In this document: positions 1 through 64,000 of the stretch, piece by piece
How the letters are laid out: the number at the start of each line of letters is the position of its first letter
Numbering within the stretch: the first letter of the stretch is position 1
Translations under genes and position numbers: made by a program
The notes under the pieces: model-generated
The model's database searches: none
Seen by the model: the letters and a program-made list of their open reading frames with translations, nothing else
Told to the model about the DNA's origin: nothing
Assembly (NCBI GenBank): GCA_964019425.1
Contig: OZ025780.1
Coordinates: forward strand, 1-64,000
Direction of reading: 5' to 3'
Length of the DNA: 64,000 nucleotides
From: Flectonema sp. DT1601
Lineage: Eukaryota

Positions 1-3000
1 TGCGGGTTTGCGGGTTTGCGGGTTTGCGGGTTTGCGGGTTTGCGGGTTTGCGGGTTTGCGGGTTTGCGGGTTTGCGGGTTTGCGGGTTTGCGGGTTTGCG
101 GGTTTGCGGGTTTGCGGGTTTGCGGGTTTGCGGGTTTGCGGGTTTGCGGGTTTGCGGGTTTGCGGGTTTGCGGGTTTGCGGGTTTGCGGGTTTGCGGGTT
201 TGCGGGTTTGCGGGTTTGCGGGTTTGCGGGTTTGCGGGTTTGCGGGTTTGCGGGTTTGCGGGTTTGCGGGTTTGCGGGTTTGCGGGTTTGCGGGTTTGCG
301 GGTTTGCGGGTTTGCGGGTTTGCGGGTTTGCGGGTTTGCGGGTTTGCGGGTTTGCGGGTTTGCGGGTTTGCGGGTTTGCGGGTTTGCGGGTTTGCGGGTT
401 TGCGGGTTTGCGGGTTTGCGGGTTTGCGGGTTTGCGGGTTTGCGGGTTTGCGGGTTTGCGGGTTTGCGGGTTTGCGGGTTTGCGGGTTTGCGGGTTTGCG
501 GGTTTGCGGGTTTGCGGGTTTGCGGGTTTGCGGGTTTGCGGGTTTGCGGGTTTGCGGGTTTGCGGGTTTGCGGGTTTGCGGGTTTGCGGGTTTGCGGGTT
601 TGCGGGTTTGCGGGTTTGCGGGTTTGCGGGTTTGCGGGTTTGCGGGTTTGCGGGTTTGCGGGTTTGCGGGTTTGCGGGTTTGCGGGTTTGCGGGTTTGCG
701 GGTTTGCGGGTTTGCGGGTTTGCGGGTTTGCGGGTTTGCGGGTTTGCGGGTTTGCGGGTTTGCGGGTTTGCGGGTTTGCGGGTTTGCGGGTTTGCGGGTT
801 TGCGGGTTTGCGGGTTTGCGGGTTTGCGGGTTTGCGGGTTTGCGGGTTTGCGGGTTTGCGGGTTTGCGGGTTTGCGGGTTTGCGGGTTTGCGGGTTTGCG
901 GGTTTGCGGGTTTGCGGGTTTGCGGGTTTGCGGGTTTGCGGGTTTGCGGGTTTGCGGGTTTGCGGGTTTGCGGGTTTGCGGGTTTGCGGGTTTGCGGGTT
1001 TGCGGGTTTGCGGGTTTGCGGGTTTGCGGGTTTGCGGGTTTGCGGGTTTGCGGGTTTGCGGGTTTGCGGGTTTGCGGGTTTGCGGGTTTGCGGGTTTGCG
1101 GGTTTGCGGGTTTGCGGGTTTGCGGGTTTGCGGGTTTGCGGGTTTGCGGGTTTGCGGGTTTGCGGGTTTGCGGGTTTGCGGGTTTGCGGGTTTGCGGGTT
1201 TGCGGGTTTGCGGGTTTGCGGGTTTGCGGGTTTGCGGGTTTGCGGGTTTGCGGGTTTGCGGGTTTGCGGGTTTGCGGGTTTGCGGGTTTGCGGGTTTGCG
1301 GGTTTGCGGGTTTGCGGGTTTGCGGGTTTGCGGGTTTGCGGGTTTGCGGGTTTGCGGGTTTGCGGGTTTGCGGGTTTGCGGGTTTGCGGGTTTGCGGGTT
1401 TGCGGGTTTGCGGGTTTGCGGGTTTGCGGGTTTGCGGGTTTGCGGGTTTGCGGGTTTGCGGGTTTGCGGGTTTGCGGGTTTGCGGGTTTGCGGGTTTGCG
1501 GGTTTGCGGGTTTGCGGGTTTGCGGGTTTGCGGGTTTGCGGGTTTGCGGGTTTGCGGGTTTGCGGGTTTGCGGGTTTGCGGGTTTGCGGGTTTGCGGGTT
1601 TGCGGGTTTGCGGGTTTGCGGGTTTGCGGGTTTGCGGGTTTGCGGGTTTGCGGGTTTGCGGGTTTGCGGGTTTGCGGGTTTGCGGGTTTGCGGGTTTGCG
1701 GGTTTGCGGGTTTGCGGGTTTGCGGGTTTGCGGGTTTGCGGGTTTGCGGGTTTGCGGGTTTGCGGGTTTGCGGGTTTGCGGGTTTGCGGGTTTGCGGGTT
1801 TGCGGGTTTGCGGGTTTGCGGGTTTGCGGGTTTGCGGGTTTGCGGGTTTGCGGGTTTGCGGGTTTGCGGGTTTGCGGGTTTGCGGGTTTGCGGGTTTGCG
1901 GGTTTGCGGGTTTGCGGGTTTGCGGGTTTGCGGGTTTGCGGGTTTGCGGGTTTGCGGGTTTGCGGGTTTGCGGGTTTGCGGGTTTGCGGGTTTGCGGGTT
2001 TGCGGGTTTGCGGGTTTGCGGGTTTGCGGGTTTGCGGGTTTGCGGGTTTGCGGGTTTGCGGGTTTGCGGGTTTGCGGGTTTGCGGGTTTGCGGGTTTGCG
2101 GGTTTGCGGGTTTGCGGGTTTGCGGGTTTGCGGGTTTGCGGGTTTGCGGGTTTGCGGGTTTGCGGGTTTGCGGGTTTGCGGGTTTGCGGGTTTGCGGGTT
2201 TGCGGGTTTGCGGGTTTGCGGGTTTGCGGGTTTGCGGGTTTGCGGGTTTGCGGGTTTGCGGGTTTGCGGGTTTGCGGGTTTGCGGGTTTGCGGGTTTGCG
2301 GGTTTGCGGGTTTGCGGGTTTGCGGGTTTGCGGGTTTGCGGGTTTGCGGGTTTGCGGGTTTGCGGGTTTGCGGGTTTGCGGGTTTGCGGGTTTGCGGGTT
2401 TGCGGGTTTGCGGGTTTGCGGGTTTGCGGGTTTGCGGGTTTGCGGGTTTGCGGGTTTGCGGGTTTGCGGGTTTGCGGGTTTGCGGGTTTGCGGGTTTGCG
2501 GGTTTGCGGGTTTGCGGGTTTGCGGGTTTGCGGGTTTGCGGGTTTGCGGGTTTGCGGGTTTGCGGGTTTGCGGGTTTGCGGGTTTGCGGGTTTGCGGGTT
2601 TGCGGGTTTGCGGGTTTGCGGGTTTGCGGGTTTGCGGGTTTGCGGGTTTGCGGGTTTGCGGGTTTGCGGGTTTGCGGGTTTGCGGGTTTGCGGGTTTGCG
2701 GGTTTGCGGGTTTGCGGGTTTGCGGGTTTGCGGGTTTGCGGGTTTGCGGGTTTGCGGGTTTGCGGGTTTGCGGGTTTGCGGGTTTGCGGGTTTGCGGGTT
2801 TGCGGGTTTGCGGGTTTGCGGGTTTGCGGGTTTGCGGGTTTGCGGGTTTGCGGGTTTGCGGGTTTGCGGGTTTGCGGGTTTGCGGGTTTGCGGGTTTGCG
2901 GGTTTGCGGGTTTGCGGGTTTGCGGGTTTGCGGGTTTGCGGGTTTGCGGGTTTGCGGGTTTGCGGGTTTGCGGGTTTGCGGGTTTGCGGGTTTGCGGGTT

Positions 3001-6000
3001 TGCGGGTTTGCGGGTTTGCGGGTTTGCGGGTTTGCGGGTTTGCGGGTTTGCGGGTTTGCGGGTTTGCGGGTTTGCGGGTTTGCGGGTTTGCGGGTTTGCG
3101 GGTTTGCGGGTTTGCGGGTTTGCGGGTTTGCGGGTTTGCGGGTTTGCGGGTTTGCGGGTTTGCGGGTTTGCGGGTTTGCGGGTTTGCGGGTTTGCGGGTT
3201 TGCGGGTTTGCGGGTTTGCGGGTTTGCGGGTTTGCGGGTTTGCGGGTTTGCGGGTTTGCGGGTTTGCGGGTTTGCGGGTTTGCGGGTTTGCGGGTTTGCG
3301 GGTTTGCGGGTTTGCGGGTTTGCGGGTTTGCGGGTTTGCGGGTTTGCGGGTTTGCGGGTTTGCGGGTTTGCGGGTTTGCGGGTTTGCGGGTTTGCGGGTT
3401 TGCGGGTTTGCGGGTTTGCGGGTTTGCGGGTTTGCGGGTTTGCGGGTTTGCGGGTTTGCGGGTTTGCGGGTTTGCGGGTTTGCGGGTTTGCGGGTTTGCG
3501 GGTTTGCGGGTTTGCGGGTTTGCGGGTTTGCGGGTTTGCGGGTTTGCGGGTTTGCGGGTTTGCGGGTTTGCGGGTTTGCGGGTTTGCGGGTTTGCGGGTT
3601 TGCGGGTTTGCGGGTTTGCGGGTTTGCGGGTTTGCGGGTTTGCGGGTTTGCGGGTTTGCGGGTTTGCGGGTTTGCGGGTTTGCGGGTTTGCGGGTTTGCG
3701 GGTTTGCGGGTTTGCGGGTTTGCGGGTTTGCGGGTTTGCGGGTTTGCGGGTTTGCGGGTTTGCGGGTTTGCGGGTTTGCGGGTTTGCGGGTTTGCGGGTT
3801 TGCGGGTTTGCGGGTTTGCGGGTTTGCGGGTTTGCGGGTTTGCGGGTTTGCGGGTTTGCGGGTTTGCGGGTTTGCGGGTTTGCGGGTTTGCGGGTTTGCG
3901 GGTTTGCGGGTTTGCGGGTTTGCGGGTTTGCGGGTTTGCGGGTTTGCGGGTTTGCGGGTTTGCGGGTTTGCGGGTTTGCGGGTTTGCGGGTTTGCGGGTT
4001 TGCGGGTTTGCGGGTTTGCGGGTTTGCGGGTTTGCGGGTTTGCGGGTTTGCGGGTTTGCGGGTTTGCGGGTTTGCGGGTTTGCGGGTTTGCGGGTTTGCG
4101 GGTTTGCGGGTTTGCGGGTTTGCGGGTTTGCGGGTTTGCGGGTTTGCGGGTTTGCGGGTTTGCGGGTTTGCGGGTTTGCGGGTTTGCGGGTTTGCGGGTT
4201 TGCGGGTTTGCGGGTTTGCGGGTTTGCGGGTTTGCGGGTTTGCGGGTTTGCGGGTTTGCGGGTTTGCGGGTTTGCGGGTTTGCGGGTTTGCGGGTTTGCG
4301 GGTTTGCGGGTTTGCGGGTTTGCGGGTTTGCGGGTTTGCGGGTTTGCGGGTTTGCGGGTTTGCGGGTTTGCGGGTTTGCGGGTTTGCGGGTTTGCGGGTT
4401 TGCGGGTTTGCGGGTTTGCGGGTTTGCGGGTTTGCGGGTTTGCGGGTTTGCGGGTTTGCGGGTTTGCGGGTTTGCGGGTTTGCGGGTTTGCGGGTTTGCG
4501 GGTTTGCGGGTTTGCGGGTTTGCGGGTTTGCGGGTTTGCGGGTTTGCGGGTTTGCGGGTTTGCGGGTTTGCGGGTTTGCGGGTTTGCGGGTTTGCGGGTT
4601 TGCGGGTTTGCGGGTTTGCGGGTTTGCGGGTTTGCGGGTTTGCGGGTTTGCGGGTTTGCGGGTTTGCGGGTTTGCGGGTTTGCGGGTTTGCGGGTTTGCG
4701 GGTTTGCGGGTTTGCGGGTTTGCGGGTTTGCGGGTTTGCGGGTTTGCGGGTTTGCGGGTTTGCGGGTTTGCGGGTTTGCGGGTTTGCGGGTTTGCGGGTT
4801 TGCGGGTTTGCGGGTTTGCGGGTTTGCGGGTTTGCGGGTTTGCGGGTTTGCGGGTTTGCGGGTTTGCGGGTTTGCGGGTTTGCGGGTTTGCGGGTTTGCG
4901 GGTTTGCGGGTTTGCGGGTTTGCGGGTTTGCGGGTTTGCGGGTTTGCGGGTTTGCGGGTTTGCGGGTTTGCGGGTTTGCGGGTTTGCGGGTTTGCGGGTT
5001 TGCGGGTTTGCGGGTTTGCGGGTTTGCGGGTTTGCGGGTTTGCGGGTTTGCGGGTTTGCGGGTTTGCGGGTTTGCGGGTTTGCGGGTTTGCGGGTTTGCG
5101 GGTTTGCGGGTTTGCGGGTTTGCGGGTTTGCGGGTTTGCGGGTTTGCGGGTTTGCGGGTTTGCGGGTTTGCGGGTTTGCGGGTTTGCGGGTTTGCGGGTT
5201 TGCGGGTTTGCGGGTTTGCGGGTTTGCGGGTTTGCGGGTTTGCGGGTTTGCGGGTTTGCGGGTTTGCGGGTTTGCGGGTTTGCGGGTTTGCGGGTTTGCG
5301 GGTTTGCGGGTTTGCGGGTTTGCGGGTTTGCGGGTTTGCGGGTTTGCGGGTTTGCGGGTTTGCGGGTTTGCGGGTTTGCGGGTTTGCGGGTTTGCGGGTT
5401 TGCGGGTTTGCGGGTTTGCGGGTTTGCGGGTTTGCGGGTTTGCGGGTTTGCGGGTTTGCGGGTTTGCGGGTTTGCGGGTTTGCGGGTTTGCGGGTTTGCG
5501 GGTTTGCGGGTTTGCGGGTTTGCGGGTTTGCGGGTTTGCGGGTTTGCGGGTTTGCGGGTTTGCGGGTTTGCGGGTTTGCGGGTTTGCGGGTTTGCGGGTT
5601 TGCGGGTTTGCGGGTTTGCGGGTTTGCGGGTTTGCGGGTTTGCGGGTTTGCGGGTTTGCGGGTTTGCGGGTTTGCGGGTTTGCGGGTTTGCGGGTTTGCG
5701 GGTTTGCGGGTTTGCGGGTTTGCGGGTTTGCGGGTTTGCGGGTTTGCGGGTTTGCGGGTTTGCGGGTTTGCGGGTTTGCGGGTTTGCGGGTTTGCGGGTT
5801 TGCGGGTTTGCGGGTTTGCGGGTTTGCGGGTTTGCGGGTTTGCGGGTTTGCGGGTTTGCGGGTTTGCGGGTTTGCGGGTTTGCGGGTTTGCGGGTTTGCG
5901 GGTTTGCGGGTTTGCGGGTTTGCGGGTTTGCGGGTTTGCGGGTTTGCGGGTTTGCGGGTTTGCGGGTTTGCGGGTTTGCGGGTTTGCGGGTTTGCGGGTT

Positions 6001-6607
6001 TGCGGGTTTGCGGGTTTGCGGGTTTGCGGGTTTGCGGGTTTGCGGGTTTGCGGGTTTGCGGGTTTGCGGGTTTGCGGGTTTGCGGGTTTGCGGGTTTGCG
6101 GGTTTGCGGGTTTGCGGGTTTGCGGGTTTGCGGGTTTGCGGGTTTGCGGGTTTGCGGGTTTGCGGGTTTGCGGGTTTGCGGGTTTGCGGGTTTGCGGGTT
6201 TGCGGGTTTGCGGGTTTGCGGGTTTGCGGGTTTGCGGGTTTGCGGGTTTGCGGGTTTGCGGGTTTGCGGGTTTGCGGGTTTGCGGGTTTGCGGGTTTGCG
6301 GGTTTGCGGGTTTGCGGGTTTGCGGGTTTGCGGGTTTGCGGGTTTGCGGGTTTGCGGGTTTGCGGGTTTGCGGGTTTGCGGGTTTGCGGGTTTGCCGGTT
6401 TGCGGGTTTGCGGGTTTGCGGGTTTGCGGGTTTGCGGGTTTGCGGGTTTGCGGGTTTGCGGGGTTTGCGGGTTTGCGGGTTTGCGGGTTTGCGGGTTTGC
6501 GGGTTTGCGGGTTTGCGGGTTTGCGGGTTTGCGGGTTTGCGGGTTTGCGGGTTTGCGGGTTTGCGGGTTTGCGGGTTTGCGGGTTTGCGGGTTTGCGGGT
6601 TTGCGGG
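1..6607 (+). repeat. Near-perfect tandem array of the 8-mer GGGTTTGC (telomere-like satellite), open at the window start
   Basis: Directly visible. About 825 units, with only two variants seen near the right edge (GCCGG at about 6395 and an extra G at about 6460). Confidence 0.99.
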
Positions 6608-6893
6608 GAATCACTTTTTTAGGATCAGCCATAGTTCTGGTATGGAACTTTTGGGAGTAGAAAGTAAGATGAAGCAAGTTATAAAGATATAACCTTGCAA
6701 AACTGGAATGTATACATGTACTAAAAGGAAAAGACTTGATAACTCATTCTTTCAATTTTATCTGCAGATGCTTTCTTTATTCTTCCCCATTAAGACAAAG
6801 AATAAATAACTAAGAATGGAATATTGATGAGATACTACTACTTACGAAGGGGTGAAGGTGTGACCAAGTAATGGCGGTCGGCCATGGCCCGGC
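6608..6893 (-). repeat. Split direct repeat B2 of element 1
   Basis: Near-identical to 7202-7487 (offset 594). Confidence 0.92.
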
Positions 6894-6915
6894 CGGGGGT
6901 TTAGGGAGGGTGGGA

Positions 6916-7201
6916 ATTTTAAATTATTAAATTAATTTAAAGATGCAAGAATGCCTGGAAAGGCAGATAGGCATAAACGAATCAATCGTAATGCACTATA
7001 AAAAAGATGGAAGAAACAAGTGGTCGTATTATACTATAGGCTCGACGAATCAATCATGTTGCACTATAATAAAACAAATGGTAAGACTGCTCACATTAAG
7101 AACTGATAAGACAATGGATTGCTACATAGAAATTTGTATCATAAGAATAAAGTGGTGAACTACAGCGCTGATCCTGAGAGATTCCCATATTGGTGTTAGG
7201 G
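6916..7201 (-). repeat. Split direct repeat A2 of element 1
   Basis: Near-identical to 11543-11828 (offset 4627). Confidence 0.92.
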
Positions 7202-7487
7202 GAATCACTTTTTTAGGATCAGCCATAGTTCTGGTATGGAACTTTTGGGAGTAGAAAGTAAGATGAAGCAAGTTATAAAGATATAACCTTGCAAAACTGG
7301 AATGTATACATGAACTAAAAGGAAAAGACTTGATAACTCATTCTTTCAATTTTATCTGCAGATGCTTTCTTTATTCTTCCCCATTAAGACAAAGAATAAA
7401 TAACTAAGAATGGAATATTGATGAGATACTACTACTTACGAAGGGGTGAAGGTGTGACCAAGTAATGGCGGTCGGCCATGGCCCGGC
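7202..7487 (-). repeat. Split direct repeat B1 of element 1 (overlaps the RT stop codon)
   Basis: Copy of 6608-6893. It abuts A2 and recreates the end-to-end junction tgtta-GGG-gaatc. Confidence 0.92.
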
Positions 7488-10233
7488 TACCACCACCCCC
7501 ACGCAAGTCAAAGAAACGCCCCAACGCAAGTGCTGCCTCGGAACGTTGTTGTTTGATATTAGCGCCGTCAGGACAAATGCGAGACGGAAAATCTGCTGGA
7601 TTGCATTTTGTAGAAACCCAGTTGAGCCTATAAGTGCATTGTAGTCTATTAAGATGATTCATAATGTAATTTACTTGTCTGTTGAGTGCCATGGAACGGA
7701 CTGACATGCCCTTCTTTGTTGAGTATAAGACGGTTGTATTATCCACGTAAATATCCAAATGTGATGCTTTCGAGATCGATCGAAGCGTAGAAGTAAGAGC
7801 AGTGGCCTCAAGGACGTTGATATGCTCACTACTTTCCTTCTCAGTCCATCGTGCCCCCAGGATGTCCATCTCATAATTATGATCAAAGATCACAGCTCCC
7901 CAGCCCTTCATGGAAGCGTCGACGAAGATCATCCTAGAATCATCATCATCATCATCTCTCTTCGTTTCCCCTACATGTACGTTCCGTGTTGTTAGTACCT
8001 CCTTAGACCAGTTTGAAATTTCCTTCCTAACTGAGCTGGGGATGGGCACCACGTGTTCAGTCTGAACGACCCCACGGTTTAATGAATTCGTGACCCTGCG
8101 AAAAAACTTTAGCGCAAACCAGTATTTACCAGGATGTATGTGAGTAATTGCCGAAGCATGTAGGAGGCGACCAGCTAAGCTTTCGATCTTCTCCGCGGTG
8201 ATGTTATCGAGGCAAGTATTAAGTATCCTCTTGCGTAGCTTTTCGGCGACGGCAACAGTACACCTAGTATGGTCAAACCTTACACCAAGAAAGTCGTATT
8301 CTTTAGCGAGTTCCTGAGTTTCTTCTTGCTTCCAAGTCACGTTACAACGTCTCGCCACCTCATTTATTCTTGTTGTTGCCTCATTTACACACCCGAATGA
8401 GCCAGTTATCCTGATATTGTCAATCCAAATATCGGTAACTACCCCCCGATATGTGAAAGCAGGCTTGGCAAATGTAGGATCGCCTGCAACAGTTGCTGTT
8501 AGAGAATGCATAATCTCAGGTGCCGCCATATGTCCCATCGGCAACCTGGTTAGCTCAAACCACTCCCCTCGCTCATCCTGGAATCTGAAATATTTCCTAG
8601 AGCGCTCAGGTATGGAAACCTGGTAAAACCCCGTCTTCAAGTCCCATTGGGATGATGTCTCCCTCGTCACTTGAGAGAGGTACTGAGCAATGTGCTCCAA
8701 GGGAACCTTCGGCTTGTACCCGAGTTCGTGCATCATCAAGTTGGCCTCCTTCGTCCACAAGATGAATCGCTGCCGTGTTCCAGTTATCCGTTCTTCAAGT
8801 ATTGTAAAGGGTATTGATTCCAATATCCCGGGGCTGCTTGTTTGGGTTGCAACCCCTGCCTCTACTAGCCGGCGTGCATGCTGAGACTGCAGACAAGACT
8901 CCCTGTGACTCTTTTTATACTGATGGCTTTGGTGAGTACCTTGCCGACACGGGTTGAACGTAAGGTCCCATACCTCTTCAAACCTCCTGCGTGTCCCATC
9001 GGTCATCATCCGTTTTACCTCTTGAACGTCAATGGTCCCCACTTCCTTTACGTGTAGAGGCGTCGCCCTCTCTTCCTCGGTTGAAGGGAGGCGAGTGGTC
9101 TTCGACTTCCGAGTGAAGTTCTGCATAAGTCTCCGCGCAGTTCTTGGAATTACAAATGTTGGGTTATGCGGCTTGTGTTCAGGGAGAGAGCCAGCGACCT
9201 GTCCGACCCTGCATATCTTAACGTCGTTTCTGATATCTGCTGGTTTGCCGTTTCGTGTTTGGCTAGTCGACTTATGAGCATCAGCGGAATAACTAATCCT
9301 GTCTGTTTCTTCTCGAAAATGAACTTTATTGCACCGCGTTTTATGCTGTGAGCACTGTAATTTTCCATGCGAGAATCCTTCTTCCAAAGTCCTGTGAGCT
9401 TTGCAGTGTCGACTTTTGTTAAACGATCGAAGAATCCCAACCTCATGATGGCTCTGTATATCTCCTCCGTCCATCTTCCGGTGATTACCGCGAACCTTGA
9501 AGCCGTGTACGGATTCTCCCTCTTTCCCTTCGGAATCTGGTTCCAGTCCACAATTACTGTTAAAGGGTCGCATTGAATGAAGCTGCCCGAGGACAGCGCC
9601 GCGACCTCCCCCCAGCGAGACATTGTTTTCCAGGCAATCATTGCGGCGGTTGAAGCCCCTAGCTCCTGTGTTTGACACCATTCTTCCAGGATTCCCCTTG
9701 GGATCGGAGTTGCTTGTGACTCGGGCACCGTAGCACCGTCTGCCCTTAGGGCCACCTGAAGGCTCCTGAGGGGTTGGTTTTCCATCCCGAGGTGTTTCAT
9801 AATACCCGACAATGCCTTTGCGTAGTTTAGTAAACTTTGTGACTTCGCCCCTGTAGCGGTTACGAATAAGACCGCAGAATTTGCATCCATGGGTAGGCTC
9901 CTGTCGGTGACCCACTTCACATACCTCGACCATAATCGTTTTCTCTGGTCGATGGTAGACACCGCCCACATCTTTCTTACGATGGCGCGTACCCGCTTCT
10001 CTGCTGCCTTTATGGTGACTTCGTCTTCTGATTGAGTCCTTCTTGTTGGTCTGCGTTGCAAGATCTGTAAAGTTGCTTGCTCCATTATTCCTTTTCCTTT
10101 GACCAACTCGTCTTGCCGCATTTTGGCGATCATGCTCCCGGTTTTTTTGCTTAATAAAGTTATACTTGGCCGGGTCCAAGTAAACTTCCTTTCCCGTACT
10201 GCGATTCAATTTTTCCGCACCTGCTGGGGCCAA
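7432..10233 (-). CDS. Pol: reverse transcriptase-RNase H of element 1; the N-terminal part overlaps the YR gene in the -1 frame
   Basis: RT motifs WDLKTGFYQV, RLPMGH, IWIDNI and YDFLGV. RNase H motifs FVDASMKGWG, HINVLEA, YVDN and NPADFPSR. The frame is uninterrupted. Confidence 0.92.
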   Translation of the reverse strand: MAPAGAEKLNRSTGKEVYLDPAKYNFIKQKNREHDRQNAARRVGQRKRNNGASNFTDLATQTNKKDSIRRRSHHKGSREAGTRHRKKDVGGVYHRPEKTIMVEVCEVGHRQEPTHGCKFCGLIRNRYRGEVTKFTKLRKGIVGYYETPRDGKPTPQEPSGGPKGRRCYGARVTSNSDPKGNPGRMVSNTGARGFNRRNDCLENNVSLGGGRGAVLGQLHSMRPFNSNCGLEPDSEGKEGESVHGFKVRGNHRKMDGGDIQSHHEVGILRSFNKSRHCKAHRTLEEGFSHGKLQCSQHKTRCNKVHFREETDRISYSADAHKSTSQTRNGKPADIRNDVKICRVGQVAGSLPEHKPHNPTFVIPRTARRLMQNFTRKSKTTRLPSTEEERATPLHVKEVGTIDVQEVKRMMTDGTRRRFEEVWDLTFNPCRQGTHQSHQYKKSHRESCLQSQHARRLVEAGVATQTSSPGILESIPFTILEERITGTRQRFILWTKEANLMMHELGYKPKVPLEHIAQYLSQVTRETSSQWDLKTGFYQVSIPERSRKYFRFQDERGEWFELTRLPMGHMAAPEIMHSLTATVAGDPTFAKPAFTYRGVVTDIWIDNIRITGSFGCVNEATTRINEVARRCNVTWKQEETQELAKEYDFLGVRFDHTRCTVAVAEKLRKRILNTCLDNITAEKIESLAGRLLHASAITHIHPGKYWFALKFFRRVTNSLNRGVVQTEHVVPIPSSVRKEISNWSKEVLTTRNVHVGETKRDDDDDDSRMIFVDASMKGWGAVIFDHNYEMDILGARWTEKESSEHINVLEATALTSTLRSISKASHLDIYVDNTTVLYSTKKGMSVRSMALNRQVNYIMNHLNRLQCTYRLNWVSTKCNPADFPSRICPDGANIKQQRSEAALALGRFFDLRGGGGSRAMADRHYLVTPSPLRK
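9150..10133 (-). CDS. Tyrosine recombinase of element 1
   Basis: Catalytic R (SRWGEV), HxxR (HSIKRG), H (LAKHE) and Y (TTLRY) in the correct order. Confidence 0.92.
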   Translation of the reverse strand: MIAKMRQDELVKGKGIMEQATLQILQRRPTRRTQSEDEVTIKAAEKRVRAIVRKMWAVSTIDQRKRLWSRYVKWVTDRSLPMDANSAVLFVTATGAKSQSLLNYAKALSGIMKHLGMENQPLRSLQVALRADGATVPESQATPIPRGILEEWCQTQELGASTAAMIAWKTMSRWGEVAALSSGSFIQCDPLTVIVDWNQIPKGKRENPYTASRFAVITGRWTEEIYRAIMRLGFFDRLTKVDTAKLTGLWKKDSRMENYSAHSIKRGAIKFIFEKKQTGLVIPLMLISRLAKHETANQQISETTLRYAGSDRSLALSLNTSRITQHL

Positions 10234-11544
10234 CGGCCTGGACCTAAAAAAGCCTTCGTTGGCTTTGGTTTCGGGGTCCAGGTGTTCTTATTTTTCTTCG
10301 AAGCTTTTTGAATTGACCTGTCGATGTAGTCGTGTTGATTGGCTTCCATTTCCGTCAATACATCGCTGAGCCTGGCCCCCCGTACAACATATCCTTGTTG
10401 TACACGAAGCAGCGATAGACTCCTATTTCCCAAGCTAACCATTTCAGGCATCCCCTCCCAGGAGTTTACCTGTTCTGCCACCCTAATCCAGTCTACAAGC
10501 ATTTCGAAATATGCGAGTAGTACTCGGTCACCTGGTTTGACGGTGGTACAACCGTTGGTGTATTTAAAACGCAAGTCTCTAATGAGACCGGTCGCGTCCT
10601 CCTCAATGGCATCTTTCCATTGTAAGACATCCTTCGAGTCCTCGATTCTCTTAGTTGTAAAGAAAACCTTCGTTTGTGTTGGGGACGTCTGTAATGTGGG
10701 AGCATCCTCCGGAACATTTCTGTTTGCAATTGCCGTCAGCCTGTCCACTCGTTCGTCCGAAGCGGCAGATTGTTCGAGCCCCGTCACCGATTGAGAGGTA
10801 GACCTCTTCGCGGCATCCTCCAAACTCTTCAAGATCCTGTCGATCTTTTTATCCTGGGCTACAGCCATTTCACGATTTTCGGTCCCGCATCTTCGCCATC
10901 TCCGAATGTTGATCCCTGATCGCCGAATCAGTCATCCCAGCCAAATTGCTTGTATTCTGGCCTTGGCGAGATAATTCGTCGGCAATAATGGCGTGTCCCT
11001 GCTCCAATGCCTGTTGACGGTTTCTCACGTTAACAGTTTCATGCTCCAATACAGTCTGTCTCTGCCCCGCTGAATTCAAAGCTTGCGAGGTAACTTGTTC
11101 AAGAACCGCTTGCCTCTGCACGGTGTTTGATACCACTTGGCTCGCACCCTCCATAACATGGTGAAACTCCGTACGGGAGACGGGTAAACCCTCCGTCACC
11201 CCACATGCTCGTAGCATTTCATCGAATCTCTGCACATTCCTGTTTCGCAGATGTGAGAGCATAACTTCCTTTGGCCTCATCGCTATTCCTTGCAACGAGT
11301 CTCTCGAAACACCCAGGAGGGCCATCAACATATCATTAATGATGCTCTCAGCTTGATGCTGTACACACCATCCCCCTAAGTTCATTCTTACGTCATCCAT
11401 TTTGTATGTACCTCGTTTTAACTCCTCTTCGCCGAAAGTGCTTTTCCAAGCATCTTCCAAACTTGAAGGAAATCTAAAATCGTACGTACTTATTACAGTC
11501 GAGGGGGATGGTTGGTCGATTATCATAGGCGTTTGTTGATCCAT
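10206..11544 (-). CDS. Gag-like ORF1 of element 1, split into two ORFs (10870-11544 and 10206-10868) by an apparent 1-nt indel near 10880
   Basis: First ORF of the element, with a coiled-coil-like middle. The N-terminal YDFRFPSSL..W motif is shared with the gags of elements 2 and 3, and the C-terminal half resembles element 3 gag (LVKLG/MVSLG..L..LR.Q). Confidence 0.75.
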
Positions 11545-11828
11545 TTTAAATTATTAAATTAATTTAAAGATGCAAGAATGCCTGGAAAGGCAGATAGGCA
11601 TAAACGAATCAATCGTAATGCACTATAAAAAAGATGGAAGAAACAAGTGGTCGTATTATACTATAGGCTCGACGAATCAATCATGTTGCACTATAATAAA
11701 ATAAATGGTAAGACTGCTCACATTAAGAACTGATAAGACAATGGATTGCTACATAGAAATTTGTATCATAAGAATAAAGTGGTGAACTACAGCGCTGATC
11801 CTGAGAGATTCCCATATTGGTGTTAGGG
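11543..11828 (-). repeat. Split direct repeat A1 (5' end) of element 1
   Basis: Copy of 6916-7201. The gag ATG straddles its inner border. Confidence 0.92.
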
Positions 11829-12028
11829 TTTGCGGGTTTGCGGGTTTGCGGGTTTGCGGGTTTGCGGGTTTGCGGGTTTGCGGGTTTGCGGGTTTGCGGG
11901 TTTGCGGGTTTGCAGGTTTGCGGGTTTGCGGGTTTGCGGGTTTGCGGGTTTGCGGGTTTGCGGGTTTGCGGGTTTGCGGGTTTGCGGGTTTGCGGGTTTG
12001 CGGGTTTGCGGGTTTGCGGGTTTGCGGG
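11829..12028 (+). repeat. About 25 units of GGGTTTGC between elements 1 and 2
   Basis: Directly visible, with one GCAGG variant. Confidence 0.98.
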
Positions 12029-12219
12029 GAACCGTGCGGCACTTACGTTGTTTAATTGTACTGGAGGGAAAAGAAATAAAGCAAAACAAGGGATAGAAAT
12101 GAATAAAGCAAGAACATTGTACAAAGTGAATTGTACCATTGGTTAAACTAATTTTCCTGTAGACAGAGCGAAAGAAAGGGTTAAGCCACAAGTACTAACA
12201 GTGCAAGATTTCCAAACAT

Positions 12220-14731
12220 TCACAACGGGGTAGCGTGGCGCCGCCTGACCGTGTCCTCGTGGTGAGGCTCGGCCGGGCGCGCGCCGTCACGCGCCACCTC
12301 CACATCGCGAGTGAAGAAAGCCCTAACCGCCAGTGTGACCTCTTCCCTGTGCTTTCGTGTTTTGATTTGTGTCGGATCGACCCGTGAAGGTAGGTCAGCT
12401 GGATTCAGTTGTGATCGTACATACTGCACCGAGAACGTGATCGCCCTCCTCTGCAACTCCAGCAAAGCGCTGATGACCGCGCCGTTCAGCTCTTGCGACC
12501 GAACCGACATACCCTTCCTGGCAACCCCTACCACCGGGGTGTTGTCAATCCAGATGGCTATCGTGCAACCATCCAGCTCCGGCGACATCTGCTGCATCGT
12601 CTTGCTGAATGCTAGACCCTCCAGGATGTTAATGTGCAGCATGCACTGTTCCGCATCCCAGGAGTCCCCCATCACCACTACCTCGGCCGTCACGTCGTTC
12701 ACAACGACTCCTCCCCATCCCATCTTCGAGGCATCGCGAAGACGGAGAACTTCTGCTCCGCCCCATCAGACGGAGCGAGCATCCGTCTCGAAGCCGTCGC
12801 ACCAGCCGCCCACTCCCTGTCGAAATAGAAACCGGAACATGGACTCTGTCCCCGACCAACTTCCTCCCGGCATTCAAATTGTTCGCCAAGCGCCGGAGGA
12901 ACTTCAATGCAAACCAGTATTTTCCCGGTGTCTCCCCGGCCACCGCCGAAGCGTGCATCAACCTTCCACCCATCGACTCAAGTTGCCCAGCCGTCACATT
13001 GTCCATGTCCACACCCTGCAGCTTCCGACATATCTTCGTCGATACCTTCACCTCCGACTCCCGATGGTCGAAGTCCACCCCCAAGAAAGTGTACTTCGTC
13101 TCCGCAGTAAAGCTGTCAGCTGGTTTCCAGGTTAAACAAAAGTCACCTGCAGCCGCATCGAGGTTCGCCGTAGCTGCAAGTACCATACCAGCCTCACCTG
13201 TATACCGGATGTTGTCTATGAAGACATCAACCAGTACACCCCGCACACGCCACTCCGGCAGGACGTAAGCAGGGTCGCCGGCAGCCGCCGCGGCCAGCGT
13301 GTGCATGACCTCCGGCGCACACACATGCCCCATCGGCAACCGACAAAGTTCAAACCACGAACCCCCTTCCGTCTGAAAGCGAAAGAAAGAACGCGCTTCT
13401 TCCGGAATCTCGATCGCATAAAATCCCGTGCGAAAGTCCCGGGTACTCCCACATTCCTCCCGAACCTGGTCTAAGTACCGAGAGATGTGGTGCAGAGGTA
13501 CTTGCGCAGTGTACCTCTCTTCCAACCAGCTGTTCGCATCCTTGGTCCACAAGATAAACCTCTGGCGCAAGCCCTCGGGTTTCTCCTCCAGCACCGTGAA
13601 TGGAACATTGTTCGCCTCACCCGGACCAGTTGCCTTCCGAGCAATGCCAAACGAAGCCAGTTCTCCAGCATGTTCCTCCGAAAATGCTGACCGTCCAGAC
13701 GACCGGCCCGCCTTCCCCACCTCCGGCGAGAACGTCATCTTCCACACCTCGTCAAACCGTCTCCGTGGCTCGACATCCAACCTCCTCCGCAATCCTACAA
13801 CATCCATCACGGGCACACCACTCACATGCAAGGGAGACGCCTTCTCCTCCCGAGTCGAAGGCAACCGCGTCCTCTTCCCCCGCCTCACCAGACTGTGCTG
13901 CGTTCCAATCCTCACAGCAGCTTCGTCGCATGCCAAGTCCCCAATGCCCTGGCAGTACTCACCGGGTTCGACGCATACCGGAGGGTTGTGGACGACACCC
14001 CTTCCCCGCCTTCTGTGTGCTTGAGAAGACGTGATACCAGGGACGTTGACGTCAACCTTCCTTCCTCTAGCGCCTGCATCAGGACGCCGGCCGCCCCTCG
14101 TTTCACCGAGTGCGCCGTGAAGCCCTTCATGACCGGGTCTCTCCGCCACAGATCCACCAGCCTTTCCGATGTGACAGCCGTCAGTTGTTCGAACGGAGAG
14201 AGCTCCCCCACCAACCGAGCGATCACCCCCACCAGATCGCCCTAGATCACCACCCATCTTGAGGGAACATACGGGTCCGCCCGACGATGCTTCGGTGTCA
14301 TCCCCCAATCGATGATCACCTCGTCCATCTCGATCAAGATGAACTGTTGGGAAGTCAGCTTCTGTACCTCTCCCCACCTTGACGCCGTCTTCCAGCACAC
14401 CAGAGCCGCCAACTTCACGTCTCGTGCTTGTTCGTTCGCCCACCGGACCAGCGTTTCCTTTCCGATCGGCTGAGCTTGCTTGACAGGAACCGCCGCCCCT
14501 TGTGCCCGGAGCGCGGCCGCCAAGCTGAGGAGCGGCTGCCGTTCCAACCCCAGGTGTCGGAACACACCGGACAGCGCTTTTGCGTAATTCAGCTGCCCCT
14601 GTGGTGTGACGCTCGTTGCCAACACGAACAGTGCCGCCGCCTCGGCCGTAACCGGTATGTGCTGAGCCGCCGCCCAACCTTGCAGCCTGCCCCACAGGTT
14701 GCGCCGTTTCTGTGAAGTCTCGGCCGCCCAC
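12220..14731 (-). pseudogene. RT-RNase H of element 2, frameshifted in the 12720-12830 interval
   Basis: RT motifs RDFRTGFYAI, RLPMGHVCAPE, VFIDNI and YTFLGV in ORF 12629-14731. The RNase H part (MGWGG, HINILEG, WIDN, NPADLPSR) is in a separate frame, 12220-12723. Confidence 0.88.
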
Positions 14732-14904
14732 ATTTGTGCGACCACACCGCCCAACCGTTCCAAGGCCTCGTCGAGGTTGACAGCCCCTTCCTGTGCCAAC
14801 GGCCGTTCCCCGGCCCCCGCCACGTGCTCCAGAACCACTTGCCCGAACACCGACGGCATCATCGCCCCCTTGTCGGCCAAATGTCCTTCCCTCATACTTT
14901 CCAT
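13912..14904 (-). pseudogene. Tyrosine recombinase of element 2, with an in-frame TAG at 14242-14244
   Basis: SRWGEV, HSVKRG, LKH and TTLRY motifs. WVVI* aligns with WAVIQ in element 3, suggesting CAG>TAG. Confidence 0.88.
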
Positions 14905-15375
14905 GTATGTTCTTCGTTGCTCCTAACGCACTTTTGGCTGCCCAGCATCTCCTGCTAAGCCCACCACGGTCTGCCTTCCGAATCCAGCCCCCCGAACCGG
15001 AACAACGACCCTTCGCCTCCTTCCAACCAGATCGGGTTTCACCCCCACTTCCGGCAGTACGACCTCTCTGACCCCCTGGCCAGACATGTCCACTCCCCGA
15101 AGCGTGGCCTCCCCCACCTGGCTGGGCAAGCTTGTTTTGTCCTTCCTTCGAGCTTCCGTTCCTGGAACTGAAATCCCTCCGAACCTCCGGCCGTCCCGAG
15201 CCTCGTCCACCCGAATCCGACCCGAGCCGCCCACATCGACCAACAACCCTCCAACCGGTTTGGGAAAGTCCACCACCCCAAGAGACACGACCCCTCCGAC
15301 CTGTTCCCGGTCGGGCATGTCTATCTCTCGGACCGGAACCCCTCCAACTCGGTTGGGAACCGCCAGAGCTGACCG

Positions 15376-17184
15376 TCAGTAGCCCTGGCCCCGACCGTTT
15401 TTTGCCTTTGGCTTTGGCTTTGGCGCCGATGATGCAATACTCTGACCCCCAAAGCCGGAATGTGTCTTCTTCCCTACCACCTTGTCCGCAGCTTTCCTCG
15501 CTGCCGCCGTTTCCGGAGTCAGGGTCTCCTCCTTGAGCTTATTTTCGTAACTCCTTGCAGCAGCTTCGCTTGCCTCTTGGTACTGGTAGTACTCAAGCAA
15601 CTTGAGGATTTCCAGCGAGGACTTCTCCGGTCCCGCCGTGACCACCGTAACTGCTAAAGCCGCTAGTCTCTTCGCGTTCTCCCGCGTCCACTGTGCCCTT
15701 CCCGAGTACCTCCTCGCGATCGCCCACTGCAGATTCTCGCGGTCCGTCGGGCCACCAGCAGCAAACCCAGCCCAGTTTTGCCGGTTACCAGCTGCCTCCG
15801 TCGAAGTCAGCTCGCTTCTCTCCCGATATTCCTCCCAGTGCCCCGGCAACCATCCATCTCCTCCGAGGCCAAACTCCCGGAGGTGACTCGCATCCCCCAG
15901 CGCCGCCGCGATCACCCGCTCCTGCTCCACCGCGATCACCACTCCCCTCTCAGAACCGCACAGGATCTTCATTCCGACCCGCCACTCCGGTCTCACGACT
16001 TCCTTCTGCCGTTTGCTATCCAAAATCTCCGAGATCTTCGAGACTGCCTCCGATAACAATGCATCCTTACCGCTATCAGAAGATGCCCCTACCGGCACTA
16101 CCGATGATTGTTGCTGTTGCTGTAGCTGCATCTGTTGCTGTAGTTGCATCTGTTGCTGCTGCTGTTGTTGCTGTTGTTGCAGTTGCGCCTTCAAATCTGC
16201 TAACTCCTTCGCCTGCTGATGGCCCTGGGCTAACATCATCTCACGGAACTCCGCCGACCCCGACCGCTCCTGGCTTCGCTGTTGCTGTTGCTGGGCCTGT
16301 TGTTTTGATACCGTCTGCCGAAGTCTCGCAAGCTCTTCGATACTCTTCTCGGAGATGCCTTGTTGCTCCGCCAGCTGTGCGCGGAGTTGGGTGACTTGTT
16401 TGTCGCTTCTCTGCTGTTGCCCCTTTTGCCTTCGGGACAATTCATCCTGCTGTCCCAGCAAGATGCTCTGGTGGTGTTGTTGTTCTTGCTGCTGCTTCTC
16501 CTGCTGCTCCAACCGTCCAACCTGCGATCGCACCACCGCCTCCACCGATCCTTGACGCTGAGCCACTTGCTGCAACGCCTGTCCCGTCTCCGCCTTCACT
16601 CCAGCCAAACGCCGATCCGCTCCCAGCGCGTACTCCTGGGTGGCTTGATAAAGCCCACCCAATCCTTCCTCCGAGGTCTGGTGCCTCGCTGCCAACCCGC
16701 GAAGCACTTCATCCGCCTCCACCGTAGTGACGTAGTCACTCATCGCCACGTCCATCGCCCCGTCGACGTCGTAAAAAGTTTCGCCCGTCGGAGGCGAAAG
16801 TAGCCGGACTTTGTTCGCGGATGTCGGGCCGTCCAAGTCCGACATCCCCACCAAAAACGTACTAAACTGCGTTGGCCTTTCTTCAGCCAACACAGTCAGC
16901 AAGACAAAGACACCCCGTGCCGATGCCCTGCCGATCACTGCCCTCTCGGTCTTCAAAAAACGAGCCAGCAGCTCGTCCGCAAACCACCTCTCACCACTCA
17001 TGTCGTCCGCCTTTTCAGACAGCATCCACCAGAACCTTCCTTCTGCTTCCGACATACCTATCGCCTTAAGCGCGGCTTCCTTCCGCGCTCTCAAATCTAC
17101 GTGGCCTTTTCTTGGGTGTGCCAACCCGGTGCCTTGCACCCACAACGACAGAAGACTCGTCGGCATCGAGAATTCATACGACAT
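15376..17184 (-). CDS. Gag-like ORF1 of element 2 (Gln-rich coiled coil); likely start MSYEFSMP
   Basis: Long ORF in the first position. The YEFSMPTSL..W motif matches the other two gags. The ORF track extends it to 17340 from an upstream GTG. Confidence 0.75.
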   Translation of the reverse strand: MSYEFSMPTSLLSLWVQGTGLAHPRKGHVDLRARKEAALKAIGMSEAEGRFWWMLSEKADDMSGERWFADELLARFLKTERAVIGRASARGVFVLLTVLAEERPTQFSTFLVGMSDLDGPTSANKVRLLSPPTGETFYDVDGAMDVAMSDYVTTVEADEVLRGLAARHQTSEEGLGGLYQATQEYALGADRRLAGVKAETGQALQQVAQRQGSVEAVVRSQVGRLEQQEKQQQEQQHHQSILLGQQDELSRRQKGQQQRSDKQVTQLRAQLAEQQGISEKSIEELARLRQTVSKQQAQQQQQRSQERSGSAEFREMMLAQGHQQAKELADLKAQLQQQQQQQQQQMQLQQQMQLQQQQQSSVVPVGASSDSGKDALLSEAVSKISEILDSKRQKEVVRPEWRVGMKILCGSERGVVIAVEQERVIAAALGDASHLREFGLGGDGWLPGHWEEYRERSELTSTEAAGNRQNWAGFAAGGPTDRENLQWAIARRYSGRAQWTRENAKRLAALAVTVVTAGPEKSSLEILKLLEYYQYQEASEAAARSYENKLKEETLTPETAAARKAADKVVGKKTHSGFGGQSIASSAPKPKPKAKNGRGQGY

Positions 17185-17563
17185 AATTTCAAACTTAAAT
17201 GTACAAGTATGAAAAAACCCTGTGATAAAGCGTAAAGAATGACAAAATGGAAAAGTAAAACGATGAAGAACTTTCTGATATATTGAGGGACACATTCCCA
17301 AGGATAACTTGTAATAATGCAAGCTTGTTTTATAACACACAGAATTTGCACATCTGAAACAATTGTTAAATGTAAAATGCCTTATCTAGAGACAGTGTCT
17401 GCAGCCAGGTCGGCGCAACACTTTTTGCCCATGATCGGACTCGTCTAAATTGAGGAAAAATGATCGAAGATGAGAACTCAAACTTCGTTGCACACTAGAG
17501 CAGAAAAGACAAAGGATGATATTACGTAATTTAAAACTGCCATTTGCAAGGTTCCCAAGGAAA

Positions 17564-17631
17564 GGTTTGCGGGTTTGCGGGTTTGCGGGTTTGCGGGTTT
17601 GCAGATTTGCGGGTTTGCGGGTTTGCGGGTT
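17564..17631 (+). repeat. Short GGGTTTGC array
   Basis: Directly visible. Confidence 0.95.
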
Positions 17632-20600
17632 TCTCCTATATAATTGTCAGCATTGGGGATATTTTGGGTTCTGAGGAAATCCACCAAGTCCTGGGCCAGG
17701 TACCCAGGCCAGGCCTCACCTAATTACACACTAATTCTTCTTTGCATTCCCGCAAGAAGGTCTGGTTCTAAGTGCAACATAAGTGTTGACTGGTGCCACG
17801 CATTACGGAAAGAAAGGTAGCGTTGCATATTGACCTGTGGCAAGTCGGCGCTACCAAATGACAGTCTGATGATCCACGGCGGGCGTTTGCAGAAAGAAAT
17901 TTGCCTTTGTCACGGAATTTTTTTTTTTTTTTTACCACTTTTTGCGCCACTCACCTCCAAAAAAACATGAGTAAATCTTTTTTTATGGTTATCTCTCGAT
18001 CTATCGGCCCCGAAAAGTCTTCACAAACTTCTGTGTGGAGAAAAAAGTTTTGCAGTTGTTTGCCAGTCAAAACTTACGCAGCACTGTAAGCTGGCCAGGC
18101 CTAGCTACTTCCGTACTGGGAATGAGGATTCTGTTTCTTCCTGCTGGCAGGCCTGGTGCTAAGTGCTACGTAATAGTGTCACGCATTACCGGAATAATAT
18201 TAGGTTGCTCAGAAGTGCTATGTAAGCGCCAGGCCTAGCTACTTCCGTACTGAGAATGAGGCTTCTGTTTCTTCCTGCTAGCAGGCCTGGTGCTAAGTGC
18301 TACGTAATAGTGTCACGCATTACAGGAATAATATTAGGTTGCTCAGAAGTGCTATGTAAGCTGGCCAGGCCTAGCTACTTCCGTACTGGGAATGAGGCTT
18401 CTGTTTCTTCCTGCTAGCAGGCCTGGTGCTAAGTGCTACGTAATAGTGTCACGCATTACAGGAATAATATTAGGTTGCTCAGAAGTGCTATGTAAGCGCC
18501 AGGCCTAGCTACTTCCGTACTGAGAATGAGGCTTCTGTTTCTTCCTGCTAGCAGGCCTGGTGCTAAGTGCTACGTAATAGTGTCACGCATTACAGGAATA
18601 ATATTAGGTTGCTCAGAAGTGCTATGTAAGCTGGCCAGGCCTAGCTACTTCCGTACTGGGAATGAGGCTTCTGTTTCTTCCTGCTAGCAGGCCTGGTGCT
18701 AAGTGCTACGTAATAGTGTCACGCATTACAGGAATAACATTAGGTTGCCCAGAAGTGCTATGTAAGCTGGCCAGGCCTAGCTACTTCCGTACTGGGAATG
18801 AGGCTTCTGTTTCTTCCCGCAAGCAGGCCTGGTGCTAAGTGCTACGTAAGTGTTGAATGGTGTCACGCATTACGGGAAGAAAGGTAGAGTGTTGCATGTT
18901 AACCTGTTGCAGGTTGGCACTACCAAATGACCTGATGACCCACGGGGGGGCGTTTGCGGAAAGAGAATTGCTGCTTTTGCAGTTATTTGCCTTTGTCACG
19001 GGATTTTTTTTTTTTTTTTTTTACTGCTTTTTGTGCCACTCACCTCCAAGAAATCATGGTTACACCTTTTTTATGGTTATCCCTTGGCCTATCGATCTCG
19101 AAAAGGCTTCACAAATCCCTGAGGAGAATAGGTTTTAGAGTTTTGGTGCCAAGCTGTCTCCTTTCATTTTTGCCACCTTTCTGCAATCAATGCTTATGTA
19201 GCACCCCTGAGCAAATTTTGGCTGCTAATTCTCTTCTTGCAAGCAAATTTTAGCTGCTTATTTCTTTCTTGCAGGCAAATTTTGGCTGCTAATTTTCTTC
19301 TTGCAAGCAAATTTTAGCTGCTGATTCTCTTCCCGCAAGCAAGTTTTAGCTGCTTATTTCTTTCTTGCAGGCAAATCTTAGCTGCTAATTTTCTTCCCGC
19401 AAGCAAATCTTAGCTGCTTATTTTCTTCCCGCAAGCAAATTTTAGCTGCTTATTTTCTTCCCGCAAGCAAATTTTAGCTTATTTTCTTCCCGCCTGCTTA
19501 CTTTTTTCCTGCAAACAAATTTAAGCTGCCAATTTTCCTCAGTAGGAAGTAAGTAAGATTTATTTTTGCCTAAGGAAAAATGCTGGATTTTTGTGCCCGA
19601 GCAGGTCTAAAAAAGAGTTGATCTATCCAAAAGTCTTCATAAATTCCTGTTAACCATTTTCTTAAAATATAAAAGTGATGAGAAAGAAATTTTGTTAGTA
19701 AGTGGTATGGTTTTGAAATTTAGGTGTATGGCTGCCAATTTAGTTAGCAAAAATTTTCTTTTTGAAATAATCTTTTCCTTCTTAATGAGTTTTGGGTTTT
19801 AGGTGCCAAGCTGTGAAAAAGCAATCTTTGATTTCATTTCTTTTTGGGTAAAGGGTCTTTCCTACACAAATAGTTTCAGAACTAACCATTCTTTACAAAA
19901 CCCAAAATGGCTGTAAACCGTCCAGTTCGACCTTGGGTGAGGGCATTTTTGTTTTTTCTTGATTCTTTTTCAGGAGGTTGGCCTTTATTAGTGGCTCCCC
20001 CCCCTTGGGGGGGGTTGGGGGGGGGGGCTGCGTTCCGCCATCCCATAGTTCTTCCCACATTTCTATTTTATTGGAAATAATGAACGATAACCTTATTAAT
20101 ATAACTAAATTCCTATATTCCCAGGGTCGCACACATTGCAGATACAGGTTCGATAAACCTGTTGTAAAATACTTCCAAATGTAACAAACAGATAACCTAA
20201 GCCACATATCCAATCATCATAAACCTAGCCGTCGTTTTCGTGCTAGCATATTAATATAACAACAACTACAGATATCTCTCAGAAAAACAAAGACAAAGGA
20301 CTTGATAAAACAGGGTGCAGTGTGCATTTTCAGCTAAGGGAGGACATTTTTCATTTGTCGTCCCGTTGGGACAGAAAAGTAATAAATAAATAAAAAATTG
20401 CGAAAAAAAAAAGAAATTGCTTATATATAACGTTTATTTATTTATTTTTATTTTATTTTTTTTTTTCATGTTTGATTATTTCCTCTTCATATTATTTTTT
20501 TTTTTTTTTTCTGCCTCTCCCTTAATCCTGTTTGTTTCTTTGAAACGAAAGTTCATTTGAATATTATTCCTTGGTCAGCATCTTTCATTGTCGCCCTTTT

Positions 20601-21292
20601 GGCCTGTTAAAAAAAAGAAAAAAAAAAAAAGAAAAGAAAGTTTACATCAGGAATAAGGCAGGAGCCAAAAGCTCCCAGTCCGTTACTTCCCACCTTTTCG
20701 AAAACTTATTTATAAATAAAAATTGCAGAAAAGTAATAATAATAAAAAGTTGCGATATCCCAGGGGCTGGGTGATCGCTGGTTCGACCCCCTGCCACTGC
20801 AATAACCCATCGCGCCCGTACACGCAATTAGTTCAAATCCCGCGCCCAAAGGGCGTCCAGGGTAGGCACCTGGTAGACTCCCCTACGTTAAGACTGGGGG
20901 GAAGGGAAAATGGAAGGATTTCCATAAAGAGGCTAAGAACACACAAATAAATAAATAAAAAAAAAAAAGAAAATCCCAGGGCTGCACAGCCGAGTGGATA
21001 CCTTAAATCTCTTCGGTAGCCGTGGCAAGGGTTCAATTCCCAGGCACGTTTTTTGTGTTTTTCAACCAGAAGAATTAGTAAGAAGAAAGTAGCAAGGAAA
21101 AGGGTACAAAATTGGACTTAACTTAACGCGAGCGAAGCGAGCGTAAAGTTAAGTTCAAATTTGTACCCTGGACGGGTACCTAGCCAGGGAATAAAAACAG
21201 ACATGACTTGGTTGTAAAAATAATGTTTGTTCAGAAAGCTTAAAAAAAAAAGTTGTGTGCGAGCAACGCGAGCCTGGAAGGGGTATCTCTAG
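17632..21292 (+). mobile_element. Non-autonomous Helitron-like unit, copy 1
   Basis: Starts TCTCCTATATAAT and ends ...GGGGTATCTCTAG. Removing it restores GCGGGTT^TGCGGG. No TSD and no RepHel ORF. Confidence 0.65.
18086..18850 (+). repeat. About 135-bp tandem minisatellite inside the Helitron-like unit (also 21775-22125 and 27960-29600)
   Basis: Repeating ccaggcctagctacttccgtactg...gctatgtaag with a 134-136 bp period. Copy number differs between units. Confidence 0.92.
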
Positions 21293-23019
21293 TGCGGGTT
21301 TCCCCTATATAATTGTCAGCATTGGGGATATTTTGGGTTCTGAGGAAATCCACCAAGCCCTGGGCCAGGTACCCAGGCCAGGCCTCACCTAATTACACAC
21401 TAATTCTTCTTTGCATTCCCGCAAGAAGGTCTGGTTCTAAGTGCAACATAAGTGTTGACTGGTGCCGCGCATTACGGAAAGAAAAGTAGCGTTGCATTGA
21501 CCTGTGGCAAGTCGGCGCTACCAAATGACAGTCTGATGATCCACGGCGGAAAGAAAATTGCTGTTATTTGCCTTTGTCACGGAATTTTTTTTTTTTTTTT
21601 TACCACTTTTTGTGCCACTCACCTCCAAAAAAACATGAGTACATCTTTTTTTATGGTTATCTCTCGGTCTATCGGCCCCGAAAAGTCTTCACAAATTTCT
21701 GGGTGGAGAAAAAAGTTTTGCAGTTGTTTGCCAGCCAAAACTTACGCAGCACCGAAGCTGGCCAGGCCTAGCTACTTCCGTACTGGGAATGAGGCTTCTG
21801 TTTCTTCCTGCTAGCAGGCCTGGTGCTAAGTGCTACGTAATAGTGTCACGCATTAATAGTGTCACGCATTACAGGGATAATATTAGGTTGCTCAGAAGTG
21901 CTATGTAAGCTGGCCAGGCCTAGCTACTTCCGTGCTGGGGATGAGGCTTCTGTTTCTTCCTGCTAGCAGGCCTGGTGCTAAGTGCTACGTAATAGTGTCA
22001 CGCATTACAGGAATAATATTAGGTCGCCCAGAAGTGCTATGTAAGCGCCAGGCCTAGCTACTTCCGTACTGAGAATGAGGCTTCTGTTTCTTCCCGCAAG
22101 CAGGCCTGGTACTAAGTGCTACGTAAGTGTTGAATGGTGTCACGCATTACGGGAAGAAAGGTAGAGTGTTGCATGTTAACCTGTTGCAGGTTGGCACTAC
22201 CAAATGACCTGATGACCCACGGGGGGGCGCTTGCGGAAAGAGAATTGCTGCTTTTGCAGTTATCTGCATTTGTCATGGGTTTTTTTTTTTTTTTTTTTTA
22301 CTGCTTTTTGTGCCACTCACCTCCAAGAAATCATGGTTACACTTTTTTTATGGTTATCCCTTGGCCTATCGATCTCGAAAAGGCTTCACAAATCCCTGAG
22401 GAGAATAGGTTTTAGAGTTTTGGTGCCAAGCTGTCTTTTTGTTATGGTTTAGACAATTTGGGTTTTAATAAATAATTCCTTTCATTTCTGCCACCTTTCT
22501 GCAATCAATGCTTATGTAGCACCCCTGAGCAAGTTTTGGCTGCTAATTTTCTTCCCGCAAGCAAATTTTAGCTGCTGATTCTCTTCCCGCAAGCAAATCT
22601 TAGCTGCTTATTTTCTTCCCGCAAGCAAATTTTAGCTGCTTATTTTCTTCCCGCAAGCAAATTTTAGCTGCTGATTCTCTTCCCGCAAGCAAATCTTAGC
22701 TGCTTATTTTCTTCCCGCAAGCAAATTTTGGCTGCTTATTTTCTTCCTGCAAGCAAATTTTGGCTGCTGATTCTCTTCCGGCAAGCAAATTTTAGCTGCT
22801 GATTCTCTTCCCGCAAGCAGATCTTAGCTGCTTATTTTCTTCCCGCAAGCAAATTTTGGCTGCTTATTTTCTTCCTGCAAGCAAATTTTAGCTGCTTATT
22901 TCCTTCCCGCAAGCAAATTTTGGCTGCTGATTCTCTTCCCGCAAGCAAATTTTGGCTGCTTATTTTCTTCCTGCAAGCAAATTTTAGCTGCTTATTTTCT
23001 TCCCGCAAGCAAATTTTAG

Positions 23020-23463
23020 TCAAAATTCCATTTAGGTAATTTGCCACCGAAACTGAGCACCAAACAAAAACCGCCGTCAGCGGGTTTTGAACCCTCGACC
23101 GCCATTCTTTCAGGCCGGCGTTCTATCAATTGAGCTATATAGCCACATAATCGCCGTTCCTTTTTATTTATATAGGTCAATGTCTCTATTAGTTTTCTTA
23201 CGATATCAAATATTTCTATCCCTTTATCAGTTCTCACACCCCTGTCTTCATCACAAGAAAACTTATATTTAAATTAAGTCCCACCCACCCTTCCCCCGCC
23301 GGTGTCCCGTCGAATCGAAACGGCCCGGTACAACCCCTACGCAGAAGTAATCTGCACCACAGTGTAGATTCTTCTTTGTGATCTCAGACTTGTTAACTGC
23401 ATGTTCATTCAATTAAGTATACTTCTCTTTCCCAGGTGCATACAGTATAGGAAGGCTAATTAC
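23020..23463 (+). mobile_element. Short non-autonomous element with termini related to YR element 3 (SIRE-like relationship)
   Basis: The 5' end aggtaatttgccacc..agcacc resembles aggtaattttccacc..agcacc, and the 3' end caggtgca..ggaaggctaattac resembles caggtgca..ggaaggacaattac. It interrupts a 32-bp minisatellite unit and is absent from copies 1 and 3. Confidence 0.65.
23072..23144 (-). pseudogene. tRNA-like segment (Pol III A/B boxes, possible GAA anticodon) inside the short element
   Basis: Minus strand GGCTATATAGCTCAATTGATAGAACGCCGGCCTGAAAGAATGGCGGTCGAGGGTTCAAAACCCG. The acceptor stem pairs poorly. Confidence 0.55.
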
Positions 23464-24223
23464 TGCTGATTCTCTTCCCGCAAGCAAATTTTAGCTGCTT
23501 ACTTTTTTCCTGCAAACAAATTTAAGCTGCCAATTTTCTTCAGTAGGAAGTAAGTAAGATTTATTTTTGCCTAAGGAAAAATGCTGGATTTTTGTGCCCG
23601 AGCAGGTCTAAAAAAGATGGGTAACCATTTTCTTAAAGTATAAAATGTGATGAAAATTCTTTTTTAGTATGGTTTTGAAATTTAAGTGTATGGTTGCCAG
23701 TTTAGTAGGTAGTTAAAAAAGAATTCTTCAGAAGAAATCTTCCCTTTATAATATTTTCTGAAGGATTTATTTTTTTCTACAGATCTCCTAAAAAAGATGG
23801 GAACACATAGTTGATCTATCCAAAAGTCTTCATAAATCCCTGTTAACCATTTTCTTAAAATATAAAAAGTGATGAGAAAGAAATTTTGTTAGTAAGTGGT
23901 ATGGTTTTGAAATTTAGGTGTATGGCTGCCAATTTAGTTAGCAAGAATTTTCTTTTTGAAATAATTTTTTCCTTCTTAATGAGTTTTGGGTTTTAGGTGC
24001 CAAGCTGTGAAAAAGCAATCTTTGATTTCATTTCTTTTTTGGTAAAGGGTCTTTCCTACACAAATAGTTTCAGAACTAACCATTCTTTACAAAACCCAAA
24101 ATGGCTGTAAACCGTCCAGTTCGACCCTGGGTGAGGGCATTTTTGTTTTTTCTTGATTCTTTTTCAGGAGGTTGGCCTTTATTAGTGGCTCCCCCCCCTT
24201 GGGGGGGGTTGGGGGGGGGGGGG

Positions 24224-26197
24224 TAGGGGGGGGTACAAGCTGTCGATAAAGTACTTTTTCCGAATTTTGGTAAATATAACCTTCCCGGGGGCAAAAAATA
24301 CCCAGGACTCCATCAGAACCCCCAAAAATGTGATTTCGGGGCCGAAAAAACCTCGATTTGGCTGATTTCGGCAAAGGAATGAAAAATCTCAAAAAGTGTG
24401 GACCGTGTGGTACCTGGGGGTCCAATTTTGAGGCCTGTGAAATGCACCTTCAAATAATTTTTTTTTACAATGAGAAGAGGTGAGTCTTGGTGTGCCCCTG
24501 TATGCGCAGTTTGCTAATATACCATTTCCGTATCAGTTTCCACCTCAAGAACACGCCACGAAAAAGAACAGCGCTCTCGCTCGGCCATGCTTGAGGCCAC
24601 GAGGCTCACGGGCAGGATAACGCAGCGGAAAACGACGTTCTGCAGGGCAGCTCACAAAGTCATTCTGCGGAGGAGAGCATTGAACCCAGAGTGCATGAAA
24701 ACACCTCCCGAGGCATCTCTGAAGTCACTCAACAGCACTTGGACAGTTAGAAGTAAGATACACGTGAGAAAGGGGCCAAGAAACGTCCAGTATCTGAATC
24801 GTGATCACAGAAGGCTCACAGAATGGAGAAAGCGCCACGTCAGTACCCCAAACAGGGATAATCCTGAAGACAGCTGTAGTGGTAGTGCGTCAAATAGCAG
24901 TGCCATAGATAAGCAGCAGCGACATAGGGCAACATGCCCCATCCAAAAAGCCGTTCAAGGCATCACTTAAGACCCAACCATACTCACCAGCAGGGCATAC
25001 AAGACACCCTAGTATATGCAGCATAAGGAGAAGTACGAAAGACACACCCGCTTGCAACTGTACCCAAACGAGGGGGATATACTCCTGGAGTCTTGGAGTC
25101 GTAACACTGCAGATATTGCGGCAACAAGGGATCGGCGCAGAGAGATCCAACTAAGCCCTGAGTGAGTGACACAGTTGAAGCTGTCGCAGGTGCACAGACA
25201 GAAGAGAAGCGGGTCGAAGTCACCAATTATATCTTGAAGGACAGTCCGACTTGTTGATGGATTCACAGGTGATCTGTCAGTGACCTGACTTCTTGAAGCA
25301 GCAGCTTCCTCCTCACCCTCCGTCACATTGCTGCAGCATGATACTTCCTCTAGTGCCCGTCGTGCTCGTGGGATGAAGCTAACAACCGTTGTGTTCGTTG
25401 TCATCCTGCACCCCTCAAGGGATGGGGAGGTTATTCAGTGTTGTTGATAGTTCTTGGTCAACTGATGGAACCAGTGGCGTGAATGCTGCCCTACTGATAA
25501 CGTACAACATATTCCAGAGGCACACGGGCTTCCAAAGGCTACCACATCAACGCAGGACCACCGACCCTCTTCAGATTGGCAAGAACACGCACGACAGGAG
25601 GCGCTACAGGGGCTGAACGTACCACTCCGTCCTCACGGGGAAGACCTCTAGACAGCAAGGCCTAATGTTAATCTGCCATCCGCATCCAAGGATTGGTCCT
25701 CCGTCTATCTTGTACAGAAAGAAGCACAGCTTCGAGCCGAATTTCGAAAGCTGAGCACATGGGATGTTCAAGAGAAGGCGAGTAGCCTAAACATCGGACA
25801 TGGGGGAATTAACACGCCGGGTCTCGTGTAGCATTTTATTAAGGTTCAAATCAGGTTGATAAAAATAAAAATTGGGTTCCCATTTCATCTCCCACTCAAC
25901 TCAGAGGGAAACCCTGGTTATGGATTGCTCACTGCACGGAATTACTTATGATTTTTGAGAGCCCTCCTAATACACCCCTTGTTTTCACCCCCCTCAGGTA
26001 CCACACGGTCCACACTTTTTGAGATTTTTCAAAGACTTGCTCTAAAGTGCCGAAGAACTGTTTCTTTGGATCGCAATCCCCATTTTTGGGGTATATGTTG
26101 CAGTTTTCATAATTTGGGTGTCCAAAAAACTTGTTCTCCGGAAAAAAACCGAAAGTGCCCAAAATCTCCGTAAAATCGATGCTTGTACCCCCCCCTA
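24224..26197. mobile_element. TIR DNA transposon (hAT-like termini, non-autonomous) inserted into a poly-G tract
   Basis: Perfect 17-bp TIR TAGGGGGGGGTACAAGC, plus an inner inverted block ctcaaaaagtgtggaccgtgtggtacctg (about 24388 and 25995). G-runs flank both sides, and the empty site is visible in copies 1 and 3. Confidence 0.8.
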
Positions 26198-26924
26198 GGG
26201 GGGGGGGGGCTGCGTTCCGCCATCCCATAGTTCTTCCCACATTTCTATTTTATTGGAAATAATGAACGATAACCTTATTAATATAACTAAATTCCTATAT
26301 TCCCATCCCAGGGTCGCACACATTGCAGATACAGGTTCGATAAACCTGTTGTAAAATACTTCCAAATGTAACAAACAGATAACCTAAGCCACATATCCAA
26401 TCATCATAAACCTAGCTGTCGTTTTCGTGCTAGCATATTAATATAACAACAACTACAGATATCTTTCAGAAAAACAAAAACAAAGGACTTGATAAAACAG
26501 GGTGCAGTGTGCATTTTCAGCTAAGGGAGGACATTTTTCATTTGTCGTCCCGTTGGGACAGAAAAGTAATAAATAAATAAAAAATTGCGAAAAAAAAAGA
26601 AATTGCTTATATATAACGCTTATTTATTTTTATTTTATTCTTTTTTCTCATGTTTGATTATCTCTTCATATTATTTATTTTTTTTTTTCTGCCTCCCCCT
26701 TAATCCTGTTCGTTTCTTTGAAACAAAAATTCATTTGAATATTATTCCTTGGTCAGCATCTTTCATTGTCGCCCTTTGGGCCTGTTAAAAAAAGAAAAAA
26801 AAAAAAAAAAGAAAGTTTACATCGGGAATAGGGCAGGAGCCAAAAGCCCCCAGTCCGTTACTTCCCACCTTTTCGAAAACTTATTTATAAATAAAAATTG
26901 CAGAAAAGTAATAATAATAAAAAG

Positions 26925-27001
26925 TTGCGATATCCCAGGGGTAGTGGTATAACCCTCGCCCTGGGGCTGGGCGATCGCTGGTTCGACCCCTGCCACTGCA
27001 A
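26925..27001 (+). pseudogene. tRNA-like segment 1 of the Helitron-like unit (also 33913-33990; internally deleted at 20750-20801)
   Basis: A-box-like GTAGTGGTA, stem TCGCCC-TGGGGCT-GGGCGA and B box GGTTCGACCCC. Confidence 0.45.
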
Positions 27002-27167
27002 TAACCCATCGCGCCCGTACACGCAATTAGTTCAAATCCCGCGCCCGAAGGGCGTCCAGGGTAGGCACCTGGTACGTTAAGACTGGAGAGAAGGGAAAAT
27101 GGAAGGATTTCCATAAAGAGGCTAAGAACACACAAATAAATAAATAAATAAAAAAAAAAAAATCCCA

Positions 27168-27245
27168 GGGCTGCACAGCCGAGTGGATACCTTAAATCTC
27201 TTAAATCTCTTCGGTAGCCGTGGCAAGGGTTCAATTCCCAGGCAC
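27168..27245 (+). pseudogene. tRNA-like segment 2 (degenerate, tRNA-Leu/Ser-like; also 20978-21047 and 34088-34156)
   Basis: A box AGCCGAGTGG and B box GGTTCAATTCC, followed by a T-rich stretch. Confidence 0.45.
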
Positions 27246-29814
27246 ATTCTTTGTGTTTTTCAACCAGAAAAATTAGTAAGAAGAAAGTAGCAAGGAAAAG
27301 GGTACAAAATTGGACTTAACTTAACGCGAGCGAAGCGAGCGTAAAGTTTAGTTCAAATTTGTACCCTGGACGGGTACCTAGCCAGGGAATAAAAACAGAC
27401 GTGACTTGGTTGTAAAAATAATGTTTGTTCAGAAAGCTTAAAAAAAAAGAGTTGTGTGCGAGCAACGCGAGCCTGGAAGGGGTATCTCTAGTGCGGGTTT
27501 GCGGGTTTCTCCTATATAATTGTCAGCATTGGGGATATTTTGGGTTCTGAGGAGATCCACCAAGTCCTGGGCCAGGTACCCAGGCCAGGCCTCACCTAAT
27601 TACACACTAATTCTTCTTTGCATTCCCGCAAGAAGGTCTGGTTCTAAGTGCAACATGAGTGTTGACTGGTGCCACGCATTACGGAAAGAAAAGTAGCGTT
27701 GCATATTGACCTGTGGCAAGTCGGCGCTACCAAATGACAGTCTGATGATCCACGGCGGGCGTTTGCAGAAAGAAATTTACCTTTGTCTACGGAATTTTTT
27801 TTTTTTTTTTTACCACTTTTTGCGCCACTCACCTCCAAAAAAACATGAGTACATCTTTTTTTATGGTTATCTCTCGATCTATCGGCCCCGAAAAGTCTTC
27901 ACAAATTTCTGTGTGGAGAAAAAAGTTTTGCAGTTGTTTGCCAGTCAAAACTTACGCATGTAAGCTGGCCAGGCCTAGCTACTTCCGTACTGGGAATGGG
28001 GCTTCTGTTTCTTCCTGCTAGCAGGCCTGGTACTAAGTACTACGTAATAGTGCCACGCATTACAGGAATAATATTAGGTTGCTCAGAAGTGCTATGTAAG
28101 CTGGCCAGGCCTAGCTACTTCCGTACTGGGAATGAGGCTTCTGTTTCTTCCTGCTAGCAGGCCTGGTGCTAAGTGCTACGTAATAGTGTCACGCATTACA
28201 GGAATAATATTAGGTTGCCCAGAAGTGCTATGTAAGCGCCAGGCCTAGCTACTTCCGTACTGAGAATGAGGCTTCTGCTACGTAATAGTGTCACGCATTA
28301 CAGGAATAATATTAGGTTGCTCAGAAGTGCTATGTAAGCTGGCCAGGCCTAGCTACTTCCGTACTGAGAATGAGGCTTCTGTTTCTTCCTGCTGGCAGGC
28401 CTGGTGCTAAGTGCTACGTAATAGTGTCACGCATTACAGGAATAATATTAGGTTGCTCAGAAGTGCTATGTAAGCTGGCCAGGCCTAGCTACTTCTGTAC
28501 TGAGAATGGGGCTTCTGTTTCTTCCTGCTGGCAGGCCTGGTGCTAAGTGCTACGTAATAGTGTCACGCATTACAGGAATAATATTAGGTTGCTCAGAAGT
28601 GCTATGTAAGCTGGCCAGGCCTAGCTACTTCCGTACTGGGAATGAGGCTTCTGTTTCTTCCTGCTAGCAGGCCTGGTGCTAAGTGCTACGTAATAGTGTC
28701 ACGCATTACAGGAATAATATTAGGGCCTAGCTACTTCCGTACTGAGAATGAGGCTTCTGCTACGTAATAGTGTCACGCATTACAGGAATAATATTAGGTT
28801 GCTCAGAAGTGCTATGTAAGCTGGCCAGGCCTAGCTACTTCCGTGCTGGGGATGAGGCTTCTGTTTCTTCCTGCTAGCAGGCCTGGTGCTAAGTGCTACG
28901 TAATAGTGTCACGCATTACAGGAATAATATTAGGGCCTAGCTACTTCCGTACTGAGAATGAGGCTTCTGCTACGTAATAGTGTCACGCATTACAGGAATA
29001 ATATTAGGTTGCTCAGAAGTGCTATGTAAGCTGGCCAGGCCTAGCAACTTCCGTACTGAGAATGAGGCTTCTGTTTCTTCCTGCTGGCAGGCCTGGTGCT
29101 AAGTGCTACGTAATAGTGTCACGCATTACAGGAATAATATTAGGTTGCTCAGAAGTGCTATGTAAGCTGGCCAGGCCTAGCTACTTCCGTACTGAGAATG
29201 GGGCTTCTGTTTCTTCCTGCTGGCAGGCCTGGTGCTAAGTGCTACGTAATAGTGTCACGCATTACAGGAATAATATTAGGTTGCTCAGAAGTGCTATGGC
29301 TGGCAGGCCTGGTGCTAAGTGCTACGTAATAGTGTCACGCATTACAGGAATAATATTAGGTTGCTCAGAAGTGCTATGTAAGCTGGCCAGGCCTAGCTAC
29401 TTCCGTACTGAGAATGAGGCTTCTGTTTCTTCCTGCTGGCAGGCCTGGTGCTAAGTGCTACGTAATAGTGTCACGCATTACAGGAATAATATTAGGTTGC
29501 TCAGAAGTGCTATGTAAGCTGGCCAGGCCTAGCTACTTCCGTACTGGGAATGAGGCTTCTGTTTCTTCCCGCAAGCAGGCCTGGTGCTAAGTGCTACGTG
29601 CTAAGTGTTGAATGGTGTCACGCATTACGGGAAGAAAGGTAGAGTGTTGCATGTTAACCTGTTGCAGGTTGGCACTACCAAATGACCTGGTGACCCACGG
29701 GGGGGCGTTTGCGGAAAGAGAATTGCTGCTTTTGCAGTTATTTGCCTTTGTCACGGGATTTTTTTTTTTTTTTTTTTTACTGCTTTTTGTGCCACTCACC
29801 TCCAAGAAATCATG

Positions 29815-32452
29815 CTGCTTATTTTCTTCCCGCAAGCAAATTTTGGCTGCTTATTTTCTTCCCGCAAGCAAATTTTAGCTGCTTATTTTTTTCTTTCAGG
29901 CAAATTTTAGCTGCTTATTTTTTTCTTGCAAGCAAATTTTAGCTGCCTATTTTCTTCCCGCAAGCAAATTTTGGCTGCTTATTTTCTTCCCGCAAGCAAA
30001 TTTTAGCTGCTTATTTTTTTCTTTCAGGCAAATTTTAGCTGCTTATTTTTTTCTTTCAGGCAAATTTTAGCTGCTTATTTTCTTCCCGCAAGCAAATTTT
30101 AGCTGCTTATTTTCTTCCCGCAAGCAAATTTTGGCTGCTTATTTTCTTCCCGCAAGCAAATTTTGGCTGCTTATTTTCTTCCCGCAAGCAAATTTTAGCT
30201 GCTTATTTTTTTCTTTCAGGCAAATTTTAGCTGCTTATTTTTTTCTTGCAAGCAAATTTTAGCTGCCTATTTTCTTCCCGCAAGCAAATTTTGGCTGCTT
30301 ATTTTCTTCCCGCAAGCAAATTTTAGCTGCTTATTTTTTTCTTTCAGGCAAATTTTAGCTGCTTATTTTTTTCTTTCAGGCAAATTTTAGCTGCTTATTT
30401 TCTTCCCGCAAGCAAATTTTAGCTGCTTATTTTCTTCCCGCAAGCAAATTTTGGCTGCTTATTTTCTTCCCGCAAGCAAATTTTAGCTGCTTATTTTCTT
30501 CCCGCAAGCAAATTTTAGCTGCTAATTTTCTTCCCGCAAGCAAATTTTGGCTGCTTATTTTCTTCCCGCAAGCAAATTTTAGCTGCTTTTTTTTTTCTTT
30601 CAGGCAAATTTTAGCTGCTTATTTTTTTCTTGCAAGCAAATTTTAGCTGCTAATTTTCTTCCCGCAAGTAAATTTTAGCTGCTTATTTTCTTCCCGCAAG
30701 CAAATTTTAGCTGCTAATTTTCTTCCCGCAAGCAAATTTTGGCTGCTTATTTTCTTCCCGCAAGCAAATTTTAGCTGCTTATTTTCTTCCCGCAAGCAAA
30801 TTTTAGCTGCTTATTTTCTTCCCGCAAGCAAATTTTGGCTGCTTATTTTCTTCCCGCAAGCAAATTTTAGCTGCTTATTTTCTTCCCGCAAGCAAATTTT
30901 AGCTGCTAATTTTCTTCCCGCAAGCAAATTTTGGCTGCTTATTTTCTTCCCGCAAGCAAATTTTAGCTGCTTATTTTTTTCTTTCAGGCAAATTTTAGCT
31001 GCTTATTTTTTTCTTGCAAGCAAATTTTAGCTGCCTATTTTCTTCCCGCAAGCAAATTTTGGCTGCTTATTTTCTTCCCGCAAGCAAATTTTAGCTGCTT
31101 ATTTTTTTCTTTCAGGCAAATTTTAGCTGCTTATTTTTTTCTTTCAGGCAAATTTTAGCTGCTTATTTTCTTCCCGCAAGCAAATTTTAGCTGCTTATTT
31201 TCTTCCCGCAAGCAAATTTTGGCTGCTTATTTTCTTCCCGCAAGCAAATTTTGGCTGCTTATTTTCTTCCCGCAAGCAAATTTTAGCTGCTTATTTTTTT
31301 CTTTCAGGCAAATTTTAGCTGCTTATTTTTTTCTTGCAAGCAAATTTTAGCTGCCTATTTTCTTCCCGCAAGCAAATTTTGGCTGCTTATTTTCTTCCCG
31401 CAAGCAAATTTTAGCTGCTTATTTTTTTCTTTCAGGCAAATTTTAGCTGCTTATTTTTTTCTTTCAGGCAAATTTTAGCTGCTTATTTTCTTCCCGCAAG
31501 CAAATTTTAGCTGCTTATTTTCTTCCCGCAAGCAAATTTTGGCTGCTTATTTTCTTCCCGCAAGCAAATTTTAGCTGCTTATTTTCTTCCCGCAAGCAAA
31601 TTTTAGCTGCTAATTTTCTTCCCGCAAGCAAATTTTGGCTGCTTATTTTCTTCCCGCAAGCAAATTTTAGCTGCTTTTTTTTTTCTTTCAGGCAAATTTT
31701 AGCTGCTTATTTTTTTCTTGCAAGCAAATTTTAGCTGCTAATTTTCTTCCCGCAAGTAAATTTTAGCTGCTTATTTTCTTCCCGCAAGCAAATTTTAGCT
31801 GCTAATTTTCTTCCCGCAAGCAAATTTTGGCTGCTTATTTTCTTCCCGCAAGCAAATTTTAGCTGCTTATTTTTTTCTTTCAGGCAAATTTTAGCTGCTT
31901 ATTTTTTTCTTGCAAGCAAATTTTAGCTGCTTATTTTCTTCCCGCAAGCAAATTTTAGCTGCTTATTTTCTTCCCGCAAGCAAATTTTGGCTGCTTATTT
32001 TCTTCCCGCAAGCAAATTTTAGCTGCTTATTTTCTTCCCGCAAGCAAATTTTGGCTGCTTATTTTCTTCCCGCAAGCAAATTTTAGCTGCTTTTTTTTTT
32101 CTTTCAGGCAAATTTTAGCTGCTTATTTTCTTCCCGCAAGCAAATTTTAGCTGCTAATTTTCTTCCCGCAAGCAAATTTTAGCTGCTTATTTTCTTCCCG
32201 CAAGCAAATTTTGGCTGCTTATTTTCTTCCCGCAAGCAAATTTTAGCTGCTAATTTTCTTCCCGCAAGCAAATTTTGGCTGCTTATTTTCTTCCCGCGAG
32301 CAAATTTTAGCTGCTTATTTTTTTCTTTCAGGCAAATTTTAGCTGCTTATTTTTTTCTTGCAAGCAAATTTTAGCTGCTAATTTTCTTCCCGCAAGCAAA
32401 TTTTGGCTGCTTCTTTTCTTCCCGCAAGCAAATTTTAGCTGCTAATTTTCTT
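29815..32452 (+). repeat. 32-bp tandem minisatellite CAAATTTTAGCTGCTTATTTTCTTCCCGCAAG (shorter arrays at 19210-19500 and 22530-23500)
   Basis: Directly visible. Period 32, with recurring variant units. Confidence 0.95.
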
Positions 32453-34365
32453 CCGTCTCACAAAGTAAAGTATAAAATGTGATGAAAATTCTTTTTAGTA
32501 TGGTTTTGAAATTTAAGTGTATGGTTGCCAATTTAGTAGGTAGTTAAAAAAAAATTCTTCAGAAAAAATCTTTCCTTTATAATATTTTCTGAAAGATTTA
32601 TTTTTTTCTACAGATTTCCTAAAAGAGATGGGAACACATAGTTGATCTATCCAAAAGTCTTCATAAATTCCTGTTAACCATTTTCTTAAAATATAAAAAG
32701 TGATGAGAAAGAAATTTTGTTAGTAAGTGGTATGGTTTTGAAATTTAGGTGTATGGCCGCCAATTTAGTTAGCAAAAATTTGCTTTTTGAAATAATTTTT
32801 TCCTTCTTAATGAGTTTTGGGTTTTAGGTGCCAAGCTGTGAAAAAGCAATCTTTGATTTCATTTCTTTTTGGGTAAAGGGTCTTTCCTACACAAATAGTT
32901 TCAGAACTAACCATTCTTTACAAAACCCAAAATGGCTGTAAACCGTCCAGTTCAACCTTGGGTGAGGGCATTTTTGTTTTTTCTTGATTCTTCTTCAGGA
33001 GGTTGGCCTTTATTAGTGGCTCCCCCCCCTTGGGGGGGGTTGGGGGGGGGGGGCTGCGTTCCGCCATCCCATAGTTCTTCCCACATTTCTATTTTATTGG
33101 AAATAATGAACGATAACCTTATTAATATAACTAAATTCCCATATTCCCATCCCAGGGTCGCACACATTGCAGATACAGGTTCGATAAACCTGTTGTAAAA
33201 TACTTCCAAATGTAACAAACAGATAACCTAAGCCACATATCCAATCATCATAAACCTAGCCGTCGTTTTCGTGCTAGCATATTAATATAACAACAACTAC
33301 AGATATCTTTCAGAAAAACAAAAACAAAGGACTTGATAAAACAGGGTGCAGTGTGCATTTTCAGCTAAGGGAGGACATTTTTCATTTGTCGTCCCGTTGG
33401 GACAGAAAAGTAATAAATAAATAGAAAATTGCGAAAAAAAAAAGAAATTGCTTATATATAACGTTTATTTATTTATTTTTATTTTATTTTTTTTTTTCAT
33501 GTTTGATTATTTCCTCTTCATATTACTTTTTTTTTTTTTTTTTCTGCCTCTCCCTTAATCCTGTTCGTTTCTTTGAAACGAAAATTCATTTGAATATTAT
33601 TCCTTGGTCAGCAACCATCATTGTCGCCCTTTGGGCCTGTTAAAAAAAATAAAAAATAAAAAGAAAGTTTACATCGGGAATAGGGCAGGAGCCAAAAGCC
33701 CCCAGTCCGTTACTTCCCACTTTATCGAAATTATTCGTTGGCCAGCATCTTTCATTGTCGCCCTTTGGGCCTGTTAAAAAAAAAAAAAAAAAAAAAAAGA
33801 AAGTTTACATCGGGAATAGGGCAGGAGCCAAAAGCTCCCAGTCCGTTACTTCCCACCTTTTCGAAAACTTATTTATAAATAAAAATTGCAGAAAAGCAAT
33901 AATAATAAGAAGTTGCGATATCCCAGGGGTAGTGGTATAACCCTCGCCCTGGGGCTGGGTGATTGCTGGTTCGACCCCCTGCCACTGCAATAACCCATCG
34001 CGCCCGTACACGCAATTAGTTCAAATCCCGTGCCCGAAGGGCGTCCAGGGTAGGCACCTGGTAGACTTAAAAAAAAAGAAAATCCCAGGGCTGCACAGCT
34101 GAGTGGATACCTTAAATCTCTTCGGTAGCCGTGGCAAGGGTTCAATTCCCAGGCACATTTTTTGTGTTTTTCAACCAGAAAAATTAGTAAGAAGAAAGTA
34201 GCAAGGAAAAGGGTACAAAATTGGACTTAACTTAACGCGAGCGAAGCGAGCGTAAAGTTAAGTTCAAATTTGTACCCTGGACGGGTACCTAGCTAGAATT
34301 CATTCAGGTAATTTTCCACCAAGCTTAGCACCGGAAAGAAATAATCAAAGGAATCAGACAGAAAA

Positions 34366-35835
34366 GTGTATGATTCCGAAGTTGGAAAAATGAACAAAAC
34401 AACAGACATTTTTTATATATTCTTTAGCCTTCTATTTTTTCAAAAAGAAATTCTTTATACAGCTCGATCACTTCTTTCTCTCACACTCACGCCACTTGTT
34501 GAGTTTACATTCCCTGCTGCCTTGAAGAATGTATGGGAGAAAAAGACAGGGAATCCGGTACCTACAGAGAGTGAAATGATTGATTTGGATACAGCAAAAG
34601 CAGATATCCCGTTTGAAGTGGACCTCAATCAGCTGAGGAATGATACATCGCTTAGGGAGATGGTAAGGGGGACACTTGCCATCTCTTTGGGGATGCCGCA
34701 AGGATCATTGGCGACGGTCCCAATAACACATGCAGTTGTGTTATTGGGTCTGCTGTCAAGGGTAAATCGAGGATTGGTAGCAGAAAAAGCCGCGAAGGTT
34801 GGAGAGCGGCTGTCAAGGGGGGAGAACCCCCGTCTCGTGTCGTATGATGACGCCAACGATGCGATGGGCAGTCTGCAGGAGGATGCAGCCTTACTGCGTC
34901 AACAGGCGCAGCAGGCATGTTCAGACAATGCCGAAGCAACGAGGGTGTTAGAAAGTCGGACAGAGGCAACCTTTTCTGGAGTGGGTCAGAGGTTTGAATC
35001 GGTTGCCAGGTACAGGGAAAACACGGCTGAAGAGATGGGGTCGATAAGGACGACCATCGAAGATTTTACAATGAGACAGCAGCAACAGCAACAACAAACC
35101 GAGACTGTAATGCAGTCGCTAATGGCGGAACTCGTTTCGCTAAAAACACGGGTAGAAAGACAAGAGACACGACCACAGCAACACGAAGCAGTGAAGATGC
35201 CGATGCCACCGCCACCACCGCCACTATCACATCAGCCACCGATGCCGATGCCACCGCCACTATCACATCAGCCACCAGTGGGGATGCCACCTCAGCCATT
35301 CCAGCCACCGGTGATACAACAGAATACTCAGCCTGAACCTGATCATGAAGAGCACCTAGAACTGATAACTGACCCGTCATGTGCAAAGGAGGTCAAGGCA
35401 TGGGAGGAAATCCTTGAAGCGAAGGAGGCGGCGACACTAGTGATGAAGCTTGATGGCCGATATGTTTCCGGTCTAAAATATGGTCTGGGAGGGGACTTAT
35501 TGGTTGAAAAATTTGAGAACCTCTCAAACTTCCTTTTTGGTATGGAAAGAGTGACAGGCTGGACGCAGGTTCCTCACTTGGTGAAGTTGGGGGATGATTT
35601 GTTGAGACAGTTAAGGTTTCAACACTTTTTCTGTACAGACGGTACAAAGCGGTCGGAGCTTCAGGAGCAACTACTGATAGCATCCGAAGATCCTGTAGAA
35701 AAGGCGAATGCCTTGATAGTAAAAAAGAAGAGAGCACGCCCACCAACCTTTGTAAAGAAACTGAATGTGGGTAACCGCTTTCAGTTCAGACCGAAGGGAA
35801 ACGCCGGGGGGGGCTCACGTCTACAGGCGAAGTGA
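34366..35835 (+). CDS. Gag-like ORF1 of element 3 (true start probably near 34489)
   Basis: VEFTFPAAL..W motif, Q- and P-rich linker, and a C-terminus similar to element 1 gag. Confidence 0.75.
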   Translation: MYDSEVGKMNKTTDIFYIFFSLLFFQKEILYTARSLLSLTLTPLVEFTFPAALKNVWEKKTGNPVPTESEMIDLDTAKADIPFEVDLNQLRNDTSLREMVRGTLAISLGMPQGSLATVPITHAVVLLGLLSRVNRGLVAEKAAKVGERLSRGENPRLVSYDDANDAMGSLQEDAALLRQQAQQACSDNAEATRVLESRTEATFSGVGQRFESVARYRENTAEEMGSIRTTIEDFTMRQQQQQQQTETVMQSLMAELVSLKTRVERQETRPQQHEAVKMPMPPPPPPLSHQPPMPMPPPLSHQPPVGMPPQPFQPPVIQQNTQPEPDHEEHLELITDPSCAKEVKAWEEILEAKEAATLVMKLDGRYVSGLKYGLGGDLLVEKFENLSNFLFGMERVTGWTQVPHLVKLGDDLLRQLRFQHFFCTDGTKRSELQEQLLIASEDPVEKANALIVKKKRARPPTFVKKLNVGNRFQFRPKGNAGGGSRLQAK

Positions 35836-35883
35836 ACCGCGGGAACCCCTTCTATCGCAAGTCAGCATGGAGCTGCAAGTTCG

Positions 35884-36605
35884 TCCAGCCTGGGACTGTA
35901 CAGGAACAAAAATCAATTGAAGGCCGATCTGTCGTTGAGAACGGTGTCCGACCTGGGACTGTACAGGAACGTAAAACTATTGCAAGTCGATCTGTCAGAG
36001 AGAACACCGTCCGACCTGGGACTGTACAGGAACGCAAATCAATTACAAATCGATCTGTCAGCGGGAACTCCGTCCAACCTGGGACTGTACAGGAACGCAA
36101 ATCAATTACAAGTCGATCTGTCAGTGGGAACTCCGTCCGACCTGGGACTGTACAGGAACGCAAATCAATTACAAGTCGATCTGTCAGTGGGAACTCCGTC
36201 CAACCTGGGACTGTACAGGAACGCAAATCAATTACAAGTCGATCTGTCAGTGGGAACTCCGTCCGACCTGGGACTGTACAGGAACGCAAATCAATTACAA
36301 GTCGATCTGTCAGTGGGAACTCCGTCCAACCTGGGACTGTACAGGAACGCAAATCAATTACAAGTCGATCTGTCAGTGGGAACTCCGTCCGACCTGGGAC
36401 TGTACAGGAACGCGAATCAATTACAAGTCGATCTGTCAGTGGGAACTCCGTCCAACCTGGGACTGTACAGGAACGCAAAAATATTACAAGCCGATTCCTC
36501 AAGGAGAACGGTGTCCAACCTGGGGCTGTGCAGGAACGCAAATCAATTGAAAGTCGATATGTCAACGAGAACTCCGTCCGACCTGGGACGGTACAGGAAC
36601 GCAAT
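35884..36605 (+). repeat. 60-bp tandem repeat (about 12 copies) between gag and the YR core
   Basis: Reads PGTVQERKSITSRSVSGNSV in the pol frame and SDLGLYRNANQLQVDLSVGTP in the YR frame. Confidence 0.95.
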
Positions 36606-37626
36606 TCATCCTCGAGAAGATCCATCAACAACAAGACAAGTATCCACATTGTACGGGAGCGAAGTTCAATTAGACCAGCACAATGTGGTGGGGAACATCA
36701 TTCTGCAGATGTTGTCGAAGGGGGACCAGAATGGAAGGGGGCACCCAGAGGACAAGATAACCGAGATCGAGGCAACCGAACGCTTGTCAGAGACAATGCA
36801 GGAGATGTGGGCAGGGAAGACCACATCAGGCAGAAGGAACCTTTGGAAGAGATTTCTGAAGTGGGGGCAGGAAAGGAATCTGCAAATCGACCACAGCTCG
36901 GGAGTTCTGTTTGTGATGGCTACAGGGGTGTCACCACAGGGCCTCCTGACATATACAAAGATGCTGTCCGCGGTGATGGGAAAAATGGGCATGCCAAACG
37001 GCCAATTGCTGAGCCTAGCTGCAGCTTTAAGGGCAGCAGGGGCAGCAATACCAACACAGCAGGCTGTACCGATGATCAAAAACGACCTGCTCGAGTGGGC
37101 AGCAGCACAGAAGGATTGCAGAACCTGGTTGGCAGTACTGGTAGCATGGAAGACTGCGTCCAGATGGGCCGAGGTAGCAGCACTGACACGCAGCCAGTTT
37201 ATACACGTGACCGAAGACGAGATCATAATAGATTGGTTTACCACCCCAAAAGGGAAGAGGGCGAACCCTTTCTCGCCAAGTCGATGGGCGGTGATTCAGG
37301 GATCACTGACGGAAGGAATCTTCGAGTTGTTGCAGGGAATGGGCCACTTCGAAAGTTTACACCCGTGGGACACATCAAGCCTGGTGAAAGAATTCAGAAA
37401 GGACCCCAGCATGAAGCAGTACACGGCACACTCCATAAAGAGAGGTGCGATCAGCCACTTGATGCAGGTCTTGGCAGAGGGTCATCCTATCCCAGAAGAG
37501 CTCATAAGCAGATTAGCAAAGCACAAAACAATATCACCTCTTTCGGACGTAACCCTGAGGTATGGAGGGGACCAAGTCGCAATGGCAAGGGCACTGAGGA
37601 CACAGATTGTTACCTCCCTCCTTTAG
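35917..37626 (+). CDS. Tyrosine recombinase of element 3 with a repetitive N-terminal extension
   Basis: SRWAEV, HSIKRG, LAKHK and VTLRY motifs. The frame is intact. Confidence 0.9.
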   Translation: MKADLSLRTVSDLGLYRNVKLLQVDLSERTPSDLGLYRNANQLQIDLSAGTPSNLGLYRNANQLQVDLSVGTPSDLGLYRNANQLQVDLSVGTPSNLGLYRNANQLQVDLSVGTPSDLGLYRNANQLQVDLSVGTPSNLGLYRNANQLQVDLSVGTPSDLGLYRNANQLQVDLSVGTPSNLGLYRNAKILQADSSRRTVSNLGLCRNANQLKVDMSTRTPSDLGRYRNAIHPREDPSTTRQVSTLYGSEVQLDQHNVVGNIILQMLSKGDQNGRGHPEDKITEIEATERLSETMQEMWAGKTTSGRRNLWKRFLKWGQERNLQIDHSSGVLFVMATGVSPQGLLTYTKMLSAVMGKMGMPNGQLLSLAAALRAAGAAIPTQQAVPMIKNDLLEWAAAQKDCRTWLAVLVAWKTASRWAEVAALTRSQFIHVTEDEIIIDWFTTPKGKRANPFSPSRWAVIQGSLTEGIFELLQGMGHFESLHPWDTSSLVKEFRKDPSMKQYTAHSIKRGAISHLMQVLAEGHPIPEELISRLAKHKTISPLSDVTLRYGGDQVAMARALRTQIVTSLL

Positions 37627-38973
37627 AGAGAGATGTTATTAGAAAGATAGGAGCAGGTTTCACACATCGTTCCAAGAGCACCCGCATTCCCACTACTGCT
37701 GAGGAGATTGCCTCACCTCCCCATGTTGCCTCAACTGAAACTATGGATCTTGAGATGGTTCAAGACAGAATGCATCCAGCGATCTTGGAGAGGTTCAAGC
37801 ATGTCTTGTCTTTAACGTTCCCTGTATTAAAGGAGAGAATGAACCGAGTTAGAAGGAAGAAATCACGTTTCAGCTCGGAACACGCAGAAGAATTGGTAAA
37901 CTGTGGGATTGCGGTACCTGTTAGCACGGCCCCTTTGTCTGAGAACATACCTTTTACAGTGTATGAGGAGAGGGAGACTGGGAACAGGCAACGCTTCATT
38001 TTATGGACGCGAGAAGCAAATGAAAACCTGACAGATTTTGGATATGAGCCGAATGTCCCACTAAAACATATCTCATACTACTTGGATGCAGTTCGTTCTG
38101 AGGTGGCTTCATGCAGGGATTTCAAGACTGGTTTCTTTCAGATCCAAATACCAGAACAGTCACAGAAGTTCTTTACATTTTTCGATTCATCTGGAAGGAC
38201 CTTTGCTTTGACACGATTGCCAATGGGACATGTTTGTGCACCGGAAATCATGAACACCATTGCAGCAGTTGTGGCCGGTGATCCAATGTTTGTGAGGGAG
38301 GAGTTTGCTGAGAAACATGTTGGTATTCATTGGTGGATTGACAACATAAGGTTGTTTGGTAAGAAGGAAGATGTAGAGGCGGCGACAAGAAGAATGGATG
38401 GATTTGCTAAGGAAGCGAGAGTAACATGGAAGCCCAGTGACACAGTGAACTTGTCGCAGGATTATGAATTTCTGGGTGTTTCGTTCTCTCTCACTGTGAT
38501 GAGGTCGTTTCTTTAGGTTCTAAGATTAAGAGGAAGATTTCAACGTGTGTTCTATCAGGTTTGAGTGCATCACAGCTTGAATCGCTGGGGGGCCGCCTTC
38601 TACATGCGAGTGCCATCGTGGGGGTCTCACCTGGAAAGTATTGGTTTGCCCTGAAGTACATGCGCAGGATCACAAACCGCCTGAACTACGGCTCTATACA
38701 GGTGCAGATGGATATGGCAATTCTTTATTACAGCTCGATCACTTCTTTCTCTCACACTCACGTTTTCGAAGCCCACCCTCCTCACCCCTCCACCCCGTGG
38801 TGGAGCTGAGTCCAACGAAAACGGACTTCAGTTACCCCGCCGCAGCGAGCCACCTTGAACCAGGGTGTTCTTGCAATCGCGCGTTCTAGTGTAATCGCTT
38901 GTTATTGGTGTGTGTGTAGTTTTTTAAGTTTTATTATTTCGACAGGTGCAAAGCATGGAAGGACAATTACCTG

Positions 38974-39378
38974 GTAATTGTCCTTCCATGCTTTGCACCT
39001 GTCGAAATAATAAAACTTAAAAACTACACACACACCAATAACAAGCGATTACACTAGAACGCGCGATTGCAAGAACACCCTGGTTCAAGGTGGCTCGCTG
39101 CGGCGGGGTAACTGAAGTCCGTTTTCGTTGGACTCAGCTCCACCACGGGGTGGAGGGGTGAGGAGGGTGGGCTTCGAAAACGTGAGTGTGAGAGAAAGAA
39201 GTGATCGAGCTGTATAAAGAATTTCTTTTTGAAAAAATAGAAGGCTAAAGAATATATAAAAAATGTCTGTTGTTTTGTTCATTTTTCCAACTTCGGAATC
39301 ATACACTTTTCTGTCTGATTCCTTTGATTATTTCTTTCCGGTGCTAAGCTTGGTGGAAAATTACCTGAATGAATTCTA
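38974..39378 (-). mobile_element. Inverted solo A-B copy of the element 3 termini
   Basis: Reverse complement of 34294-34491 joined to 38763-38970. Confidence 0.85.
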
Positions 39379-39513
39379 GGAATAAAAACAGACGTGACTT
39401 GGTTGTAAAAATAATGTTTGTTCAGAAAGCTTAAAAAAAAAAAGTTGTGTGCGAGCAACGCGAGCCTGGAAGGGGTATCTCTAGTGCGGGTTTGCGGGTT
39501 TGCAGGTTTGCGG

Positions 39514-39970
39514 TTGTTATTGGTGCGTGTGTAGTTTTTAAGTTTTATTATTTCGACAGGTGCAAAGCATGGAAGGACAATTACTAGAATTCATTCGGTA
39601 GGGTTAGGTAATTTTCCACCAAGGAATCAGACAGAAAAGCGTATGATTCCGAAGTTGGAAAAATGAACAAAACAACAGACATTTTTTATATATTCTTTAG
39701 CCTTCTATTTTTCAAAAGAAATTCTTTATACAGCTCGATCACTTCTTTCTCTCACACTCACGTTTTCGAAGCCCACCCACCCCTCCACCCCGTGGTGGAG
39801 CTGAGTCCAACGAAAACGGACTTCAGTTACCCCGCCGCAGAGCCACCTTGAACCAGGGTGTTCTTGCAATCGCGCGTTCTAGTGTAATCGCTTGTTATTG
39901 GTGCGTGTGTAGTTTTTAAGTTTTATTATTTTGACAGGTGCAAAGCATGGAAGTATAGGAAGGACAATTA
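39514..39970 (+). mobile_element. B(partial)-A-B terminal remnant of the element 3 family; another B fragment at 40110-40230
   Basis: ggacaattac joined to tagaattcattc, followed by A and B sequence. It follows degenerate 8-mer repeats at 39485-39513. Confidence 0.8.
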
Positions 39971-40064
39971 TCATATTCAGTGAACAGCGAAAAAAAAAAA
40001 ATTCTTTTACTGAATAGCGAAAATGGAATTATTGGACCCCCCAATAGCGAAAATCTCTAGATAA

Positions 40065-40110
40065 ATTAAACACTGCCATTTGCAAGGTTCCCAAGGGTTT
40101 GCAGGTTTGC
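40065..40110 (-). mobile_element. Terminal fragment of the element 2 family, joined to GGGTTTGC
   Basis: actgccatttgcaaggttcccaa-GGG-tttgc matches 17536-17560. Confidence 0.75.
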
Positions 40111-40499
40111 CACCTTGAACCTGAAAGGGTGTTCTTGCAAGTGCGTTCTAGTATAATCGCTTGTTTTTGGTGCATGTGTAGTTTTTAAGTTTTATTATTT
40201 CGACAGGTGCAAAGTATGGAAGGACAATTACTTCTATGGTTCAGGGTTTTGCCTTCCCAAAAGATAGTGGAAGGCAAAACCCTGGAACAGAAGTACCACA
40301 TCAAGAAGATAAAAATGGGCAACTTGAGAAAGAGGAACCGAGAAGGAACGAAGGAGGGAGCAGTAGACACAAAATTTAATGTCTGTTGCAAAAAGCTTTG
40401 GCAGAAGATTATTGTTTTTAAGTTCACTTTGCGTTTTCTAAAAAAAACTGAATGAAACAGAGAAAATTAAAATTAACAGAGAGCAAGAACAACAGAAAA

Positions 40500-40957
40500 G
40501 ATTAAAGGCCAAAAAGCCTGATACAGGGAATAAAAACAGAGGTGACTTGGTCGTAAATAAGGTTGTTCAAAAAGATAAAAATGGGTAACATGAAATAAGC
40601 GGCTACCGTGGGCTTTTTTATAGTATTGGGGATTTTCTGGGTTCCAAGGAAAAAAACTTCTTATTTTGGATGTGTGAACCTGCACTTTTCGATACCCACT
40701 GACAGCTGTTTTTTTGTTTGGAGATCCAAAAAAGGAAAGGCCAAAAAGCCTAATACAGGGAATAAAAACAGAGGTGGCTTAGTTGTAAAATAAGGTTGTT
40801 CAGAAACATGGGAAACTTGAAATTAGCCAGCTTGCTATAACCTAGCCATCGTTTTCATTTTTGCATACTTAAGCAAAGGAATAAACAAGTTTAATTCAGA
40901 AAAACAAAAAATAAATAACTTTGAGCAAAGCGAGCCTGGAAGGGTAAGTATCTCTTG
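40500..40957 (+). mobile_element. Degenerate Helitron-like 3' end fragment
   Basis: cagggaataaaaacag blocks and gcgagcctggaaggg..tatctcttg, followed by tgcaggtt repeats. Confidence 0.55.
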
Positions 40958-41338
40958 TGCAGGTTTGCAGGTTTGCGTGTTCTTTAACTCCCGTGGTGGT
41001 GGTGGTGCCGGTGTCCCAATCCTAAGACCAAACACACACTCGATCCAACTAACTTCATCCACTTGACAAGTTCCAACATCTATTATCTCTACCTGTGCTT
41101 GGAAAAATGAAAATACTTCGCATTGTCTTGTCCTCATGTTATTTATCAAAAAGCAAAAAAGAAAAAAGAAAAAGGGTTGTTGTAATCTCTCTTCAAATAA
41201 CTAGGAGTAGACAGTTGTAAAAATCTAAAGGCTGAATAACCAGCATTGCAAACGGTCTTTATTTAATCATGTTTCTTTCTAAGTGTTTAACAGCTCTGTA
41301 TGGTGATTTGGGATGGGTCTAAATGTCTATTTGTTTAA

Positions 41339-43066
41339 CCCTTTAAGCCCTGAGGGCCACTATAGTGGCCTTTCGCGTTTTTTTTTTTTTGACAAAGGGG
41401 AAAAATGTACCTTGTGAGTACAAGGGTGGAGCCAGAGCTGCCCAAAAACGACAAATTTTATGTGGGATCGTGCTGCAAAAATCACCAGCTTTTTCTGAGA
41501 AAAAGTTCATTTTTTTTTTTCTGCACTGGGAACAGTCTTAGCCAGGTTGCCCATGACTATCCCATGTTTTCAGCCAAAAATTAAAATCCCTAAAACTATT
41601 TCCATCGAAAATGATTCAGTAGGGTCACCTATCCCAGATTCGGGTGCTCCTGAGTCTTCTTCGAGCGATGAAAAGAGTACAATAGAGCCAAGCATTTCCC
41701 CTCTGAAATGGAGCAAGAAAATCACCAAGGTAAGACGACACACGTTTCGGCGGTCCTTGCAGGACATGTCAGACCTGAAATTGATGAAGGAACTGCAGAA
41801 ATTTGAACTTGTGTTCACCCCAAAGGTGATGAGATGATTTCGCACTGCAGCAACAACTAGGCACTCAATCTTAACGTAGCTGAACTCAAACTCTCTTTAG
41901 GACTCAATATCCTCGTGGGTCTCTGTGATAAGCCAAATATCTCAGATTACCCTAAGATTACAGGAACGGTACATCAGACCCAGCGTACACACCCCACTTC
42001 GCTTCCTGAGATCGGTTCCTCTAAATTCGAACCAATCTAAAGTTTTACACTGTCACCAACCCCGTACCTACTGACAAGCTCTACAAAATCCGCAGCTTTT
42101 GGGAAACAATAGTTCCCAAATAGTCCGAGATCAATAAGGCGGAGGCGCAGGGACGGGTGGAGAAGTTCTCTGCCTCGTACTTTCAGTCCTAGCACAATGT
42201 GCATCACATAAATTCAGGGACAATCCAAAAGAAGTACATGTCTTCAGCACATTGCCTCTCGAGGAGAATTATGAGACAGCCACGTGATGGACTAAAATAA
42301 GGAAATCTATCAAAAAGTGACTATCGACTTACCGGTACAGATCCATCAGTACAACAAACTGATGGGTGGTGTTGACCTTGTAGACGGTATCAGGGGGAAG
42401 GCAAGAAGAACTCTGATGACAAAACGCTGGACCCTGAAAGTCTTTCACTACTTGTTAGAGATTTCTATCTTCAATGTTTTCACCCTCCAAAAGAAGTCTG
42501 AAAAAGACGTCGGGACATATGCTCAGTTCAAAAAGAGGCTATGTTCTCAACTTATTGATCACGGAACACACCAAACTCACACAAAATGTCACTACCTACG
42601 AAAATTTGATATTTTTGGGGACTGCAGTTCACGGATTTGTTCTCAAAAAAAGTAAGGTCATCGATTTCTTGTTCAAAAAGCGAGGTTTTCTTATGCATGG
42701 ATCCCTGCTTCGAACAATATCACGAAAATATTGACAAGTATTCAGCCCCTGTTTGCAACAACCATACCTTTGCTACACACAATCATATCCCACCGAAAAA
42801 CATGAAACGGAAGCACTCTACTCCTACAACATTGCCAAAATCAAAGCGAACTCAGGGGTCCTAAGTAACAGTGTTTTTTTAGGCTGTTGTTGCATTTTCT
42901 CAAGTTATTTTGGCCCCCTTGCGGGCTGACCTCAGTTTTTTTTCAATGCGCGGGGGGGTGTCTTTCACCCTGTAATTTTTTTGTATTCTTCCCCACACCC
43001 CTTTTCCCCTTTGTCAAATTTTTCGATTTTTCTCAAAAACAGGGTTTTTGGCCTCTTATTAGAGGG
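41339..43066 (+). mobile_element. Decayed piggyBac transposon
   Basis: TTAA|CCCTTTAA ... TTAGAGGG|TTAA ends, with transposase remnants inside. Confidence 0.85.
41553..42864 (+). pseudogene. piggyBac transposase pseudogene
   Basis: YNKLMGGVDLVD, KRWTLKVFHYLLEISIFN and a C-terminal Cys-rich CSKSEVFLCMDPCFEQYH. Many stops and frameshifts. Confidence 0.85.
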
Positions 43067-43620
43067 TTAAAACAAAAAGGGTACAGGAGCTACTGTGGAG
43101 TCTTCTTTTTCTTCCTGTTCGTGCGCTTCCTAGATCCCCTTTTCTTGACTGTCCCCCTAGTGCTGGGACTGCGAGCAGGTGTCTGGGATGTTGATGCGGG
43201 AGATCAAGGAGTTGGAGAAGGAGCAAGTGGCGACCAAGTTACAATAACCACCAAGACAAGTAGCACGACAGTATTCAACTCCGTGTTTCCTGTCCTACTT
43301 GTCGAAGTTCAGTCAGCAAAAGACAGCAAAATATGGCAAAGCCCATTTACAGCTGGCGCTTTACACCATGTCAACCTTGACCAGCCTATGGCCTGTATTC
43401 CCATGTGGCTGAAAGGGACTGTAGAGATTCCCAATAAAGATTGTGTTAAGAAAAAGCATGCAGCTGATATTAAACTTATGAAAGGTAATATAAAGAACGC
43501 GCTCGAGCCAACTAACCTAAATCCACTAGCGCAATTCAGTGATTACCCCACCTCTATAAGCAAAGGAAATCTAATTATAAACGGAGTGGACTACACAATG
43601 TCAGCGGGCTAATAAGTCTA

Positions 43621-43896
43621 TTGACACGGAACGTTAATAATTCAGGAAGTCCGGAACAGCTGTCTAAATTATATGGAGCATTGAAAACTTATTTAGAAAT
43701 TGCAACTGACACTGGAGTCGTTAATAATACAAAGGTGGGGTCTACAATTAGGGCGTCTGGAACTGGTCTCATGTTGTTCCCTGATATGAAGTCCATTGCG
43801 AATAAGCTCAATATCCTGATAGGGGAAATGGAGGCTGGTAATTACTTGCTGATGAAAAAGCCGCTTTCACCTGAAGAACATAAAGCAACTAACACT
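43621..43896 (+). pseudogene. Polinton/adintovirus-like conserved gene fragment
   Basis: GTGLMLFPDMKSIANKLNILIGEMEAGN resembles, from memory, the L..RL.LL..S..AGN motif of Polinton/adintovirus genes near the capsid genes. Confidence 0.4.
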
Positions 43897-44614
43897 ATGA
43901 CCAAATCTATCCAAGTTAGTTCAACCCTCACGGACTTCTATTGTGACATCCAACCACCGATCCTGAAAAAGAATACGATCTCACCCTAATCAATGCATCA
44001 ATGTACTATTCCTGGACAAATATATCGGTGAACCAAGGCAACAATGTCTTCCATTATAATGATGGTGCATCCAATCACATTGTTGTTATAAAAGATGGCA
44101 ACTGAACAATCGGTGAACTCAATAATCTGCTACCAACCCAGATCACAATTGCTCCGGTATTTGCGACTCAATCGATTCAGATTCTGATCACGGCCCCATA
44201 CGCAATGGCATTCCCAGATAATAGTCCTTACAAGCTTCTCGGCTTCAACCTGAATGAGATTGAGAATGAGAATGAGATAATAAACGCCCCAGTCAACGTG
44301 CCCCAATCGGGCAGACATAACAATCAAACATCAAATTACAAACGGAATCGATAACGTCCTGATACATTGTGAGCTAGTGAATGATGAAAACGCTTTTCTA
44401 AACGGCTTACAATCCAATCTTATACACCATCGGTGCCATGAATATCCAACCTGGAACATACTTCAATGCTGTAAACGATAACAACATATACTCACTAGCG
44501 CTTAATACTATTAAGGTATCGCGTTGTAGAATATGGTTGACCGATCAAGACAACCGAGAAATAAACAACATGGGTGAACGGGCTTCCTATACCATTTTAA
44601 TTACCGAGAAGTAA
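43897..44614 (+). pseudogene. Minor capsid protein (penton)-like pseudogene, Polinton/adintovirus type
   Basis: Manual translation across frameshifts gives LINASMYYSWTNISVNQGNNVFHY..KDGN*TIGELNN, CELVNDENAFLNG and IWLTDQDNREINNMGERASYTILI. Confidence 0.65.
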
Positions 44615-44833
44615 AAATTTGTGCGCCACAATATATACAATGAAGATTAGAAAACTAACATCCAATTCGATTTGTGGTGCGATATGGTTAAACGATCTGG
44701 GAATCGAAGCTTCTGGCCCTGATATATCGACCATTCTTAGCAATTTAAACCTCAAGGTCGGTAGTGGTCTTGTGAGAATCTGAATTATTAAACGAATTAT
44801 TCTTTTGCACAATACAATATATACTACGAAACT

Positions 44834-45379
44834 ATGACAACACTTGAAAACGCATTTGAATTTCACGAGCGAGGCTTGAAGGATGTAATGGAAGATACAA
44901 TGGAGGGGTATCGATACCAAACGTTACATGATTCACAGCATGGATCCAGAGTATCAAACACATTCACTCCGAGTGGCATCAACTCTGCTGAGCGTAAATT
45001 TATTAGATCACATGACAGGGGGTCAGTTCTCATACTGCATTTGGCAAAGGTTAGGATGTCATTTAAGATTGTAAAGAACAATGCTGCATATGGCTATGCA
45101 GACCTAATCAACACTGATCACGTTACTCTATCGTCAGATGCCAAAACCATGTTCTCTAGACGAGAATTGAGAATTGGTGGCAAAACCGTAGAAGATGTAG
45201 ATAATATGGCAGTCGAAAAAGTAGTAGATACTCTCATGAATTATTCCTTGGAGTACGAAAAGACTGCTGGATCGAATCAATTTATCTACCCACATCACAC
45301 CTTGTCTCTGCGGTCACCTTCTGGTGGCACAGTCTCGCTTACAATAGTCCAATTTAGACCTTCCTTTTTTAGCTCATGA
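44834..45379 (+). pseudogene. N-terminal fragment of a major capsid protein (hexon, double jelly-roll), Polinton/adintovirus type
   Basis: DTMEGYRY..., VTLSSDAKTMFSRRELRIGGKTVEDVDN and LMNYSLEYEKTAGSNQFIY follow the MCP N-terminal pattern. It lies just after the penton-like gene. Confidence 0.65.
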
Positions 45380-48300
45380 ATAGTTACAGCAAGTGATGTG
45401 GGGATCGAGACGAAAAAGAAACGAACATTGGATCCATCGGAAGCATTCTCGAAATTCCTGATCAAACGCACTGCCCTAAGGGGATCATTTAGTATATCGG
45501 AAACAGTGACATCATCTCCCAGTATAAAGTCAACAATGATGCCTTTGTTGTACCTAACGGTTTTTTTTGTATAAACCTTCTTTGAATTGATTGTAGTGAT
45601 CGGGAGAGGCTATTTTTGAACTACTCATGTTAGTTGCTTTCGACTGCCAAACCAAATTCTCAAACTCTCATTGTGTAAAAAAATGCAATGTTGGTGAGTT
45701 TCGCGAGTTCTTGATGGGACGAATAAATCTCTTTCTAACTTTCACTTCTTCCCCTGCAATGTCTTCTTCGACCCTTATCCGTGCACCAAGAAACACCACA
45801 TCATTACTAGCTAGGGAGTTATCTTTGTAGTCCACTTAGTAATTCCAGCAAGTTCCCGTTGAGCGTGTGCTATTAAATTGGATCGAAAAACTCTACTTCT
45901 GGTGTCTGTTTTTCGCTTCATCAGTTTCTTTGTTCGAAGCTTTGGTTTCCTCATTCAAAGTTTCATAGTACCCGCAACCCATCTAAGGCGGATGTTATGT
46001 AGTTTAACAATCCCATATAAGTACGTACGGCACTGCGCCAGTGATTTTTGGAAATTTGAGTTCCTTATTTGTTTTAGTTAATCCGTTCTTTAGTATGTTC
46101 TCTACTTTTTCGTAATCCTAGTATACTCGAGGGAATCCAAATCAGCCATCGTCTACTTTTTGTTTCCCGTTCTATATTCCGCAGTTCATCTTAAGATAGT
46201 ATTTAAGTAATCCAGTTGCACGTTTACACGACACTGACTGAAGCAATCTTATCGACTTCAAGATGATAATGTCTTACGCATATCATTTTCTTTTATAATA
46301 AGTACTATGTAACTTTTCCACACTACCAATTCTATTTTCCGCCCTTTTATAAGATTTCGAATCCATATTTACACTCCGCGTCAACGCACTTTTTAAACCG
46401 GCAGCCGGGTCGTGGCTTCCCGCCATTACTCGGTAACCACCCCTACGTTATAGCAAGTTTCATATAGTTTTTAATTCATGTACCAAAATTTAACTTACCT
46501 ATCCTATTTTTCTTTTCAGACCACAAAAGACATGGCAGATATAAAAGGTGATTCCCTTCCATTTCATTTTTCAATAGTTTACAGTAGGAAGCTTTACACA
46601 TAACCGCACAGTCATGTCTCGTTTTGTCTACAGGACAACATGTTTTTTTAGTACATTTTGCCAAAGGTGCATCGTTAGATAGGTTTTAATTGTGCCGAGA
46701 GTTCTAATCTCAGCCATCTATTTAAGGTTTTGGTGTTATCTTCTCTTTCACTTTTAGATGCGCCTGACATATATCTGGTGACCTTGTCGGTAAATCCATC
46801 AGCTGCTTCATGAAGTTCTTGTGTCATCTCATGTTGTGAACAGTGAATACGGTAAAGTATTCATAACTTTAACACTTCCCTCAATTGAGTGCTACATTTC
46901 AAAGAAGAACAATGTCCTGCAACATGTTTGGTATTACAATTCTCTTCTTTAGTGGAAGTGCCTGTTCTAGTTCGATCGTGTTCGTGTTAAATACTTTCGA
47001 TCCTAACGTCCTACTGAGGCCATAGGATGTTTTGGTCGGTAAGCCGGATGGCAGTAACTTCTTATGAATACTTGCGTTAAAGTCTATTTTCTTTTCATAA
47101 GGGTGAAGCATCTTCGTACAGAACCAGGGGCAATCTTTCAACCGCTTCTTCTTCCGTTATCTCTTAATTTCAAGAGCCGCTGCGTGCTACTATGATTGCC
47201 TGCATTTTATTATTCTCTTCACTTCGTGGCTCGCAAATCTTCGAATCCAATGAGGGGGTTTGTTAGCATTTTTTTTCTGTCTTCTTTATCATTTCCGTCG
47301 GCTATCATTAACTTCTTTGAATAGTTCTGTTCAAACTTTCGTCTTGCTTTTTTCAATAAAACTCTGCCTTGTTCATCTCTACGTTGGTTCTTCTCCAGGA
47401 TTTTCTAGCCTTTAAATGCAACGGGTGGATGAGTAAAAGAGAAATCAAAACAGATAATCGCCTTTTGTACGAAATCGGAATTAGTAGCTACAAATAAAAA
47501 CACAACACAACACAACTTCACCACAAATCACAACACGAAGAACAAGTTCAGAAAAATCAAGGAAGGCAAAAGAAATAGTTTCACAGAAACATCTGACACA
47601 GACACACGAGCACTCAAACTACACATATGAACACACAACACTCACAAAGGGTAATGAGAACTCGTCAGAGTTTCAACAAACAACGCACAACACATACATG
47701 CATACACACACACCAGGAGGTTTACTGAAGCTTCCTCTCACCTCATCATAAGTTCAGCTCCTGTTTACGAAAAATGACAAATATACAAAATACAAAAGTT
47801 ACAAAATTGCAAACACCCTCTCATGTCACCATCACCGCAAAGCCCTCTCAACGATCCCTCCTTCCATCACACGGCAAGTGGTACCATTTTCCACTTAACT
47901 TACTCTCCCCCCCCCCACTTCCTCTCCACCACATCACTTGTGACATGTCCTTCCTGATAACAAAAAGAAGAAAGAATGATTGCAAACAAACGAACAGAAC
48001 AAACAACAAATTAATAACCTAAAGTCAGCGGCAAAACCTTTCCCCCCCGACCCCGACACGCAAGGTGTATTTGTTTGTGCGTTCAGGGGAATCACCACAC
48101 GGAAGGAATGCCATTCGCTAGACTTTAAAAGAAAGGTACGAAATCAACGAAAAGAAAGTGTTTATAAAAATTATTTAAAAAAAAGAAAATAAAGAAATGT
48201 TGCGCCGGGAAGGTCATTTGGGGAATTGAAATGTGAAAGTGAACTGATTACATTGCAAAACAATCGCGTTATTACAATACAGTACCTATACAAAAGTACA

Positions 48301-48427
48301 ATATTATCATTATCATTGTTAGTTTTATTATTATTATTTCTCACCAGGGGGGCGTGACTCCTGCGTGAAGAAGGAATCACACAACCCCCCACTCCCGAAG
48401 ACTTGTAACTGCCGTGAGGCCGTCATC

Positions 48428-48472
<45 letters not shown>

Positions 48473-49331
48473 GCAGGCACGAAAAAAAAGAAGAAAAATG
48501 ACAAGACAACAACAACAACCCACATGGGTGACGAATGAAAGCAGTACTGATCACAGGATTTTACTTTTTCTAAATCGAAAATGTCACAGAGAGAGAGACG
48601 ATAAGTATATTGCTGCAAAAGATTGAATTTCATTTACCAAAATTAGAGATTTAACCGCACACCACCACCACTACTATCATCATCATCATCATCATGATCT
48701 CAGATGGTGGCTCCTTCCTCAGTAATATGAACACGTCCTGAACATCAAAAACAGTTCACAGAGCAAGAAAACACTGCTTAGCAAAAATACCAATCAAATC
48801 ACAGCAGCAGCAGCTGGCTCACTCGCATACATATTGCCATTCTCTCTCGTGCGTCTCCTCCTCTCTTCATTCACTTCCCCCATTTACCTGCCAACCTCCA
48901 ATCCCGAGTAGCCTCCCACGACAAGTTTTGCCACAAGCGTTGCTATGTTGGGAAACCTAGCTCTCTGTGCGAGAAACCAGGAAATCCGCTGATAACTACA
49001 CTCCGATGACCAACTGAGTGGGCGCTCAACTCGGATCATTGAGGCTGGTTCCGTCTCGGCGAGGAACTGCAGCTGCTGCGTGAGTCGAGTTGGTCAGCTT
49101 TTGCTAAAACTCACCAAGGAACAGGAAGTGAGAATCGAGTTGGTAAATGTTGTTGTTGTTTTTGTTGTGGTAGTTTTTGTTGTGGTAGTTTTTACGGGAT
49201 ACTCGGCAACTGCCGCAAGAGTATCCCTATGATCGAGGAGCAGCACAAACAAAACCAGGGTGAAATTGTTTTTCTTTTTTTCCTCTCTCTCTCTCTCAAT
49301 ACGTAAAAGGTCAGTTTTGTTTTCTTTGCAT

Positions 49332-49372
<41 letters not shown>

Positions 49373-52087
49373 CTCTCGTTCCGTCTCTCTCGCAGTAAAA
49401 ACAAAAAAAAGGGTGAAAATCAGCAAAACTGGTTTTCCTTTTTCCCAGCCTCTCAAAAGACCAGAGCACTTGCCACCGCGAGAGAGTGAGAGAAAAGAGA
49501 AGGGGGAAAAAAAAAAAAAAGGAAGACAGCAGACTGGACCATCACATCCACAACATCAACGAGAACAACATTGGAGCGGGAGGATCGGCAGCGTGTGCCT
49601 TCCCTCCCGCGGAAACAAATAAATAAAGGTATACAAAACAAAGTAAAGAATGGTACACAAAACAAAGTTAAGAAAGGTATAAAAAACAAAGTAAAGAATG
49701 GTACACAAAACAAAGTTAAGAAAGGTATAAAAAACAAAGTAAAGAATGGTACACAAAACAAATAAAGAAAGGTATATAAAATAAAGTTAAGAAAGGTATA
49801 CAAAACAAAGTTAAGAAAGGTATACAATCTCCTCATGGGTGAATGCCAGAGAGAGAGAGAGCCTTTGCAGGTCGTCTCTCCAGACTTGCACTGCCAAGAG
49901 AAAATAAACGTTTTTTCCGCGACTGGTACCGAGGGATGGGATCTTTTTTGTTTTTTAAATTTTTTAAGGTTTTTAAGGTTTTTTTATTTTTATTTTTTGT
50001 TAAATTGAAAAGAAGAAATGAAAAATTGGACACAAAAACTCCACAATCTCAAAGCAAATCAAGAAAATAATAATATTCTCTCTTTTCAGCCTTTTGTTGT
50101 TCGTCGAAGTGAAGAGCCAGAGCATCGGAGTTGCAACTTCCGGGTTCCGGTTTTCCTTCTTTCAGTGCGTTTATTAGTTTTCGTGTGCCAGCAAAAAAAA
50201 AAAAAATAAAATAAAATAAAATCCGACACAATTCTCCAAAAGACCATTCACATCTCGTCCCGTGTTGTTAAAGAAAATTTCTTGTTGTTGGTTATGAGAA
50301 AAATGAAAATGAAAATGAAACGAATGTTTTTTATGTTTTTTATTATTATTTTATTTTTAGTTTCAGAAGTCCAATACAACTGAATACTTCTCAAAAATGA
50401 TTAGTATCCGATTCTTACTTCCTATTTATATATTTATTTATTCATTTATTTAATCTCATCTATCGGCCGAGAGAGTAGTTGTACTCTCTCGCTCGACGAC
50501 AAGCCAACAACAACGACAACGACAACAACTTACTAACCCAGATGTGAATGGCCCGTACTTTCTACTACTACTTGTCGGGGGGAAAAAAAAGAAAAGAAGT
50601 TCGTGTAAAGGAAATTCATCTCACCTACCTTAATTCACAAAAGCAACAATGTAATTGCATTGCAGCTGTCAGAAATGAAGAAGCGGAACTCTCTCTCTCA
50701 CGACAGAGTTAGTTAATTTTCTTCAAAGTTTTATACGGTATTTCTTCACAACAGGAAGGAAAACAGGAAGGATGAATGAAAAAAAAGAAAAGTGTGCGGT
50801 AAATTTTGATTTTTTTTTTTTTTTTTTTTTTTTTTGTTGGTGTCGATCGTTTTGTTTCTTTTTTTTTTTTAAATAAAAATACGCACATATTAATTGGGTT
50901 AAAGTGAAGTTGGTACAAAGGTCGCTTATTTTTTGTTTTTTTGTTTTTTTCCAGCACAAACACAACAATACAAGTCCGCAAACTCGTATTTAAAGAAAGT
51001 GATCTATGTGGGGTCAATGGGGTACAGGGGAAACAACAAAGATAAACATGAATTGGAATAAAGGGGACAAATGAAGAAACCGTCTTCAGGCCAGCATGAC
51101 AAGGACTTGGACTGCGTGGAGCTCACCACTAACTACCAAAGTCCAAACAGCAGTAATGCGGTACATTTACTTTCTTACTACCGGGCACACAGCACACAAC
51201 ACTCTCCGTTCTTCACAGAAAAGTGATCCCCAACACAACACAACACGAAAGTGGTGAAGGACCGCACGAAGAACCGAAGACACGACGACGGCAACACGAC
51301 ACGAAAGGAAAACAAAAAGAAAAAAGAGACTTCAGATCATCAGCCACATGCTGCTGCTACTACTGCCATTCTGTTAGGACATGAAACAGAAGGCATTCAC
51401 AACGCATCACACCGAAAAACAAAAGAATGAGAGAAGAGACATAACACTCGATGATTCCGTCACATGCCGCTGCGGATGCTTCAAATCTGCTCGCACATGA
51501 AACAGAAGGGAAGCACAGACGACATCACACTGAAATAAATGAATGAATGAAAGGAAAGGAAGGAAGGAATAAGACGTAACTCTTTTCTTCAAGTCACATG
51601 CTGCTGAAACTACCATGTGTTCCGGACATGAGAAACAACAGGACTCGCACAGCGCATCACACCAAAAGAAAAAACCAGGCAGTTAATTCTTAAAAAAAAA
51701 AAGGGGAGGGATGAAATATCTACGGCGTGCTGTGAAAAGTGAAGTGACACACAACACGGGAATATGGGAAGGGACGTGAAAGGGAAGAGAAGACATAATA
51801 ATACAAGCCTACAAAGAAACTCGTATTTAAAGAGAGTTTTTAGTTGTGTTTGTGAAAAGTTTTTTTTTATAATTTTTTTTTTTTTTAATTCTTTTTTATT
51901 GATAAATTGAAACGAAGAGAACCAAAACAAAAGAGTGTAAAAAAAAAAGAACGGCGCAACATAAAAGAAAAGCAGTGGAAAAAAAATAGCAACAGAACAA
52001 CAAACGTGGGGGATACAGGAAGACGAGGGAGGGAGCTTTTTTTTTTTTTTTTTTTTGCTTTTAGTTTTTTTTTGCTCGAAGACGTCT

Positions 52088-52942
52088 CTACAACAACAGT
52101 CTTCCACGGAACCTTCTGCAGAAAACTGCAGCCAGCCAGCAGATCAAATTGAAGATCTGGCACAAGGACTGGCGAACGGTTCTTGCAAACAACAGAACGA
52201 AGCTCGTTGCTCGGAACCTGTTGTTGCCACCGTGACCCGGAACTCGGGCGACCTGCTTCTCCCAGAACCACATGAAAGCGGTTGAAAAGAGAACGTAGCC
52301 GCAGAAAATGTTCGTCAGGCGCGGGGCGCAGCCATGGATCTGAGTGAAACAGATCCACACCAAGTCACTACCGTGCAGAACCGCGAAGTAAAGGGCAGAC
52401 AATAACCAATTTTTGAACTTTTCTGCAACAATAGAGAGGTTGTCGTAGCAGTCGATATAAATACTTTCGGCGTGGCAGTAGTAATCATCAACCGCACAGG
52501 TGCAGGTGTAGTCTCCCCTCGAATTCCCTGCAGTGTCTGCGTCAACACACAGCTGGCTGGGGTTGCAGGGGTCGAAGCTGCACTCGTCGACGGTGGTGAA
52601 CGACAGGGCGAAGGAATAGAGCTGCTGTATTCCTTCAACCGAGCTGCCGTGAACGAGCTTCCCGAATTCGATAATTGAATTCTTGACGACACAGTCGTAT
52701 GAATGTAATTCACAACGACATATGACGTCACCGAGGGAAGTTGGGCTCGTGTTCGGGTCGCGGCAGGTTTGCCCAGGTCCGCAAGGATCCTCCAGGCATT
52801 CGTCACGCACAACTTCATCAACCGACACGAAAACCGAAACAGAGCGGCGCACCCCATCTTCTACATCGAAGGCTGTGAAGCACGCAACAGCAAAAAACAC
52901 GGAAAACAAGGAGATGATCCACATGTTCATGTTCATGTTCAT
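52088..52942 (-). CDS. Predicted secreted or membrane protein with two EGF-like domains
   Basis: Signal-like MWIISLFSVFFAVACFTA, followed by DECLEDPCGPGQTCRDPN...VICRC and DECSFDPCNPSQLCVDAD...YTCTC. Confidence 0.7.
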   Translation of the reverse strand: MNMNMNMWIISLFSVFFAVACFTAFDVEDGVRRSVSVFVSVDEVVRDECLEDPCGPGQTCRDPNTSPTSLGDVICRCELHSYDCVVKNSIIEFGKLVHGSSVEGIQQLYSFALSFTTVDECSFDPCNPSQLCVDADTAGNSRGDYTCTCAVDDYYCHAESIYIDCYDNLSIVAEKFKNWLLSALYFAVLHGSDLVWICFTQIHGCAPRLTNIFCGYVLFSTAFMWFWEKQVARVPGHGGNNRFRATSFVLLFARTVRQSLCQIFNLICWLAAVFCRRFRGRLLL

Positions 52943-55076
52943 TTTATTTTATTTTATTTTTTTTTGAATACGTTTATGAAGTATTTCTGAGGGAAACATT
53001 GCGATAATCAATTAATATACTCCTCCCTTTTCCTACTCCCACAGAATAAGAGAAATCGATTACAACGCACCAATGAAGTCAAGTAAAGTGAAGACAGACG
53101 CAACATTCTAAAATGAGAATTGACCAAACAGGTGACGGCATATAAATCAAAACAATTCAATAATTTATTTTCCTCTTCTTAAACATTCCCACCAAACAAC
53201 ACAAGACAACTTCCCCACAAATCACAGCACGAAGAACAAAAAATTCAGAAAAATCAAGGAAGGCAAACGAAATAATAGTTCCACACATTCGACATTCGCA
53301 CCTCCGAAACACGCAACACACACAATCCATAGCAGGAACTCAAATACGAAACACGAACACTCAAACCACACATGCAAATACACTCACACAAAGGGTAAAG
53401 AACTCGTCAGAGTTTCAACAAACAATACACAACACACAACACATACATGCATACACACACACCGAGAGGAGGTTCAGTGAAGCTTCTGCTCACCTCATCA
53501 TAAGTTCAGCTCCTGTTTAAAAAAAAATGAAAATATATACAAAAGTTACAAAATTGCAAACACCCTCTCATGTCACCATCACCGCAAAGCCCTCTCAACG
53601 ATCCCTCCTTCCATCACACGGCAAGTGGTACCATTTTCCACTTAACTTACTCTCCCCCCCCCACTTCCTCTCCACCACATCACTTGTGACATGTCCTTCC
53701 TGATAACAAAAAGAAGAAAGAATGATTGCAAACAAACGAACAGAACAAACAACAAATTAATAACCTAAAGTCAGCGGCAAAACCTTTCCCCCCCCCCCCC
53801 GACCCCGACACGCAAGGCGTATTTGTTTGTGCGTTCAGGGGAATCACCACACGGAAGGAATGCCATTCGCTAGACTTTAAAAGAAAGGTACGAAATCAAC
53901 GAAAAGAAAGTGTTTATAAAAATTATTTAAAAAAAAGAAAATAAAGAAATGTTGCGCCGGGAAGGTCATTTGGGGAATTCAATTGAAATGTGAAAGTGAA
54001 CTGATTACATTGCAAAACAATCGCGTTATTACAATACAGTACCTATACAAAAGTACAATATTATCATTATCATTGTTAGTTTTATTATTATTATTTCTCA
54101 CCAGGGGGGCGTGACTCCTGCGTGAAGAAGGAATCACACAACCCCCCACTCCTGAAGACTTGTAACTGCCGTGAGGCCGTCATCACAACGACAACCACAA
54201 CGACAACGACAACGACGGCAGGCACGAAAAAAAAGAAGAAAAATGACAAGACAACAACAACAACCCACATGGGTGACGAATGAAAGCAGTACTGATCACA
54301 GGATTTTACTTTTTCTAAATCGAAAATGTCAGAGAGAGAGAGACGATAAGTATATTGCTGCAAAAGATTGAATTTCATTTACCAAAATTAGAGATTTAAC
54401 CGCACACCACCACCACTACTATCATCATCATCATGATCATGATCTCAGATGGTGGCTCCTTCCTCAGTAATATGAACACGTCCTGAACATCAAAAACAGT
54501 TCACAGAGCAAGAAAACACTGCTTAGCAAAAATACCAATCAAATCACAGCAGCAGCAGCTGGCTCACTCGCATACATATTGCCATTCTCTCTCGTGCGTC
54601 TCCTCCTCTCTTCATTCACTTCCCCCATTTACCTGCCAACCTCCAATCCCGAGTAGCCTCCCACGACAAGTTTTGCCACAAGCGTTGCTATGTTGGGAAA
54701 CCTAGCTCTCTGTGCGAGAAACCAGGAAATCCGCTGATAACTACACTCCGATGACCAACTGAGTGGGCGCTCAACTCGGATCATTGAGGCTGGTTCCGTC
54801 TCGGCGAGGAACTGCAGCTGCTGCGTGAGTCGAGTTGGTCAGCTTTTGCTAAAACTCACCAAGGAACAGGAAGTGAGAATCGAGTTGGTAAATGTTGTTG
54901 TTGTTTTTGTTGTGGTAGTTTTTGTTGTGGTAGTTTTTACGGGATACTCGGCAACTGCCGCAAGAGTATCCCTATGATCGAGGAGCAGCACAAACAAAAC
55001 CAGGGTGAAATTGTTTTTCTTTTTTTCCTCTCTCTCTCTCTCAATACGTAAAAGGTCAGTTTTGTTTTCTTTGCAT

Positions 55077-55113
<37 letters not shown>

Positions 55114-56765
55114 CTCTCGTTCCGTCACTCTCGCAGTAAAAACAAAAAAAAGGGTGAAAATCAGCAAAACTGGTTTTCCTTTTTCCCAGCCTCTCAAAAG
55201 ACCAGAGCACTTGCCACCGCGAGAGAGTGAGAGAAAAGAGAAGGGGGAAAAAAAAAAAAAAGGAAGACAGCAGACTGGACCATCACATCCACAACATCAA
55301 CGAGAACAACATTGGAGCGGGGGGATCGGCAGCGTGTGCCTTCCCTCCCGCGGAAACAAATAAATAAAGGTATCCAAAACAAAGTAAAGAATGGTACACA
55401 AAACAAAGTTAAGAAAGGTATAAAAAACAAAGTAAAGAATGGTACACAAAACAAATAAAGAAAGGTATATAAAATAAAGTTAAGAAAGGTATACAAAACA
55501 AAGTTAAGAAAAGTATACAATCTCCTCATGGGTGAATGCCAGAGAGAGAGAGAGCCTTTGCAGGTCGTCTCTCCAGACTTGCACTGCCAAGAGAAAATAA
55601 ACGTTTTTTCCGCGACTGGTACCGAGGGATGGGATCTTTTTTGTTTTTTAAATTTTTTAAGGTTTCTAAGGTTTTTTTATTTTTATTTTTTGTTAAATTG
55701 AAAAGAAGAAATGAAAAATTGGACACAAAAACTCCACAATCTCAAAGCAAATCAAGAAAATAATAATATTCTCTCTTTTCAGCCTTTTGTTGTTCGTCGA
55801 AGTGAAGAGCCAGAGCATCGGAGTTGCAACTTCCGGGTTCCGGTTTTCCTTCTTTCAGTGCGTTTATTAGTTTTCGTGTGCCAGCAAAAAAAAAAAAAAA
55901 TAAAATAAAATAAAATCCGACACAATTCTCCAAAAGACCATTCACATCTCGTCCCCGTGTTGTTAAAGAAAATTTCTTGTTGTTGGTTATGAGAAAAATG
56001 AAAATGAAAATGAAAATGTCTATCGGCCGAGAGAGTAGTTGTACTCTCTCGCTCGACGACAAGACAACAACAACGACAACGACAACAGCTTACTAACCCA
56101 GATGTGAATGGCCCGTACTTTCTACTACTACTTGTCGGGGGAAAAAAAAAAAAGAAAAGAGAAGTTCGTGTAAAGGAAATCCATCTCACCTACCTTAATT
56201 CACAAAAGCAGCAATGCAATTGCAGCTGTCAGAAATGAAGAAGCGGCATCTAAAAACTAGAAAACAACTAAAAAAAAAAAAAGACAGAACCATTTTTCTT
56301 TGAACTTCAAACGAAAAAAAAACATGGCTCTCTCTCTCTCTCTCTTTCCCTCTCATGGCAGAGTTAGTTAATTTTCTTCAAAGTTTAATACGGTATTTTT
56401 CTTCATAACAGGAAGGAAAACAAGGAGGAGGATGGATGAAAAAAATGAAAGGAGGAAGAAAAAAAAAAAAATGAAAAGTGTGCGGTACATTCTTTTTGTT
56501 TTGAATTTTTTTTTTTTTTTTTGTTGGAGTCGATCGTTTTTGTTTCTTTTATTTTTTTTTGAATAATTATACGCACATATTAATTGGGTTAAAGGGAAGT
56601 TGGTACAAAGGTCGCTTATTATTATTATTTTTTTTTTTTTTTGGTTTTGGTTTTGGTTTTGGTTTTGGTTTTGGTTTTGGTTTTGGTTTTGGTTTTGGTT
56701 TTGGTTTTGGTTTTGCTTTTTTTTTTGTTGGGCTGCTGTTTTTTTCAAACAACAACAGAATTTAT

Positions 56766-57938
56766 TTAACGACAACAAACATGAAAAACACAAGCAGCAA
56801 ACAGCTGTTGCGCAAGCTGAAACTTCCTTTTTCCTCCGCTACTCATGCCGGCAAACAAACCCAAGAAATTGACAATTTCAAAGGAGAGCAATACCAACAA
56901 CAAAACAATCCAAAGAAGAAAAGAACAGGCATCGGAAAGCGCGGCGACAGCTTCAAACAAATACTTAATGTCAACTTTATTGACTACGGCTGCCGCCTCG
57001 ACTTTCCATCCCCTGAAGATGCGTTCCAAGTGTTTCTTGCTTTGATCAATCCGGTGATTGATGCAAAACAGCTTAACACTCTGGTCAGCAATCTCCGTAC
57101 ATGCAACCACTTTCCCGAACCCCCCGCGAATCACCTCGGACGCAGACTTCAGATCTGCCTCGACCGTGCGATAAGCACCAATGGGTCCAGCAAAAAAAGA
57201 AAGGAAACATGCCTCCAGTTCGGAGCGAACGCTTCTCGAAAACAAGAGAAACCGATCAAACAGAGAAAGTACAGAGAACATGAAGTCAGCCGCTGAACTG
57301 GCTGCTTCATTCACCCAAGCCATTACGAGGTCAGCAAACCTGACACACTCGAGCTCAAGCGCACCCCAGACACCGTGCGTGATGTCGGAGAGTTCCGCTT
57401 CACAAGTGCGCACCACATCGAGAAGCTTCACCCGGGTTATTGCGAACCGGATCCCGAAGCACTTCACGAGTCTATCGGTGGCACCGTGATCGGAGCATTG
57501 GCTGCTCCTCATCAGCTCTTCGACGGCCACTCTGCTCGCGGAACCAAACGCCCTCCTCATCGTGTCACCCACACGGTGCGGAATACTTTTACCAACAGAG
57601 TGCGGCACGTCAGCATGACACGCAGACTCGTTGACGTTGGTGTTGCCGTTGGCGTTGGCGTTGGCGTTGGCTTTGGCGTTGGCGTTGGCGTTGTCGCTGG
57701 AGCTGGAGTTGGCGTCAGTGGCGGTGTTGTTGTCGATAATAGTGGTGTTGTAGTCGATAATAGTGGTGGTGGTGGTGGTGGTGGTGGTGTTCGTCGTCGT
57801 CGTCGTTGTCGCAACAACTTCGGCGGGCTCTTCGAACATTCCCAGCATCAATCCAACTGGAGGCAAGTCAGGCAGACCGCATCCAAAGCAGAACACCGTC
57901 CACCAGAATACTCCCACAAATCCGATGATGGCAAACAT
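56766..57938 (-). CDS. Hypothetical membrane protein (hydrophobic N-terminus, Thr/Asn-rich stalk, C-terminal TM segment), copy 1
   Basis: 390-aa ORF in AT-rich surroundings, conserved in the next unit with only an in-frame indel. Confidence 0.6.
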   Translation of the reverse strand: MFAIIGFVGVFWWTVFCFGCGLPDLPPVGLMLGMFEEPAEVVATTTTTTNTTTTTTTTTIIDYNTTIIDNNTATDANSSSSDNANANAKANANANANGNTNVNESACHADVPHSVGKSIPHRVGDTMRRAFGSASRVAVEELMRSSQCSDHGATDRLVKCFGIRFAITRVKLLDVVRTCEAELSDITHGVWGALELECVRFADLVMAWVNEAASSAADFMFSVLSLFDRFLLFSRSVRSELEACFLSFFAGPIGAYRTVEADLKSASEVIRGGFGKVVACTEIADQSVKLFCINHRIDQSKKHLERIFRGWKVEAAAVVNKVDIKYLFEAVAALSDACSFLLWIVLLLVLLSFEIVNFLGLFAGMSSGGKRKFQLAQQLFAACVFHVCCR

Positions 57939-60409
57939 TTTTTTGTGCTTTGTTTTGTCTTAAGCCTGATAGAAGGAAAGGAAGTAACATCATGCCAATC
58001 CAGCAATAAAATATCAAGAGATCTGAACTTTGCTTTTACCACCAAAAGAGAGTACATTTCCAACTGAGAATCCTGAGGAATAATGAGGGCCCATTTGGGG
58101 ATCATGGAGAAGGCACACCGCGGTATATTATAAGAAGCTCACAAAAGAAGGCAACCTATCAGAATTGGTAGCCACAAATCAATAAGAACCATAAAACATA
58201 TCAAATAAATCATTCCATTCCCACGTCACTTATCGACTTGTGCGCGGCTGAAGGCGGGAAATATTGATATAACAAAACACACCACATAAAGCATTCCACT
58301 CCCACGTCACTTATCGAACTTCACCACAAATCACAACACGAAGCAAGTTCAGTTCAATCAAGGAAAGGTGTAAAATCTTAAAAAGCAGATTTATGGTTAA
58401 CAATCAATAAGAAATAGTTCCACACACACATCAAACATCCCCACCCCCCGGGACACGCGACACACACAAACCAATGGGCACTCAAAAACGAAACACGTGC
58501 AAAAATCACGAGCACTCAAACCACAATAAGAACTCATCAGAGTTAAACAACACGACACTTAATTCCAACACAAACACAACACAACTTCACCACAAATCAC
58601 AACACGAAGAACAAGTACAGTAAAATCAAGGAAGGCAAAAGAAATAGTTTCACAGAAACATCTGACACAGACACACGAGCACTCAAACTACACATATGAA
58701 CACACAACACACACACAAAGGGTAATGAGAACTCGTCAGAGTTTCAACAAACAATACACAACACACAACACATACATGCATACACACACACACCGAGAGG
58801 AGGTTCAGTGAAGCTTCTGCTCACCTCATCATAAGTTCAGCTCCTGTTTAAAAAAAAATGAAAATATATACAAAAGTTACAAAATTGCAAACACCCTCTC
58901 ATGCCACCATCACCGCAAAGCCCTCTCAACGATCCCTCCTTCCATCACACGGCAAGTGGTACCATTTTCCACTTAACTTACTCTCCCCCCCCCACTTCCT
59001 CTCCACCACATCACTTGTGACATGTCCTTCCTGATAACAAAAAGAAGAAAGAATGATTGCAAACAAACGAACAGAACAAACAACAAATTAATAACCTAAA
59101 GTCAGCGGCAAAACCTTTCCCCCCCCCCCCCCCGACCCCGACACGCAAGGCGTATTTGTTTGTGCGTTCAGGGGAATCACCACACGGAAGGAATGCCATT
59201 CGCTAGACTTTAAAAGAAAGGTACGAAATCAACGAAAAGAAAGTGTTTATAAAAATTATTTAAAAAAAAGAAAATAAAGAAACGTTGCGCCGGGAAGGTC
59301 ATTTGGGGAATTCAATTGAAATGTGAAAGTGAACTGATTACATTGCAAAACAATCGCGTTATTACAATACAGTACCTATACAAAAGTACAATATTATCAT
59401 TATCATTGTTAGTTTTATTATTATTATTTCTCACCAGGGGGGCGTGACTCCTGCGTGAAGAAGGAATCACACAACCCCCCACTCCTGAAGACTTGTAACT
59501 GCCGTGAGGCCGTCATCACAACGACAACCACAACGACAACGACAACGACGGCAGGCACGAAAAAAAAGAAGAAAAATGACAAGACAACAACAACAACCCA
59601 CATGGGTGACGAATGAAAGCAGTACTGATCACAGGATTTTACTTTTTCTAAATCGAAAATGTCAGAGAGAGAGAGACGATAAGTATATTGCTGCAAAAGA
59701 TTGAATTTCATTTACCAAAATTAGAGATTTAACCGCACACCACCACCACTACTATCATCATCATCATGATCATGATCTCAGATGGTGGCTCCTTCCTCAG
59801 TAATATGAACACGTCCTGAACATCAAAAACAGTTCACAGAGCAAGAAAACACTGCTTAGCAAAAATACCAATCAAATCACAGCAGCAGCAGCTGGCTCAC
59901 TCGCATACATATTGCCATTCTCTCTCGTGCGTCTCCTCCTCTCTTCATTCACTTCCCCCATTTACCTGCCAACCTCCAATCCCGAGTAGCCTCCCACGAC
60001 AAGTTTTGCCACAAGCGTTGCTATGTTGGGAAACCTAGCTCTCTGTGCGAGAAACCAGGAAATCCGCTGATAACTACACTCCGATGACCAACTGAGTGGG
60101 CGCTCAACTCGGATCATTGAGGCTGGTTCCGTCTCGGCGAAGAACTGCAGCTGCTGCGTGAGTCGAGTTGGTCAGCTTTTGCTAAAACTCACCAAGGAAC
60201 AGGAAGTGAGAATCGAGTTGGTAAATGTTGTTGTTGTTTTTGTTGTGGTAGTTTTTGTTGTGGTAGTTTTTACGGGATACTCGGCAACTGCCGCAAGAGT
60301 ATCCCTATGATCGAGGAGCAGCACAAACAAAACCAGGGTGAAATTGTTTTTCTTTTTTTCCTCTCTCTCTCTCTCAATACGTAAAAGGTCAGTTTTGTTT
60401 TCTTTGCAT

Positions 60410-60450
<41 letters not shown>

Positions 60451-60694
60451 CTCTCGTTCCGTCACTCTCGCAGTAAAAACAAAAAAAAGGGTGAAAATCA
60501 GCAAAACTGGTTTTCCTTTTTCCCAGCCTCTCAAAAGACCAGAGCACTTGCCACCGCGAGAGAGTGAGAGAAAAGAGAAGGGGGAAAAAAAAAAAAAAGG
60601 AAGACAGCAGACTGGACCATCACATCCACAACATCAACGAGAACAACATTGGAGCGGGGGGATCGGCAGCGTGTGCCTTCCCTCCCGCGGAAAC

Positions 60695-61210
60695 AAATAA
60701 AGAAAGGTATCCAAAACAAAGTTAAGAAAGGTATACAAAACAAAGTAAAGAATGGTACACAAAACAAAGTTAAGAAAGGTATAAAAAACAAAGTAAAGAA
60801 TGGTACACAAAACAAAGTTTGGTACACAAAACAAATAAAGAAAGGTATCCAAAACAAAGTTAAGAAAGGTATACAAAACAAAGTAAAGAATGGTACACAA
60901 AACAAAGTTAAGAAAGGTATAAAAAACAAAGTAAAGAATGGTACACAAAACAAAGTTAAGAAAGGTATAAAAAACAAAGTAAAGAATGGTACACAAAACA
61001 AAGTTAAGAAAGGTATAAAAAACAAAGTAAAGAATGGTACACAAAACAAAGTTAAGAAAGGTATAAAAAACAAAGTAAAGAATGGTACACAAAACAAAGT
61101 TAAGAAAGGTATAAAAAACAAAGTAAAGAATGGTACACAAAACAAATAAAGAAAGGTATATAAAATAAAGTTAAGAAAGGTATACAAAACAAAGTTAAGA
61201 AAAGTATACA
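60695..61210 (+). repeat. 48-bp (2x24) A-rich minisatellite; shorter copies at 49615-49825 and 55355-55520
   Basis: aaaggtataaaaaacaaagtaaagaatggtacacaaaacaaagttaag repeated, with copy number varying between units. Confidence 0.93.
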
Positions 61211-62411
61211 ATCTCCTCATGGGTGAATGCCAGAGAGAGAGAGAGCCTTTGCAGGTCGTCTCTCCAGACTTGCACTGCCAAGAGAAAATAAACGTTTTTT
61301 CCGCGACTGGTACCGAGGGATGGGATCTTTTTTGTTTTTTAAATTTTTTAAGGTTTTTAAGGTTTTTTTATTTTTATTTTTTGTTAAATTGAAAAGAAGA
61401 AATGAAAAATTGGACACAAAAACTCCACAATCTCAAAGCAAATCAAGAAAATAATAATATTCTCTCTTTTCAGCCTTTTGTTGTTCGTCGAAGTGAAGAG
61501 CCAGAGCATCGGAGTTGCAACTTCCGGGTTCCGGTTTTCCTTCTTTCAGTGCGTTTATTAGTTTTCGTGTGCCAGCAAGAAAAAAAAAAAATAAAATAAA
61601 ATAAAATCCGACACAATTCTCCAAAAGACCATTCACATCTCGTCCCCGTGTTGTTAAAGAAAATTTCTTGTTGTTGGTTATGAGAAAAATGAAAATGAAA
61701 ATGAAAATGTCTATCGGCCGAGAGAGTAGTTGTACTCTCTCGCTCGACGACAAGACAACAACAACGACAACGACAACAGCTTACTAACCCAGATGTGAAT
61801 GGCCCGTACTTTCTACTACTACTTGTCGGGGGAAAAAAAAAAAAGAAAAGAGAAGTTCGTGTAAAGGAAATCCATCTCACCTACCTTAATTCACAAAAGC
61901 AGCAATGCAATTGCAGCTGTCAGAAATGAAGAAGCGGCATCTAAAAACTAGAAAACAACTAAAAAAAAAAAAAGACAGAACCATTTTTCTTTGAACTTCA
62001 AACGAAAAAAAAACATGGCTCTCTCTCTCTCTCTCTTTCCCTCTCATGGCAGAGTTAGTTAATTTTCTTCAAAGTTTAATACGGTATTTTTCTTCATAAC
62101 AGGAAGGAAAACAAGGAGGAGGATGGATGAAAAAAATGAAAGGAGGAAGAAAAAAAAAAAAATGAAAAGTGTGCGGTACATTCTTTTTGTTTTGAATTTT
62201 TTTTTTTTTTTTTTTTTGTTGGAGTCGATCGTTTTTGTTTCTTTTATTTTTTTTTGAATAATTATACGCACATATTAATTGGGTTAAAGGGAAGTTGGTA
62301 CAAAGGTCGCTTATTATTATTATTTTTTTTTTTTTTTGGTTTTGGTTTTGGTTTTGCTTTTGCTTTTTTTTTTGTTGGGCTGCTGTTTTTTCAAACAACA
62401 ACAGAATTTAT

Positions 62412-63590
62412 TTAACGACAACAAACATGAAAAACACAAGCAGCAAACAGCTGTTGCGCAAGCTGAAACTTCCTTTTTCCTCCGCTACTCATGCCGGCAA
62501 ACAAACCCAAGAAATTGACAATTTCAAAGGAGAGCAATACCAACAACAAAACAATCCAAAGAAGAAAAGAACAGGCATCGGAAAGCGCGGCGACAGCTTC
62601 AAACAAATACTTAATGTCAACTTTATTGACTACGGCTGCCGCCTCGACTTTCCATCCCCTGAAGATGCGTTCCAAGTGTTTCTTGCTTTGATCAATCCGG
62701 TGATTGATGCAAAACAGCTTAACACTCTGGTCAGCAATCTCCGTACATGCAACCACTTTCCCGAACCCCCCGCGAATCACCTCGGACGCAGACTTCAGAT
62801 CTGCCTCGACCGTGCGATAAGCACCAATGGGTCCAGCAAAAAAAGAAAGGAAACATGCCTCCAGTTCGGAGCGAACGCTTCTCGAAAACAAGAGAAACCG
62901 ATCAAACAGAGAAAGTACAGAGAACATGAAGTCAGCCGCTGAACTGGCTGCTTCATTCACCCAAGCCATTACGAGGTCAGCAAACCTGACACACTCGAGC
63001 TCAAGCGCACCCCAGACACCGTGCGTGATGTCGGAGAGTTCCGCTTCACAAGTGCGCACCACATCGAGAAGCTTCACCCGGGTTATTGCGAACCGGATCC
63101 CGAAGCACTTCACGAGTCTATCGGTGGCACCGTGATCGGAGCATTGGCTGCTCCTCATCAGCTCTTCGACGGCCACTCTGCTCGCGGAACCAAACGCCCT
63201 CCTCATCGTGTCACCCACACGGTGCGGAATACTTTTACCAACAGAGTGCGGCACGTCAGCATGACACGCAGACTCGTTGACGTTGGTGTTGCCGTTGGCG
63301 TTGGCGTTGGCGTTGGCTTTGGCGTTGGCGTTGGCTTTGGCGTTGTCGCTGGAGCTGGAGTTGGCGTCAGTGGCGGTGTTGTTGTCGATAATAGTGGTGT
63401 TGTAGTCGATAATAGTGGTGGTGGTGGTGGTGGTGGTGGTGTTCGTCGTCGTCGTCGTTGTCGCAACAACTTCGGCGGGCTCTTCGAACATTCCCAGCAT
63501 CAATCCAACTGGAGGCAAGTCAGGCAGACCGCATCCAAAGCAGAACACCGTCCACCAGAATACTCCCACAAATCCGATGATGGCAAACAT
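62412..63590 (-). CDS. Hypothetical membrane protein, copy 2 (392 aa)
   Basis: Same as 56766-57938 plus two residues in the NA repeat. Confidence 0.6.
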   Translation of the reverse strand: MFAIIGFVGVFWWTVFCFGCGLPDLPPVGLMLGMFEEPAEVVATTTTTTNTTTTTTTTTIIDYNTTIIDNNTATDANSSSSDNAKANANAKANANANANGNTNVNESACHADVPHSVGKSIPHRVGDTMRRAFGSASRVAVEELMRSSQCSDHGATDRLVKCFGIRFAITRVKLLDVVRTCEAELSDITHGVWGALELECVRFADLVMAWVNEAASSAADFMFSVLSLFDRFLLFSRSVRSELEACFLSFFAGPIGAYRTVEADLKSASEVIRGGFGKVVACTEIADQSVKLFCINHRIDQSKKHLERIFRGWKVEAAAVVNKVDIKYLFEAVAALSDACSFLLWIVLLLVLLSFEIVNFLGLFAGMSSGGKRKFQLAQQLFAACVFHVCCR

Positions 63591-64000
63591 TTTTTTGTGC
63601 TTTGTTTTGTCTTAAGCCTGATAGAAGGAAAGGAAGTAACATCATGCCAATCCAGCAATAAAATATCAAGAGATCTGAACTTTGCTTTTACCACCAAAAG
63701 AGAGTACATTTCCAACTGAGAATCCTGAGGAATAATGAGGGCCCATTTGGGGATCATGGAGAAGGCACACCGCGGTATATTATAAGAAGCTCACAAAAGA
63801 AGGCAACCTATCAGAATTGGTAGCCACAAATCAATAAGAACCATAAAACATATCAAATAAATCATTCCATTCCCACGTCACTTATCGACTTGTGCGCGGC
63901 TGAAGGCGGGAAATATTGATATAACAAAACACACCACATAAAGCATTCCACTCCCACGTCACTTATCGAACTTCACCACAAATCACAACACGAAGCAAGT

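Follow-up and report, generated by a model that had tools for sequence, protein, structure and literature searches.

How the reverse transcriptase (RT) and the tyrosine recombinase (YR) of the three retrotransposons in this 64,000-nucleotide stretch of DNA (the window) are translated is considered here in view of their layout, in which pol overlaps the end of gag in the -1 frame and the YR gene lies in frame 0 directly behind the gag stop, nested in the alternative frame of pol. All three elements are damaged VIPER-type YR retrotransposons (Table 1). The original prediction of three YR retrotransposons is borne out, their assignment to the VIPER type coming from gene order, YR fold and an RT/RNase H tree. 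The window YR was not recognised in sequence searches of Pfam and the PDB, and its predicted structure matches Cre (E 2e-6). In the tree (FastTree, 46 rows) the window families, Diplonema papillatum proteins and P0167, which is named only as a Trypanosoma cruzi protein and was matched to the published VIPER by eye, fall in a 35-row clade (support 95) that nests in a 42-row clade (support 100), apart from four outgroup rows; no row is labelled as TATE. The window RT/RNase H is 33% identical to P0167 over 506 aa (E 2e-70). An Rfam search of positions 6600-64000 gave no match.

Element 1 has the split direct repeats A1...B1 A2 B2 of the VIPER layout, with 99.6% identity. Repeated ends were looked for in element 2 and none were found. 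In element 3 the A and B repeat blocks are present with the 3' block inverted; its inverted repeats were considered as DIRS-type inverted terminal repeats and rejected, being rearranged A/B blocks. Every copy in the window is broken, element 1 in gag, element 2 in YR and pol, and element 3 in pol. The break in element 1 gag is not a programmed one, since the intact 445-aa relative P0064 covers both of its parts. An intact relative of element 2 pol, P0024, is 98% identical to it.

Table 1. Positions of the three elements and their parts in the window
Feature	Position	Strand	Remarks
Telomere-like array, 8-nt unit (TGCGGGTT, 826 copies)	1..6607		Right-hand flank of element 1
Element 1, VIPER-type YR retrotransposon	6608..11825	-	Split direct repeats; within telomere-like repeats
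Element 1 repeat A1	11543..11825	-	99.6% identical to A2 (7198-6916)
Element 1 repeats B1, A2, B2	6608..7487	-	B1 7487-7202, A2 7198-6916, B2 6893-6608
Element 1 gag	10206..11544	-	Split by frame change near 10883 (11544-10870 + 10931-10206)
Element 1 heptamer T_TTT_TTA	10245..10251	-	F-L; kept in P0064
Element 1 YR ORF	9150..10205	-	Frame 0, directly after gag TGA (10208-10206); first ATG 10133; predicted Cre-like fold
Element 1 pol ORF	7432..10287	-	-1 frame; YR-overlapping linker, RT, RNase H; no interruption
Element 2, VIPER-type	12029..17563	-	Between telomere-like repeats (11826-12028, 17564-17632)
Element 2 gag ORF	15376..17385	-	Ends TGA-CGG
Element 2 heptamer A_AAA_AAC	15397..15403	-
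Element 2 predicted stem-loop	15362..15389	-	7 nt after heptamer; gag stop in loop; possible 4-bp second stem
Element 2 YR frame	13912..15375	-	Frame 0; in-frame stops at 14925 (Gln in relative P0044) and 14244
Element 2 pol	12220..15538	-	-1 frame to ~12818, then two frame changes (near 12818, 12738) before RNase H
Element 3, VIPER-type	34297..39379	+	Truncated pol; locally inverted 3' repeat block
Element 3 gag ORF	34345..35835	+	Stop TGA 35833-35835
Element 3 heptamer G_GGA_AAC	35796..35802	+
Element 3 YR ORF	35836..37626	+	Frame 0; first ATG 36559 after 241 stop-free codons
Element 3 pol	35775..38722	+	-1 frame; frame change near 38489; cut off near 38720, RNase H missing; intact relative P0006

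The slippery heptamers stand at the predicted sites near the end of each gag, and in all three elements they are in X_XXY_YYZ phase with it, as had been claimed. Their distance from the gag stop, put at about 20-40 nt, is 36, 18 and 30 nt in elements 1, 2 and 3 when measured from the end of the heptamer to the TGA (43, 25 and 37 nt from its start). The -1 frame, described as free of stops into RT, is indeed open; it reaches back 79, 160 and 58 nt ahead of the gag stop, extends 2774, 2747 and 2681 nt beyond it, and in each case encodes RT. An in-phase X_XXY_YYZ inside the overlap and a -1 frame open to its target are features of a canonical -1 signal, and all three elements have both. In element 2 the open frame includes the stretch of about 670 nt missed by the ORF track; the predicted start of an intact relative maps to 14731, which is 666 nt downstream of the heptamer. 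The first -1-frame AUG lies 1121 nt (element 2) and 1313 nt (element 3) past the gag stop.

That three heptamers at one position would hardly arise by chance also holds, with a joint probability of roughly 3e-5 to 3e-4. For all three overlaps to contain an in-phase canonical heptamer the chance is 2.8e-5 at the gag-body rate, 1.4e-4 at each element's own rate, and about 3e-4 as the product of the codon-shuffle values (P 0.19, 0.059 and 0.025 for elements 1, 2 and 3). A further in-phase heptamer of element 1, previously unmentioned, lies outside the overlap at -223 and shows that such heptamers do arise in gag by chance.

Most relatives of these elements, including the T. cruzi VIPER, end gag in a slippage motif, and the signal is family-wide. 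A Gag profile search gave 75 hits, from which 19 fused, cut or long-tailed rows were dropped to leave 56 complete tails. K-N or G-N is present in the last 20 residues of 47 of these (shuffled mean 23, maximum 34; body windows 8%), with a peak at position -8, and 10 of the 56 have no G-N, K-N, F-L or N-F near the end. When 5 further redundant or own-family rows are removed, G-N or K-N is found at -13 to -7 in 41 of 51 divergent relatives (mean 6.5, maximum 15 in tail-preserving shuffles) and in 6 and 3 of the 51 in shifted windows; the relatives share ancestry and these counts are therefore not independent. In this test codons are inferred from residues, and in 0 of 41 cases is the residue before G-N one whose codon is unable to end in G (P ~0.001), a G-ending codon being a requirement of G_GGA_AAC. 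Read by eye, all ten published VIPER entries, from five families, and all four TATE entries seen (Ribeiro et al. 2019, PMC6681497, covering VIPER of T. cruzi, Crithidia fasciculata and Bodo saltans, and TATE of Leishmania braziliensis and others) have an in-phase heptamer. P0167 extends from the -1 frame of the heptamer into RT.

Further loci were sought in assembled sequence. A metagenome scan gave ten. A gag junction is present in three, L004 and L005 are fragmentary, and L006-L010 are either short or resemble a different group of YR elements. Genome contigs gave two loci with a YR profile, of which L012 has no gag junction, and none with an RT profile; two scans of viral contigs found no relatives. 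The scan of gag ends proposed with the original prediction is thus positive for the protein tails and published elements and negative for two of the four fetched loci with a junction, L002 (A_AAC_TTC) and L011 (G_GGG_GGA), which have no canonical heptamer. Copies of this kind had been named as evidence against the prediction, as had copies with -1-frame stops, and one such stop lies before RT in L001, which has A_AAA_AAC. In L003, whose gag has 783 codons, the sole canonical heptamer in phase falls inside the 43-nt overlap. Across the YR core the -1 frame has no stops in element 1 (10.1 expected), element 3 (6.9), L003 (13.3), L002 (5.8) or L011 (5.8), while the +1 frame has as many as expected.

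The hairpin noted downstream of the element 2 heptamer is real, with a 7-nt spacer and a 9-bp stem (z -1.95). Structure prediction and scanning found no downstream hairpin or simple pseudoknot better than shuffles in elements 1 and 3, so that the suggested pseudoknot check gives a possible 4-bp second stem in element 2 and nothing above shuffles in the other two. Structure 5-9 nt downstream is present in element 2, L003 (hairpin z -4.5), L011 (hairpin -29 kcal/mol) and perhaps L001, and absent from element 1, element 3 and L002. Perfect 9-11-bp stems 7 nt downstream are seen by eye in published copies of the T. cruzi VIPER and two TATEs.

Very probably, some ribosomes slip one base back at the gag-end heptamer and make a Gag-RT-RNase H fusion. 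Most ribosomes would stop at the TGA, releasing Gag; a fraction would slip at the heptamer, in many members aided by the stem-loop 5-9 nt downstream, and would then read a linker of 350-600 residues, which is the alternative frame of YR, before entering RT. Programmed -1 frameshifting to a Gag-Pol fusion, as originally proposed, is the reading that best suits these sequences, backed by conservation of the signal beyond the window and by a -1 frame free of stops across YR.

Pol might instead be made free of Gag by termination at the gag TGA and reinitiation on an overlapping -1-frame NTG (AUGA-type), the G-N/K-N tail being a protein motif. The TGA is conserved and, read in the -1 frame, always supplies an NTG; in T. 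cruzi and in one copy from Crithidia this codon is an actual AUG (by eye). Further -1-frame AUGs lie 4 nt (L011) and 40 nt (L003) before the stop, gene-caller starts fit the overlapping codon in 10 of 13 long Pol predictions, and the open -1 frame is explained as well. This is nevertheless improbable, as the three elements of the window have TTG, CTG and GTG at the overlap, the TATE gag stop is TAA or TAG and the heptamer is still kept, and reinitiation explains neither why three heptamer classes (G-N, K-N and F-L) hold one position nor the residue with a G-ending codon that always precedes G-N and the stems with a 7-nt spacer. Slightly less credit is given to RT having a separate mRNA, trans-spliced or subgenomic, with the heptamers as unused relics. 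Trans-splicing can yield monocistronic mRNAs from one precursor, and -1-frame AUGs occur far ahead of RT in T. cruzi and element 1, but there would then be no reason for 350-600 open -1 codons upstream of RT, mostly AUG-free in elements 2 and 3, or for heptamers to persist across lineages less than 35% identical in RT. A chance origin of the heptamers in Gag tails rich in lysine and glycine would suit the low complexity of these tails, the codon-shuffle value of element 1 on its own, and the in-phase heptamers elsewhere in gag in element 1 and L002; set against the shuffled and shifted tails above, this reading is largely refuted and the least probable of all.

The frameshift interpretation as first put forward was incomplete, the -1 step being supported and the position of YR, in frame 0 right after the gag TGA, being left unmentioned. 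Because of this position, expression of YR requires a second explanation. Gag ends in TGA in 11 of 12 families, and a further recoding event, readthrough to Gag-YR, is therefore possible. That YR is in frame 0 was rejected as independent proof of readthrough, as the overlap of YR with a pol that is -1 to gag already entails it. The gag stop is TGA in six of the seven loci run, against one of seven for the stop of YR itself, and in 5/5 published VIPER families and 0/4 TATEs, which have no frame-0 ORF after the stop (by eye). The codon of the last Gag residue has A at its second position in 46 of 56 tails (background 0.32). UGA and upstream adenines favour readthrough; of the bases after the stop, C is leaky and A ranks low (PMC4615788). 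That base is A in 9 of 11 cases, which speaks against readthrough.

Alongside the -1 step, YR could almost as well be translated from an AUG of its own, either because ribosomes re-initiate after gag or because YR has a separate trans-spliced mRNA. TGA-ATG is found in T. cruzi, L002 and L003, and in L011 the ATG comes two codons later; in six of seven loci the first AUG after the stop belongs to the YR frame, and most stops are followed by A rather than C. The nearest named relatives come from D. papillatum and T. cruzi, and trypanosomatid mRNAs are trans-spliced (PMC6681497). An own AUG does not explain the preferences for TGA and upstream A, nor the AUG-free, stop-free frame-0 codons after the stop, of which there are 241 in element 3, whose first downstream AUG is out of frame, and about 110 in the Bodo VIPER (by eye). 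For the stop-free frame-0 stretch before the YR AUG the joint P is a modest 0.016; in element 3 it includes 11.5 copies of a 63-nt repeat (35882-36608). A crude scan of pyrimidine tracts for splice acceptors does not separate the cases. Readthrough is marginally preferred in what is close to an even choice, and YR would then be made as Gag-YR when the conserved TGA is occasionally read through. A three-way switch in the last 40 or so bases of VIPER gag can be proposed tentatively, in which one mRNA would give three proteins: Gag on stopping, Gag-RT-RNase H on slipping by -1, and Gag-recombinase on readthrough of a conserved, leaky UGA. Its signal would be conserved from diplonemids to T. cruzi, with TATE rewiring the slip to the recombinase.

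As in VIPER, the order is gag, YR and RT/RNase H, with YR overlapping pol, and the YR motifs, heptamer, TGA and frames agree with the published copies (by eye). VIPER has been described as three ORFs with no recoding (PMC6681497). The T. cruzi VIPER gag has a CCHC box, which the window gags do not, and elements 1 and 2 lie within telomere-like repeats, as has been described for TATE insertions (PMC6681497). TATE shares the split direct repeats, this insertion habit and the heptamer, but its -1 frame enters the YR ORF with RT behind, and the window YR motifs match those of VIPER and not TATE (by eye). DIRS1-like elements have inverted terminal repeats, an internal complementary region, a methyltransferase domain and RT before YR (PMC3266345), whereas the window elements have direct repeats, no methyltransferase hit and YR before RT. 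For Ngaro, which also has split direct repeats, -1 frameshifting has been proposed from the end of RT/RNase H into a downstream YR (Poulter and Butler 2015, in the part quoted in PMC13003380); here the shift would be from gag into pol, and YR is not downstream of RT/RNase H. The motifs had been called classic retroviral ones, and the same ones are favoured in the Gag-Pol systems of retroviruses, Ty3/Gypsy and PEG10 (PMC5009743), with X_XXY_YYZ in a short gag/pol overlap, a short spacer and a downstream stem. Unlike these, the window elements have no LTRs, integrase or detected protease, their -1 product would first cross a whole second gene, and a possible frame-0 readthrough product begins at the same stop.

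Gag-Pol -1 frameshifting is thus known elsewhere, and what would be new is its use in the VIPER/TATE group. No report of it for VIPER/TATE was found in a literature search with incomplete coverage of the key papers, and the literature found does not address how overlapping genes in YR retrotransposons are expressed. There follows a precise prediction, cheap to test, for the VIPER-like group, including copies of T. cruzi VIPER and of Leishmania TATE that may be active, down to exact junction peptides. If it is correct, the annotation as three ORFs is mistaken, with Pol being made as a fusion to Gag, and some of the D. papillatum gene models joining these ORFs are probably artefacts. These would also be candidate nuclear -1 frameshift signals in organisms with mainly post-transcriptional gene control and, were readthrough to occur too, two recoding events on one short signal.

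Elements 1 and 2 both end in TTCCCC, joined to the same phase of the telomere-like repeat, which indicates a fixed insertion register. When checked for target-site duplication, the flanks of the elements are tandem repeats and the junctions share a CCC core; in element 1, CCC is present at both junctions and again at the B1/A2 junction.

The three slippery heptamers that the original prediction had placed before the gag stops of the window's YR (tyrosine recombinase) retrotransposons are present in the sequence, and each is in phase with gag. They lie in an overlap of gag with pol (RT/RNase H, in the -1 frame) of 82 nt in element 1, 163 nt in element 2 and 61 nt in element 3, in each case ending in TGA, and from this overlap the -1 frame is open for 2.7 kb into RT in all three, as had been read by manual translation. 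That three heptamers are unlikely by chance was also upheld, the joint probability being 2.8e-5 to about 3e-4, varying with the null; single matches prove little, because a further in-phase heptamer of element 1 lies outside its overlap. The hairpin predicted downstream of the heptamer in element 2 was confirmed (z -1.95), and in elements 1 and 3 no predicted hairpin was better than shuffles.

Features of the window, with strand where assigned
Feature	Position	Strand	Remarks
Telomere-like repeat	1-6607, 11826-12028, 17564-17632		8-nt unit (TGCGGGTT)
Element 1	6608..11825	-	
Heptamer T_TTT_TTA	10251-10245	-	element 1
Element 2	12029..17563	-	each end single copy, as if A2-B2 block excised at junction core
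Heptamer A_AAA_AAC	15403-15397	-	element 2
Satellite arrays	17633-34296		32-nt and 136-nt units; dispersed 1-1.8 kb repeat, several copies
Imperfect inverted repeat pair	24307-26104		114 nt, 1.6 kb apart
Element 3	34297..39379	+	
Heptamer G_GGA_AAC	35796-35802	+	element 3
63-nt repeat	35882-36608		element 3; 11.5 copies, open in YR and pol frames
Telomere-like run	39485-39515		short, degenerate
Partial A+B copies	39511-39587, 40109-40232		unit of element 3
Solo A+B repeat unit	39587-39953		unit of element 3; adjoins degenerate run
Three ORFs	42869-45379		148-247 aa, no Pfam match; surroundings ORF-poor
Inverted match to element 1 B repeat	46394-46437		44 nt
Unit of about 5.7 kb	47499-64000		two to three tandem copies
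Cysteine-rich ORF	52948-52088		286 aa, within 47499-64000
ORF in 5.7-kb unit	57959-56766, 63611-62412		398 aa, no Pfam family

The window elements belong to the VIPER type rather than to TATE, DIRS1 or Ngaro. Behind gag, the frame-0 ORF is predicted to fold as Cre does. The nearest named relatives of the window RT come from Diplonema papillatum, which makes a flagellate related to it the probable host. The T. cruzi protein P0167, matched by eye to published VIPER, has 33% identity to the window RT/RNase H and groups with the window families with a support of 95 (FastTree, 46 rows); UniRef misnames its cluster, the T. cruzi VIPER Pol, as TOR kinase. The copies of elements 1, 2 and 3 are all broken, and their intact relatives are P0064, P0024 and P0006, respectively.

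A slippery heptamer is visible in the Gag protein as a dipeptide footprint, and a scan of gag ends across the family, as proposed with the original prediction, was run on proteins. A Gag profile search gave 75 representatives of 50%-identity clusters, from which 56 complete tails were kept and 19 fused, cut or long-tailed rows dropped. K-N or G-N is found within the last 20 residues of 47 of the 56 tails, compared with a mean of 23 and a maximum of 34 in shuffles and with 8% of body windows, and position -8 holds the dipeptide in 25 of these 47. After the removal of 5 more redundant or own-family rows, the footprint is at -13 to -7 in 41 of 51 Gags (shuffles mean 6.5, maximum 15; shifted windows 6 and 3). 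The residue before G-N permits a G-ending codon in 41/41 cases (P about 0.001), and the residue after it has a G-starting codon in 40/41. Ten of the 56 tails have none of G-N, K-N, F-L and N-F, and 5 of these show G-K, which is compatible with G_GGA_AAA. Among 10 Gag representatives looked up, 3 D. papillatum proteins have G-N at -8. In the D. papillatum gene models P0038, P0040, P0041, P0046 and P0047, Gag, YR and RT are fused as one protein, probably through predicted introns across recoding sites.

A gag junction was present in 4 of 12 fetched DNA loci, where the expectation of an in-phase heptamer in other copies held in part: L001 and L003 have a canonical one in phase, while L002 and L011 have none that is canonical, L011 carrying G_GGG_GGA and a strong predicted hairpin. 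In the portion of the PMC6681497 supplement covered, read by eye and not computed, 10/10 VIPER entries (one Bodo, three Crithidia and six T. cruzi, four of the latter known as matches only) have an in-phase heptamer 7-14 codons before TGA, and 4/4 TATE entries examined also have an in-phase heptamer; these are the two groups in which the original prediction had proposed to look. YR is in frame 0 behind gag in 6/6 of the VIPER entries read. Two of them, the Bodo entry and the first from Crithidia, have a -1 frame that can be followed by eye to RT; the same is shown for T. cruzi VIPER by P0167. In TATE, by contrast, the -1 frame from the heptamer enters the YR ORF and the gag stop is TAA or TAG; in the TATE comparison, Bodo has a gag frame that is short or broken. 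Perfect stems of 9-11 bp begin 7 nt past the heptamer in T. cruzi VIPER and in two TATEs. By eye, the TATE YR ORF opens with a stretch that carries H-W, D and Q...C motifs and may resemble a Ulp1-type cysteine protease. TATE RT is again -1 to YR in both entries checked by eye, which suggests a second recoding site.

Of the 12 VIPER-type families whose gag junction is visible, 10 thus have a canonical heptamer; the families are not independent trials because their ancestry is shared. Judged from sequence, the heptamer signal is real and conserved. The predicted frameshifting is a known mechanism, here in a group for which no description was found, and the nested gene layout is unusual. No proposal of frameshifting for VIPER or TATE was found in the literature covered, and an earlier mention in Poulter and Butler 2015 or in Lorenzi et al. 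2006 is possible. A term search of 13 supplements of PMC6681497, the two largest covered partly, gave no match, and the covered part of the frameshifting review PMC5009743 nowhere names DIRS, VIPER, Ngaro or tyrosine recombinase. For Ngaro, Poulter and Butler 2015 proposed that a -1 shift leads from RT into YR, as quoted in the part of PMC13003380 covered.

Within the YR core, -1-frame stops number 0 in elements 1 and 3, L002, L003 and L011 (5.8-13.3 expected), 0 in the part covered in element 2 (2.8 expected) and one in L001 (12.7 expected); in the +1 frame, stops are as frequent as expected. The first -1-frame AUG in elements 2 and 3 is more than 1.1 kb beyond the gag stop, which together with the stop-free -1 frame argues that this frame is entered at the gag end. 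Such entry would be either by a slip or by a restart on an NTG overlapping the gag TGA. Among long Pol predictions 10/13 begin with a residue pattern compatible with NTG-A (one row ambiguous), as against 0/12 of those beginning inside YR (one row ambiguous), and these starts agree with TGA as the gag stop. A ribosomal -1 slip at the heptamer would account for the presence of heptamers, for their falling into three classes and for the stems, none of which a restart would explain. The junction peptides predicted for such a slip in the window elements read ...PKGN then RRGG, ...KAKN then RSGP and ...KAFL then RSRP.

Besides a -1 slip, a second recoding event is possible. The YR ORF lies behind the gag stop in frame 0, and we lean slightly towards its expression by readthrough of the gag TGA. 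TGA is the gag stop in 11/12 families but ends YR itself in 1/7, and position 2 of the last Gag codon is A in 46/56; UGA and upstream adenines are reported to favour readthrough in the part of PMC4615788 covered. Against this, the base after TGA is A in 9/11 cases, three families have an AUG immediately behind the gag stop, 6/7 loci have their first downstream AUG in frame with YR, and the selection tests are at best weak (joint P 0.016).

Element 1 carries split direct repeats of the layout A1...B1 A2 B2 and is inserted in a telomere-like array of 8-nt units. Element 2 lies in this repeat too, so that two VIPER-type elements share an insertion register and a CCC core there; insertion at telomeres is a habit described for TATE. 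In element 3, A and B blocks are present and the 3' part is inverted, and its solo A+B unit resembles the SIRE form of VIPER. The copy number of its 63-nt repeat differs in the relative P0006. VIPER-type elements are also found within two bacterial genome bins (L011, L012), probably as eukaryotic contamination. The 44-nt match to the B repeat of element 1 and the 114-nt inverted pair are possibly remnants of other elements.
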